Shown: positions 1 to 53,738, counted from the first letter of the stretch. The stretch is 53,738 nucleotides of DNA from an uncultured Candidatus Saccharibacteria bacterium (GCA_964446595.1 CAYUPY010000004.1:1-53738); one strand, 5' to 3'. Notes: generated from the sequence alone by a model not told the origin. A program made the numbers and translations.

Positions 1-586
1 ACTTATTATAGTCATGGAATAAATAGAGTAGACTCATGATTAAAATTACTCCATAAAAAAGGGCGCTTGTTGTAGTCTGAATTATCCCACCGGCTAAACT
101 ACCTATACCTTCTAACATATCACCAAAAAGATTAGTTAAACCTTCTGAAACTCTAATTTGAGGCTCACCTAACTGATTGCGTTCAATACCCAGGATTTGA
201 TAGGCTTCGATTCCACTTTCTTCAAGGCGATTAAGTAAAGTCGCCGCCTGTTCGTTTATTGAGGTTTCTAGGCTGGCAATATCTACAGAAGCATTACCAC
301 TACCTACTACTAGGTTACTAAGCTCGCTGATCGTAAAAGCAATAATTAAAATAATTGGGATTACAACCACTGCAATCGCAGCCACAGTAGCAATCAGAGA
401 GCCAAGTGCCTCTGAATTTAATTTGACAGAGACATACTTATACAATGGATAGAAAATTTGCACCAGAACCAGTGCTACCACTAGTACATTTACGAAAGGA
501 CTAAAGATGGTTAGCATCAAATATGCCAGTAAAGCGAGAACCACCAAAAAGAAGAAGCTTTTAATATCTAGTTTTCCTAACTCCAT
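1..586 (-). CDS. AI-2E/PerM family membrane transporter, runs off the left edge (not in ORF track)
   Basis: Manual translation from ATG at 586 gives MELGKLDIKSFFFLVVLALLAYLMLTIFSPFVNVLVVALVLVQIFYPLYKY...LLYLFHD, open to the edge. The P-F...YP-Y and late Y-x-x-x-D pattern is typical of AI-2E. Confidence 0.75.
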   Translation of the reverse strand, partial: MELGKLDIKSFFFLVVLALLAYLMLTIFSPFVNVLVVALVLVQIFYPLYKYVSVKLNSEALGSLIATVAAIAVVVIPIILIIAFTISELSNLVVGSGNASVDIASLETSINEQAATLLNRLEESGIEAYQILGIERNQLGEPQIRVSEGLTNLFGDMLEGIGSLAGGIIQTTTSALFYGVILIMSLLYLFHDYNK

Positions 587-1062
587 CTGTCTAAGTTTCC
601 TAACTCATAATTAGATAATTTTTGTTGTCTTTGAGGCTCTTTATCGCTGAAGATTACGAAACCTACTAGACTAATGCCTACACCAAATAAAGCAATGCCG
701 CCTATTGTCAATAATCCAGCGTTTGACTGCATATCTATGTAGTAGGCAGTAAAAGGGATGCGTAGCTTACCTGCATTATTAGTTGTACCGGTAGTGAGGC
801 TTGGGGCAGTTGTTTCTCCGGCTACCTGACCTCCCTCTGAGTCAGCATTAACATCCTGATTCTGGTTGCTTGATCCGCTCTGTTGTTGACGTTCTGCAAG
901 AGCATCTGCTGTGTAAGGGGCAGGGCCAGAGTCAAAATTTTGACGCTGAGACTCTATCCAACCAGCAGGGATAATAAAAACCACTATAAAGACCAATGCA
1001 GCACTAAGTATCTGCATAAAAGAGATCTGTACATCACTGTGGGCAAAATCGTCGTTGTACAT
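577..1062 (-). CDS. Hypothetical membrane protein (two TM segments, low-complexity linker)
   Basis: 161 aa ORF co-oriented with its neighbours; hydrophobic N- and C-terminal segments. Confidence 0.65.
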   Translation of the reverse strand: MYNDDFAHSDVQISFMQILSAALVFIVVFIIPAGWIESQRQNFDSGPAPYTADALAERQQQSGSSNQNQDVNADSEGGQVAGETTAPSLTTGTTNNAGKLRIPFTAYYIDMQSNAGLLTIGGIALFGVGISLVGFVIFSDKEPQRQQKLSNYELGNLDRWS

Positions 1063-1111
1063 AAAAGGCTCAGACAGGTATATCTACTACAGTTTAGTAG
1101 GTTTTAGTACC

Positions 1112-2206
1112 TTATTGCAAATAGTTAGCTATATTCTGACTGTGCTGGCTAAAAGTTTCGGCATAGTAATTGCGCCCATCGTTCCCGGTGATAAAGTAGT
1201 AGTAAGGGGTAGTTGCTGGTTCCAACACTGCTTTAATGGCATTTATCCCTGGGTTAGAAATCGGGGTCGGTGTAAGTCCAGGTAAAGCGCGAGTATTGTA
1301 GGGATTACTTGTATCCTCTAGATCAGCGATTGTAAGGGCTCTTTTCCAATCCTTAAACTTATATAAAACGGTTGCATCAGCTCCAAGTAAAGTGTTTTGT
1401 TCGTATCGCTTTAGAAAAATATCAGCAACAGTAGGCTTTTCCGGCTTAGGACCTGCTTCACGTTCTACTATGCTTGCAAGTATTAATGCATTGTAAAAAT
1501 TGTCGGCACGGCCCACATTTTCAGGGTCAAGGTCGTTATCTTCTAAACGCTTAATAAAGTTACTTAACTGCAACTCTAGAACTTGCTTAGTGCTAGCATC
1601 AGTACCAAAAACATATGTGTCAGGAAAAATAAAACCTTCTAAGTTCTTACCCTGAGGCTTATATTTGTTCAAAAACGCCTCTATCTGAGCAGAAAACTCC
1701 GTACTTTCTGGGTTTTCAATCAAGTTGATGTACTCACTCTTACTAAATCGGGCCTCTTCGATAATTTCGAATGCTTGGGCTAACCGGTCGGCCACCTCGT
1801 CATATCGCCATCCTTCTGGGATAGTGATAGTAACACTCTTTACCACAGGTCCTGCATTTAAACGTTCAATTAATTGGGGGATGTTTTTTCCACCACTAAT
1901 TCTATATGTACCCGCCTGTAGGTTTAGTTCTGGTTCATTAAGACGTACGTAAATACGCAAGACATCCGTGTTGCTGAGTAAGTTTTCAGCAACCAAAGCA
2001 GGGGCAATATCAAATAAGGTATCACCTTGATCGACGATAATTTCGCTAAACTCAGTCTGAGAGCCGACAGGTTCATATACTTGGGTTCGGTACCAGTTGT
2101 TAGCAAAGTAGGCCGCAGCGACAATCATAATAATAGGTAGTAATACACAACCGAAAGCTAGTCTCCATCGAGTATTCTTTTTTTGATAAGGGTTAGTCTT
2201 GTTCAT
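1112..2206 (-). CDS. mltG: Endolytic transglycosylase MltG (YceG)
   Basis: N-terminal TM; TIPEG, LEGFIFPDTY, LASIVERE, SNPYNT, GLTPTPISNPG motifs. Confidence 0.95.
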   Translation of the reverse strand: MNKTNPYQKKNTRWRLAFGCVLLPIIMIVAAAYFANNWYRTQVYEPVGSQTEFSEIIVDQGDTLFDIAPALVAENLLSNTDVLRIYVRLNEPELNLQAGTYRISGGKNIPQLIERLNAGPVVKSVTITIPEGWRYDEVADRLAQAFEIIEEARFSKSEYINLIENPESTEFSAQIEAFLNKYKPQGKNLEGFIFPDTYVFGTDASTKQVLELQLSNFIKRLEDNDLDPENVGRADNFYNALILASIVEREAGPKPEKPTVADIFLKRYEQNTLLGADATVLYKFKDWKRALTIADLEDTSNPYNTRALPGLTPTPISNPGINAIKAVLEPATTPYYYFITGNDGRNYYAETFSQHSQNIANYLQ

Positions 2207-2600
2207 TATTTATAAGATTATTATCTAGATATTCTTGCAACATTATTCTAGCAGCCTCTGCATGGATGCGGGGGTCTTTTGCATCAAAGTTCTGAGCTGC
2301 AAGTTGCGATGTGTGATTTTCGTTCCACATTACAACTGGAATGGAGAGTGCTTTAGCTAATTGGGAACTAAACTCTTCAATTTGTTTACCCATCTCGCTT
2401 ACTTGATTATCTACAGTAAGCGGTAGGCCGCATACAATCTTACCAACATGATAGTCACTAACAATTTTAGTCAATTCCTTAATTAGTAGATGGTGTTTTC
2501 TCGCGCTAATTGTAGTTAAGGGGAGAGCAGTTTTAAGTTTGGAGTCAGAAATGGCAACTCCTGTTTGTTTAGTGCCGTAGTCGAGACAAAGTATCTTCAT
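2193..2600 (-). CDS. ruvX: YqgF/RuvX RNase H-fold nuclease
   Basis: LDYGTKQTGVAISD, VCGLP, NENHTS, AARIMLQEYLD; usual position upstream of mltG. Confidence 0.92.
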   Translation of the reverse strand: MKILCLDYGTKQTGVAISDSKLKTALPLTTISARKHHLLIKELTKIVSDYHVGKIVCGLPLTVDNQVSEMGKQIEEFSSQLAKALSIPVVMWNENHTSQLAAQNFDAKDPRIHAEAARIMLQEYLDNNLINNEQD

Positions 2601-2723
2601 TAGCTAATTTTACCAGAAGTGTGGAGATTTAACCTCCGCTTAACTTTCGAGATATATTATGTGTTCTATAAATTTGTACAAGCAGAATGTAAGTATCAGT
2701 AATGTAAATCTTATTTCGTTCAA

Positions 2724-3422
2724 ATGCATAGTTCAACTTTTTTACACAAAGTAGCTCAGGTGGCTTTTCCTAAGTATTGTTATGGTTGTGGTCGAGTGGG
2801 TTCTTATCTGTGTGGGCGGTGCCGAATATATAAGATTAATCATATTTTTGAGCAAGTCTGCCATGTGTGCCATCTACCGACAGGTAATGGTGAGTTGCAC
2901 AGCGAGTGTAAGCAGTACACATATTTAGACGGGGTGATAGCTTTGGGTAGATATGAGGGCGTATTAAAGGATCTAATTCTGGCCGCCAAATATCAGTTTT
3001 ATGAAGCTGTGCTTGTGGAGTTGGCAGAGCTATTGGCGCTAAGGGTGCTCGAATACCCTTATTTGTCTGAGAGCTGCTTTATTACATTTGTTCCTGCTTC
3101 CCGCCAGCGGAAGCGCTGGCGGGGGTTCAATCAAGCTGAAAAGTTAGCTAACTTTTTGTGCCTCGGGGTGGTAAAGGGTGTATTGGTAAAAAGTCCAGGT
3201 ACTAAAGTGCAAGCAAAGCTAGATAGGGCAGATAGGCTAGTTAATCTGCAAAATGCTATTTGGCTAGATAAAGATTATTTTCAGCTGGTAGCCGAATCAA
3301 GGTCTGTAGTGATTGTTGACGATGTGTTTACTACTGGTGCAACACTTGAATCCTGCTCAAGAGAGTTAAAACGTAACAACCCAGGCCTTGTTGTGTATAG
3401 TTTGGTGTTGGCGTTAGGATAG
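2724..3422 (+). CDS. comF: ComF family protein (Zn finger + PRTase-like)
   Basis: CxxC pairs, RGFNQA, VVIVDDVFTTGATL. Confidence 0.92.
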   Translation: MHSSTFLHKVAQVAFPKYCYGCGRVGSYLCGRCRIYKINHIFEQVCHVCHLPTGNGELHSECKQYTYLDGVIALGRYEGVLKDLILAAKYQFYEAVLVELAELLALRVLEYPYLSESCFITFVPASRQRKRWRGFNQAEKLANFLCLGVVKGVLVKSPGTKVQAKLDRADRLVNLQNAIWLDKDYFQLVAESRSVVIVDDVFTTGATLESCSRELKRNNPGLVVYSLVLALG

Positions 3423-3489
3423 GTTATGCACGCGTAGCCCCTAATGTTACGTTTTTCTGTGCACCGTGAAACACCTATCTGGCCAGCAC

Positions 3490-3518
3490 TTGAAGGAAAA
3501 CGTTTGTTAGTCTATAAT
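3490..3518 (+). promoter_or_regulatory. Sigma70-type promoter of ssrA
   Basis: TTGAAG-17 nt-TATAAT about 70 nt upstream of the tmRNA. Confidence 0.7.
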
Positions 3519-3587
3519 TACTATGTTCTTTTACAACGTCGTCTCTCCCCAAATTTTCATCAATAAGCTTTAGCTGGTGAAAAACTG

Positions 3588-4029
3588 GGGGGTGTATGAT
3601 TCGACAGTAAACTTTTTGTATTTGTGGCAAGTCAGAGCGTAATCGGTGCTCTGTAAAATATCCGGTTAACAACAATAAGCGTCAATAATACTTTCGCTAA
3701 CGTTGTAAGAAATGCAAAAACTGCAATCGCCGAATTCAATGCTGGTCTAAACACCATGCTTTCTTTCGCTGCATAATTTAGCGCTTACAACACTCTTTCA
3801 TTAGAGCGTCACTAATCGCCATGTCTGGCCAACGATTAGCTGGCGACACTATTGCCAGGCTGCAGTCCTAATCCGGGCTTCGGGTGACGGACTTAAGCAC
3901 TAATAGAAGCGTATGACATGCTTTTCGTTTAGTCTCGATATGTCATAGCTAACCCCAGACTAAACTATACTTGTACACTGCAGATATGAAGAATTACTGG
4001 ACAGGGGTTCAATCCCCTCATCTCCACCA
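3588..4029 (+). ncRNA. ssrA: tmRNA (about 442 nt)
   Basis: 5' GGGGGTG..ATTCGAC pairs with 3' CATCTCC-ACCA (G3:U alanine identity); T-arm GGGGTTCAATCCCC; internal ORF ending LSFAA-stop at 3774-3776. Confidence 0.95.
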
Positions 4030-4091
4030 TTTTTTTACGACGTTCTGTGAGTAGCTATGCCATTATTTTGGAAAGTTAGCTAAGATTAGCC

Positions 4092-5807
4092 ATGTCACGT
4101 TACGCTTTAATAGTATATTCCATTCTTTTCGCTATTCTGTTTGTACTCAATGGAGTGCCTTACATTCAGAGTGATGGGTTTGGCTCATTCCATATCACCC
4201 AATGTCTGATCAATGAGCAGAAGTGGGCCTGTGAGCGTCGCCCAGATTATTACCCTGACTACGTTGAGCATGCTGTAGTGCGTACAGAAGATAATAAGTA
4301 TGCGACTGTTTATGCCCCAGGAGCAGCATTAGTAAACCTTCCTTTACAATTAGTCATCTCAACTTTGGAACAGAAGCCAGAACTGGAAGATGATCTGTTT
4401 TTAGCAACTGCGGGACATACTATTGGGCAGGGAATAGGGTTTTTGTTAACGGCCAGCATACTTTCGTTTGCTAGCATAATATTGATTTATAAAACCTTGA
4501 CAAGCTTGGGATTCGGAGAGAAAGTGGCACTTTTAGCAGTTGGTACGAGTTATGCCTCCTCTTATGCCATATGGTATGTGCTGTTAAATTCTGGATTTAA
4601 CCATACGGTGGAAGTGTTTGCGCTTTCACTTTTTTTCTGGGCATTTGTGAAAGCGCAACAGGCTCTTGGATCAATCAATACTAGATACTGGGGCTTAACC
4701 GGCGTGGCATTAGGTTTGGCAACTATTTCGCGACCAACATTAGCTATCGTAATTTTACCGGTTGCCATTTATCTTTTGTTTACAAGACGTTGGCGTGCAT
4801 TAGCTGCTTTTATTTTAGGAGGGGTGCCTTTCGCATTATTGTGGTTTTCTTATAACTACGACTCATATGGGTCCATTGTGGCATCTGGTTATGATCAATT
4901 ATTTGCTGGTCAGAATTTTCAGTTTTCGCAGTGGAATGGCATCAACTTACTTTTCTCCCCATACAGAGGTTGGTTCGTTTATTCCCCATTGTTCTTACTT
5001 GGGTGCGGTAGTTTGATTTGGCAATATATAAAAAATCCTGTACGGAGACTTACAAATACCGTAGTGATCTTTGGCATTATGGGTACAGCCTTAATATATG
5101 GATTTTGGCCTATGTGGTGGGGAGGGGGGAGTTATGGACAACGCTTTATGTTGGCGATCCTTCCTTTTTCTACGCTAGGAGTAGCTTATTTTTTTCAGTA
5201 CATTCTAAATACAGAGCACAAGAAGTTAGCTAATTTAGGATTGAAGGTAATAGTAGCCTTGTTCGTAGGGTGGAGCCTACTACTTACGATTCTTTATAGG
5301 TTTACACCTGTGGAACAATTGCGACCGAGCGATGACACAGTAGGAATTATGCTAGCGGGTGATCGTTATACACCGGCAGACATTCTCTCATATCAGCCAA
5401 AATTCCAGTCTTTTGCCGGCGGTAATAGCTTTGTACCAATTCTATTGAATAAAAGTAACTCAGTACTGCTTATTAATGGCCGAGAAAAACAAGAGTTAAG
5501 GCATATAACTTTGGAGATGGTGGAGGGAGAGAGTCCAGACACAGATATCGAATTCTATTTCCAAGACGAGAAACAAGATCGTGCTTACCAAGGTAGAATA
5601 AACATTAATCAACTAGCCGAAGAGATTGTAATTATCTGTGACGTGAACGCTTGTACAACAAACTCTAAAGGAGTGAAGTTGTCCAAAACGGAAACCTTTT
5701 CGCTTGATCGAAAAGAATATGAAGGTTTCAGTACAGTGGGTACGAAGATCTATTTTAAGCGGGCCGCAAACCTTTTTTACAAAGGCAACAAAATAAATTA
5801 CGTCTAA
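4092..5807 (+). CDS. GT-C fold polytopic membrane glycosyltransferase
   Basis: Many TM helices; SDG near N-terminus, YAPG, ATISRP, LFSPYRGWFVYSP, WWGGGSYGQRF. Confidence 0.7.
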   Translation: MSRYALIVYSILFAILFVLNGVPYIQSDGFGSFHITQCLINEQKWACERRPDYYPDYVEHAVVRTEDNKYATVYAPGAALVNLPLQLVISTLEQKPELEDDLFLATAGHTIGQGIGFLLTASILSFASIILIYKTLTSLGFGEKVALLAVGTSYASSYAIWYVLLNSGFNHTVEVFALSLFFWAFVKAQQALGSINTRYWGLTGVALGLATISRPTLAIVILPVAIYLLFTRRWRALAAFILGGVPFALLWFSYNYDSYGSIVASGYDQLFAGQNFQFSQWNGINLLFSPYRGWFVYSPLFLLGCGSLIWQYIKNPVRRLTNTVVIFGIMGTALIYGFWPMWWGGGSYGQRFMLAILPFSTLGVAYFFQYILNTEHKKLANLGLKVIVALFVGWSLLLTILYRFTPVEQLRPSDDTVGIMLAGDRYTPADILSYQPKFQSFAGGNSFVPILLNKSNSVLLINGREKQELRHITLEMVEGESPDTDIEFYFQDEKQDRAYQGRININQLAEEIVIICDVNACTTNSKGVKLSKTETFSLDRKEYEGFSTVGTKIYFKRAANLFYKGNKINYV

Positions 5808-5856
5808 AAGCCGTTTTTCTGCTAAAATCTCGTGCTAAATTACGTTTAATAATCTC

Positions 5857-6702
5857 ATGGATTTAGGAGTTGTTCTCTTTTACGAGCCCATATTTAACCT
5901 GCTAGTAGTCTTTTATCGTCTCTTTGGTGGTGACTTGGCATTGGCAATTATTGCGATAGCCTTTCTTTCTAGATTGCTTACCTTCCCGCTGACCATGCGT
6001 CAAATTAAAATGGCGGAAACAAGTCAAGACTTTAATGCCAAGGTAAAAGAGATTCGTAAGAAACATAAAGATGACCAGGAGAAACAGACTCAAGAATTAA
6101 TGAAGGTGCAGTCAGAGTATCTGCCCGGGCAGCTTAGCGGTTGTGTCGGGATGATTGTACAGTTGGTCATTTTAGTGAACATTTTTAACGTAATTCGCAA
6201 TCTAGTCGCAGACGGTGTAGCGTCTTTTAATACCGTGGCCTATCCGTTCGTGCCAATGTTTGAAGAGACGGTGGAAATAAATAAAAACTTTTTAGGAATT
6301 ATAAACTTAGGTACAACGGCCTCCGCCGTGGGCTTTGATGATATCGGTATTGTGTTGCCATATATTTTGCTAGCAATAGCAGTTGGTGCAACACAGTTCT
6401 TTTCCGCAAGGATATTGATGGGTCTGCGCAAAAAGCGTCAACCAGTTAAAGTTGAGAAAGAGAAGAAGTCTAAGAAGAAAAAGAAAAAAGATGCTGAAGT
6501 TGAGCCTGAAGACTTTGCAGAAATCATGCAAAGATCCACACAACAAACCATGTTTATTATCCCGTTTTTGTTATTCTTCTCAGCACTAAATTTCCCTGCT
6601 GCATTAGGCATTTATTGGACTGTACAAAGTGGCTTTGTTATAATCCAGCAGCTTGTAATTGATTACTTAGTAAACCGAAATGACAACAGCAGTAGTAACT
6701 GA
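5857..6702 (+). CDS. yidC: YidC/Oxa1 membrane protein insertase
   Basis: RLLTFPL, coiled-coil, GC..Q, FPAALGIYW; upstream of jag. Confidence 0.93.
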   Translation: MDLGVVLFYEPIFNLLVVFYRLFGGDLALAIIAIAFLSRLLTFPLTMRQIKMAETSQDFNAKVKEIRKKHKDDQEKQTQELMKVQSEYLPGQLSGCVGMIVQLVILVNIFNVIRNLVADGVASFNTVAYPFVPMFEETVEINKNFLGIINLGTTASAVGFDDIGIVLPYILLAIAVGATQFFSARILMGLRKKRQPVKVEKEKKSKKKKKKDAEVEPEDFAEIMQRSTQQTMFIIPFLLFFSALNFPAALGIYWTVQSGFVIIQQLVIDYLVNRNDNSSSN

Positions 6703-7195
6703 ACAAATTAAGCCTAAAATAGTAGATCTATTTGATTTACTCGGAGTAGAGGCAGAGGTGGAAATCCTTGTTCAGTCAGAAGAAGTGATGTTGGATGAGG
6801 CAGAACAGGAAGATCAAGAAAGAGAAGATCGGCACTACCTAAGAGCAAACGTTACAATGCAGTCTGGTGCTGAATTTATTGGGAAGCACGGTAATCGTTT
6901 ACAGGACCTAACCACAATTGTGAATATGTTTTTGCCTACTGAGGCCAGAAACTTTAGTGTGATTTTGGACATTAACAACTATCGCACGGAACGTGAAGAG
7001 TATATTAGACAAATTGCAAAGCGCAATATTGAACACGCTGCCTTAACCGCAACTGAAGTAGCATTAGAACCAATGCTACCTTGGGAGCGTCGTTTAGTGC
7101 ACATGGTAGCAGCTCAACGTACTGATGTAATGACTGAAAGTGCAGGTGAGGGCGAAACCCGCCATGTGATTATCAAACCAATGAGCGCAGTTTAA
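6680..7195 (+). CDS. jag: Jag/EloR (KhpB) KH + R3H RNA-binding protein
   Basis: FIGKHG..L, DINNYR, LEPM..ERRLVH, SAGEG..RHV. Confidence 0.9.
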   Translation: MTTAVVTEQIKPKIVDLFDLLGVEAEVEILVQSEEVMLDEAEQEDQEREDRHYLRANVTMQSGAEFIGKHGNRLQDLTTIVNMFLPTEARNFSVILDINNYRTEREEYIRQIAKRNIEHAALTATEVALEPMLPWERRLVHMVAAQRTDVMTESAGEGETRHVIIKPMSAV

Positions 7196-7220
7196 TTTTT
7201 TATTATTTAGAAGACTTAAT

Positions 7221-7901
7221 ATGGCTAAGTTATCGGTCAGCCCACGAGAAATCGCTGGAAAAAAAGTGAAACAACTGCGTGAAGAAGGAAAGCTTCCAGC
7301 AGTGTTGTTTGGCCCAGACTTTGAACCTACTAACGTTTTAGTAGACGACAAAGAATTTAGGGCAGTATTTAAGGAGAATGGTTACAGTTCTTTAATAGAC
7401 GTAATTACTCCTGAGGGAGAAAAAGAAAAAGTTCTATTTAAAGAAATTCAACAACATCCAGTTACAGACGAAATTTTGCACGTTTCCATGTATGTTGTAG
7501 ATCCAAAGAAACCAATCACTGCCGAAGTACCACTAGAGTATATTGGTACTTCGAAAGCTGAGAAGGACGGTTTAGGCTTTGTTGCATACAGTCTAGACAG
7601 TGTAGCGGTGCGTTGTTTACCAAAAGATCTTCCATCTGAGTTGGTTATAGATATTTCAAGTCTAGCAACTACAGCAGATGTAATTATGGTAAATGAGATT
7701 CAGCTTCCTGAAGGTGTTGAATTTGATAGTCGTGTGGATACCAATGCACTTGTAGCTTCTATTGCTACTGCTCAGAAAATCGAGGATGTGCTTGAAGAGA
7801 TTGCTGAGGGTGAAGGTGTTGAGACTGAAGTCGGAGAAGATGAAGATGGTGAAGAAGGTGAATCTGGCGACAGTGAAGATACAGAATCTGAAGAAAAGTA
7901 G
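7221..7901 (+). CDS. rplY: 50S ribosomal protein bL25/Ctc
   Basis: LREEGKLPAVLFG, QQHPVTDEILHV, acidic tail. Confidence 0.95.
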   Translation: MAKLSVSPREIAGKKVKQLREEGKLPAVLFGPDFEPTNVLVDDKEFRAVFKENGYSSLIDVITPEGEKEKVLFKEIQQHPVTDEILHVSMYVVDPKKPITAEVPLEYIGTSKAEKDGLGFVAYSLDSVAVRCLPKDLPSELVIDISSLATTADVIMVNEIQLPEGVEFDSRVDTNALVASIATAQKIEDVLEEIAEGEGVETEVGEDEDGEEGESGDSEDTESEEK

Positions 7902-7934
7902 TGTAGAATTCTACATTAATTTTCAACACTCCAT

Positions 7935-7966
7935 AAAAGAGAGGGCAAATTCAGCCCTCTCTTTTT
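7935..7966 (+). terminator. Intrinsic terminator after rplY
   Basis: AAAAGAGAGGGC-7 nt loop-GCCCTCTCTTTTT. Confidence 0.9.
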
Positions 7967-7983
7967 AGTAGTGCAAATCCTTG

Positions 7984-7999
7984 TAAAAGTATACTTTTA
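7984..7999. promoter_or_regulatory. Perfect 16-bp palindrome, putative operator
   Basis: TAAAAGTATACTTTTA, overlapping a TTGTAA (-35-like) hexamer at 7981. Confidence 0.5.
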
Positions 8000-8037
8000 G
8001 AAGTATATATTGTGATATATAACGGGGTGCAAATAAA

Positions 8038-8053
8038 AGTGTGAATTCACACT
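8038..8053. promoter_or_regulatory. Perfect 16-bp palindrome, putative operator
   Basis: AGTGTGAATTCACACT at the -35 position relative to TAGAAT (8063-8068). Confidence 0.5.
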
Positions 8054-8073
8054 CATTTCCGTTAGAATAGTGT

Positions 8074-9408
8074 ATGTTCGGAAATAATAATACTACTCCA
8101 AATTCAGCTACTAATATGCAATTAAGTGGAATGGATCCCACCGGAGATCTTCAAAGGTTAAAAGACCTGGTGCATCAAACTCCAATGCCTGCCGGGTTAG
8201 TGGATAAGACTGACCGCATGCTTGTAAGGCTTGCCAGGATGATTCAGATGGGGAATTACTCTCAGGAGTTTGAATCGATGGAGCAGTATGTACGTACCAT
8301 TACGCAACTCCCCTGGGGTAAGTACACTGAGGATAACTTTGATCTTGAGCACGCAGAGGAAGAGCTGAACAGCAAGCACTATGGACTTAATCATGTTAAA
8401 GATTTGGTTTTAGAATACTTAGCAGTTATGAAGCTGCAGGAGGAAGGTTTACAATCCGTGTTAGCCGAAGCTGCAGCTAAAAGACCGGCGCAACCTGCTG
8501 TGAAACAGCAGGTTGCGCCATCCCAGCCTGTGAAACCAGGAGACCCGGTTGTTCCACAGAATCAGCAGCCAGTCGCAGCAGTGCAAAAATCTGTTTCACA
8601 GCCACAAAGGCAACCAGCACCTGCTACCCAACAAGGAATCCAAAAAAAAGAAATGTCGCGGCTCCAAGGGAGTTCTTCACACGCACCCGTATTGTGTTTT
8701 GTAGGAATTCAAGGTGTCGGCAAAACCTCTATAGCTAAATCGATTGCCAATGCACTTGGGAGAGAATTTCAACGCGTAGCCCTGGGTGCTATGGGGAGTG
8801 TAACTCAAATTAGGGGTGTAGCTCGCACACTTCCCAATGCTGAACCTGGTGCTATTGTAAAGTCGCTGATCAGTACTGGCAGTATGAATTCTGTAATTCT
8901 ACTAGATGAGATTGACAAGACAAGTAGTGAATCAGGATTGCGTTCTGATTTGATGGCAGCCTTGCTGGAGATTCTTGATCCAGAGCAGAATTCAACTTTT
9001 GTGGATCATTACATTGACTACCCAATAGATCTTTCCCGTTGTATGTTTATAACTACCGCTAATAATTTAGGAGGTATTTCAGCAGCGCTATTAGATAGGT
9101 TAGAAGTAATTCGATTTGGTTCGTATAAGGATGATGAGAAGATATTTATTGCCAAAGGGTACATGTTGCCAAAGGTACGGGAGGCAACAGGTTTAGGGCC
9201 AGAACAACTAGATTTCGCTGATGATGTATGGCCTTTGGTAGTGAGGCCTTTAGGGTTTGATGCTGGAGTGCGTCAGTTGGAAAGGACATTAACTATATTG
9301 GCTCGTAAAGTAGCCAGGCAGATAGTGGAAGGCAAAACAACAGGTGTTAAAATTACCACCGAAAACTTCCGCGATTATATTCCAGAGGATATTGGTGTTT
9401 ACAGCTAA
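8074..9408 (+). CDS. Lon-like AAA+ ATPase lacking the N-terminal substrate domain and C-terminal protease domain
   Basis: LPWG, HYGL..VK..LEYLAV, Walker A GIQGVGKT, LLDEIDK, ALLEILDPEQNSTFVDHY, LLDRLE, AGVRQLER; ends at the end of the AAA+ lid. Confidence 0.88.
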   Translation: MFGNNNTTPNSATNMQLSGMDPTGDLQRLKDLVHQTPMPAGLVDKTDRMLVRLARMIQMGNYSQEFESMEQYVRTITQLPWGKYTEDNFDLEHAEEELNSKHYGLNHVKDLVLEYLAVMKLQEEGLQSVLAEAAAKRPAQPAVKQQVAPSQPVKPGDPVVPQNQQPVAAVQKSVSQPQRQPAPATQQGIQKKEMSRLQGSSSHAPVLCFVGIQGVGKTSIAKSIANALGREFQRVALGAMGSVTQIRGVARTLPNAEPGAIVKSLISTGSMNSVILLDEIDKTSSESGLRSDLMAALLEILDPEQNSTFVDHYIDYPIDLSRCMFITTANNLGGISAALLDRLEVIRFGSYKDDEKIFIAKGYMLPKVREATGLGPEQLDFADDVWPLVVRPLGFDAGVRQLERTLTILARKVARQIVEGKTTGVKITTENFRDYIPEDIGVYS

Positions 9409-10613
9409 TGCGTACGAAATTACTGCTGACAAGATCTCAGATGAAGCATCGGCGCCTTGCCGGGTTTGGGCCAATATTGTTGGTATGGTCAATGGCAGAA
9501 GGGATGCTGATTTTTTATCTGCCATTATTTATAGAATCGCAGTTTAACAGCCTGGCTCTAGTGGGGATGTTCTTAGGTATCAATGCAGTAGCCTCACTAA
9601 TAGCGGATGTATTTTTTGGTTTTTTTGCAGAGGTAAATGATTTTCGTAAGTTTTTCTATTGGTCGTTGGTATTAGAGGTGGTTGTGGCGCTTGTTTTATT
9701 GTTCGGTAGTGGGTGGTTGCCGGTGTTACTATTGGTATTGTCCTGGGGTACTAGGTATGAGCTATTCCTGCGATTTGGAACTACGATCTTTTTGGCCAAG
9801 ACCTCACCTGTAAAAGAGTTGGGTGTCGCGAATGCCATTTATCTTGGCATTCGCGGCTTCGGATTTTTTTTAGGACCAATCATTGGTGACTATTTGTATA
9901 ACGCAAATCCTGACTATGTTGGTTATGCTTTCTTAGTAATGTTGGCAGTAAACGCCATTTGGAGCTTTCTGTTATTTACTTCCATGAAGCTACATCCACG
10001 TAAGATTCCGTATTCTTCACCTTTAGAGGAATGGAAAATTTTAAAACCCAATCTTGGGAAGTTGATTCCATTTGCTTCACTTAGTTTCGGGTTAGCTTCT
10101 GTTGAGTCTATATTTTATATTTTTGGAGCGCTAGAGTTTGCAAGACAAACAGATGTTCCTGGACTAGTTTTAAGTTTAGGTTTATTTATGTTAATTGTAA
10201 TGCCTTATCTGACGAGTTATCTGTTATTACACCAACACAAGTTCAAACGGATAATTAGGGTGTTTGTAATGGTCATTACAGCCGCAATTTTGACTTACAT
10301 TTTGGTGGAAACTACGATTGGTTTTCCTAGCACTTTTGCACTTATGCTTTTAGTCGCAATTATCTTTGGGGCTATTGGGGTGTTGTGGGAATTAAACGAT
10401 GAAATGTTCTTGCGATTTCTGGCTCGCTTAAAAAAATCTGATGAAGACGAGATAGTCTCCACAAATGGTGTGCTAATTAACTTAGGGTATATTGTAGTGG
10501 GTTTAATTGGCGGGGTGGTTTACGAAGGTTTTGGCTTTGCAGCCGTTCTGGGGATGACGTTAGTGTTTTTCTTGACTGGAGCCCTCGTCTTTTTGACGAG
10601 GGCTAAAAGTTAG
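9408..10613 (+). CDS. MFS-type transporter
   Basis: About 12 TM, 401 aa, GFFLGPIIG motif; TAATG stop/start overlap with the Lon-like gene. Confidence 0.8.
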   Translation: MRTKLLLTRSQMKHRRLAGFGPILLVWSMAEGMLIFYLPLFIESQFNSLALVGMFLGINAVASLIADVFFGFFAEVNDFRKFFYWSLVLEVVVALVLLFGSGWLPVLLLVLSWGTRYELFLRFGTTIFLAKTSPVKELGVANAIYLGIRGFGFFLGPIIGDYLYNANPDYVGYAFLVMLAVNAIWSFLLFTSMKLHPRKIPYSSPLEEWKILKPNLGKLIPFASLSFGLASVESIFYIFGALEFARQTDVPGLVLSLGLFMLIVMPYLTSYLLLHQHKFKRIIRVFVMVITAAILTYILVETTIGFPSTFALMLLVAIIFGAIGVLWELNDEMFLRFLARLKKSDEDEIVSTNGVLINLGYIVVGLIGGVVYEGFGFAAVLGMTLVFFLTGALVFLTRAKS

Positions 10614-10626
10614 TCAAGTAAGCTGA

Positions 10627-11214
10627 TTAAGCGGATAGGTTGCTCAGGTATTCCTGATAATCTTTATCTTTCTCCATCACTTCTTCTACGGAGTTACGCA
10701 CAATCTGTGCTTTGTGCATTCGTCTTTCAGTTGAGGCCCATTCTAGATAACGGTCTATTTCTGGAGAGATGATCAAAATAAACTTTGTATCAATCATATC
10801 TTTAGCCTTAGTTAGGCCCTCTTCTAGCAAGCTATCAACGTTTTTATCATTGTAACCTTCGTACAAGAAGTACTTAGATTTATTACCCAGTAGTGGTGGG
10901 GTAGAGATAGTGCCTTTCTTCTTGTCAAACAAGGCAATTACGAACTTACGTTCGCTCAGGCCTCGCGCTATTTCATAACCCTGACGTCGTCCTGGATTTG
11001 TTGCTTCCACAATTACGATGTCAGCTGCTCTCAGTTTCTTCTCAGATTCTTTGAATTTCTCCATGTGGTAGTCCACGTCCTCTGGCTGAGGGTAGGGTTC
11101 GTCTTTATAAGGATCATAAATTGTATGACCAGCCTTTACTAGCTTGTCAATTGCTGCAGTGAAGGTCTTAAAGTCCTCTCTGTCTCTATGTGGGACGGAT
11201 ACGTACATCTTCAT
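10627..11214 (-). CDS. Nucleoside 2-deoxyribosyltransferase/RCL-like domain with C-terminal ribbon-helix-helix
   Basis: ADIVIVEATNPG..QGYEI..K.VIAL; C-terminal KFILIISPEIDRYLEWAS..HKAQIVRNSVE. Confidence 0.7.
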   Translation of the reverse strand: MKMYVSVPHRDREDFKTFTAAIDKLVKAGHTIYDPYKDEPYPQPEDVDYHMEKFKESEKKLRAADIVIVEATNPGRRQGYEIARGLSERKFVIALFDKKKGTISTPPLLGNKSKYFLYEGYNDKNVDSLLEEGLTKAKDMIDTKFILIISPEIDRYLEWASTERRMHKAQIVRNSVEEVMEKDKDYQEYLSNLSA

Positions 11215-11291
11215 ATAATTAAACTTTTAAAAATTGATATATATTGCGTTATATTGTGAACTATATCACGGACATTTAATAAGCCCAAATT

Positions 11292-12698
11292 CTAGGCTTG
11301 CTGAACTAACCTGGCTGCAGTAACAACGGCTCCTTGTCCTGTAATGGTGTTAGAGGTTTTAAATCTTGCTTTCCAGTGATCAGTCACAAAGTTTCCAATT
11401 ATACTAGTAATTTCAGCGGTTTGCAGGTCCTTATTACGGTTTTTTTGAGCCATAATCATAATTCGGGCTGCTGCGTTTTCACTAGTACCGACTGAGCATG
11501 TTGTCGGATCATCATAATTGCCTTGCAGAAACTTGATTTTAAATTTAGTAGGATCCATTTCTTGAATGATCCATTCATTTATATTACGAGAATAAGCTTC
11601 TTCTTTATTAATAATACGTTTTGTTAATTTGGTAGCTCGGTCTAATCTATATACACTACCTGCACCAAAAGATTTAATTAAGTCTGATCCTCCGTACTTA
11701 AACACAAACTTTCTATTTCGAGCACTTAGACCTGCCAACATATCATCCATACTATCGAACTCATAATTAAAAACACTATTAAAAGAGAGCATATGGGAGT
11801 CGTAGAAGCTAGTTGGGAGGAATAGTGATCTGCTTTCATCTGAAAAGTAAGGTTCGGCACGTTCATCAAATGCTAATGCCATCCCTAATTTAGAATCATT
11901 TATTAGATTTAAGCTTGGTTCAAAACTGACAGCCCCATCGAGATAGAGGTGAACTATGTTTTCACCGAAATTTGATTTTAGCAATGTTTCTAGAGTCAGC
12001 TCGCGGCGGAAAACTACTTTAACAGTTTTGCCACTACGGTGATGTATTAGTTTTCCGCCGCGAATCACAAACTCGCTAGAATTAAAGGTATCAGGGGTAG
12101 AAGTGTATACGTTAGTTAATTCATCAACTAGTTTGTCGGACTCTTTAAGATACTTTTTGGTGGTGATGAAAATAGCGCATTCATCATCATTGGTAACGTA
12201 GGAATCAATAGTTTTTTGTATTGATTCTGCGAAGTTCTTATTTATAGGTATTTCGTTGTCAGCAAAAGGTACGATTTGATCAAAAAGTTTAGTAATAAAG
12301 TGCATATGGCCAGCAATTCCCCATCGCAACTGTGCCTCATGGCAGCCAAAAGGAAGGCTGGAAAGGTCCACTCGTATAATCTCACTATGTTGGGTGATGT
12401 TTTTGTTTATTAGTTGCTGATACTCGTAAGTCTTACCAGCTAAGCTTTCTTGGTATAAATTTTTAAACCAAGCCAGTTCAGGATTCTTGTCGGCTTCTAT
12501 CAGAAATAGTCTCTGTTCTTCAAGCCATTGCCAGACATGGGTGGTTTTGCGTTTTATTTCTTCAAGTTGAGGTGGGGTAATATGCAAAGGTTCTGCTGTT
12601 ACCAGTTTGTCATATGTCTCTCCACCGTTGTACAGCAAATTATGCTGATTGTATGCTCTATATAACTCGAGTGCAGTGCTTACAAAGTTCATTATCAA
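11292..12698 (-). CDS. Putative ATP-grasp amide ligase (GSP synthase / circularly permuted ATP-grasp-like)
   Basis: IIRVDL..HEAQ, NDSKLGMAL, FLPT, FVFKYGG..SFGAGSV, WIIQE in the expected order; SD-like AGAGGAG upstream. Confidence 0.5.
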   Translation of the reverse strand: MIMNFVSTALELYRAYNQHNLLYNGGETYDKLVTAEPLHITPPQLEEIKRKTTHVWQWLEEQRLFLIEADKNPELAWFKNLYQESLAGKTYEYQQLINKNITQHSEIIRVDLSSLPFGCHEAQLRWGIAGHMHFITKLFDQIVPFADNEIPINKNFAESIQKTIDSYVTNDDECAIFITTKKYLKESDKLVDELTNVYTSTPDTFNSSEFVIRGGKLIHHRSGKTVKVVFRRELTLETLLKSNFGENIVHLYLDGAVSFEPSLNLINDSKLGMALAFDERAEPYFSDESRSLFLPTSFYDSHMLSFNSVFNYEFDSMDDMLAGLSARNRKFVFKYGGSDLIKSFGAGSVYRLDRATKLTKRIINKEEAYSRNINEWIIQEMDPTKFKIKFLQGNYDDPTTCSVGTSENAAARIMIMAQKNRNKDLQTAEITSIIGNFVTDHWKARFKTSNTITGQGAVVTAARLVQQA

Positions 12699-12871
12699 AT
12701 CTCCTCTGCATTATATACCTAATATTGCGACCGGTCAAACAGCTGGTAGCACGAGGACTAATGCTCAAAATTATAACACGTAGGCTGAATTTCGCGAGCA
12801 AATACTATACTAAAGCGCTTTGAAGAGCTAATACTTAACCATCCCCATCACATTTCCTGTATACTATTCCC

Positions 12872-14107
12872 ATGTTCGGATTTAACCGTCGCGGGCGTAA
12901 AGCTGCCAGCAATAATATTGAAATCGAAGAGGGGAAGACTTACTTAGCACTAGATATTGGTACTGAGTTTATTAAGACTGCGCTCTTCCGCATTGCAGAC
13001 AATGGTATTGAGATAATTGGGTATGATCGCGCGCCACAAAAGCAAAATGCAATGAGGGGCGCGCTAATTATCAACCTTGAAGAAGTGATCGATGTAGTTG
13101 ACGTTAGTGTTGGGCATGCTTTGCACATGGCAGAAGAGATACTAGGTGAGCGGGTACCTGTTCCAGAAGATGTAGTATTGGGCATTGCGGGAGAGCTAGT
13201 AAAAGGAGTCCCGATAGTTGTAAACGTAGAACGTGAGCAGCCTGATGTCAAAATCAACCAGGAAGAAATAGATGATATTGTTGATCAGATCAAGGAACAG
13301 ACTTTCACAAATGCTCGAGAGGAGATTGCCTTAGACACTGGTATTAAAACCTCGCAAATTCAAGAGATTAGTACTAGTGTAAATAGTGTGTACATTGACG
13401 GCATCAAAGTTGATTCCCCACTGGGTTTTAAAGGACAGGATTTAGTTTACCGGGTATTCTCTACATTTGCTCCTAAAATTCATTTAGATTCGATTAAGGA
13501 AGTAGCAGATGCTCTAAACCTAAATATCTTAAGAGTTGTAGTTGAGCCATACTCCCTATCTTTGGCGGTAGAAGGAGCTAGGGACGAGAAGTTTAGTGGA
13601 ATATTCATTGACGTAGGAGGAGGTACCACTGATATTGCCGTGGTAGAGCAAGGCGCTATAGTGGGAACCAAAATGTTTGCCTTTGGCGGGAGAGTTTTTA
13701 CTAAGCGTCTTGAGGAAGATCTAGGTTTGGACTATATCGAGGCGGAGAAGATGAAACGAACCTATAGTAACGGAGGGCTTTCTGAATATGACGCGAAGCG
13801 GGTGAGGCAGGCTTTAGAGAAGGACATGCCAATTTGGTTAGATGGTGTTGAGATTTCTTTAAGTGAGTTTGATGACATTAGTACATTCCCCGGGCAGATT
13901 TACCTTTGCGGGGGAGGTGGATTGTTGCCAGAAATGCAACAAAAACTAATGGCACATCCCTGGCTTCAAGTCCTACCTTTTGGTAAATTTCCGAAAGTAA
14001 ATTATCTCTATCCAAACCAGGTGCAAAATGTAGAAGATATCACCAGAAAGGCTACAACCTTAATGGATGTGCCTCCATTAGCACTGGCAAGGATGGTATT
14101 AGAATAG
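12872..14107 (+). CDS. FtsA-like actin-fold ATPase
   Basis: LALDIGTEFIK, VVEPYS, FIDVGGGTTDIA, AEKMKR, LCGGG. Confidence 0.85.
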   Translation: MFGFNRRGRKAASNNIEIEEGKTYLALDIGTEFIKTALFRIADNGIEIIGYDRAPQKQNAMRGALIINLEEVIDVVDVSVGHALHMAEEILGERVPVPEDVVLGIAGELVKGVPIVVNVEREQPDVKINQEEIDDIVDQIKEQTFTNAREEIALDTGIKTSQIQEISTSVNSVYIDGIKVDSPLGFKGQDLVYRVFSTFAPKIHLDSIKEVADALNLNILRVVVEPYSLSLAVEGARDEKFSGIFIDVGGGTTDIAVVEQGAIVGTKMFAFGGRVFTKRLEEDLGLDYIEAEKMKRTYSNGGLSEYDAKRVRQALEKDMPIWLDGVEISLSEFDDISTFPGQIYLCGGGGLLPEMQQKLMAHPWLQVLPFGKFPKVNYLYPNQVQNVEDITRKATTLMDVPPLALARMVLE

Positions 14108-14126
14108 AAACCTAACTAAATAATTT

Positions 14127-16178
14127 ATGGCAATTGTAACCGCAGAAAAAATTTTTGTTGATGTAAACGACGAAATTAATTTTGTCGTAGAAAAGTTATT
14201 GTCCTCAGAAAACGATAAAGTAATCCTAGTTTGTCCCCATAATGCACTAATAGTCAGCAGTCAAGTAAGCATCAAGATCTTGGTTAAGCAAATGCTTAAA
14301 TCAAAGAAGTTGGCTATTCTAGTAACTGAGGACGCGTATGGTCAACGAGTGGCCGAAGCTGCAGGATTAGTCACGGCTGACAAAGTTAGCCAAATAACAG
14401 CGCAGATGTGGGAGATTGCAGCGGCGCGGAAGGAATCATTGCTTGAGTCACGAGAAGCAGTGAAACAAGAATTGCTGACGCAAAGAGGCCTAATTGAGAA
14501 ACAGACAGAATCGGCTGACGTAGTGTCCGAATTAGTGCTAGAATCTGATACCGCCGAACTTGAAGAAGTAGAAAGCCCAACTCAGTTGGAAGATAATGAT
14601 CAAGAGTTAAAAGGGGCGATTCAGCGTAAGCGGCCTGAGCCCAAGCTAGTAGAGCTAGGGAGTTTAAAGATTATGGCAGGCGGAGACATCTCTACGGTAG
14701 CTGGGACAACAGCAAATATGGCAAAAAATACAGACACCAACCCGAATGAGGCGGACGCCGCAGCAAGACGCGAAATTCAGTTGGCAGACAACAAACTAAA
14801 AGGCGGCTTTACAGGCCGAGATTGGACCAAATACACTGCTGGTTCACAAAAAAAAAGTATCTTAAGCAAGATACCCTTTCTAAATCGTGATAAGGCTTTT
14901 AGAGGCGATATTGATCCTGTGAAGGAAAAACAGAGGAAACGCATTATTCTGGCCACTGTAGTAGGGATTGTAGGTCTTTTATTATTGGTGATGTACTTAA
15001 TCATCTTTTCTTGGGCTAGTGTAGATGTACGTTTGGTTTTAGTTAAAACTGAAGTGCCAATTGAACAGACAATTAACGTTGATACAAATGTGGAAGAAAT
15101 TGATGAAGATAGTGTGACAGTACCTGGAATAGTTTTTCCAGAAAGGTCTGTTACAAATGAGGATGGTGAAACAGAGGCTGCCTATGGAGTAGAACTATCT
15201 GGCTCGCGTACCGCTCAGGCAACTGGAGATGGAGAAAGAGGAGAAAAGGCAGCTGGATTAATTGAGATCTGGAATAAAACGGAAGCTACTATTACTTTGC
15301 CTAAGGGCACTAAGGTGACCGCTGTGAGCAGTGACCTAGTCTATGTATTAGATGAAAGAGTGGAATTACCTGCTGCAGAATCTAACGGTACAGAAGATGA
15401 TCCAGTTGCTGACTATGGAGGCATAGATCTAGAATGGAGGGTGGTAGCTTCTGAATTAGGAGAGGAATATAACATTGAATCAGGCAGCAATGCCGATATG
15501 AGTATCGAGGGTTATAATACTGATCAGCTAATAGGTAAGGCTTTTGAAGAGATATCCGGTGGTACTAAGGAAGAGTTTGTTGCCGTATCTGAAGAAGATT
15601 TTACAAACTTAAGAACAGAAATTCGTAATCAGCTGATTGAGCAAGGGGTGGAAAGACTCAAGAATAATGTTCCAGATGGCTATAGGTTTATTGAAGGTAC
15701 GGAACGCTTCTTCGGCAATGGCGGTACATCCTCACCAGAGGTGGGCGAGGAAGCAGAGGAATTTACAGTTAATCTTGAAGGATTTTTGACCGGCATTGCC
15801 GTAAGTGAAGATGATTTGGGTAGTGCTATACAGTTGTTAATCCTGTCTAATAAAGAAGCAGAAGGAGAAGGTGCTGCTGAAGAAGGTGAGTTTGAGGTTA
15901 CAGGATTAGATAATGCTACTTTCCGTGATGTTAAAAGAAGTGATGATGGTAGAAAGGCTAGTTTTGTGGTCACATCCAGCGGCAATTTGCAGACTGTTTT
16001 AACCGATGAGCAGGTTAAACAAGGCCTTTACAATAAATCAGAAGAACAAGCCCTAGAATTCTTAGCTGAGTTACCATCAGTAGAGAGCTATAGCCTTACG
16101 TATAGTCCAAACTTCGTGCCAACGTTCTTGCGCCGTATGCCTGGCGATCCCAATCGCATCAGCGTAATTATTGAGTAA
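14127..16178 (+). CDS. Single-pass membrane protein with acidic extracellular baseplate-J/gp47-like region
   Basis: Cytoplasmic alpha/beta N-domain, TM at about aa 274-297, KAAGLIEIWN..ITLPKGT..VVASELGEEYNI. Confidence 0.6.
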   Translation: MAIVTAEKIFVDVNDEINFVVEKLLSSENDKVILVCPHNALIVSSQVSIKILVKQMLKSKKLAILVTEDAYGQRVAEAAGLVTADKVSQITAQMWEIAAARKESLLESREAVKQELLTQRGLIEKQTESADVVSELVLESDTAELEEVESPTQLEDNDQELKGAIQRKRPEPKLVELGSLKIMAGGDISTVAGTTANMAKNTDTNPNEADAAARREIQLADNKLKGGFTGRDWTKYTAGSQKKSILSKIPFLNRDKAFRGDIDPVKEKQRKRIILATVVGIVGLLLLVMYLIIFSWASVDVRLVLVKTEVPIEQTINVDTNVEEIDEDSVTVPGIVFPERSVTNEDGETEAAYGVELSGSRTAQATGDGERGEKAAGLIEIWNKTEATITLPKGTKVTAVSSDLVYVLDERVELPAAESNGTEDDPVADYGGIDLEWRVVASELGEEYNIESGSNADMSIEGYNTDQLIGKAFEEISGGTKEEFVAVSEEDFTNLRTEIRNQLIEQGVERLKNNVPDGYRFIEGTERFFGNGGTSSPEVGEEAEEFTVNLEGFLTGIAVSEDDLGSAIQLLILSNKEAEGEGAAEEGEFEVTGLDNATFRDVKRSDDGRKASFVVTSSGNLQTVLTDEQVKQGLYNKSEEQALEFLAELPSVESYSLTYSPNFVPTFLRRMPGDPNRISVIIE

Positions 16179-16185
16179 GATAGTA

Positions 16186-16215
16186 TTGACAGTTTTTTAG
16201 CTTCACTGGTACCAT
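16186..16215 (+). promoter_or_regulatory. groESL promoter
   Basis: TTGACA-18 nt-TACCAT with extended TGn. Confidence 0.65.
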
Positions 16216-16222
16216 TTCAACG

Positions 16223-16249
16223 CTAGCACTTAGCGACTGCCTTTGCTAA
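16223..16249 (+). promoter_or_regulatory. Degenerate CIRCE (HrcA operator)
   Basis: CTAGCACTT-N9-CTTTGCTAA versus consensus TTAGCACTC-N9-GAGTGCTAA, just downstream of the promoter. Confidence 0.65.
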
Positions 16250-16282
16250 ATTTTGAGTTTATTTATTAATCCTTAAACGATT

Positions 16283-16591
16283 ATGGCAAAAAGTAAAGAT
16301 TTGCCCCTTAAGCCTATCGGCGGCGGTATTCTAGTAAAACCTGAAGCGCAAGAAGAAACCACTGCCTCAGGGTTAGTAATCTCTTCTTCAGCAAAAGAAG
16401 AAAAACCACAGAAAGGTACAGTCCTTGCTTTAGGTACTGGAAAGTTAGATAAGGACGGGAAATCACTTCCTTGGAATGTAAAGGAAGGCGATGTTGTGTT
16501 CTTTAAGAAGTACTCACCCGATGAGATAGAAGTCGATGGTGAGAGCTATCTTATTATGGACGAGGCTGATGTTTTAGCAGTCTTTAATTAA
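16283..16591 (+). CDS. groES: Co-chaperonin GroES
   Basis: LKP, TASGLVI, KEKPQKGTVLALGTG, VKEGDVV. Confidence 0.98.
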   Translation: MAKSKDLPLKPIGGGILVKPEAQEETTASGLVISSSAKEEKPQKGTVLALGTGKLDKDGKSLPWNVKEGDVVFFKKYSPDEIEVDGESYLIMDEADVLAVFN

Positions 16592-16637
16592 ACAGAAATT
16601 AAATTTACTTTATTAAATCTTATATTAAAATCTAAAA

Positions 16638-18269
16638 ATGGCCAAAAACGTACTATATGATGAAAAAGCCAGAGCTAAGCTAAAGGCTGGCGTCGATAAA
16701 CTTGCAAATGCCGTACGCGTTACAATGGGTCCTAAGGGAAGAAATGTAGCTATCGGTAAAGAATTTGGAGCTCAAACAATCACTAAAGACGGTGTAACCA
16801 TCGCTAAAGAGATTGAGCTAAGCGACCCAATCGAGAATGTAGGTGCTCAAATCGTAAAAGAAGCTGCTACTAAAACTGTAGACATCGCTGGTGACGGAAC
16901 GACTACAGCAGTAGTGCTGGCGCAAGCAATCATTCAAGCAGGAATGAAAAATGTAACAGCAGGTGCTAATCCAATGGAAATCCGCTCTGGTATTGAAAAA
17001 GGAGTAGCTACACTTGTTGCCAACTTGCGCTCAGCCGCAAAACAAGTAAAAGGAAAAGATGATATTGAAAAAGTCGCCACTATTTCTGCTAATGGTGACA
17101 AAGAAATTGGTGAGGTCTTAGCTAGCATCATGGACAAAGTAGGTCGTGAGGGAGTAGTGACTGTTGAAGAAGGCCGTACATTTGGGCTAGTTGAGAAATA
17201 CGTTGAGGGTATGCAATTTGACAAGGGCTACATTTCTCCATACTTCGCTGCTAAGTCTGAGGACTTGAAGGCAGAAATCGAAGACGTAAACATTATTATC
17301 ACTGACAAAAAGATTTCTGCCGTAAAGGATCTGATGCCTGTGCTAGAACAGCTCGCTTCACAAGGAAAACGTAACGTGGCAATTATTGCTGAAGATGTTG
17401 ACGGTGAAGCATTGTCTACACTTGTGCTGAATTACCTTAAAGGTAACTTAAACGTTGTTGCCGTTAAAGCTCCAGCTTTTGGAGACCGTCGTAAAGCTAT
17501 GTTGCAAGACATTGCAATCCTTACAGGTGGCGCAGTTATTACAGAGGAACTAGGTAAGAGTCTAGAAACTGCAACGATGGACGAATTAGGACATGCCGAT
17601 AAAATTATTGTAACTAAAGACGACACAACAATTGTTGGTGGAGCTGGTTCCGATAAAGAAATAGCTGCTCGAGTTGAGTCCCTAAAGAAAGAAGCTGAAA
17701 ACACAACTTCAGATTATGACAAAGAGAAGCTAATGGAGCGTATTGCTAAGCTTTCTGGAGGAGTAGCTGTTCTAGAGGTAGGAGCTGCAACGGAAGTAGA
17801 AATGAAAGAGCGTAAAGATCGTATCGAAGATGCTCTAGCTGCTACCCGTGCTGCTATTGAGGAAGGTATTGTACCTGGTGGCGGAATCGCACTAATTGAT
17901 GCCATTCCAGCCCTAGACAAGGTAGAAGTGGTGCGTGATGAAGAAATTGGTATTAGGATTCTTAGAGAGGCACTAGAGGAGCCTTTCCGACGCATTATGC
18001 TTAATGCTGGTAAAGAGCCTGCTGCTTGGAGACGTGATGTAGGCAAGGGCAAAGGTTATGATGCTCGTGAAGAAGCTGTAACCGATATGATCTCTGCCGG
18101 AATTATGGATCCTGTAAAAGTGACTCGTTCTGCTCTTGAAAACGCAGCCTCTGTTGCTGCTATGTTAATCACCACTGAAGCAATCGTGGTAGATGAGCCA
18201 AAGGGTGATGATGAAGGTGCTGGCGCCGGCGCCGGTGATATGGGTATGGGTGGAATGGGGATGATGTAG
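16638..18269 (+). CDS. groEL: Chaperonin GroEL
   Basis: [28 protein letters not shown] tail. Confidence 0.99.
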
Positions 18270-18299
18270 GTCATCATTCTTTTCCAATGAATGTGTCAA

Positions 18300-18327
18300 A
18301 AAATGACGCCCGCAAGGGCGTCATTTT
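18300..18327. terminator. Bidirectional intrinsic terminator
   Basis: AAAATGACGCCC-GCAA-GGGCGTCATTTT between convergent genes. Confidence 0.9.
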
Positions 18328-18328
18328 G

Positions 18329-18907
18329 TTATTCTTCCCTCAGCCCAACCATTGCTAGTAGTCTTTGTATACCATCATCTTCTAATAAATCCATCTTATC
18401 TATGATTCTGGTTGGATGAATGTAAGTGCTTAGGTAAGTTGGGGTTCCTAGTCCAATGATTGGATTCATGTAACTGAGTTCTTCTATTAAGTGTTGAGTG
18501 ATTATTGCCCCTCCCACATAATTTTTTTCCTGGAAGTGATCATAGTGTCCAAGTGGATCGGTAGTTTCTTCTCTGGCTAGGCTAAGCTCATTAGTAACCA
18601 TGATAAAGTCACTAAGTGAGATCTTGTCCTCAAGCGCTCTTAGTCCGATCATAGAATTTGTATGGCCAATACAAATAAGCCCTTCATAGGCTAGGAGCCT
18701 AATCAGGATTTCAGCTATCTCAGGATCGTCTTCAATTAAGAAATAGCTGCGTCCTTTTAAAAGTTCACCAAATGTGGCATTTAAGGTATCTAGCAGCTCT
18801 GGCCTAAGATATTGAGCTATTACGGGAGGTTGAATGTTGTCTGCAGATTCATATCCACCATCAGTTAATGCTGCTTCTGCCAGCAGGCTGTAATTATCAG
18901 GTCTCAT
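18329..18907 (-). CDS. Hypothetical protein with degenerate receiver (REC)-like domain
   Basis: FLIEDDPEIAEILIRLLAYEG resembles REC beta1-alpha1; no clear phospho-acceptor Asp. Confidence 0.5.
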   Translation of the reverse strand: MRPDNYSLLAEAALTDGGYESADNIQPPVIAQYLRPELLDTLNATFGELLKGRSYFLIEDDPEIAEILIRLLAYEGLICIGHTNSMIGLRALEDKISLSDFIMVTNELSLAREETTDPLGHYDHFQEKNYVGGAIITQHLIEELSYMNPIIGLGTPTYLSTYIHPTRIIDKMDLLEDDGIQRLLAMVGLREE

Positions 18908-19017
18908 AAAGTATTAATAAAAAGTATTGATAGATATTACACATATATAGTGATACTTACCTGAATTTAAATGATAAGCAAATTACTAAAATGATATTCA
19001 TACTGCTAGAATGATAT

Positions 19018-20181
19018 ATGTCTTTATTTTCTAACACCCAGTACCAAAACATTGTGGTGGATAGACTTGTGTCGGCAATTAAGGAAACACGGAATGCTAA
19101 CGTACTGTCTTTTTATGGAACTAGTAGCGAGAGATTGTTGGGAAATGTAGCAAATATGCAGTATTTGCAGGAGTTTGATCAAAACTATAAATGGGATCAA
19201 CATATTCTGCTGTATTATGACTGTGATAACGGAGAGGAATATTTTGAAAGAACTTTGAGTGCTGGCTTAGCAAGGTATTTTTATGAGGATGACCTTTTCC
19301 GTCAAGTTTATGAGGCTATTGCTGCTGGCAAGAAGATCTCACTGATATTGGCGAATTATCGTTTTGGGTATAAGGTGATCACAAATCTTGCTAATCTGAT
19401 TGCTGGACTCGATCGCCGCCTAACGCATTTTATAGTGCACATGCATCCAGGAGAGTATTATTCGCACCCAGGTACTAAGTACAGCCCGCGTACAGTGCTT
19501 TCTCATAATATTATTAAGTTGCCATATTTAAATGAAGACGAAGCGGAAGAATGGATCAATATCCTAGTTAAGAATCACGGTTATAGGTTGACGGCAAAGG
19601 ATCGTCAACAAGTTATTAACTTTAGTGGAGGGGTTCCTTCTTTAATTAGAAATCTAGTTCGCGAGCTACAACGGTCAGATTTTGAAACTGTAATCAATTC
19701 TGAGCCAATAGTTAATTTAGTAAATATAATTTGGCATAGGTTACAAGAAGATGAGCGCGAAGAGCTGGAAAGTGTCATTATCAATAAGTCTACTGTTGAT
19801 CAAGACCGGTTTGCTTATTTTGAGGACTTCGGGTTAACCGAAAATGGACGCTATAAAAGTCAGTGGCTAAAAAAGATAGCTTATCCTGCTGTAGAGAAGC
19901 ATGAGTTGCGACTAGAGCAGGGTAAGTTGAAGCTGGCGGGAAAGGGTATTTCAAAAATTTTTTCCGTGCAAGAGCAGATATTAATAAGTGAGCTACTGGG
20001 GAAGAGAGGGGAGAGAGTAAGCAGGGATGAGCTAATTAGTAGAATTTGGGGTAAAAATGTTGAGAATCCTGATTGGCTGCTAAATCAGTTAGTGTTGCGG
20101 ACACGAAGTAAATTAGCCCTAATTGGGCTGCCTAGCCGTACGATTCAAGTAAGTAGGGGTTATGGTTATAAAATTGAGTAA
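19018..20181 (+). CDS. Degenerate AAA/STAND-like protein with C-terminal OmpR-type winged helix
   Basis: SGGVPSL (GxP) motif; VSRDELISRIWG..LNQLVLRTRSKL..IQVSRGYGY. Confidence 0.7.
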   Translation: MSLFSNTQYQNIVVDRLVSAIKETRNANVLSFYGTSSERLLGNVANMQYLQEFDQNYKWDQHILLYYDCDNGEEYFERTLSAGLARYFYEDDLFRQVYEAIAAGKKISLILANYRFGYKVITNLANLIAGLDRRLTHFIVHMHPGEYYSHPGTKYSPRTVLSHNIIKLPYLNEDEAEEWINILVKNHGYRLTAKDRQQVINFSGGVPSLIRNLVRELQRSDFETVINSEPIVNLVNIIWHRLQEDEREELESVIINKSTVDQDRFAYFEDFGLTENGRYKSQWLKKIAYPAVEKHELRLEQGKLKLAGKGISKIFSVQEQILISELLGKRGERVSRDELISRIWGKNVENPDWLLNQLVLRTRSKLALIGLPSRTIQVSRGYGYKIE

Positions 20182-20202
20182 GTTTAAGTAAGTGTTTATA
20201 CT
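20174..20202 (+). promoter_or_regulatory. Promoter for the Clp/pilin operon (leaderless type)
   Basis: TTGAGT-17 nt-TATACT, 6 nt before ATG 20209. Confidence 0.65.
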
Positions 20203-20208
20203 ATTAAT

Positions 20209-20565
20209 ATGTTGGTGAAAGATTACCTGTTAAATTTTTTTATTTGGTGGTATGTCGTGAGGTGCAGAGAGTTGGCTGGTAAATTAGTGCATAGATTCGT
20301 GTTTTTGCTTCAATACACTAACACTTTGCCAATGGCGCAGAACTTGGGGAAGCCACTTTATCAAGACGATTCTGGTATTGGAGTGATGATTGGTTTAGTT
20401 GTAAGAGGATTATGGGTTTGGATGGGAGGGATTGCAAGTGTAGTCCTAATTATCCCTTTTACTCTTGTTTTTCTGATTAACTTGCTTTTACCACTAGGCA
20501 TACTCATTATGTTTTTAATGGTAGCAATGACATCAATAGGGAGGGCTGCAATAGTTGGCGGATAA
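20209..20565 (+). CDS. Small membrane protein coupled to the Clp ATPase
   Basis: Hydrophobic 118 aa; TAATG overlap with the next gene. Confidence 0.75.
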   Translation: MLVKDYLLNFFIWWYVVRCRELAGKLVHRFVFLLQYTNTLPMAQNLGKPLYQDDSGIGVMIGLVVRGLWVWMGGIASVVLIIPFTLVFLINLLLPLGILIMFLMVAMTSIGRAAIVGG

Positions 20566-23117
20566 TGAAAGTTTTAAGAGATAAGCAAAAACTAGGACAA
20601 GTTGCAGAAACAGACATACATATTGATTGGGACAGACTTCTGAGTCACAAAGGGGCGCTGGCGCACAGGTTTGCGTCCGAAAAATTTTTCGGACGCGCAC
20701 TAAGGCATGTCTCGTACGCACTTTTTGGTGTGGCTGTAATTTTAGGGTTAATAAGTGGAGAGCTAAACTTATCTTCTTTTACAGGCGCTAATTGGGTCAT
20801 GAGTTTGTTGTTAGGGGCTGCAGCAACTATTAATGCATACGGTCAGTTTTTAGGACGCGATTTTCAGGACTTTGCATTCAATTTATCTAACAGAACAAAA
20901 CTGCGGCAAGTAGACTGGAATTATAAGCAGAAAGTCGAGGTAAATGATTTTATAGCCATATCGGTTTGGGAAGCAGTCGACAAAGCGTACTATCTAGACT
21001 CTGGGCAACAGTTTTTGCAGAACTTTGCCAAGGAGCTATTTGGCGCGCCTGGCGTGGTAGCCATGTTTGAGAGATTGGGAGTACATGACCAGGCGCGCCA
21101 GCACCTCATTGAAAGCGTATCTGTGCATAAGCAGGATCTGGCTGATCATACAGATTTGATACTAAATGCTTTACGGCTTAGTGCTGGATTGGAATCGGAA
21201 AATATTGAACCTGAAAATGTGGTTATAGTCATGTGGGAGAGTCTTTTGATAAGTGAGCTAGCAAGGCTCGGAGTAAATTTGGCGGAAATGAATGCAGTTA
21301 AAGCCTGGATACAGTTGAATAATCGCAAGTATCATTACCAGCAAATTTGGAAGCGGATGTCTTTAATCAAACCAAAAGGGACTGTTAATAGAGCCTATAC
21401 CTCTCGCTACGCACCGACTTTAGAGCAATTTGGAGAAGACTATACGTTAAGCGCCGCCACAGGTGAATTCTTGCTTTCCATAGGTAAGGAAGAGCAAATG
21501 CGCCTGTTAATGAGAACAATGCAGCAGGAGGAGGCCGCAACGCTAATAATCGGTAGGCCTGGAGTTGGTAAAACCCATTTTTTGAAATATTTGGCAGTGA
21601 GAATGGTGGTAGAGGATGTAGTTCCTGCAATGCGTGACCATAGGTTAGTTGCTTTTGATCTGAGTAAGGCTTTCACAACTAGTCAAAGCATTGAAAACTT
21701 TAAACAAGTGCTATTGAAAATGTTTGAGGAGGTAGCAGCATCAGGTGACATTATTTTAGTTCTAGATAATCTCGATTTAGCATTGGATGTGAGAGACGAT
21801 TTACAATCTGAAATTGTGAATCTAATAGATGGGGCGATTACAAAATACAAAATAAGAGTGATAGCTACGGCTAGTACAAATGGTTATAACCGCTTTATTA
21901 AAGCTCACCGTGGATTGTCGGGTAGATTTAAAGTGGTGGAGTTAATAGAGCCCGCGGCGGCTACGGCGTTACAAATTTTGGTGGACGAAGCCGCCGCAAT
22001 GGAGAAAAAGTCAGGGGTTAAGTTCGAGCTGCCTGCGTTGCGCGAGATCGTGAATTTGGCTACTAAATTTGATCACGACCGTGTTTTGCCTGACAAGGGT
22101 GTGGCTATTATGGAGGAAGCACTATTTGAAGCACAAGATAAAGAGCTAAATAGTGTCTCCAGACAAGTAGTTGATACAGTAATCTCCCGCAAAGTAGGTG
22201 TGTCCGTAGGTAAGTTGTCCGAATCAGAGGCTTCAAAGTTAATGAACTTAGAAAAAGAGTTACACGAACGAGTTGTCGGCCAAACACAGGCCATAAAAGC
22301 GGTTGCTAATGCTTTGCGTCGAGCGCGAGCTGGTCTGCAGAAGAGTGCTAAACCCGTAGCCTCATTCCTATTCTTCGGTCCCACAGGTGTGGGAAAAACT
22401 GAGGTGGCACGAACCCTAGCCGCTACCTACTATGGAGCAGAAAAACTAATGATACGCATAGATATGTCCGAATTCCAAGAATCAGACAACCTAAAACGTC
22501 TAATAGGCGCAGAGGAAAACGGCGAATTTATTGGTGGGCAGCTTACTGAAGCTGTAAGAAGTAAGCCATTCTCCTTAGTATTGTTCGATGAGGTTGAGAA
22601 GGCTAATCCAAAGGTTCTTGATCTTCTCCTACAGATTTTGGACGAGGGTCACATTACTGATGGTTTGGGTCGCAAAGTCGACTTTACTAACACGATCATC
22701 ATCCTCACTTCAAATGCCGGTTCTCGTAGCCTGGCAGAAAGAATAAGTAGGGGTGAAAGATATCACGAGGTCTACAGTGCAGTCTTGCCAGAATTAAGAA
22801 CTATTTTTAGGGTAGAATTTTTAAACAGATTTGACCAGATTATTATGTTTAAGCCTTTAACTCCAGTAGAAATCCAGCAAGTAGCAGATCAAATGTTGCA
22901 TAAATTACAGGATCAGTTACTAGAACAAGGTTATCATTTCACCTATACTAAAACTGTGCTGGAAGAACTTACAAAATTAGGCTACAGTGCCATTTACGGT
23001 GCTAGGCAAATGAGCCGTGCTATTCAAGAACACGTTGAAGATAAACTTGCAGCCGCTATCGTAAGTGGAAAGTTAACACCAGGTGGTACTTTTAGTTTAG
23101 AAAGCCTAGAGGGATGA
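20565..23117 (+). CDS. ClpA/B/C-family double AAA+ ATPase with N-terminal TM hairpin
   Basis: GRPGVGKT, LPDK, VVGQ..AI, FLFFGPTGVGKT, RIDMSEF, LFDEVEKA, EFLNRFD, YGARQM. Confidence 0.92.
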   Translation: MKVLRDKQKLGQVAETDIHIDWDRLLSHKGALAHRFASEKFFGRALRHVSYALFGVAVILGLISGELNLSSFTGANWVMSLLLGAAATINAYGQFLGRDFQDFAFNLSNRTKLRQVDWNYKQKVEVNDFIAISVWEAVDKAYYLDSGQQFLQNFAKELFGAPGVVAMFERLGVHDQARQHLIESVSVHKQDLADHTDLILNALRLSAGLESENIEPENVVIVMWESLLISELARLGVNLAEMNAVKAWIQLNNRKYHYQQIWKRMSLIKPKGTVNRAYTSRYAPTLEQFGEDYTLSAATGEFLLSIGKEEQMRLLMRTMQQEEAATLIIGRPGVGKTHFLKYLAVRMVVEDVVPAMRDHRLVAFDLSKAFTTSQSIENFKQVLLKMFEEVAASGDIILVLDNLDLALDVRDDLQSEIVNLIDGAITKYKIRVIATASTNGYNRFIKAHRGLSGRFKVVELIEPAAATALQILVDEAAAMEKKSGVKFELPALREIVNLATKFDHDRVLPDKGVAIMEEALFEAQDKELNSVSRQVVDTVISRKVGVSVGKLSESEASKLMNLEKELHERVVGQTQAIKAVANALRRARAGLQKSAKPVASFLFFGPTGVGKTEVARTLAATYYGAEKLMIRIDMSEFQESDNLKRLIGAEENGEFIGGQLTEAVRSKPFSLVLFDEVEKANPKVLDLLLQILDEGHITDGLGRKVDFTNTIIILTSNAGSRSLAERISRGERYHEVYSAVLPELRTIFRVEFLNRFDQIIMFKPLTPVEIQQVADQMLHKLQDQLLEQGYHFTYTKTVLEELTKLGYSAIYGARQMSRAIQEHVEDKLAAAIVSGKLTPGGTFSLESLEG

Positions 23118-24883
23118 AAAGATTAAAACTGCCAAATCTCCGAATATTTAAGTTGCTCACTTTGATACTTTTCGTGTTGGCGAGTGGTCTCATGGTAGTT
23201 CCTGCTTCTGCACAAAGACCGTTAAGTTGTGTTGGGGTTAACTTCAATGTAGATGGTGGTCAACAATGGGGTAGCTTAAGTGTACCACCCCCAGATTTTG
23301 GAGGTATTTTTGATGATCCAATTATTGTCCGCCCGGAGATTACTCTAGAGAATGCTGTGAATGTGCCGAGCATTGATCAAGTTCGTTTTTCTTATCGCAG
23401 AGAAGGTGCCGGTTGGGTACAATTGAACAATTTAGTATTCATCTATACTGGTGATTATGGAGCAGGTGCTAGCCGTTATGTGTCGCAAGGATTTAGTTTT
23501 CCGGTAGATATGCCAGGTCAATGGGAGTATACCATCGAATTCGAAGCTCAGGACATTACTCTTACTGGTACAGGTAATGGTTGCCCAACTTCTGCAAGCC
23601 CAACCATACCATTTACTGTAACTGCGGAAGAGTTAGACAATAGTGTTGTCGCTGCTGGTTGTGGGCGGTTAGAAAATGCAGGTTACGACGTGACTAATCG
23701 ATTTACATGTCAATACTTGAGCAATACTAGTAACAGTGGCTTTAGAGGAGAAGTAAAACAAACTAATTGTGGGCCGGGTTTTGTACCTGACCAAAAGGGT
23801 TGTGAAGTAGGTCGGAGCTTTTTCGGTGAAGATATAGAGGATGCCGGTTCAGTTAACTCTCAGTTCTGTATGAGTTGCATTACTCAAGAGCAGGCTAACT
23901 ATGTTGCGGCAGGTCATTTAGATGCCTGTGATATTAATGCTGAAACGCCATGCACCCAAGAACGTTCGCTTGAGTGTTTACCCACAGCAAGTGGAGATGT
24001 AGATATTAATGGAAATCCAGTGTCGCATCGGTGTTTGTACACTGAACCTATCTTATCCTCAGGATCACCTTGTTATACTAGGGCTGCCGAATGTGCCTCT
24101 AATTTAGGCTTTAACAGCTGCCAGAACCCAGCAGCAGGTACATATATAGGAGTATGTACTAACTCTGTAACTAGTCCAGAAGCTGATTGTGGCGATTATG
24201 ATGATCCAGATGAGTACTGTAAACAAAGACTAAATGCCGATAACGCGTATTGTCAGTTTTTAGTTGGGGCTTCACAGTGCGAAATCCGCGGGAGAGAAAC
24301 ACCGAGTAACGAAGATCCAAACGACCCTAACTCTCCTACAGGTATTACAAACTATGCCTATGCGTCTGACCAATTTGGAGTGATTAATTGTCCGTATTCT
24401 TTTCCCACTGTGTTACCCGAGTGGCTTGCAGAGTTGGTGGGTAGAGTAGGAATTAACTTGGGGCAACAGGCCTTGCGCCGACTTACACAGGAGGAAATTA
24501 CGGAGAGACGCAAGAATGATGAAAAGATTTACTTCATTGCTGATCCTGCTTCAAACCAGGACGAAAGGCGTGAATTCTACCAGTGTGCAAGCTGTATTGA
24601 TGACGGGGGTACTTGGACGGGTATTGGCTGTATTGTCACTACAATTGAGGGCCTTTTTAACTCATTATTAAGAATAATTCTAGGGGTAATGGGAGGGGTT
24701 GCCCTTATTAGGTTAATAATACTGGGATACCAGTATCAGTTTGCTGGTGAAGATAAAATCAAGCCCTCGGTACAAGATATCTTAGCCACCTTAGGAGGTT
24801 TGCTATTGGTACTATTTAGTGTGGTAATTCTGAGATTTATTGGTGTAAACCTCTTAGATATAGTGCCTCCTGGTTTCTTCTAA
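23114..24883 (+). CDS. Large Cys-rich secreted protein with C-terminal VirB2/TrbC-like pilin domain
   Basis: Signal ending ASA-Q; about 24 Cys; C-terminal two-TM GYQY..GEDKI..GGLLLVLFS. Confidence 0.75.
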   Translation: MKRLKLPNLRIFKLLTLILFVLASGLMVVPASAQRPLSCVGVNFNVDGGQQWGSLSVPPPDFGGIFDDPIIVRPEITLENAVNVPSIDQVRFSYRREGAGWVQLNNLVFIYTGDYGAGASRYVSQGFSFPVDMPGQWEYTIEFEAQDITLTGTGNGCPTSASPTIPFTVTAEELDNSVVAAGCGRLENAGYDVTNRFTCQYLSNTSNSGFRGEVKQTNCGPGFVPDQKGCEVGRSFFGEDIEDAGSVNSQFCMSCITQEQANYVAAGHLDACDINAETPCTQERSLECLPTASGDVDINGNPVSHRCLYTEPILSSGSPCYTRAAECASNLGFNSCQNPAAGTYIGVCTNSVTSPEADCGDYDDPDEYCKQRLNADNAYCQFLVGASQCEIRGRETPSNEDPNDPNSPTGITNYAYASDQFGVINCPYSFPTVLPEWLAELVGRVGINLGQQALRRLTQEEITERRKNDEKIYFIADPASNQDERREFYQCASCIDDGGTWTGIGCIVTTIEGLFNSLLRIILGVMGGVALIRLIILGYQYQFAGEDKIKPSVQDILATLGGLLLVLFSVVILRFIGVNLLDIVPPGFF

Positions 24884-24904
24884 TTTCTTAGGGTAATATG
24901 TACT

Positions 24905-25273
24905 ATGAAGAAAATATTTAACAAAGCAACCCTAGTCAGTATTTTTACATTTAGTGTAATGTTACTACCTGTATTTCCAGTATATGCGCAAATCCAGAAT
25001 CCAGTAGTATTTGATGACCTGACCGAGATAATAAATACTTACCTAGGGATTTTTAGGGTTATCGTAGTAATTATCTTCGTGGGTGTACTAGCAGGTGGAG
25101 GCTTTGTTTACTTAACTGCCGGATCAGATGAAGGCAAGGTGGCAAATGCTAAAAAGATGATAATTGCAGCTATCGTTGGTTTCGTAATTATCGTACTTGC
25201 TCCCGCAATTGTGCAATTCCTTGGTGCTTTACTTGGTGTTCAGGGTGGATTAGTTAATGATCTAAACAACTAG
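24905..25273 (+). CDS. VirB2/TrbC-like pilin (minimal; candidate major pilin)
   Basis: Signal VYA-Q; GGFVYLTAGSDEGKVANAKKMIIAAIVGFVII. Confidence 0.85.
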   Translation: MKKIFNKATLVSIFTFSVMLLPVFPVYAQIQNPVVFDDLTEIINTYLGIFRVIVVIIFVGVLAGGGFVYLTAGSDEGKVANAKKMIIAAIVGFVIIVLAPAIVQFLGALLGVQGGLVNDLNN

Positions 25274-25274
25274 A

Positions 25275-25907
25275 ATGCAAATGACAGGTAGAGTTACAAA
25301 AACTTTCAGCGTATTCATTATAGGTGCTGTGTTGTTTACCTTCTTCTTTTTGCCAGGAAAGGTAGAAGCTCAATATTATGATAGAGTATGTTGTGACCAA
25401 CCCATAGTAAATCCTCGTTGTGTATCTCTACAACTTTCTGGGCAGGTAAGTGATAACTGTGAAGAGCTATATTGTACTGTTGATCAGTATAATTGTGGGG
25501 CTAATGGACGCATCCCTGATGCCTTAGTAACTGGAGGTCCTTGTTCCATAGTGGAAGAGGATCTTACAAATTTAATTAATGTTAACTTCTTTGGGATTGA
25601 GTTGCGCTTTGATAGCGATAGAGCGATTCAACAGATTTTGTTAGTGGCATTTACCGGGTTTCTAGGAATTGCCGCACTAGTAGCAGTATTTGTAGGAATT
25701 ATTGCAGCTATCCAAAGAGCCACAGCTGACTCCGAAGATAAGATTGCTACTTCAACTAAGAGTATTCAGAATGCAGTAATCGGTTTTGTGATTATTATTT
25801 TGAGTTTAGTTATTGCCCAGGTCGTGGCTTCTGTAATAGGAGTTGGTTCAATTTTTAACATAGCAGCAGATAATATTTTACCTGAGCAGTCAGCAGAATG
25901 TCCTTAA
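25275..25907 (+). CDS. VirB2/TrbC-like pilin with Cys-rich N-domain
   Basis: Signal VEA-Q; ATADSEDKIATSTKSIQNAVIGFVII. Confidence 0.8.
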   Translation: MQMTGRVTKTFSVFIIGAVLFTFFFLPGKVEAQYYDRVCCDQPIVNPRCVSLQLSGQVSDNCEELYCTVDQYNCGANGRIPDALVTGGPCSIVEEDLTNLINVNFFGIELRFDSDRAIQQILLVAFTGFLGIAALVAVFVGIIAAIQRATADSEDKIATSTKSIQNAVIGFVIIILSLVIAQVVASVIGVGSIFNIAADNILPEQSAECP

Positions 25908-26626
25908 ATAGTGTTTCACTGAACAAATACATTAAGTCTGTAGTAGCCGCCATAGTCTTAATGGTCGTGGCTGCTGGCTATATGGGATTAGGACAGCAAG
26001 TACAGGCTCAGTCAATCACGCTGAATCCCGGGACCAATTGCGATAATGCTTCCGATAGTGCAGAGTGCAGGGAGATAGATGGATTAGGGGAAATTGAAAT
26101 TCCTATTTTTGTCTCGTTTGAATATATTCAAAATTTCAGTCCTTTTTCGTATATAGCTTTGGTATTAAATATTTTATTTGTAGCGGTTACTATACTATGG
26201 GTTGCCCTGGTTATTAAGGCAGGTGTCGATTATATCCGTAGTCAAGGCGATGAAGGGGCAATAACTGGGGCAAATAAGCAGATAGGTTCGGTATTTGCCT
26301 CTATTTCAATACTATTCGTTAGCTTCCTGTTAATTATTTTAGTGGGATATTTCTTAAACTTGGGTAACTTCTTTAATTGGCCCAGAGTGCTGAGTATTTG
26401 TGACGATGGAACTTTTTATATAACTAAGGCTTTGGAGCTGGAAGCAGACAATACTGGTGATGAACCTTTAAGTGATGAGTTCATAGGGCAAAGATGTTTT
26501 GGTGGCAATGGAAGCAGTACCCCGCCGCCAACTCGTCCGCGCACTCAAGCTGAGTGTCAGATTCAATGTAATAACGATCCTTTTTATGATGACTGTCTGA
26601 GTAGTTGTACTGGTTTAACGCGTTAA
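25898..26626 (+). CDS. VirB2/TrbC-like pilin with Cys-rich C-terminal extension
   Basis: Signal VQA-Q; AGVDYIRSQGDEGAITGANKQI. Confidence 0.8.
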   Translation: MSLNSVSLNKYIKSVVAAIVLMVVAAGYMGLGQQVQAQSITLNPGTNCDNASDSAECREIDGLGEIEIPIFVSFEYIQNFSPFSYIALVLNILFVAVTILWVALVIKAGVDYIRSQGDEGAITGANKQIGSVFASISILFVSFLLIILVGYFLNLGNFFNWPRVLSICDDGTFYITKALELEADNTGDEPLSDEFIGQRCFGGNGSSTPPPTRPRTQAECQIQCNNDPFYDDCLSSCTGLTR

Positions 26627-26684
26627 TTACTTGCCCTTTACACTAATATCTTGTAAACTTAATAAACTACTTTAGTATAAACAT

Positions 26685-27209
26685 ATGAAGCATCTACGAA
26701 AAATTTTTTTGACCGTTGTTTTAACAATAACAACATTTGGTTTTTTCATAGTACCTCAGCCAGTTGAGGCTCAACTAAGTGTTTGCGATTTTGCTGGACC
26801 AATTTGTGAAGCCATAGGGATTGAGGAGTCACAAAGCTCAGAGCAAAACCAGGCTAGCGTAATTAACTTTTTGCGTTCTCGTGTCAGCCTAATTTTAGGA
26901 GTGCTATTTGTTGGTATTGTAATCCTCGCAGTTTTCATCATTATTTCTGCTGGTGTTAAATACATTCAAAGTCAGGGAGAAGAAGGTAAAATTGAAGAGG
27001 CTAATAAAGCAATTAAAAATGTGTTTATTGGTCTTGCAATACTAATAGTAGGTGTCGTTGGTGTGTTTATTGTGCTAATTTTCCTAGACGCCTTTAACCT
27101 AACTGGGTTAGGGAATTCTGCAGAACAAGCTTGTATTGAAGAATGTGAAACAACAGGAGGTTCATCTTCTACCGTTTTCCAATGTATAGAAGCCTGCGGT
27201 AATTTATAA
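26685..27209 (+). CDS. VirB2/TrbC-like pilin with CxxxC...CxxxC tail
   Basis: Signal VEA-Q; AGVKYIQSQGEEGKIEEANKAIKNVFIGLAI. Confidence 0.82.
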   Translation: MKHLRKIFLTVVLTITTFGFFIVPQPVEAQLSVCDFAGPICEAIGIEESQSSEQNQASVINFLRSRVSLILGVLFVGIVILAVFIIISAGVKYIQSQGEEGKIEEANKAIKNVFIGLAILIVGVVGVFIVLIFLDAFNLTGLGNSAEQACIEECETTGGSSSTVFQCIEACGNL

Positions 27210-27219
27210 GGAGGTAACC

Positions 27220-27777
27220 TTGAAGTTAGTAGTTACAACTACAATTTTTTCATTAACACTATTCGGGCTGCTAACGCAGCCCGTTTTTGCACAGGGTTTT
27301 GGTTCTGACGTTAGCAACTATGACTGTGCAAGATTTAATGGTGATAGTGGAGTTCTAACCGAAAAGCCAGACGGATCAATAGTTTGTGTTTACGGTGACC
27401 TGACATCAGGCGATGTAGTAGAGCGTCCAGCTATCCTTAAACCTCCACGTTTGCAGATTTTGCAAATCTGGTTTGTACGCTTAATTTACGTAATTTGGGG
27501 AGTATCGGGTGTTGTGTTTACTTTCATTCTAATTTCAATTGGGTTGCAGTATATTTTATCTTTTGGGAATATTGATGCTGTGGGGCAAGTAATTAAGAGG
27601 TTTCAGAAGTTTGTAGTTGGGCTAGCATTAGTTTTTTTGTCTTACCCCTTACTGGCGACTTTTTTCAATCTACTACCTCTAAGAGATGACACCTGCTATA
27701 GCGATATAAATATGCCCGGTTTTCAGTTCTTTTTCCCTAGTGCCTGCATAGTCGAAGAACAACCTACAACCCCATAG
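27220..27777 (+). CDS. VirB2/TrbC-like pilin
   Basis: TTG start with AAGGAGG SD; signal VFA-Q; IGLQYILSFGN..FVVGLALVFLSY. Confidence 0.78.
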   Translation: MKLVVTTTIFSLTLFGLLTQPVFAQGFGSDVSNYDCARFNGDSGVLTEKPDGSIVCVYGDLTSGDVVERPAILKPPRLQILQIWFVRLIYVIWGVSGVVFTFILISIGLQYILSFGNIDAVGQVIKRFQKFVVGLALVFLSYPLLATFFNLLPLRDDTCYSDINMPGFQFFFPSACIVEEQPTTP

Positions 27778-27838
27778 TTACTAGTATCGCTCTTATTCCT
27801 ACTTACTTCTTGTGCATTCTCTGGTAAGATAGTGTGAT

Positions 27839-29593
27839 ATGTCTGCAACTGTCCGCTATCAAAAATATCTATTGCAAACAGCTTCAGGTAAGGAGATCCT
27901 GAATACAGATTTTCAGGAAACTACATTGTCTTTACCAAAAGAGCATTTGGTACAGGCTATTCGTGATCTAGCCCATTTTTCAGGGACGGCTGAGAAGGAG
28001 TACGACTACAAGAGTCTGGTAGAAATAGCCACTAGTCAAGACGTTATAAAAATTGAGCGTGATTATAAGAGACAGATTTCCAATCTAACCTCAAAAAAAC
28101 AGACAGATCCTAACTTCTTTTGGCTTCCTGATGATATTGCAGAACATACTGTCGATGATCGTAACCCATTCGTACTGTTTCCTTTACCGGCCGCGCAGTT
28201 AAAAGATTCGATTGCCAAAACATTACCAAAAATAAAGGATGACGCAACCTCTGGGGGAAGCTCTGATCAGTACACTTCGGTAGCACAAATAGAACAAAGA
28301 TTAGAGGAAATTGGAGCGGGAAACCTAACCGAACTGGCCAATACGGAAAACGAAATCAACCAAATAGAGAGTCGATTGGCTAAGCAACGAGAGGTAGATG
28401 AAGCACAGTTATCAGTTTCTGATTTGGAAAACAAAATGGAGGAGGTGAAAAGGACCTTAGTAGATGTAGAGGATTTGGTGAAGGCCCAGGCTCAAGTACA
28501 AGAAAGATTGAAAAAATATTCACCAATGTTAGGTGATGGGGTGCTAGATCAAGCTAAAAAATTGAAGAGTGAAATTGAGCAGGTTAGACAGCAAAAGTTA
28601 CAGTATGAGGCTGAGTTGATGGAGGAAATTGCAGTTCCTGATGAAGATAGAGAGAAGCGTACTGGTAAACCTAAATTCGCTAAAGTGCTACTAGTGTTAC
28701 CTTTGGTGTTGATTGCATTAAGTGTTGTCGGTTACTTTTTGACAGAGAATTTGTTTATTTTGGCGCTTGGTTTTACCGGTGGGATAGTTGAATCACTGTT
28801 GTTTTTAGCTATAAATTCTGTTGAGCCTGAAATAGATGTAGATGCTGATTTAATAAAGCCCCGTGCCGAACAAAGATTAAAGAAGAATTTACAACTCGAT
28901 GAAGATCGAATGCAAAAAGTCCAACAATTTTTTCTGCAAAAGGCTTGGGCAGTTGTATTAAGGCAGGAAGTGGCCGAATTACAAGCAGTAATTCATGATC
29001 GACTCGCAGGTCAGGATGTGCAAAAAATCCAGACTGCTAAAAGTGAAATTGAGGCTGAGCTTGGAAAGGTCCAAATGTTGATTAAAGGACATGAAAGAAA
29101 TGATATTCCTCCCGAGGAATACTTAAAATTACGCCGCCGCTTAGATATGTTGAAAGTAGAAAAGAGCAAACTGGAGAACGAAATGGCTAAATTGGATAAT
29201 CAGGCCGAGATTACTGAGCTGCGCCAAAAATTGGTGGACTTAAAAGAAAGAGAAGAGCTGGCGCAGCGCTACACTTTACCTGCAGATCTTAAATATCAGT
29301 TTATTGCCAAATTAACGGATAGCTATTTAGGAGCCACAATCGATAAGGGGCAGTTGTGGCTATTTAGCAAGCAAGAAGGGAAGTGGATTACTGCAGAATT
29401 AGATCGAGAAGACTTGTTCTCTATCTATGTGTATGTAAATTTATTGTATTGGGAGAGTGAAAAGTCTTTACCAATGGTACTTGCAGATATCCTCACCAAA
29501 GTGCCTCCTAGAGCAAAACCGGTAATTGATGCTAAGATAAAGAGTCTAGCAGAAGTGGGTCAAATCATATCGATTGATCCGACTGAAGAATAA
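27839..29593 (+). CDS. Coiled-coil protein with central TM hairpin (degenerate YhaN/SMC-like)
   Basis: Long heptad regions around two TMs; C-terminal LPMVLADIL..GQII resembles a decayed Walker B/H-loop; no Walker A. Confidence 0.55.
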   Translation: MSATVRYQKYLLQTASGKEILNTDFQETTLSLPKEHLVQAIRDLAHFSGTAEKEYDYKSLVEIATSQDVIKIERDYKRQISNLTSKKQTDPNFFWLPDDIAEHTVDDRNPFVLFPLPAAQLKDSIAKTLPKIKDDATSGGSSDQYTSVAQIEQRLEEIGAGNLTELANTENEINQIESRLAKQREVDEAQLSVSDLENKMEEVKRTLVDVEDLVKAQAQVQERLKKYSPMLGDGVLDQAKKLKSEIEQVRQQKLQYEAELMEEIAVPDEDREKRTGKPKFAKVLLVLPLVLIALSVVGYFLTENLFILALGFTGGIVESLLFLAINSVEPEIDVDADLIKPRAEQRLKKNLQLDEDRMQKVQQFFLQKAWAVVLRQEVAELQAVIHDRLAGQDVQKIQTAKSEIEAELGKVQMLIKGHERNDIPPEEYLKLRRRLDMLKVEKSKLENEMAKLDNQAEITELRQKLVDLKEREELAQRYTLPADLKYQFIAKLTDSYLGATIDKGQLWLFSKQEGKWITAELDREDLFSIYVYVNLLYWESEKSLPMVLADILTKVPPRAKPVIDAKIKSLAEVGQIISIDPTEE

Positions 29594-29622
29594 TAACTAG
29601 ACTTGCCTTTTAACTAAATTGC

Positions 29623-31404
29623 ATGCGTTCAAAACTTAATCTGCTCAAAAAACACGCACTGATTTTTTTCGCCTTTCTGGTTCTCGCAACTGCTGTGGTG
29701 CCACTGCAAGCCGTCTCTGCTTCCCCAGCTGATGAAATTAGAGAGAGAATCAAACAAGAAGAAGAAAAGTTAGCTAAAACTCAAAAAGAATTAAGCGATG
29801 CAGAGAAAAAGTTAGCTGGCTTAGAAGGTGAATTAAATTCCGTACAAGGGGAACTTCCTAGATTAGAACTTGAGATTGAAAAGCTAGAAACCCAAATTGC
29901 TTATAATAAGCTACAGATGCAAATCCTGGCTGAGAGTGAGCAGGTAACAAAATTGGTAAAGCAGGATCAAGAGACTGTGAGAAAGCAATTGCTACAATCT
30001 GCTTACTCCAATTGGAAGTTGCAAGCAGATGTGAATAGATTTATGCCGGTGGCCGAGGGTGTAAATAGCTTAAAAGAAGTCCATTATCAAACTAGATTAA
30101 TCTCAGGACAGAACAATACAATTAGTGAGCTACAGGCCAATATTGAGGAATTGGTGGCAGATATTGAGGATTTCCGCGAAAATACGGTCGGTTTGGAAAA
30201 GCGAAACAAGGAGTTAAAGGAGAAGAAGAAAGAAGTCCTTGCCCAAATTGCGGCTATAAGGGGATCGGTTGATTCTGCTGTAGGTGTGGTAGCAGGTCTG
30301 CAGAGTAATAGGCAAAGTATTGAACAAGAAATTAGTCAGTTAAATGCAAGACAGAAGGCAATTGAGGAAGAAGAGGCTCGAAAAACGGAAGAATCTAATC
30401 AAAGTAATCAGCAAGTAGAGATAGCAAGTGGTGAGTTTTATTTTGAGTCATACGGCAGAGATCTTTATCAAGGGCATGGAGTAGGTATGTCTCAGTATGG
30501 GGCGAAAGGTATGGCTGCGGCGGGCAAGCAGGCAGAGGAAATTGTTACTTTCTACTTCAAAAACACGACAATTGGGACTACCAATAGTAGTGTTAATGTT
30601 CAGGGCTACGGCTCGATGTCCGCAGACGACTACGTAGCTGGTCTAGGAGAAGTGCCAGACAAAGCCTGTGGAACAACAGCTCAAGCGGCCGAGAATCCAG
30701 CAAAATATGTTCCCGATAACCCCAATACGATTTGGGATTGTTGGCCTGAGGAGGCGATTAAGGCTCAAGTAATTGCAGCGAGAACTTACGCTGTGGACTA
30801 CAATCGCCGTTATGGCAGAGCAATTTGTACCACTGCTGCTTGTCAGGTATATGCAGGTGGAAATGGTAAGCGTTGGGCCGCACAGGAAACTGCTGGAAAG
30901 GTAATCCTCTATAATGGACAAGTTATAGAAGCTCTTTATTCTTCAGATAATAATCAGGGATTTGGTACAGCCAACAACGATACTAGGTGGTCTAACTTTA
31001 GTGGTGATGGAACCGCCGTGCCTTATTTAAGGCATGTTAATGACACGGCTTATTCCCAAGGTCCCTACACGAATTTCCGCGCTGTAACTGATGGGTTTAA
31101 AATGGGGGATGTAAAAAAGATGTTACATTATAGAGACCCAAGCTCTAGTCTTAACGGGAACGGCGCATATACCTTCTTTAATGGAATTCTGAGTGAGGTT
31201 GGGAACATTGCCAATCTGGAGTTTGCCCGTGATCCATCCCAAAGAGTGAAAAAAGTGGTGGTAGTAGGTGAAAATGGTGCGAGAAGAACAATAGCAGGAT
31301 GGCTATTTAAATCTGCATGGAATGATTGGGTTTATGGAACCAAGGCTGCCAACCAGAGAGACTACATCTACAGTCAGACCTTCTTTATGCGTCAGAAAAA
31401 TTAG
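29623..31404 (+). CDS. Secreted coiled-coil + SpoIID/LytB-domain peptidoglycan lytic enzyme
   Basis: Signal peptide, PcsB-like coiled coil, GHGVGMSQYGAKGMA, LGEVP, EAIKAQVIAARTYA, CTTAACQVY, PYL. Confidence 0.88.
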   Translation: MRSKLNLLKKHALIFFAFLVLATAVVPLQAVSASPADEIRERIKQEEEKLAKTQKELSDAEKKLAGLEGELNSVQGELPRLELEIEKLETQIAYNKLQMQILAESEQVTKLVKQDQETVRKQLLQSAYSNWKLQADVNRFMPVAEGVNSLKEVHYQTRLISGQNNTISELQANIEELVADIEDFRENTVGLEKRNKELKEKKKEVLAQIAAIRGSVDSAVGVVAGLQSNRQSIEQEISQLNARQKAIEEEEARKTEESNQSNQQVEIASGEFYFESYGRDLYQGHGVGMSQYGAKGMAAAGKQAEEIVTFYFKNTTIGTTNSSVNVQGYGSMSADDYVAGLGEVPDKACGTTAQAAENPAKYVPDNPNTIWDCWPEEAIKAQVIAARTYAVDYNRRYGRAICTTAACQVYAGGNGKRWAAQETAGKVILYNGQVIEALYSSDNNQGFGTANNDTRWSNFSGDGTAVPYLRHVNDTAYSQGPYTNFRAVTDGFKMGDVKKMLHYRDPSSSLNGNGAYTFFNGILSEVGNIANLEFARDPSQRVKKVVVVGENGARRTIAGWLFKSAWNDWVYGTKAANQRDYIYSQTFFMRQKN

Positions 31405-31451
31405 CACTTTTATGTTATAATTCGATATATAAGCGCATCTATAGTCACTAC

Positions 31452-32105
31452 ATGGCAGAAGTAAAAAATTCCCCGGTTCTTTCTCGCCAGGAATGGGAAA
31501 AATTGAAGCAGCAAGAAGCAATTGACGATATTATTGAAAAGGAAGAAGGTTCTGATTGGCGAGGTTTAGTGTTCAAGCCTCACAATGTTTACTTTAGTAC
31601 TCAAAACAGAGGCGAGCAGGTATATATTCTGTTAAGGAAGCATTTTATTACTAATTTTGGCTGGATTAGCAGTACTGCAATATATAGTACGTTCCCTTTA
31701 ATTTTGGGGTTGGTTTTAACGCTTTTTAGAGTGGATCTTTTTGGGTTATTTGGGTTTAGGTTGGTATTTATATTATTAGCTGTATATTACTCAGTATTGT
31801 TGACAGGAGCGATTAGAAACTTTGTTAATTGGTACTTTAATCTATACATTGTCACAAACGAGCGAGTAATGGACTACAGGTTTAGAGCTTTCATTTCTAA
31901 ATCTGTAGCGGAATCGCCCTTAGAAGCATTACAAGATGTGAGAGAAATTAGCGTAGGATTCTTACCTAGTTTATTAAATTACGGGGATGTATCAATGTAC
32001 AGTGCAGCTGATAAGACTGTTATTACGTTCAACGATGTTCCGAATCCTTCTTTAGTGAGGGATAAGATTTCAGATTTAGCTAAGATTGCCAAGAACAATA
32101 ATTAA
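31452..32105 (+). CDS. Membrane protein with bacterial PH (bPH_2)-like domain
   Basis: LRKHFI, two TM, WYFNLYIVTNERV, LLNYGDV, FNDVPNP. Start moved to ATG 31452 to avoid overlap with the upstream gene. Confidence 0.78.
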   Translation: MAEVKNSPVLSRQEWEKLKQQEAIDDIIEKEEGSDWRGLVFKPHNVYFSTQNRGEQVYILLRKHFITNFGWISSTAIYSTFPLILGLVLTLFRVDLFGLFGFRLVFILLAVYYSVLLTGAIRNFVNWYFNLYIVTNERVMDYRFRAFISKSVAESPLEALQDVREISVGFLPSLLNYGDVSMYSAADKTVITFNDVPNPSLVRDKISDLAKIAKNNN

Positions 32106-32106
32106 T

Positions 32107-32343
32107 ATGATAGCTAACTTACCAGAATTTGGAGCACTGATCGGTGAAGAAATGTTTCTTTTCATAAAGGTGGTGGCTGCCATTTTAGCCATGGTGCATT
32201 TGTTGATAGGTCTGGTACTATTCCAACAAATAGCTGCTGTTAATAGGATGATACATGCACCACACGGTAGGATTGTTACAGCTGTCGGACTCGTGCACAT
32301 TTTGTTATTAACCGCTATACTGTTATTGATAGTTTTTTATTAA
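32107..32343 (+). CDS. Small two-TM hypothetical protein
   Basis: Hydrophobic, fills the gap in the operon; ATG just after the upstream stop. Confidence 0.7.
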   Translation: MIANLPEFGALIGEEMFLFIKVVAAILAMVHLLIGLVLFQQIAAVNRMIHAPHGRIVTAVGLVHILLLTAILLLIVFY

Positions 32344-32358
32344 ACTGTTCTGCCTTTT

Positions 32359-34818
32359 ATGCACAAGATTGACACCGACTACAAAGTGGGGAGTCCAACC
32401 GCCCGATCTTGGGCCGGTATTTATGGCTATCGCCCCGAAAACCTTCTAGAGGATGAAGAAGCAGGTATGTTGCTTGCCACGATTAGTATGGGGAGTGAGA
32501 TCGACTTTGATTTAGCTAATATTGCGGCTTTATTACAAGATGAACTCCAAGACAAATACTATAGTGCGGCCAAAACTGCTCCTAGCAATATAGCAGCGCT
32601 GGAAACTGCTCTTAAGGCTATGCGAACAAGGTTAGAAGATATTCTACACCGAGAACCAGAGTTAGCTAAAACAGGAATAGACTTAGAAATAGCCGTGGTA
32701 GTGATCAAAGATAACTTGCTTTGTGCGGCAGTTGTAGGAGAGTCTAAAATATATGTTCGTCGAGGAGATGAAATGCATGAGATATCCAACGCACTAATTG
32801 ATCCCGACCTTAGTGGTTATATGTTCACAGGTAGCTTACAACTTCAGGAAGATGATCGTGTTCTCCTTTCCACACATAAAGTTCCACAGCATAACTCTTT
32901 AAAGGCTCTGGAAGAACAAATGGGTGGTTTTTCAATACAAAATTTGGCAGTAAAAGGAGGAGCAGCTTTATTGGCTGGTTATGAGCTAAACTGGGAAGAG
33001 ATTGAGGCAGTAGAACTTGCAGTAAGAGAGGCTGAAGAGGCCGAACAGATGGCCATACAGCGTCGCCAGGAGATTATAGATGCACAGCAAAAACAAGCAG
33101 CACTTCTAGAGGGGAAAGAAGAGGAGACTGAAATATATACGCCCGAGACACAAATTATTCCGGTAACTCCAGACCAGGCTGAGGTTGAACCACAAGACCT
33201 AGAAATTGAAGTTACCACAGCAGAGATTGAGCGTGAAGACCGTGAAACAAGATTTTCCGATCATGAAAAAAGTGTTCCACCCAAGGAAAAAGTGGAAAAA
33301 AGAGACTATATTGGTGAGGCACGGGAGCGTTTGGCCCCAGCCCTGCTTGCAACGCGTGAAACGGCAGGTAATTTGTTCCAAACAGTTAAGGAAAAGAGTT
33401 TTGAATTACGCACACAGCTGCAAGAGTCGGGTATTCTGGAAACATTAGCTAAAAATATTAAAGAATTCCTCCAAAAGGCAAAAGAAGTGGCCCAAGGAGT
33501 GTATCAAAACCTAGCTAACGGACAACCCGGTGATCGGTATAGTAGAAGGATACCAGTGCGGGGAGGACGTGGTGGCGGCGGCCTAATTGGCCGTATACAG
33601 GGCGTTATAGCAGGGAACGGTGGTAATCAGCGAAGTAGGTACCTAATTGCCGCCGCTGCCATCCTGGTTGTAGTAATAGGCGTGGGAATCAATCGCTCAT
33701 TAGAAGCACGGAGAATTCAAACCGAAATAGATCAGCTAACGGAACAAACAGAAAGTCTAGAATCACAATTTGTAGAAATAAGAGCAAACGCAACTGCCGC
33801 TGCATTAAGTAATGATCCGAATCGAAGAGGCGAGGTGTTAGGAGCTTTGGACGATCTGCGCGGTGATTTAGATTCATTACAGGCTAATGAACTTATCACT
33901 GAGGATTTGCAAGCTCGTTTAAGTGACATAATGGCTGAGACCTCTACTGCAGAAGACCAGGCATTGAAAATCAGATCATTTACTCAACCAGCATTAATTA
34001 CAGACCTAGCTACTGAATTTCAAGACGTAGAAGCAAGCGGCGTTGCAAGTAGTGGTAGTCAAATTTTTGTGACAGACAAAGGTAGAGATGTTGTTTACAG
34101 CCTTACCAATAACTTGGGCAGTCAGGTAGAGATCCTAAACGATGATCTAGTTGAGCCATATCTAATTCAAACAACACCAGACGGCAACCTTGTAGTATTT
34201 GACCGAAATGAGGAAAGCGTAATCGCAAACATTAACGCTGATTCTGGTGAGCTAACCAGACAGATAGGTCTTTCGCCTGAATCCCAAGGGGAAGTAACCA
34301 CAATGGATGTTTGGTCAAATGGATTCTTATACGCAATTAGTCCTGAGAGACAGGCCCTCGTAAGACAACCAGATGTTTCGGGTTCTTTCCAAATTCCTGA
34401 CTACAATAATCCATGGAGAAGAGATCCGGATTTTGGAAGGGCTGTGGACATGGTGGTAGACTATTGGATTTACGTAATTATAGACGGGCAAGGGTTAAAG
34501 CGCTATTTAAGTGGAGAACCAAGCCCAGTAACTATCCAAGGCTTACTACCTGAAGATAAGGCTGCGCTGACTAATGCAACTGCTGTAGCAGCTACTGAAA
34601 GGAGAATTTATGTTGCCGATCCAAATAATAGACGCATTATCTCTTTTGTAAAGGATTTAAATGACGAAAATTTAATCCTATATGAAGGACAGTACAAATA
34701 TAGAGGTGACTCAAATGTGTTCGCAGAGATTTCAGATATAGTAGTAACTGATAGTGAAAACCAGATAATTGTGCTTGATGGCAATCGGGTGATTCGATTA
34801 GACGTAGCTACTTTCTAA
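32359..34818 (+). CDS. Single-pass protein: degenerate PP2C-like domain, helical linker, TM, coiled coil, NHL-like beta-propeller
   Basis: AAVVGESKIYVRRG, LQEDDRVLLST; C-terminal IFVTD, IYVADPNNRRI, IIVLDGNRV blades. Confidence 0.7.
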   Translation: MHKIDTDYKVGSPTARSWAGIYGYRPENLLEDEEAGMLLATISMGSEIDFDLANIAALLQDELQDKYYSAAKTAPSNIAALETALKAMRTRLEDILHREPELAKTGIDLEIAVVVIKDNLLCAAVVGESKIYVRRGDEMHEISNALIDPDLSGYMFTGSLQLQEDDRVLLSTHKVPQHNSLKALEEQMGGFSIQNLAVKGGAALLAGYELNWEEIEAVELAVREAEEAEQMAIQRRQEIIDAQQKQAALLEGKEEETEIYTPETQIIPVTPDQAEVEPQDLEIEVTTAEIEREDRETRFSDHEKSVPPKEKVEKRDYIGEARERLAPALLATRETAGNLFQTVKEKSFELRTQLQESGILETLAKNIKEFLQKAKEVAQGVYQNLANGQPGDRYSRRIPVRGGRGGGGLIGRIQGVIAGNGGNQRSRYLIAAAAILVVVIGVGINRSLEARRIQTEIDQLTEQTESLESQFVEIRANATAAALSNDPNRRGEVLGALDDLRGDLDSLQANELITEDLQARLSDIMAETSTAEDQALKIRSFTQPALITDLATEFQDVEASGVASSGSQIFVTDKGRDVVYSLTNNLGSQVEILNDDLVEPYLIQTTPDGNLVVFDRNEESVIANINADSGELTRQIGLSPESQGEVTTMDVWSNGFLYAISPERQALVRQPDVSGSFQIPDYNNPWRRDPDFGRAVDMVVDYWIYVIIDGQGLKRYLSGEPSPVTIQGLLPEDKAALTNATAVAATERRIYVADPNNRRIISFVKDLNDENLILYEGQYKYRGDSNVFAEISDIVVTDSENQIIVLDGNRVIRLDVATF

Positions 34819-34854
34819 TAAAAACTTTACATCCCATGCTAAACTAACGCCATT

Positions 34855-35310
34855 ATGGCGCAGACGCTTTTCTCAAACAAAAGGGCCCTACATGATTATA
34901 AGGTTGTCGAGCAGCTGGAGGTAGGTATTGCTTTACAAGGGTGGGAAGTAAAATCTCTAAAACAAGGTATGGCAGACTTAAGGGGAGCCTTTGTAATATC
35001 AGATTTAAATGGTAACCTGGTTTTGAAAAATGCCAATATTCCAGCCTGGAAGACCGGTTTGCCCAAAAAGGACGAAGAGAAAAAACGAGATCGACTGTTA
35101 CTTTTACATAAAAGAGAACTAAAGAAATTTGCGGGACTATTAATGAGGCCAGGGTATACTGCAATACCTGCGAGTTTCTATGTTAACAATAGAGGGTTAG
35201 TTAAAATGCAGCTAGCAATAGTGACAGGTAAAAAGAAATATGAGAAGAAACAGGTCGCAAAAGAGAAAGACTTGCGCCGCAGACAACAGCGGGAACTAAA
35301 AGGGTGGTAA
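34855..35310 (+). CDS. smpB: SsrA-binding protein SmpB
   Basis: NKRALHDY, GIALQGWEVKSL, RLLLLHKRE, GKKKYEK. Confidence 0.96.
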   Translation: MAQTLFSNKRALHDYKVVEQLEVGIALQGWEVKSLKQGMADLRGAFVISDLNGNLVLKNANIPAWKTGLPKKDEEKKRDRLLLLHKRELKKFAGLLMRPGYTAIPASFYVNNRGLVKMQLAIVTGKKKYEKKQVAKEKDLRRRQQRELKGW

Positions 35311-35366
35311 AATAAATTACATAATATATACCAAAATTGTCGTATATATTTATGCTATAATATAAA

Positions 35367-35972
35367 GTGATGCAATCTCAGCAGCAACAAAACCAAAATT
35401 CAAATCCCCAAGTTCAAAGCTGGTCGTCGGCAATGGTTGCAGGCCAGGGTATACCCCAGCCCAGCGGTACTGACGAAAATGGACAGCCTTACTGGATAGT
35501 AAATGATCGCCGCATTAGCTGGCAGCAAATGCAGCAATATATCTGGCAAGCTCGGCAGCAGGTGCAAGCTCAAATGGGCAGCGGAGGCGGCGGGTTTGAA
35601 TCAATGCCTGCAATGCCTTCTGCACAACATTTTGAGCACTATGGTCAGCCAGAAACAAGTGTTGAAACAATTAAAGGACTAGATCGTAAAATAGAATCTC
35701 CAGAAAGTGGACTAGAAACAAAAGCTGAGCAACTCGGAAATCAAAATACCTCGACTCAGGCACAGAACACTAAACCTGAAAAACCAAAAATGGATTCAGT
35801 GCTAGGGCAGTCTGCGGAACTAAAAACTGTACGCGCAGATGACCTTGATTCTATGAAAAACTTCTATCAAGCAAATAACCAAAATCCTGGGAAAGGACAA
35901 GACTTGGCGGACACCTATTTGGCAGAGTTATTTGGTAAAATATTGCGTCGCCTAATTTACGTAGGTCGTTAA
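35367..35972 (+). CDS. Gln-rich, largely disordered hypothetical protein
   Basis: 201 aa ORF, TGnTATAAT 5 nt upstream of GTG; 16 nt upstream of the VirD4-like gene. Confidence 0.7.
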   Translation: MMQSQQQQNQNSNPQVQSWSSAMVAGQGIPQPSGTDENGQPYWIVNDRRISWQQMQQYIWQARQQVQAQMGSGGGGFESMPAMPSAQHFEHYGQPETSVETIKGLDRKIESPESGLETKAEQLGNQNTSTQAQNTKPEKPKMDSVLGQSAELKTVRADDLDSMKNFYQANNQNPGKGQDLADTYLAELFGKILRRLIYVGR

Positions 35973-35988
35973 GGGCCTGTATATACAA

Positions 35989-38490
35989 ATGCTTGAAAAC
36001 ACATTCTCAATTATTCTAATTGGCTGTACTGTCTCGGCCGTACTATTAGTAGTTGCGGCATTCTTTGCATGGAAAATCTGGAAAGCTTTTCTTGACGGAG
36101 TGAAGGAAACGGCAATGACCCAAAAAGCATTAGGTGTAACAATCTTTGAGATCAAAGTGCCTCAGAACAACGATATTGATATAAAGCAGGCAGATCAGAT
36201 GTTTTCTGGGTTCCTAGGAGTGGGAGATAAGTTTAAAGGGTTTCAAAAGTACACAAAAGCACGCAAATTTATTAGCTGCGAAATAGTCGCGTTTAAGGAC
36301 AACATTAAGTTTTATGTCTCCTGTCCGAATGAAATCGCAACCCTAGTAGACCGACAAATAAACGGCGCATACCCGAGTGCAGAAGTGATTGAGGTGAAAG
36401 AGTACAATATCTTTACAGAGGGGGCGGAAGTAGCCTCTGCACAGCTGAAACTGGACAAAGAGAGTATGATCCCGATTCGGACATATGAAGAGTTAGCGTC
36501 CGATACGATGGCCACTTTGACAGATGCGATGAGTAAATTACGTGAAGGTGAGTCTGCGGCGTTCCAAATGGTGATTTCGCCTGCGGGCACCGATTGGCGC
36601 AATGATGCTAAGAAGCTGGTGAAGGATGCCCGCAAACCAGGAGATGAAGGCAAAGAAAATCCATTAGCTAAAAAGTATCCAGATGAAATTTTATCAAGTA
36701 TAGATAAAAAGGCTGAGAAGAGCGGATTCTATACAGATTTACGGCTGGTGGTAGTGTCACCTGCAAAAGAGTTAGCCAAAGAGCATTTGCAGAATATGCT
36801 TAGTGCTTTCGATCAGTACACCAAAGAATCCGGAAATAGAATAAAGAAAGATGAATTGCCGAAGACTTTTGTAAAAGATTTTATTTATCGCTTTCCTCGC
36901 GAAACGATGATTCTAAATACCGCAGAGTTAGCAACTATTTTCCATTTCCCCAATAAAAATATTGAGACACCGCACATTCAGTGGCTGCTTTCCCGAGATG
37001 CACCAGCTGCTGATTTTGTAACTAAGAAATATGAAGAGGGAAGGATGTATCTTGGAAAAAATATCTATCGTGGGCAGAAGAAGGATATTTTTATGTTACC
37101 TGAAGATAGATTAAGACACACATACGTAATTGGGCAAACTGGTACAGGTAAATCCAAGTTTTTGGTAGGGCAAACGGTGCGAGATATTCATGCGGGAAGA
37201 GGAGTATGCTTTATTGATCCGCACGGTTCAGATGTAGAAATGATTCTAAAAAATGTGCCTGCTCATAGAGTGGAAGACGTCATCTATTTTGACCCATCAG
37301 ATACGGAAAGGCCAATCGGTCTGAATATGATGGAATTTGTAAATCCCGATCAGAAAACTTTCGTAATCAACGAAATGTTAAATATTTTTGACAAGCTGTA
37401 CGATCTAAAGGCTACTGGAGGGCCAATCTTTGAGCAGTACATGCGTAACTCTATGTTGTTATTGATGGAAGACGTAGAGTCAGGAAACACATTAATGGAA
37501 ATTTCCCGCGTGTTAGCCGATGAAGAATACCGTAAATACAAACTATCTAAGGCTACTAACCCTGAAGTAGTCCATTTCTGGGAGAAACAGGCTGAAAAAG
37601 CGGGAGGAGAAGCGGCTTTGCAGAACGTTGTTCCTTACATCACATCCAAACTGACATCTTTTGTGGCAAATGACACTATGCGTCCTATTATTGCCCAACA
37701 GAAGTCGACCATTGATTTCCGATGGGCTATGGATAATGAAAAGATTATTCTCGTAAATCTATCTAAGGGTAGAATTGGCGAAATGAATGCTTATCTATTA
37801 GGAATGGTAATAGTTGGTAAGTTATTGGCAGCAGCGCTTAGTCGTGAAGATACTGATGAGGCTTTACGTAAGACCTTTTACCTGTACATTGATGAGTTTC
37901 AAAACTTTCTAACCGATAGTATTGTAACTATTCTATCTGAAGCACGTAAGTACCGTCTATCGTTAAATATCGCCCATCAGTTCTTGGGACAGCTAAAAAC
38001 TAAAGGGGGGGATACTAAAATTAGAGATTCAATCTTTGGTAATGTGGGTACTAAAGTAGTCTTCCGTGTTGGTATTGAAGACGCGGAAGTGTTTAAGAAA
38101 GAATTCGATCCGCTTTTCACACCAGAAGACATTGCACAACAACCAAACTTACATGCTTATGTAAAACTATTAGTTGATGGTAAATATCCGCCACCATTTT
38201 CGCTTTACACCCATTTTGACTATAGTCCATTCTCAGAGATAAGCTTTGCTACCGGTGATGATGAAATGGCAAGGACTATCAAGCAAATTTCTCGCCTACG
38301 TTTTGGTCGAGACAGGGATATTGTGGAAAAAGAGATTAGGCAGAGAGCTAAAAATAAGCTTGAGGTTAAGAAAGATGATAATTCTGGTGGATTTGGAGGA
38401 CTTGGAAGTCTGTTCGGTGGAGGCGGGGGAAGTAGTGCGCCACCTTCAGGCAAATTTAGTGGCAAACCACCAGGATTTGGAGGAATGTAG
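35989..38490 (+). CDS. VirD4/TraD-like type IV secretion coupling ATPase (HerA/FtsK superfamily)
   Basis: N-terminal TM; RHTYVIGQTGTGKS, FIDPHG, LYIDEFQNF, LSEARKYRL..AHQ, IFGNVGT..FRVG. Confidence 0.9.
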   Translation: MLENTFSIILIGCTVSAVLLVVAAFFAWKIWKAFLDGVKETAMTQKALGVTIFEIKVPQNNDIDIKQADQMFSGFLGVGDKFKGFQKYTKARKFISCEIVAFKDNIKFYVSCPNEIATLVDRQINGAYPSAEVIEVKEYNIFTEGAEVASAQLKLDKESMIPIRTYEELASDTMATLTDAMSKLREGESAAFQMVISPAGTDWRNDAKKLVKDARKPGDEGKENPLAKKYPDEILSSIDKKAEKSGFYTDLRLVVVSPAKELAKEHLQNMLSAFDQYTKESGNRIKKDELPKTFVKDFIYRFPRETMILNTAELATIFHFPNKNIETPHIQWLLSRDAPAADFVTKKYEEGRMYLGKNIYRGQKKDIFMLPEDRLRHTYVIGQTGTGKSKFLVGQTVRDIHAGRGVCFIDPHGSDVEMILKNVPAHRVEDVIYFDPSDTERPIGLNMMEFVNPDQKTFVINEMLNIFDKLYDLKATGGPIFEQYMRNSMLLLMEDVESGNTLMEISRVLADEEYRKYKLSKATNPEVVHFWEKQAEKAGGEAALQNVVPYITSKLTSFVANDTMRPIIAQQKSTIDFRWAMDNEKIILVNLSKGRIGEMNAYLLGMVIVGKLLAAALSREDTDEALRKTFYLYIDEFQNFLTDSIVTILSEARKYRLSLNIAHQFLGQLKTKGGDTKIRDSIFGNVGTKVVFRVGIEDAEVFKKEFDPLFTPEDIAQQPNLHAYVKLLVDGKYPPPFSLYTHFDYSPFSEISFATGDDEMARTIKQISRLRFGRDRDIVEKEIRQRAKNKLEVKKDDNSGGFGGLGSLFGGGGGSSAPPSGKFSGKPPGFGGM

Positions 38491-38563
38491 TTGTAAAGGT
38501 AACGCTGTGTTAAAATTGCACGCAAAATCACTGCATTTCAATGTAGTGGCATAAACAAATTAT

Positions 38564-38636
38564 GCGCCCATAGCTCAGGGGTTAGAGCACCGTTCTTATA
38601 AAGCGGGGGTCCCTGGTTCAAATCCAGGTGGGCGTA
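38564..38636 (+). tRNA. tRNA-Ile (anticodon UAU), CCA not encoded
   Basis: Full cloverleaf: GCGCCCA/TGGGCGT, anticodon arm CCGTT-CTTATAA-AGCGG, T arm CCTGG-TTCAAAT-CCAGG. Confidence 0.93.
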
Positions 38637-38817
38637 TGAAAACTTCCTCTATTTCTTTACTATATTTTGTGGCGAATAAATGCAAAGGTGAAAAGGTGAA
38701 TTGGATTATCCTTTTAACTTGATAGTCAATCTGGTAAGTTATTATCTGATATACGTAATCCCAAGTTTTGAAGCTATTTCCACTTTGTACTAGCAAGCAT
38801 GTAGAAAAGTGTATGAT

Positions 38818-39675
38818 TTACAGAGCGATTAGTTTTGTACTACCTGTTGGTAGATAGCCTTCTTCTAGTAGCTCAAGGTACTTTTGAGTGGTAGTTTTAT
38901 TTTTATGCCCTACTAAATCAGCTACTGTATCTATAGGAACTCCGTGTTTTAATTGATGTACTATAAAGGTATTACGCAGATCATTCACACAGGCATCTTC
39001 AATTCCTGCTTTGGCCATAGCCCGGTCAACAGCACTACGTATATTACGTATAATAATATGATTACCATCACGGGTTGGAAATAAGGGGTGTTCAGAATTG
39101 TTAAATTCTAGGTCTGACAAATACCCTTTCAGGATTCTCTGGGCCCTTTCGTTTAGAGGGATTCTACGTTCGTCTAGAGTAGAATAGGGTTCTACATGAA
39201 TGTGGCCCTCGTTATCTAGGTAAGCATGTTTGATTTTTAAACGAGATACCTCTCCTATTCTCAGACCAGTTTGTAGCATTAACTCAATCATAGTGTGTAA
39301 CCTACTATTGTCACGAGTCACTTCTCTTAAGGCGAAGTATTCCATTGGGCTAAGCACGCGCGGTGGTTTAGCATGAATTTTAGGGTGTTCAAGCTCTTGG
39401 GCTGGGTTATCATTTTTGTGCCCTTGATCTTGCAAGTATTTGTAAAAGGTACGGAAGCTATTAATTTTGCGAGATACCGTTTTAGGCGTGAAATCATGTT
39501 TATTTTGCATCGTTTGCACTGCAGCTTTTAATGCTTCTGTATTCATTTCATGCAGGTGACAATCTGAATAACTGTGTAACTGCTTCAAATCTTTAGTGTA
39601 GGCAGTAATAGTGGACTTTGATCTGCCTTCTTGTTCAAGATGATTAGCAAATGCAGAAATTAGCTTATCCGTCAT
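38818..39675 (-). CDS. XerC/D-like tyrosine recombinase
   Basis: STITAY..DL, TGLRIGEV, NDLRNTF, VGH..TTQKY. Confidence 0.9.
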   Translation of the reverse strand: MTDKLISAFANHLEQEGRSKSTITAYTKDLKQLHSYSDCHLHEMNTEALKAAVQTMQNKHDFTPKTVSRKINSFRTFYKYLQDQGHKNDNPAQELEHPKIHAKPPRVLSPMEYFALREVTRDNSRLHTMIELMLQTGLRIGEVSRLKIKHAYLDNEGHIHVEPYSTLDERRIPLNERAQRILKGYLSDLEFNNSEHPLFPTRDGNHIIIRNIRSAVDRAMAKAGIEDACVNDLRNTFIVHQLKHGVPIDTVADLVGHKNKTTTQKYLELLEEGYLPTGSTKLIAL

Positions 39676-39770
39676 TGGTTGTTACTGTATAATAAAATTG
39701 AGTAAGTTTGATGGCCTCTTAAGTAAATAATATTAACACGCGGCAAACCGCAGGTCAAACTACAGGACAT

Positions 39771-40169
39771 ATGCTTTTACAATTTATACTGCCAAAATTT
39801 TTACGAGAGATAGACCTGAAGTCCTGGTTAATTCTTATCGCTATAACCCTAGGACTGCTAATAATTGCAGGAAGGCTAGGGGATTCCGTGGTAAACGCCT
39901 ATAGGAACTATCAGGTTTATATCGCTGAGCAGGCGGGCTTAGAAGATTTGCAAGGTGAGTACAAAAGCTTACAACAAGACCTGGCATACTATAGGTCCTA
40001 TGAGTACAAGAAGCTTTATGCAAGAGATTATTTAAACCTTACCCAAGGAGGGGAGATACTATACAGGATAAACGATAATAATCGCTTCTATGAAGTATCG
40101 GATAGAAAACAGCAGTTTGTAGAAGAGGGGAAATACACTCAATGGTGGATGGTATTGCTATTTCCTTGA
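39771..40169 (+). CDS. FtsB/DivIC-like septum formation initiator
   Basis: TM, coiled coil, ARDYLNLTQGGEILY. Confidence 0.7.
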   Translation: MLLQFILPKFLREIDLKSWLILIAITLGLLIIAGRLGDSVVNAYRNYQVYIAEQAGLEDLQGEYKSLQQDLAYYRSYEYKKLYARDYLNLTQGGEILYRINDNNRFYEVSDRKQQFVEEGKYTQWWMVLLFP

Positions 40170-40193
40170 AATTAACCGATAGTTTGCTATAAT
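40166..40193 (+). promoter_or_regulatory. Promoter for tRNA-fMet
   Basis: TTGAAA-16 nt-TATAAT with extended TGn. Confidence 0.7.
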
Positions 40194-40208
40194 GGCAGTG
40201 AAATGTAA

Positions 40209-40283
40209 CGCGGGATGGAGCAGTGGCAGCTCGCGAGGCTCATAACCTCGAGGTCGCAGGTTCGAATCCTGCTCCCGCAACCA
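40209..40283 (+). tRNA. Initiator tRNA-fMet (CAU)
   Basis: C1:A72 mismatch, CGCGGG start, CTCATAA loop, encoded CCA. Confidence 0.95.
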
Positions 40284-40308
40284 TTTTAATACCTCATAGA
40301 TACCAACT

Positions 40309-41259
40309 CTAATTTTTTCCCTGTTTGCTTAATAAGCTAAAAAACAGACCCACAGCGCTAAACAGTAAAAGGCCGGCTCCAAACAATAGTTGATAAGGTA
40401 AAGGTTGTTTATCCTCCATATTTTCCGTAGCTGTCGTATCTCGAATAGCAGCTGGTCTATTAATGCTGTTCTGGCTAGGGGAGAGGGGGTTATTTATTGT
40501 TAAGTGGTAGTCTTGAAAAATTCTACTTTCTTTATGCGTAACCCTGGCTAATACGTAATTATTTCTGGTGTAGTAATCCATTAAAAAGGTGGGCTCCAAG
40601 TCTGTGCTAACCTTCCCGTTTAGGTCCCAGGTGACATCAAAAACGTCTTCATTTAGATTAGCAATATCAAGTCCAAAACTCTCAACTTCTCCTTCGTCCA
40701 GTGGAAAGCTAACAGATTTCCCTGTTGCTGAGATATTCTCCGCTGTAAAATTGGGCCCTATAGCATTTAGCCTCAGTTTGGCGAATACTTCCGGGGTCTT
40801 ACCTACCTGCATTAGCAAGGTATCTGTAAAAATAACTTTTTCCTTTGGGGAAGCGGTATTTAAAATAGTTACTTCTAGAAAATAATTACCTTGTTTAGTA
40901 AAACGGAAAGTGTGTGACTGAGAACTAGCTATTGTTTTTCCTTCTAGAATCCAATTCGCTTTAATCTGATCCTGCTTCACCTTAAACTTTTCAGCGAAAG
41001 CGGGGTAATTAATACTAAATTCATACTCTTGATTTACTTCTAGAGGTTTTTTGAGTACTCTTTCTGCAACAGGTAAAGTAGAGTTTGTTAAACTAGGATT
41101 GTAATCTATGGCTGCAGTACCGTCCACAAACAACCAGGAGCCAGGAATGATATCGTGAGCAGCCGTACCTAAAGGTAAGACCCATAAATAAATGAGAAGT
41201 GCTAACAAAATACTAAAAAATTTACTAAATTCTGTCCGTATCTGGTTATTCTTTTTCAT
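40309..41259 (-). CDS. Secreted, C-terminally anchored protein with PKD/Ig-like domains
   Basis: Probable start MKKNNQ (ATG 41259); signal ending TAA-H; W...HTFRFTKQGNYFLEVT; C-terminal TM. Confidence 0.65.
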   Translation of the reverse strand: MKKNNQIRTEFSKFFSILLALLIYLWVLPLGTAAHDIIPGSWLFVDGTAAIDYNPSLTNSTLPVAERVLKKPLEVNQEYEFSINYPAFAEKFKVKQDQIKANWILEGKTIASSQSHTFRFTKQGNYFLEVTILNTASPKEKVIFTDTLLMQVGKTPEVFAKLRLNAIGPNFTAENISATGKSVSFPLDEGEVESFGLDIANLNEDVFDVTWDLNGKVSTDLEPTFLMDYYTRNNYVLARVTHKESRIFQDYHLTINNPLSPSQNSINRPAAIRDTTATENMEDKQPLPYQLLFGAGLLLFSAVGLFFSLLSKQGKN

Positions 41260-42418
41260 AATCGCGCTAGTCTTATTTGTGGTGATGGTCGTTGGTAGCC
41301 TACAATCAACTATTCCTTCTCCAAGTGTAGCAAAGCTGGAAACAAGAGGAGACTTTCTGCGGATCACGGATTGTTTAACTAAATCTTGGGATCAAATTAA
41401 TCAGTGTTATGACGAGTTTATTGCTTCATTTAGTGAAGGGAAAAATGTGAATGAGACGCTGGCGGCCCTCGAACAGGCGAGGGCCGCCAGCACAGAAGTA
41501 GAAAACAACTGTCATCCTATGGCGCATGCAATTGGCCGTTACACTTTAAACAAATATGGTAACGTTGGAGATGCTTTTGAGGCCTGTGATTTCACATGCC
41601 ACTCAGGTTGTTATCATGGCGTAATGGAGAGGCTGTTTTTTTCAGAAGAAGAAATCGCTGCCGGTTCTCAACATCTGAGTTTAGACCAGATGAAAGAAAG
41701 GGTAGCTGGAATCTGTGACCGCAGCCAATTCAGTAACCCTAGTAATGCCATAATTTTCCAATGTTTGCATGGTTTAGGACATGCAATCCTATATACCCTA
41801 GATTATGACTTAGAAGATGCGCTGCTAGGGTGTGATCTACTAGAAACCCCGTACGAGAGAAGCTCTTGCTACGGAGGTGTGGTAATGGAAAATGTTACTG
41901 CATTCGAAAGGGAAAAACGTTATATAAAAAAAGATGATCCACACTATCCGTGTAATATGTTGGATCAAAAATATCAGTACAGTTGTTACCAAATGCAAAC
42001 CAGTATTATGACTGAGATTGGTATCCCTGCAAGCGAAATGGGTAAAGTATGCATGGAGGCAGGGGAGGGGAACATTGGGGCTTGTCATGTAAGCATTGGC
42101 AGAGACTTAAGTAATTATGTGCGTTCAGGTAATGCGGAATATGTAGCTGGAATCTGTGAGCAAACAGAAGGAGTGGACGAAGATTATTCGCTAAATTGTA
42201 TTGAAGGCACTATATACGCCTTAATAGATAACACTTGGGATTCTAAGTATGCCTACAGTTTTTGTAATGTACTGCAAAAAGAGGGACTTAAAATCAGTTG
42301 TTATAGAAGTGCTGCTAGTTATTTAGATATTTATGAGTACACATATCAAAGTAAACTAGAACAGTGCGATAAATTTGCTGGTGAAAATGTGGAGATTTGT
42401 AAAGAAAACACCTTCTAA
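41192..42418 (+). CDS. Membrane-anchored Cys/His-rich helical-repeat protein
   Basis: CHPMAHAIG, CHSGCYHGVME, CLHGLGHAI, CYGGVVME repeats. Confidence 0.8.
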   Translation: MRSANKILKNLLNSVRIWLFFFIIALVLFVVMVVGSLQSTIPSPSVAKLETRGDFLRITDCLTKSWDQINQCYDEFIASFSEGKNVNETLAALEQARAASTEVENNCHPMAHAIGRYTLNKYGNVGDAFEACDFTCHSGCYHGVMERLFFSEEEIAAGSQHLSLDQMKERVAGICDRSQFSNPSNAIIFQCLHGLGHAILYTLDYDLEDALLGCDLLETPYERSSCYGGVVMENVTAFEREKRYIKKDDPHYPCNMLDQKYQYSCYQMQTSIMTEIGIPASEMGKVCMEAGEGNIGACHVSIGRDLSNYVRSGNAEYVAGICEQTEGVDEDYSLNCIEGTIYALIDNTWDSKYAYSFCNVLQKEGLKISCYRSAASYLDIYEYTYQSKLEQCDKFAGENVEICKENTF

Positions 42419-42645
42419 TCTGTAAGGATGCGGGAGTCAAGCGAAATCTCTAGTTCAGAAAATAAAATAGCCAGAGGCGTTTCTAGAATTTTTGCCAGTT
42501 TTTGAATTAGGTTTAGACTAGGGACCTTAGCATTATTTTCTATCATCGAAAGGTAATTATGAGTAATGCCAGCCTCCTCAGCTAGTTTTTTCTGAGTCAA
42601 CTTTTTTTGCGTTCTAATCAGTTTTATATTACTGCCTACATTCAT
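42415..42645 (-). CDS. XRE-family HTH regulator
   Basis: IKLIR..LTQKKLA..GIT..YLSMIENN..PSL. Confidence 0.92.
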   Translation of the reverse strand: MNVGSNIKLIRTQKKLTQKKLAEEAGITHNYLSMIENNAKVPSLNLIQKLAKILETPLAILFSELEISLDSRILTD

Positions 42646-42827
42646 AGCTAATTTTACTAAGATTTAGTGGTACTGGTCAATTATTGTTTTTTATGCTAAA
42701 AAAGCACGCATGAATAACGCTTAAACGATTAGTTTAACTTTTATAACTATTGTTTGGGCTTATCAGATGTTTTCAGCCTATGATAATATCTATACCTAGG
42801 ATAAATTTATAGGTTGAAAGATTTATC

Positions 42828-42901
42828 GGCAGGGTAGCTCAGTTGGTTAGAGCACAGGATTCATAAACCTGAGGTCGCGGGTTCGAACCCCGCCTCTGCT
42901 A
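42828..42901 (+). tRNA. tRNA with CAU anticodon (probably elongator Met)
   Basis: Cloverleaf with TTCATAA loop; paired 1:72; A31:A39 mismatch; no CCA. Confidence 0.88.
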
Positions 42902-42948
42902 TTACTTCTCTTAACCTTCAACAACATAATTAATAAAGAGGACAAAAT

Positions 42949-45261
42949 ATGCCCGAACAAAAAAGTAGTTCCACAAGACCAAGCAGAGATCCTAAGCCAG
43001 CTAATGTTAAGCCCAGGAAGGTGCGTTTGGTAAAGATCAATATTAACCCTATTTCATTTATACTTGGGGCATTTATTATCATAGTGCTTCTTTCTTTGCT
43101 AATAGGTCCTGGATCTGGCCCAACTACCACGCCAGTATCAGTTTCTAGGTTTATTACAAGCATTAAAAATCAAGAGTATTCTCGCCTTTCGATTAAGAAT
43201 TCCGGTCAAATTATTGCTCAGGATAAATATGTTTATGTAGCACAAGGGCTTACTGATGTAGAAAAAACAAAATTGGAAACAATTAGTGAAGGAAGACTCA
43301 TTGAGCTATTACAGCCAGTGGATGCCTTAGAGCAATTGCGTGCTTCACTTAGACAAGAACCAAACCAAAGAGTTACAGAAATAATATTTGGACAAAACTA
43401 TGCAATTGCTAGAACTCTAGGACGAGATAACACTGATTTCCTTGTCAACGAACTGACAAGGGACAGATTAGCAAACCTGCTCAGAGACAAAGGCCAAGAG
43501 TTAGCTGAGGTGCCAATCATCATCACCGAGCTAAGTTTTGCTGCTGCAGAAATCAATCCAGAATCGATTGCTGCTCGCTATAGCCAAGGCGAATATGCTG
43601 AAGTATACGAGGTAGCAGGGTTAACATTAGCAAGATTAAAAGACGAGGAAATTCCTACCTATTCATTAGAATGGGATGCTGGGATCAGCAACTTTTCCAG
43701 AATTATTCAAGAAGAGGGTATTGAGCTAGCCAATGAAAATATAGAAATTGGCTCTGAAATTGTGGCATCTGTGCCATGGGGAGATATTATATCGCTAGTC
43801 ACACTAGTTGGATTTGTAGTATTGGGTTATTTCATTTTCCGGGGAATCCAGAATTCCGGAAGTGGATTAATGAGGTTTGGGCAGTCAAAGGCTCGTATGT
43901 TCTGGGGGGTTAAGCCTGACATTACTTTTGTAGATGTGGCAGGCGTTGACGAGGCTAAGCAAGAGTTGGAAGAAATAGTACAATTCTTGAAAAATCCTGA
44001 GAAGTTTCGCAAGTTGGGAGCACGTATTCCCAAAGGAGTCTTGATGGTTGGTCGCCCTGGTACGGGTAAAACCTTGATGGCTAGAGCTGTTGCCGGTGAG
44101 GCTGGTGTACCTTTCTTCCATACATCTGGATCTGAATTTGAAGAGATGCTAGTTGGTGCTGGTGCATCTAGAGTGCGAGATCTTTTTGAAAAAGCGAAGA
44201 AGGCTTCACCTGCATTAATATTCATTGACGAAATTGATGCTGTAGCCCGAAAGAGAGGAACAACTATTCAATCAAGTACAACTGAACAAACTCTTAACCA
44301 AATTCTGGTGGAGATGGATGGTTTTGAGACAGGTACTAACGTAATTGTAATTGCGGCTACAAACAGACCTGATGTTCTAGATCCAGCCATTTTGAGACCA
44401 GGACGTTTTGATCGTAGGGTAGTGCTAGATCTTCCAGATATTGAAGGTCGAAAACAGATATTATCTGTACATTCCCGAAATAAGCCTTTGGCAGAGGATG
44501 TCGACTTAGATAGGGTGGCAAAGCGAACCATTGGTTTCTCAGGTGCTGAATTGGAAAACACATTAAATGAGGCTGCAATTATTGCTGCTAAAGGTGACCG
44601 AAAGCAAATTACGGCTAAGGACATAGAAGAGGCTGCTTCTAAAGTGACAATGGGACCTGTGAGGAAGTCTTTGGTACGTACCGATGAGGAATTGAAGTTG
44701 GTTGCCGTGCACGAGGCTGGACATGCCGTGGTGGCTTTCTTTACACCAGGGTCAGACCCAGTTCATAGGGTTTCTATCCTGTCACGTGGAGCAGCTGGTG
44801 GGGTTACTCAGTTCTTGCCAGAGAATGATAATAGAATGGTGAGTAAGGGGAAATTATTAGCTAGAATTGCTGTGGGGTTAGGTGGTCGCGCAGCTGAAGA
44901 TCTAATTTTAGAAGATATTTCTACTGGGGCTTCTTCAGATATCAAGATGGTAACTGATGTAGCTCGGGCGATGGTACAGAAGTACGGTATGTCAGAAAAA
45001 TTAGGTTTGATCAAGTACGGTGAGTCCGATGAATTAGAGCACTTAGGTTATGGCTATGGTCAATCCCAAGAGTATTCTGACGAGACAGCAAAGTTAATAG
45101 ACGAGGAAGTACGTAAATTAATCCAGGAGGCCTATAGTAAAGCAAAGCAGATTATAAATGGTAATCGTGCTGGATTCGATAAAGTGGTAGCAGAATTATT
45201 AGAGAAAGAAGTGCTGGAAGCTGATGAGTTTGAAACACTTCTTAAAGGAAAGGATAACTAG
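42949..45261 (+). CDS. ftsH: ATP-dependent zinc metalloprotease FtsH
   Basis: GRPGTGKT, FIDEID, RPGRFDR, HEAGH. Confidence 0.97.
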   Translation: MPEQKSSSTRPSRDPKPANVKPRKVRLVKININPISFILGAFIIIVLLSLLIGPGSGPTTTPVSVSRFITSIKNQEYSRLSIKNSGQIIAQDKYVYVAQGLTDVEKTKLETISEGRLIELLQPVDALEQLRASLRQEPNQRVTEIIFGQNYAIARTLGRDNTDFLVNELTRDRLANLLRDKGQELAEVPIIITELSFAAAEINPESIAARYSQGEYAEVYEVAGLTLARLKDEEIPTYSLEWDAGISNFSRIIQEEGIELANENIEIGSEIVASVPWGDIISLVTLVGFVVLGYFIFRGIQNSGSGLMRFGQSKARMFWGVKPDITFVDVAGVDEAKQELEEIVQFLKNPEKFRKLGARIPKGVLMVGRPGTGKTLMARAVAGEAGVPFFHTSGSEFEEMLVGAGASRVRDLFEKAKKASPALIFIDEIDAVARKRGTTIQSSTTEQTLNQILVEMDGFETGTNVIVIAATNRPDVLDPAILRPGRFDRRVVLDLPDIEGRKQILSVHSRNKPLAEDVDLDRVAKRTIGFSGAELENTLNEAAIIAAKGDRKQITAKDIEEAASKVTMGPVRKSLVRTDEELKLVAVHEAGHAVVAFFTPGSDPVHRVSILSRGAAGGVTQFLPENDNRMVSKGKLLARIAVGLGGRAAEDLILEDISTGASSDIKMVTDVARAMVQKYGMSEKLGLIKYGESDELEHLGYGYGQSQEYSDETAKLIDEEVRKLIQEAYSKAKQIINGNRAGFDKVVAELLEKEVLEADEFETLLKGKDN

Positions 45262-45292
45262 TTTAGCTTAGTTAAATCTGCTAAATTAAGGC

Positions 45293-46453
45293 GTGAAAGA
45301 AGCCAAGGGTCTTAACCTAATACAATTTAGTGCTGGATTATTAGTAGGATTTATAATAAGCCTCGGGGTTTATCTAATAGTAAACCCCGGCGCCACTGTA
45401 AGTATTCCCGTCTCTAATGAGCAGATAAAGCTTCAAGCTGCTCCTATTGTTATTGACAAAGACACAACTCTTTCCCGAGGTTTTTTGGCTGCTGGATATA
45501 ACGCAAATTCAGCACAACAAGTTGCAAACAATAACCCAGTAAAAGTAAATCCTGGGGAGCAGTACGTTTTACATGTTTTGGAAATTGGAAAGACCGTGGG
45601 GGAAGTTAGAATTGACGATTGTGATATTGCATGGAACAGTTTTGGAAATACAAGTCCAAATATCTTTAGTGACTCTACTATGGGTGCGCTTTATTTAGGT
45701 AGTAGAGGTGAATTATTACTACCACCAGTATTGTCAACCAACCGAGCTGCGCAATACACAGGTATTGAAGGATCCTTTAAAAGAAACTATCAGTTTAATG
45801 ATCAAGTAAATACTAGAACGAATACGCAGGTAGAGTACACCACAATCGCTTTCCAATTTACGGTTAGTAATCAATTAAATAGCGGTGACCGTTTCAGTTT
45901 AGCAGGGGTAGAATGCCCTATTTCTGGAGACAACGGTCTTAGTGATAGAATCGTAGTACAATTTAGAAACAATGAGGTGTTGTTAGAAGTAAGTGGCAGT
46001 ACTGACAACGCTTTGGTCCCTCTTTACCAGTTTTATAATGCAGATACAGGAGCTCATTTTTACACAGCTAGTGAATCTCAAAAACAGTCTGTGCTTGATA
46101 GGTTTCCGCAGTTTAAGCCTGAAGGCATTGCTTATTACGTAAGCACCGGTGAGGGTAGAGGTGTGTATCGTTTTTACAATTCTACTAGTGGCGCCCACTT
46201 TTATACCGCAGATGTTAGCACTAGAGATCAAGTTCTAGAGAGATTTCCACAGTTTAAACTGGAAAATGGTGGCCAGCCAGTATTCTATGTAAATGCAGAT
46301 ATAAGTAGTGGTTTTCCTGTGTATCAATTTTATAATGCTACCACTGGTGCTCATTTTTACACTGCTGATGAAGTTAAGAAAAACGCTGTAGAGAACAGAT
46401 TCCCGCAGTTTAAATACGAAAAAGTAACCTATTCGGTATCAAAGTTAGATTAA
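45293..46453 (+). CDS. Membrane-anchored surface protein with three C-terminal YxFYN..GAHFYT repeats (DUF5648-like)
   Basis: Three repeats of about 43-47 aa, each containing RFPQFK. Confidence 0.8.
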   Translation: MKEAKGLNLIQFSAGLLVGFIISLGVYLIVNPGATVSIPVSNEQIKLQAAPIVIDKDTTLSRGFLAAGYNANSAQQVANNNPVKVNPGEQYVLHVLEIGKTVGEVRIDDCDIAWNSFGNTSPNIFSDSTMGALYLGSRGELLLPPVLSTNRAAQYTGIEGSFKRNYQFNDQVNTRTNTQVEYTTIAFQFTVSNQLNSGDRFSLAGVECPISGDNGLSDRIVVQFRNNEVLLEVSGSTDNALVPLYQFYNADTGAHFYTASESQKQSVLDRFPQFKPEGIAYYVSTGEGRGVYRFYNSTSGAHFYTADVSTRDQVLERFPQFKLENGGQPVFYVNADISSGFPVYQFYNATTGAHFYTADEVKKNAVENRFPQFKYEKVTYSVSKLD

Positions 46454-46462
46454 TAAACCAGC

Positions 46463-47173
46463 ATGAGATTGCAGAATCCCCATGCTATGGGGCAAGTATA
46501 TACAAATAAACCGGCAAAACCCGACAAATTGATCGGGAATACCAAATTTCTAATTACCGTACAGTTTGTGATGATGTTAGTACTATTAACTTGGGTAGCT
46601 ACTGACCTGTTCTTAAGTTATGGTGCTCCTGATGCAGTTTTACGAGGTTCATTAAGTCCAGTCGGATCCATCCAACAAGTAGACGTATTGTTAACTGAGC
46701 AGAGAAAATTATTGCAAAAGTTTGCTGAAGCGAATGCTATTCAGCGTGTAGAGAACGCCACAGAGTTGAAATCCATGGCCACAACGGCAACACAAGAAAT
46801 CTTTGCTAATATTCAGAATGGTGATTACTTCATTAAATTGCCTGGAAATCAACTGATAATTTACAGGCCTGATACAGAAGAGAATGTATATGTTGGTATG
46901 GATGCTGACGCGGCGCTGGCGGTGATGGAAAGAAATATTGCAAAGGAAATATTTGCCGCCGCCAGCGCCGCCAAAATAATAGAAGGGAAGCAAGAACCCC
47001 TAGTCCGAGAGATCGCAGATATTGCTACTTTATTAAGACAAGACCCCACTTTGTTTGAAAACGCCAAGAACGGTGACTTTATTGCGTACTTTCCCAACGA
47101 GTTTGTTACCGTGATTTACAATCCCCAGGCCCAAGAAATTGTGCAGTCCGCAACTATTGAATATCAGCTATAA
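46463..47173 (+). CDS. Single-TM hypothetical protein with duplicated F.N..NGD..IY.P domain
   Basis: FANIQNGDYF..IIYRP and FENAKNGDFI..VIYNP. Confidence 0.75.
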   Translation: MRLQNPHAMGQVYTNKPAKPDKLIGNTKFLITVQFVMMLVLLTWVATDLFLSYGAPDAVLRGSLSPVGSIQQVDVLLTEQRKLLQKFAEANAIQRVENATELKSMATTATQEIFANIQNGDYFIKLPGNQLIIYRPDTEENVYVGMDADAALAVMERNIAKEIFAAASAAKIIEGKQEPLVREIADIATLLRQDPTLFENAKNGDFIAYFPNEFVTVIYNPQAQEIVQSATIEYQL

Positions 47174-47179
47174 TAGCCT

Positions 47180-49882
47180 ATGGCTAGTAAAAAAAGAGAA
47201 ATATTGTTGTTGATTGACTCCCATGCCCTTATTCACAGGGCGTACCATGCATTCCCGCCTGACCTAACGATTAGCTCCGGGGAAGTAGTTAATGCAGTAT
47301 ACGGATTCTCCAGATTACTTTTAGAAGTATTACAAAAATTCTCTCCCGATTACGTGATTGCTGCCATGGATGCTCCTGGACCAACAGTAAGGCATCAGCA
47401 ATTTGGTCAGTATAAAGCTAACCGTAGTGCACCAGATGACTTGCTCATTCAGCAGATACCACTTGTAGAAAAGCTATTAGAAACTTTGGACATACCTATC
47501 TTAAAAGTAGATGGTTTTGAGGCCGATGACATAATAGGCACTCTAGACGATAGGTTCGGAAGAGAGAATCATGGTCATGAAACTATCATTGTCACTGGAG
47601 ATCGTGACCTGTTCCAACTGGTAGATGAAGATACCCGCGTGTACCTAGCAGGTACCAGTTTTTCTAAATCAAAGCTCTACGATGCTGACGGTGTTGAGGA
47701 GAAAATGGGGGGGCGCCCTGAGTTCATAGTAGATATTAAAGCTCTGGAAGGTGATTCATCAGATAATATTCCGGGTGTAGCTGGGATTGGTAAGAAAGGT
47801 GCTGCCACAATTGTGGCAGAGTTTGGTCACCTTGAAGATATTTACAAGAAGTTAGCTGAAGTGCCAAAGCGTTATCAAAATAAACTAACTGAAAACTATG
47901 AGATAGCCGAATTGTCACGCCAGCTGGCAACCATAATTAAAGACGTGCCACTCAATTGTGAGTTTGAAGATGGGCGTTTCGGTACTTTTTCATCGCGTGA
48001 AGTAAGAACTTTCTTTCAAGACATGGAATTTAACTCTTTGCTGCGCCAAATAGATAAGTTAATTGACAACCATGAACTGCATGCGGAGGAAGTAAGTGTG
48101 ACTAAAGATATGGTGGCTGCGCAGGGTCAACTGTCGCTGCTGGCCAATAACCCTCAATCTGCCAGCAGCGACATCCAAGCATGGGGTGGTGAAAAACTTA
48201 AAGAGAGAATTGTGATTTGGATGGAGGTAGATCAAACAAGTGATCCATTAAATTGGAAGCTACAAGAGCTACTAGTCTGGGATAGCGAAAAGGAGAAACC
48301 TTTGCGTGTAGAGCCTAAATCCTTGGGCAGCTTCTTTTCAAAGGTATGTGAGCAGCATCCTAAGCTAGAAGTTGTGACATTAGACGCCAAATCTCTTTAC
48401 CACATATTGAGTAATCATAATATTAACTACCGGCAGTGGCAAGGGTTCTCAACATATGACTTGAGCCTGTCAACATATGTTGTAAGCATGGGCCGTACTA
48501 AGCAAGATTTGGACAGTTTGCTTGCCTACTATAAGTTAGGGTATGCAGATGCCGAATTGGCGAAGCTAGCTAAACTCGTAATGGCCTCACAAGCTCATTT
48601 TGAAGATACTGATGCACTTAGCAGTTTCAATGAAATTTTGACACTGGAGAATAAGCTGGTACGCATAATTGTCGAAATGGAAAGAAATGGTATTGTTCTA
48701 GATAAAGAGCTGATGGTGCAGTTTGATCAACAGTTACAACAGGATATTAAACAAATAGAGCAGTCAATTTACTCAGACGTTGGGCATGAATTTAATATTG
48801 GTTCTCCTAAACAGGTAGGTGAAGTATTGTTTGAGGAGAAAGGGTTGCCTGTAGTAAAAAAGACCAAATCTGGTAGTTACTCTACGGATGAACGCACCTT
48901 AAATACCTTGGCTGACGCTGATCCAGTAGTAATGAAGATACTCAAATATCGAGAGTTTACAAAACTGTTAAGTACATACGTAAAGCCTTTACCATCCTTA
49001 GTAAACCACGAAACTGGGAGGATCCATGCGGTATTTAATCAAATGGGTGCAATTACGGGTCGCTTCTCATCACAGAATCCAAATATGCAAAACATTCCGG
49101 TGGGGGAGACTGCTGGTTTAGTAATGCGAGATGCTTTTAAGTCAGATGAGGGTAGCTACTTGGTGGCACTTGACTATTCTCAGCAGGAACTTAGGCTGTT
49201 GGCCGAGCTTTCGGAAGAAGAGAATATGTTAAAGGCCTTTTCTGATGGGAAGGATATTCACGCAGTAGCCGCTGCAGAGATTTTTGGAATTCCAATTGAG
49301 GAAGTAGATAAAGAGAAGAGAAGAATAGGTAAGACAATCAATTTTGGTATTGTTTATGGCATTTCACCTTTCGGGCTAGCAGATCGATTAAAGATTAGCC
49401 AAAAGGAGGCAAAAGATTATATAGAAAAGTATTTTGATCGCTATCCTAAGGTACGTAAGTTTTATGATCAACTGATTACTTCTGCTAAAAAAGATGGCTT
49501 CGTAGCTACTATCTTTGGTCGAAGGCGTCATTCTGGCGATCTACATTCCCGTAACTATGTATTAAGGCAAGCGACAGAAAGAGAGGTCATGAATTATCCG
49601 CTGCAGGGAAGTGCTGCGGATTTAATTAAGCAGGCAATGATTGAAGTCGCCTATGTATTGCCCAAACATAAGGCTAAAATGTTGTTACAAGTGCATGATG
49701 AACTTATATTTGAGTACTATTTCGAGGGCAATGAACAAGAGCTATTAAAGGATGAAGCATTTCAAGCATTTGTACATGATGTGCGAAAAGCAATGTTGAA
49801 AAACAAAAAACTAAGAGTACCTCTAGCCATCGGCGTGGATGTAGGAAAACGCTGGGGCAGCATGAAAGAAGCAACCGTTTAG
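47180..49882 (+). CDS. polA: DNA polymerase I
   Basis: FEADD, GDSSDNIPGV, TGRFSSQNPNMQNIP, DYSQQELR, KTINFGIVYG, QVHDEL. Confidence 0.98.
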   Translation: MASKKREILLLIDSHALIHRAYHAFPPDLTISSGEVVNAVYGFSRLLLEVLQKFSPDYVIAAMDAPGPTVRHQQFGQYKANRSAPDDLLIQQIPLVEKLLETLDIPILKVDGFEADDIIGTLDDRFGRENHGHETIIVTGDRDLFQLVDEDTRVYLAGTSFSKSKLYDADGVEEKMGGRPEFIVDIKALEGDSSDNIPGVAGIGKKGAATIVAEFGHLEDIYKKLAEVPKRYQNKLTENYEIAELSRQLATIIKDVPLNCEFEDGRFGTFSSREVRTFFQDMEFNSLLRQIDKLIDNHELHAEEVSVTKDMVAAQGQLSLLANNPQSASSDIQAWGGEKLKERIVIWMEVDQTSDPLNWKLQELLVWDSEKEKPLRVEPKSLGSFFSKVCEQHPKLEVVTLDAKSLYHILSNHNINYRQWQGFSTYDLSLSTYVVSMGRTKQDLDSLLAYYKLGYADAELAKLAKLVMASQAHFEDTDALSSFNEILTLENKLVRIIVEMERNGIVLDKELMVQFDQQLQQDIKQIEQSIYSDVGHEFNIGSPKQVGEVLFEEKGLPVVKKTKSGSYSTDERTLNTLADADPVVMKILKYREFTKLLSTYVKPLPSLVNHETGRIHAVFNQMGAITGRFSSQNPNMQNIPVGETAGLVMRDAFKSDEGSYLVALDYSQQELRLLAELSEEENMLKAFSDGKDIHAVAAAEIFGIPIEEVDKEKRRIGKTINFGIVYGISPFGLADRLKISQKEAKDYIEKYFDRYPKVRKFYDQLITSAKKDGFVATIFGRRRHSGDLHSRNYVLRQATEREVMNYPLQGSAADLIKQAMIEVAYVLPKHKAKMLLQVHDELIFEYYFEGNEQELLKDEAFQAFVHDVRKAMLKNKKLRVPLAIGVDVGKRWGSMKEATV

Positions 49883-49924
49883 TTCCAGAACTTGCAAATA
49901 TCTTCAATTTGAGTACAATAGTAT

Positions 49925-50488
49925 ATGGGAATTTTTCGTAATAATGATTTTGAATGGGATGAGTTTGATGATGAAGAATCAGATTTTAATGCCGTAAGGG
50001 CTTTTTTCGGGCTAGTCAAATTTGTAGTTTTTATAGCTACTGTTGGTTATCTTATATATAGGTATCGTGACGAAATAAAGGATAAGCTATATGAGCTCAC
50101 TGACCGTTATGAGTTTCTAGAACGGTTAATGAACAAGCTTAAGAGTGGTGTGAACGATTTGGAGAGAAACAGTAAGGCAAAATTCGCTGAGCTTGAAGAT
50201 TCACTAGAAGATTTCCAAGAGGAGATTGAGAGAGAGAGTAATACTATTAAAAGAAAAGTAGGTCGGATAGTCAAAGATAATAAAGATGCTTTTCGGCTTA
50301 ATACTCGCCAAGAGGCCATTTATAACTTAATCCAAGACGCTGGCGAGGTCACCATGAGTGAAATTGCCGATGTTATTGCGGGCGTAACGAATCGCACACT
50401 ACGACGAGACACCACTAAACTTGAAAAGCTAGGACTTATTGTTCGTCGAGGGCGTACTAAAAATAGTGTTTACCGCTTGCGAAAGTAG
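49925..50488 (+). CDS. TM + coiled-coil protein with C-terminal DeoR-like winged HTH
   Basis: LNTRQEAIY..VTNRTLRRD..LEKLGLIVRRGRTKNSVY. Confidence 0.75.
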   Translation: MGIFRNNDFEWDEFDDEESDFNAVRAFFGLVKFVVFIATVGYLIYRYRDEIKDKLYELTDRYEFLERLMNKLKSGVNDLERNSKAKFAELEDSLEDFQEEIERESNTIKRKVGRIVKDNKDAFRLNTRQEAIYNLIQDAGEVTMSEIADVIAGVTNRTLRRDTTKLEKLGLIVRRGRTKNSVYRLRK

Positions 50489-50533
50489 GATACTTCTTGC
50501 GTCAATTACCTTATAAAAATCTATAGGATATTC

Positions 50534-50562
50534 TTGCCAAAACCTCTTCAGCCTGATAGAAT
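50534..50562 (+). promoter_or_regulatory. rrn upstream promoter (P1-like)
   Basis: TTGCCA-17 nt-TAGAAT. Confidence 0.65.
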
Positions 50563-50647
50563 ACAACCACTTGATTTCCAATGTACGGGAAATCAGGTAG
50601 GGATGGAACATTAAAATAAATTCCAACATTTTCTTAAACTTTTAGGT

Positions 50648-50696
50648 TTGCAATTTGCTGTTTCTTTGATATCATCCTAATCGTTGCTCTTTAAAA
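50648..50696 (+). promoter_or_regulatory. rrn P2-like promoter and boxA
   Basis: TTGCAA-16 nt-TATCAT, then TGCTCTTTAAAA (50685-50696); a second boxA lies at 52538-52549. Confidence 0.7.
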
Positions 50697-50833
50697 TTCG
50701 AAAAGTGATAGGGAACATTATATGCGAATGTGTAAAATGTTAACTACTTGTTAATTCCGAGTAATTATAGAGATCAAATTAACCTATAAAATTACACTCT
50801 ACTAATATTTACTATTAGTAGTTTTAAACAAAT

Positions 50834-52433
<1,600 letters not shown>

Positions 52434-52635
52434 AAGGAGTAAAAATCATCTTTATCTGAGGATAAAGAAAACCAAATTTTTAACCCGAACTGGTTTTTAG
52501 TTTGTAGTTCCTATCACTTTTAAGGTTTCAAAACTTTTGCTCTTTAAATAAAATTTTCGAAAAAGTATTAACCATTATATGGTTATCTGGTATATTTGGA
52601 GGCTTGTTTTATGAGTGGTCTAAACCACCAGCTGC

Positions 52636-52709
52636 AGGCGTTTAGCTCAGCTGGTTAGAGCGCAGTCCTGATAAGACTGAGGTCCCAGGTTCAAGTCCTG
52701 GAACGCCTA
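52636..52709 (+). tRNA. tRNA-Ile (GAU)
   Basis: Cloverleaf with CTGATAA loop, in the ITS. Confidence 0.96.
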
Positions 52710-52778
52710 TATTTTTAAGGGTTAAGACGAAGAATTAGTCGTAATTCTTTTTCTAAATCCTTATGAGCGAAGCTCGTT

Positions 52779-52852
52779 GGGGCCTTAGTTCAGCTGGCTA
52801 GAACGTCTCATTTGCAATGAGAAGGTCATGGGTTCGAGTCCCATAGGCTCCA
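52779..52852 (+). tRNA. tRNA-Ala (UGC)
   Basis: Cloverleaf with TTTGCAA loop and G3:U70. Confidence 0.96.
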
Positions 52853-52921
52853 CATTTGAAGGAGTTTATAAACCAGATAGCTTTTTTATTCCAAAATTAT
52901 ATTTCCGAATTTTATCGGAAC

Positions 52922-52961
52922 CTAGAAAATGTAATTTGTCCACACAAATTACATTTTCTAG
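52922..52961. repeat. Perfect 18-bp inverted repeat in the ITS
   Basis: CTAGAAAATGTAATTTGT-CCAC-ACAAATTACATTTTCTAG. Confidence 0.85.
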
Positions 52962-53050
52962 ATTCTAATATCTAGGAGAATATGCACATTGAAAACTGAA
53001 TAGGGTTTTTTTATGTCCTAAAATGCGACAATCTCGTTGTTTAAAACCGC

Positions 53051-53738
<688 letters not shown>

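Follow-up and report, generated by a model that had tools for sequence, protein, structure and literature searches.

The locus at positions 20209-38490 is a variant of the known Patescibacteria type IV secretion system (T4SS). It lies in a 53,738-nt stretch of an uncultured Candidatus Saccharibacteria bacterium (GCA_964446595.1, CAYUPY010000004.1:1-53738), hereafter the window, and its parts are separable modules in a generally conserved gene block, not one proven machine. The newest element of the locus is a membrane Clp ATPase linked to an array of VirB2-like pilins. We tentatively read the locus as that half of a T4SS of Patescibacteria type (monoderm, relaxase-less) which supplies the filament and wall parts, with three separable modules in an old synteny block and the VirB4/PrgI core elsewhere, on contig C24; this reading falls somewhat short of being probable.

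Gene content and organisation

The source is an ultra-small (CPR) bacterium with a genome that is 93% complete. Between 20209 and 38490, 16 ORFs lie on the + strand, no more than 61 nt apart and in several places overlapping, and the ORFs on the - strand are short shadows of these genes. The gene content and order listed by a first-pass annotation of the sequence are thereby borne out. A promoter and terminator scan gave no signal above chance. The genes are as follows:

g01 (TM118), 20209..20565, +, two hydrophobic helices, no family; its stop overlaps the start of g02
g02 (TM-Clp), 20565..23117, +, two-ring Clp/Hsp100 ATPase with an N-terminal TM hairpin
g03, 23114..24883, +, secreted protein of 589 aa with 24 cysteines and a C-terminal VirB2-like two-helix pilin module
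g04, 24905..25273, +, short VirB2-like pilin (T4SS_pilin)
g05, 25275..25907, +, pilin with an N-terminal domain containing 8 cysteines
g06, 25898..26626, +, pilin paralogue, Cys-rich extension at the C-terminus
g07, 26685..27209, +, pilin paralogue
g08, 27220..27777, +, pilin paralogue, the last of the array
g09, 27839..29593, +, coiled-coil protein, hydrophobic segment at its centre; module M2 begins here
g10, 29623..31404, +, membrane-anchored coiled-coil stalk with a SpoIID/LytB peptidoglycan-hydrolase domain
g11, 31326..32105, +, membrane protein with two hydrophobic helices and a bacterial PH (bPH) domain
g12, 32086..32343, +, small membrane protein, DUF5657
g13, 32359..34818, +, PP2C fold, disordered linker, TM helix, helical stalk and six-bladed NHL propeller
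smpB, 34855..35310, +, tmRNA partner SmpB
g15, 35367..35972, +, Gln-rich, low-complexity protein
g16, 35989..38490, +, single-TM two-domain P-loop ATPase of the VirB4/VirD4/HerA clade

Module M1 comprises TM118, TM-Clp and the pilins g03-g08, which were never found apart. Module M2 consists of the coiled-coil protein g09, the SpoIID protein, the bPH protein, the DUF5657 protein, the PP2C/NHL protein and smpB, and module M3 of the ATPase g16. For g15, the profile search gave no family match, and orthologues are present only in the two same-family relatives (L004 and L005).

Pilin array

Two of the pilins pass the PF18895 cut-off of 26.6 bits, namely g04 (52.7 bits, 4.4e-14) and g05 (36.4 bits, 5.4e-09), while g07 (22.0 bits, 1.7e-04) and g08 (17.8 bits, 3.5e-03) remain below it. 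TrbC is matched by g04 (7e-07) and g03 (0.023). No Pfam match was obtained for g06, which is paralogous to g07 (blastp 1e-13 to 1e-14), and the C-terminus of g03 aligns with the g04 family in hhalign (97.7%, E 1.8e-12). In a hydropathy scan, all six proteins have a signal-like N-terminal segment followed by two hydrophobic helices. Together, these data uphold the annotation of six VirB2-like pilins. The pilins very probably belong to a T4SS, of the kind described for Patescibacteria in the available parts of Quinonero-Coronel et al. (2025, PMC12102498) and Wang et al. (2023, PMC10633639).

Within the genome, PF18895 is matched only in the window. Across the class, this profile retrieves pilins in 60/61 genomes, to which the single genome that it missed can be added. 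The array is headed by g04 in all relatives, g08 has orthologues in 20/20 order-level loci, and the five paralogues g04-g08 keep a fixed order across families. For pilin paralogues, antigenic or host-range variation was proposed by Quinonero-Coronel et al. (2025), as far as the available text goes. Since the paralogues analysed here are old, differentiated and fixed in order, distinct structural roles fit them better than such simple variation.

Membrane Clp and TM118

TM-Clp matches AAA_2 (1.2e-49) and ClpB_D2-small (7e-20), with the curated ClpB, ClpA and ClpV models all far below their cut-offs. Two other Clp paralogues of the genome, on contigs C1 and C34, share 29-32% identity with TM-Clp, which makes it the third. 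Like the Class I Clp/Hsp100 proteins (ClpB, ClpA/ClpC and the T6SS ClpV), it has two AAA+ modules, AAA_2 plus D2-small, and intact D2 Walker motifs. It differs from them by its N-terminal TM hairpin, altered pore loops and a variable D1 Walker B motif; ClpV, for its part, is soluble and remodels a sheath. Both Walker A motifs of TM-Clp are intact, as are Walker A and B of D2 in 22/22 orthologues, and the D1 Walker B reads DN and varies among orthologues. Class I proteins carry the aromatic pore loops KYR in D1 and GYVG in D2. The D1 pore loop of TM-Clp is without KYR in 22/22 orthologues and D2 has GNF/GEF (G-N/E-F/Y) in place of GYVG, whereas the paralogues on C1 and C34 retain the canonical motifs. 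The similarity of one region to Clp_N is no more than a lead (atlas score 0.93, with Clp_N on 11-17% of the members of the nearest clusters).

The N-domain family of TM-Clp has 94 representative clusters among 1.84 billion. Of the 61 class genomes, 21 encode it, and it is confined to families f1, f2, f5, f9, f13 and f14, all of which possess the differentiated g04-g08 array. TM118, for which Pfam and NCBIfam gave no match, has an orthologue immediately upstream of TM-Clp in all 22 TM-Clp-bearing loci, plus L070. A predicted complex of TM118 with the g02 N-domain scored 0.57 against 0.00 for the best control. This is a weak pass: the pass mark was met by 58/80 solved complexes and 2/110 mismatched pairs, and scores of 0.60 or less were obtained for just 7 of the 80 solved complexes, but for both passing mismatches.

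The TM118-TM-Clp pair directly precedes the pilins in 20/20 order-level loci, as well as in L043, L049 and L070 and, judged by coordinates, in five further genomes (G003, G009, G066, G071 and G076). Among the order-level and class loci examined, no case of TM-Clp apart from the pilin array was found. In most genomes the gene follows groEL, so a general chaperone role fits too, yet it still accompanies the pilins where groEL is not adjacent, as in the present window and L070. That TM-Clp acts on the pilins is conceivable, if doubtful.

A more specific version, in which the membrane Hsp100 and TM118 would serve specifically to dislocate or recycle the pilins of a five-paralogue VirB2 filament, with the SpoIID/PP2C-NHL module as its sensor-gated wall gate, is unlikely. 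If true, this would make TM-Clp the first AAA+ motor of the Clp type to be built into a type IV secretion pilus, and the protein would take over the extraction of pilins, a job ascribed to VirB4 in classical systems. An Hsp100 associated with a T4SS pilus is not known to us, and none was found in the literature searched.

Wall and sensor module

The coiled coil of g09, annotated earlier as SMC-like, is retained, but no SMC head domain was matched and profile searches gave no significant family. Orthologues of g09 are present in 17/20 order-level loci, and g09 remains the neighbour of SpoIID in L060 and L069. As annotated, g10 is a predicted long-stalk SpoIID hydrolase, with matches to TIGR02669 (126.4 bits, cut-off 83.3, 1.9e-36) and PF08486 (SpoIID; 47.1 bits, cut-off 23, 3.7e-12) behind a long coiled coil. 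This stalk is paralogous to an EnvC-like M23 protein adjoining FtsX on contig C40. A coiled-coil stalk before a wall-hydrolase module is also what characterises the FtsEX-governed EnvC/PcsB-type regulators and SpoIID/LytB proteins. In contrast to the EnvC/PcsB type, however, the catalytic module of g10 appears to be SpoIID instead of M23 or CHAP, and its neighbours are bPH, DUF5657 and the PP2C/NHL protein instead of FtsEX.

The bPH assignment of g11 (bPH_2, 0.0037) is backed by its family, with bPH_2 in 11 and bPH_3 in 9 of the 22 members; its true start is probably the ATG at 31452. PF18901 (DUF5657) is matched by g12 above the cut-off (1.2e-05), and the DUF5657 gene stays after bPH in L060, L152 and L175.

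Based on an AF2 model (pLDDT 79.6 overall, ~90 in the N-domain), g13 is predicted to have a PP2C-fold domain in the cytoplasm, a single TM helix and, outside the cell, a six-bladed NHL propeller. Foldseek retrieved the PknD sensor (1rwi, 1.4e-9) and, for PP2C, tPphA (2j82, 5.5e-9, TMt 0.66) and PstP (1txo, 5.8e-9). No PP2C match was found in Pfam, nor by the family profile against PDB sequences. The metal-binding motifs of PP2C are of the Asp-Gly type, DG.GG and SDG. Inspected by eye, the g13 family consensus appears to lack DG.GG and SDG-type motifs. Because of the missing sequence match and apparently missing motifs, g13 is likely a pseudo-phosphatase; of the pseudo-PP2C/propeller receptor proposed earlier, the fold and the propeller hold and the pseudo-phosphatase status is likely only. 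The PP2C fold, single TM helix and external propeller resemble the mycobacterial membrane phosphatase PstP and the NHL sensor of PknD, with the difference that g13 fuses both into a single protein and that no PP2C sequence model matches.

The g13 family is present in 127/151 phylum genomes. It is found in all six VirB4-negative genomes and in 0/10 genomes of families f24 and f27, which all have VirB4; the phyletic profiles of g13 and VirB4 are independent at the phylum level. Outside the class, mltG/yceG lies near g13 in 8/20 loci. SmpB (PF01668, 139.5 bits, cut-off 27, 9.8e-41) is encoded at most 5 kb from g13 in 9/20 other-family genomes. It is an old neighbour of g13 and probably outside any apparatus, in agreement with the earlier remark that not every gene of the run need belong. 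M2 as a whole possibly serves the pilus or T4SS, a suggestion to be taken with reserve.

ATPase g16 and the T4SS core

The ATPase g16 passes the Pfam cut-offs for TraG-D_C (31.2 bits against 22, 2.3e-07) and T4SS-DNA_transf (22.8 against 20.1, 5e-05). It is far from the cut-offs of the curated T4CP and VirB4 models, with NCBIfam scores of 43.8 against 366 for TraD and 39 against 250 for CD1115. Its ATPase domain superposes on both the VirB4 C-terminal domain (4ag5, Z 29.9) and TrwB (Z 28.5), and it aligns with TrwK over residues 45-767 at an rmsd of 15.5 A. What differs from VirD4/TrwB is the one TM helix and ~300-residue N-domain before the ATPase, a VirB4-like two-domain layout. The annotation as VirD4-like holds at the level of the VirB4/VirD4 clade; by structure, VirB4 and TrwB are tied for the ATPase domain. 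All 61 class genomes encode g16. Its linkage to the other modules is restricted to this class, and outside the class it lies beside g13 in 0/20 loci. In L071, a T4CP paralogue accompanies pilins and a VirB4 paralogue. On present evidence, g16 may perhaps work with the same channel.

As noted in the first-pass annotation, the locus lacks VirB4, which is instead found outside the window at C24:11219-13351. This protein matches TIGR00929 (7e-39) below the curated cut-off and P-loop_TraG (2e-24) above its own cut-off, as well as AAA_10 and DUF87; a search with PF03135 gave no match. C24 also encodes a PrgI/VirB3-like protein. PF12666 scores 28 bits in a six-frame match, above the cut-off of 27, and 24.6 bits, below it, for the called ORF (C24:9277-10509). 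Of the components to be located elsewhere, VirB4 and PrgI were thus recovered, and a search of the 93%-complete genome with PF04610 (TrbL/VirB6) gave no match; the available part of PMC12102498 reports few VirB6 proteins from Microgenomatia and puts this down to divergence. The one relaxase family searched, PF03432, had 0 matches in the 93%-complete genome, in line with the relaxase not being visible in the locus. VirB4 is present in 61/61 class genomes and is adjoined by a single pilin or small array in G079, G069, G051 and L071.

Synteny and separability of the modules

A lack of conserved order would speak against a super-locus, and this is not what was found: gene order is retained in 20/20 order-level relatives and in 14/20 loci from other families of the class, the latter with co-directional adjacency of M2 and the pilins. 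Order alone proves little, however, because the housekeeping flanks are conserved just as well. The upstream flank reads ftsA-u683-groES-groEL, with groEL upstream in 16/20 loci, and the downstream flank tRNA-Ile-xer-divIC-ftsH-polA, with xer and ftsH in 16/16 relatives. Long housekeeping blocks are frozen in these reduced genomes, so conserved order cannot by itself be read as an operon-level functional unit. Nor can co-occurrence discriminate, as all parts are core in the class. M1, M2 and M3 lie at separate places in families f10, f11 and f15; in the f10 genome G038, for instance, M2 occupies 282-291 kb, whereas g16 is found at 491 kb, VirB4 at 517 kb and the pilins at 698 kb. SpoIID is outside the cluster in 5/20 close relatives. 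In family f20 (G113 and G085), the M2/SpoIID module divergently abuts a pilin array that leads into PrgI, a c24_227-like protein and VirB4; this T4SS cluster carries its own CHAP hydrolase.

Under the preferred reading of a filament-and-wall half, the pilins would enter the membrane by Sec and be polymerised by the VirB4 machine. TM-Clp, as a hexamer that its hairpin and probably TM118 too keep at the membrane, would pull pilins from the bilayer so that they can be assembled, recycled or quality-controlled. M2 would be a gated wall-opening and sensing unit that serves the pilus where adjacent and is also kept on its own, g16 would energise substrate transfer, and smpB would be a hitch-hiker.

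The strongest competitor, less probable but still plausible, is synteny without shared function. Only the pilins would then be T4SS components, M2 would be an ordinary growth/division wall module, with the SpoIID hydrolase on its EnvC-like stalk and a PstP/PknD-like transmembrane regulator, TM-Clp and TM118 would provide membrane-protein quality control next to GroES/GroEL, and g16 would be an independent translocase, all in a frozen region. The equally syntenic flanks, the unlinked modules, the relocated SpoIID and the position of TM-Clp after groEL all agree with this, as do the division and wall genes that abound in the region (ftsA, divIC, ftsH and yceG), the EnvC-like paralogue of the g10 stalk by FtsX and the phylum-wide, VirB4-independent distribution of g13, often near mltG. 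It accounts less well for TM-Clp, which is confined to families with the differentiated array and parts from groEL but never from the pilins, and for the second, divergent SpoIID-pilin adjacency in f20, contiguous with PrgI-VirB4.

The proposal of the first-pass annotation was a single obligate, non-conjugative host-contact or feeding machine built from all genes except smpB, with a filament, remodelling ATPase, wall opener, receptor and coupling ATPase. Its expectation of conserved order is confirmed, and the near-universal parts (g16 and VirB4 in every class genome, pilins in practically all) and the missing PF03432 relaxase are compatible with it. A single apparatus is not borne out, given the separable modules and equally syntenic flanks, the relocated SpoIID, the independent g13 and VirB4 profiles and the class-restricted linkage of g16, and we consider it improbable. 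A role of the locus in host contact or feeding is putative.

Far less likely is a Ced-like DNA-uptake device, in which pilins would capture DNA and g16 would import it, supplying nucleotides to an auxotrophic cell. The g16 match to the DNA-translocating ATPase CedD (3.7e-04) is far below the cut-off, although g16 falls in the FtsK/HerA/VirD4 clade and the PF03432 search result fits import as well. In Southlakia, loss of comEC abolished competence and not viability, while the T4SS is essential (PMC12857230, available part), which speaks against an essential role of DNA import there. An origin from a conjugative or integrative mobile element, as its remnant or cargo, is suggested by the VirB2-like pilins, the T4CP-like ATPase and a tyrosine recombinase gene that follows a tRNA shortly downstream, but is hardly credible in view of the even GC content across the window (0.38-0.45), the identical tRNA-Ile-xer-divIC-ftsH context in 16/16 relatives, the core status of the genes in 61/61 class genomes and the lack of PF03432 matches.

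Comparison with published Patescibacteria systems

According to the available part of Quinonero-Coronel et al. (2025, PMC12102498), the Patescibacteria T4SS form a clade derived from MPF_FATA. The system described here is alike in being chromosomal and relaxase-less and in having VirB4 and a PrgI/VirB3-like protein. It differs in that its pilin array is far from virB4 and is flanked by the membrane Clp and the SpoIID-bPH-PP2C/NHL module. In the same source, T4CP homologues are mostly far from virB4, with just 148/5,713 near it. The words Clp, SpoIID and smpB are absent from the main text of that paper, and Clp from the Cell paper on Southlakia (PMC10633639). The latter, in its available part, describes the T4SS genes SEML1_0006-0019 and shows that the T4SS and pilin array are essential to the epibiotic life of the sole genetically tractable Patescibacterium.

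Against this background, the locus represents a second architecture, with filament genes split from the VirB4 core. The pilin-linked membrane Clp and TM118 are a new candidate assembly factor that can be tested biochemically without culture. Another CPR-specific filament, the Pam pilus, is known from Saccharimonadia and Microgenomatia (PMC13278184, available part). Pam pilins are Ig-like and use donor-strand exchange, whereas the pilins reported here are of the two-helix VirB2 type and thus belong to a different system.

Gene content and surroundings of the locus

The best-supported reading of the locus is a split type IV secretion system (T4SS), with a filament module here and the VirB4 machine on another contig (C24) of the source genome. 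The locus comprises 16 genes at 20209-38490, all on the + strand; several overlap, and no gap exceeds 61 nt. Based on family assignments, nearly every item in the gene list of the first-pass annotation, which was made from the sequence alone, is borne out. We refer to g01-g08 as module M1, to g09-g13 plus smpB as M2 and to g16 as M3.

Genes of the locus
g01: small membrane protein (TM118), no known family
g02: 850-aa Clp/Hsp100 protein (TM-Clp); AAA_2 1.2e-49, ClpB_D2-small
g03-g08: six VirB2-like proteins
g09: coiled-coil membrane protein
g10: coiled-coil stalk with a SpoIID/LytB domain; TIGR02669, 126 bits vs a cut-off of 83
g11: bPH membrane protein; bPH_2 in 11/22 and bPH_3 in 9/22 family members
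g12: DUF5657 protein
g13: 819-aa PP2C-fold/NHL protein
between g13 and g15: SmpB gene
g15: Gln-rich protein
g16: P-loop ATPase with T4CP-family Pfam matches

The GC content is even over the entire window (0.38-0.45). Scans returned 40 promoter-like sites vs 44.3 +/- 7.5 expected and 12 terminator-like sites vs 14.6 +/- 4.4 expected, none of which stands out. The data sets listed for this DNA comprise one DNA metagenome, from a microbial mat, and no RNA set. Both flanks are housekeeping in nature, with yceG, yidC, jag, L25, ftsA and groES/EL upstream and tRNA-Ile, a Xer-type recombinase, divIC, ftsH and polA downstream.

Other features of the window
14127-16178 (+): 683-aa protein without family, directly after ftsA
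19018-20181 (+): 387-aa protein just 5' of g01; OmpR-type winged helix at the C-terminus (Trans_reg_C 2e-09), weak AAA-like match
38563-38637 and 38818-39675 (-): tRNA-Ile, anticodon TAT, then a Xer-type tyrosine recombinase
45293-46453 (+): DUF5648 protein (1.3e-35), after ftsH
52636-52853, window end: tRNA-Ile(GAT) and tRNA-Ala(TGC)

The tRNA-Ile(TAT) and xer genes occupy the same position in 16/16 order-level relatives. Therefore, the Xer gene is chromosomal rather than part of an integrated element, and a mobile-element reading of the locus was rejected. A genome-encoded UAU isoleucine tRNA is unusual among bacteria, while the tRNA-Ile(GAT)/tRNA-Ala(TGC) arrangement is typical of an rRNA operon spacer. 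The 683-aa protein is a conserved uncharacterised protein amid division genes; its position between ftsA and groES-groEL is kept in many relatives, and it adjoins ftsA in genomes G038 and G048. The 387-aa gene precedes the cluster in 0/20 relatives and is therefore regarded, along with an opposite-strand 192-aa gene, as having been inserted between groEL and the cluster in this genome only.

The VirB4 core and the ATPase g16

No VirB4 is visible in the locus, as the first-pass annotation stated, and the window as a whole has none. It is located on contig C24 of the same genome (1.22 Mb, 93% complete).

C24:8755-16051 (locus L039): T4SS core, with greA, a 410-aa PrgI-type protein, a 227-aa protein, VirB4 (710 aa) and proteins of 391, 271 and 192 aa

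The VirB4 assignment is supported by TIGR00929 (7e-39) and P-loop_TraG (2e-24). The 410-aa protein has a PrgI/VirB3-like N-terminus followed by Ig-like or CarboxypepD_reg-like parts, the 227-aa protein is conserved beside VirB4 in other families, and the three remaining proteins match no family. A VirB4 gene occurs in 61/61 class genomes, far from the g16 cluster in those that are complete. Of the components sought elsewhere in the 93%-complete genome, VirB4 and a PrgI-like protein were thus recovered and TrbL/VirB6 (PF04610) was not; nor was a relaxase found by PF03432, in line with the first-pass annotation. A second T4CP-like gene is truncated by the end of contig C62.

The arrangement matches the T4SS described for Patescibacteria in PMC12102498, where the VirB4 clade is derived from MPF_FATA, VirB2-like pilins form arrays, T4CP homologues are mostly distant from virB4 and a relaxase almost never occurs. 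Neither this kind of T4SS nor its pilin arrays and remote T4CPs are therefore new to the literature. According to PMC10633639 and PMC12857230, epibiotic growth of Southlakia requires the T4SS and its pilin array. In the split-T4SS reading, M1 would provide the filament for the C24 VirB4 machine.

The ATPase g16 belongs to the T4SS clade. In its AF2 model (pLDDT 74), the VirB4 C-terminal domain (Z 29.9; 343 residues at rmsd 3.2) and TrwB (Z 28.5) fit the ATPase domain equally well, and the best full-chain alignment is to TrwK/VirB4 (residues 45-767, rmsd 15.5 A). Against PDB sequences nothing significant was found, the best being IcmO/DotL (E 0.12). Of the VirD4-like coupling ATPase proposed initially, the clade holds, and g16 may act as a coupling protein.

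A second T4SS-like cluster was seen in one class member (L071, G056:C1:786000-805990). It contains a g16 paralogue (8e-149), two pilins, a protein similar to the 227-aa one of C24 and a VirB4 paralogue 42% identical to the one on C24; it may be a mobile or duplicated system.

Conservation of gene order

Orthologues of g16 are found in 31/31 relatives and in 61/61 class genomes. When the 20 kb upstream of g16 were compared in 20 order-level genomes, g01, g02, g04, g08, g11, g13, smpB and g16 followed the same order in 20/20 loci. SpoIID lies within the locus in 15/20, while the remaining five genomes encode an orthologous protein of ~610-640 aa elsewhere. Among 20 class-level loci from 15 other families, the order pilins, SpoIID, bPH, g13, smpB, g16 is kept in 14/20; one of the others is split over two contigs and five show g16 alone or with only a pilin. 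Conservation across relatives, the check suggested in the first-pass annotation, is thus seen at both levels.

As a control, the flanks were compared in the same way. GroEL lies just 5' of g01 in 16/20 order-level loci and in six class-level loci, and 3' of g16 the tRNA-Ile(TAT), xer and ftsH are present in 16/16 order-level genomes and divIC in 14/16. Since the flanks are equally conserved, gene order does not distinguish the 16 genes from their housekeeping neighbours. This agrees with the main rival explanation, only slightly less probable than a split T4SS, in which M2 and TM-Clp are unrelated to the pilus and were placed by frozen synteny in a division/cell-wall region.

The single host-contact pilus/secretion super-locus proposed at first is retained as a conserved order, but not as one unit. 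Besides the five order-level genomes with a relocated SpoIID, the modules separate in families f10, f11 and f15: SpoIID-bPH-(DUF5657)-g13-smpB moves as an intact unit, the pilin arrays stand alone elsewhere and g16 is at yet another place. M2 and M3 are old neighbours of M1 that are not tied to it, although they may cooperate with it.

The pilin array and the adjoining membrane Clp ATPase

In all six VirB2-like proteins, two hydrophobic helices follow a signal-type N-terminus. PF18895 scores exceed the cut-off for g04 and g05 but not for g07 and g08; paralogy links g06 to g07, and the last ~110 residues of g03, a protein with 24 cysteines, match the g04 family (profile-profile 97.7%, E 1.8e-12). 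Using HMMs built from best hits to assign the paralogues, the order g04-g05-g06-g07(-g07)-g08 is fixed in 20/20 order-level loci and also in families f5, f8, f9, f10, f13, f14 and f16, while the arrays of f3, f4, f6, f7, f11, f15 and f17 consist solely of g04-like pilins. Such a fixed order of differentiated paralogues was not found in print.

Genome G038, without a PF18895 match, was considered as a pilin-less 'natural knockout' and rejected, as orthologue profile A6 and local HMMs revealed a complete five-gene array (L173, G038:C1:688000-707990, at 7750-10344, -) missed by PF18895 at E <= 0.001. Because this model misses divergent arrays, counts of 'pilin-less' CPR genomes based on it alone would come out too high. 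The Pam pilus was also rejected as the identity of the filament, its fold and assembly mechanism being different according to PMC13278184.

With TM-Clp, the genome has three Clp paralogues. A TM hairpin spans residues ~45-105 and is followed by a helical region for which Clp_N-bearing fragments are the atlas neighbours (score 0.93, a lead only). In D1, Walker A is kept in 22/22 orthologues, Walker B is variable (DN here) and the KYR pore loop is missing; in D2, both Walker motifs are intact and G-N/E-F/Y stands in place of GYVG. Searched against 1.84 billion proteins, the N-domain profile retrieves no more than 94 representative clusters, with full-length members of 830-870 aa. A homologue search with this domain gave 5 proteins, all unnamed, and a search for loci related to g02 gave only generic ClpB/ClpC genes from other phyla through conserved AAA motifs, none covering the N-domain.

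Within the class, the N-domain occurs in 21/61 genomes, only in families f1, f2, f5, f9, f13 and f14. TM-Clp is confined to families having the differentiated pilin array, an overlap that may reflect a single event because the relatives are not independent. Wherever contigs permit the check, it lies directly 5' of the pilin array, with no exceptions seen (20 order-level loci, L043, L049 and L070; by coordinates G003, G009, G066, G071 and G076). This includes two cases in which groEL is not adjacent: in the window two unrelated genes separate the TM-Clp locus from groEL, and L070 has no groEL within 5 kb. For TM-Clp, this argues against frozen synteny. In a split T4SS, M1 would have gained the membrane Clp motor in part of the class, most plausibly for handling membrane-embedded pilins.

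A predicted complex of TM118 and the TM-Clp N-domain scored 0.57 vs 0.00 for the best control, which lends weak support to a pairing of the two; scores of 0.60 or less, among those reaching our mark, were given by 7/80 solved complexes and by both passing mismatches. The mark itself was reached by 58/80 solved complexes and 2/110 mismatched pairs. Contact agreement between runs was at least 89% and the partner pLDDT at least 75. A pilin-linked membrane Hsp100 with TM118 was not found in print. Clp is absent from the main text of PMC12102498 and from the available parts of PMC10633639, and a literature search for membrane-anchored Hsp100 proteins with pilins returned nothing relevant.

The wall module

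In the AF2 model of g13 (pLDDT 79.6), a disordered linker joins a PP2C-fold domain to a TM helix with stalk, and a six-bladed NHL propeller follows. Structural matches are tPphA (5.5e-9) and PstP (5.8e-9) for the PP2C part and the PknD sensor (1.4e-9) for the propeller. No PP2C sequence model matches, and the family consensus is without what we take to be the PP2C metal-binding motifs. The pseudo-PP2C/propeller receptor suggested initially is therefore confirmed in the model for its two folds, while 'pseudo' is likely but not proven. For g09, the protein-language atlas gave scores of 0.76-0.78 and no useful lead.

The stalk of g10 and the coiled coil of an EnvC-like M23 protein, encoded beside FtsX on contig C40, are paralogues. 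Judged by this paralogy, g10 looks like a hydrolase built for switching from the membrane. On C40 of the source genome (L172 2279-3541, -; C40:10614-10994), the EnvC-like coiled-coil M23 peptidase directly follows FtsX, so a canonical FtsEX-type hydrolase switch is present besides the stalked SpoIID.

The g13 family is found in 127/151 phylum genomes and VirB4 in 145/151; both tallies include the unpublished genome G226, on which alone no claim depends. Their phyletic profiles diverge, as g13 is present in 6/6 VirB4-negative genomes and in 0/10 genomes of f24 and f27, all with VirB4, which favours a wall module unrelated to the pilus. In other families (20 loci), mltG/yceG is found no more than about 7 kb from g13 in 8/20 and smpB within 5 kb of it in 9/20, while g16 adjoins it in 0/20. 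In the split-T4SS reading, smpB simply hitch-hikes with g13.

Outside the class, the full M2 module occurs in genomes G087, G113 and G085. A literature search for SpoIID in Patescibacteria/Candidate Phyla Radiation found no papers, and a SpoIID-bPH-PP2C/NHL module beside pilin arrays was not found in print. In family f20 (two complete 0.8-Mb genomes), M2 lies next to, and diverges from, a g03-like gene and seven pilins, which are followed by three unknown proteins, a PrgI-like protein, a homologue of the 227-aa C24 protein, VirB4, a CHAP protein and dnaN. Here pilins and SpoIID adjoin in a second, divergent arrangement that runs on into the T4SS core, our best evidence that M2 is not a mere bystander. 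It speaks against frozen synteny and for the split T4SS with M2 as a possible partner.

Proteins without Pfam family between the pilin array and PrgI-VirB4 in f20
L174 (G113), 3659-10761
L175 (G085), 11219-17624

In G113, two of them measure about 850 and 580 aa, and the third, encoded on the opposite strand, about 920 aa. All three large f20 proteins are candidate channel components of the missing VirB6/VirB8 type.
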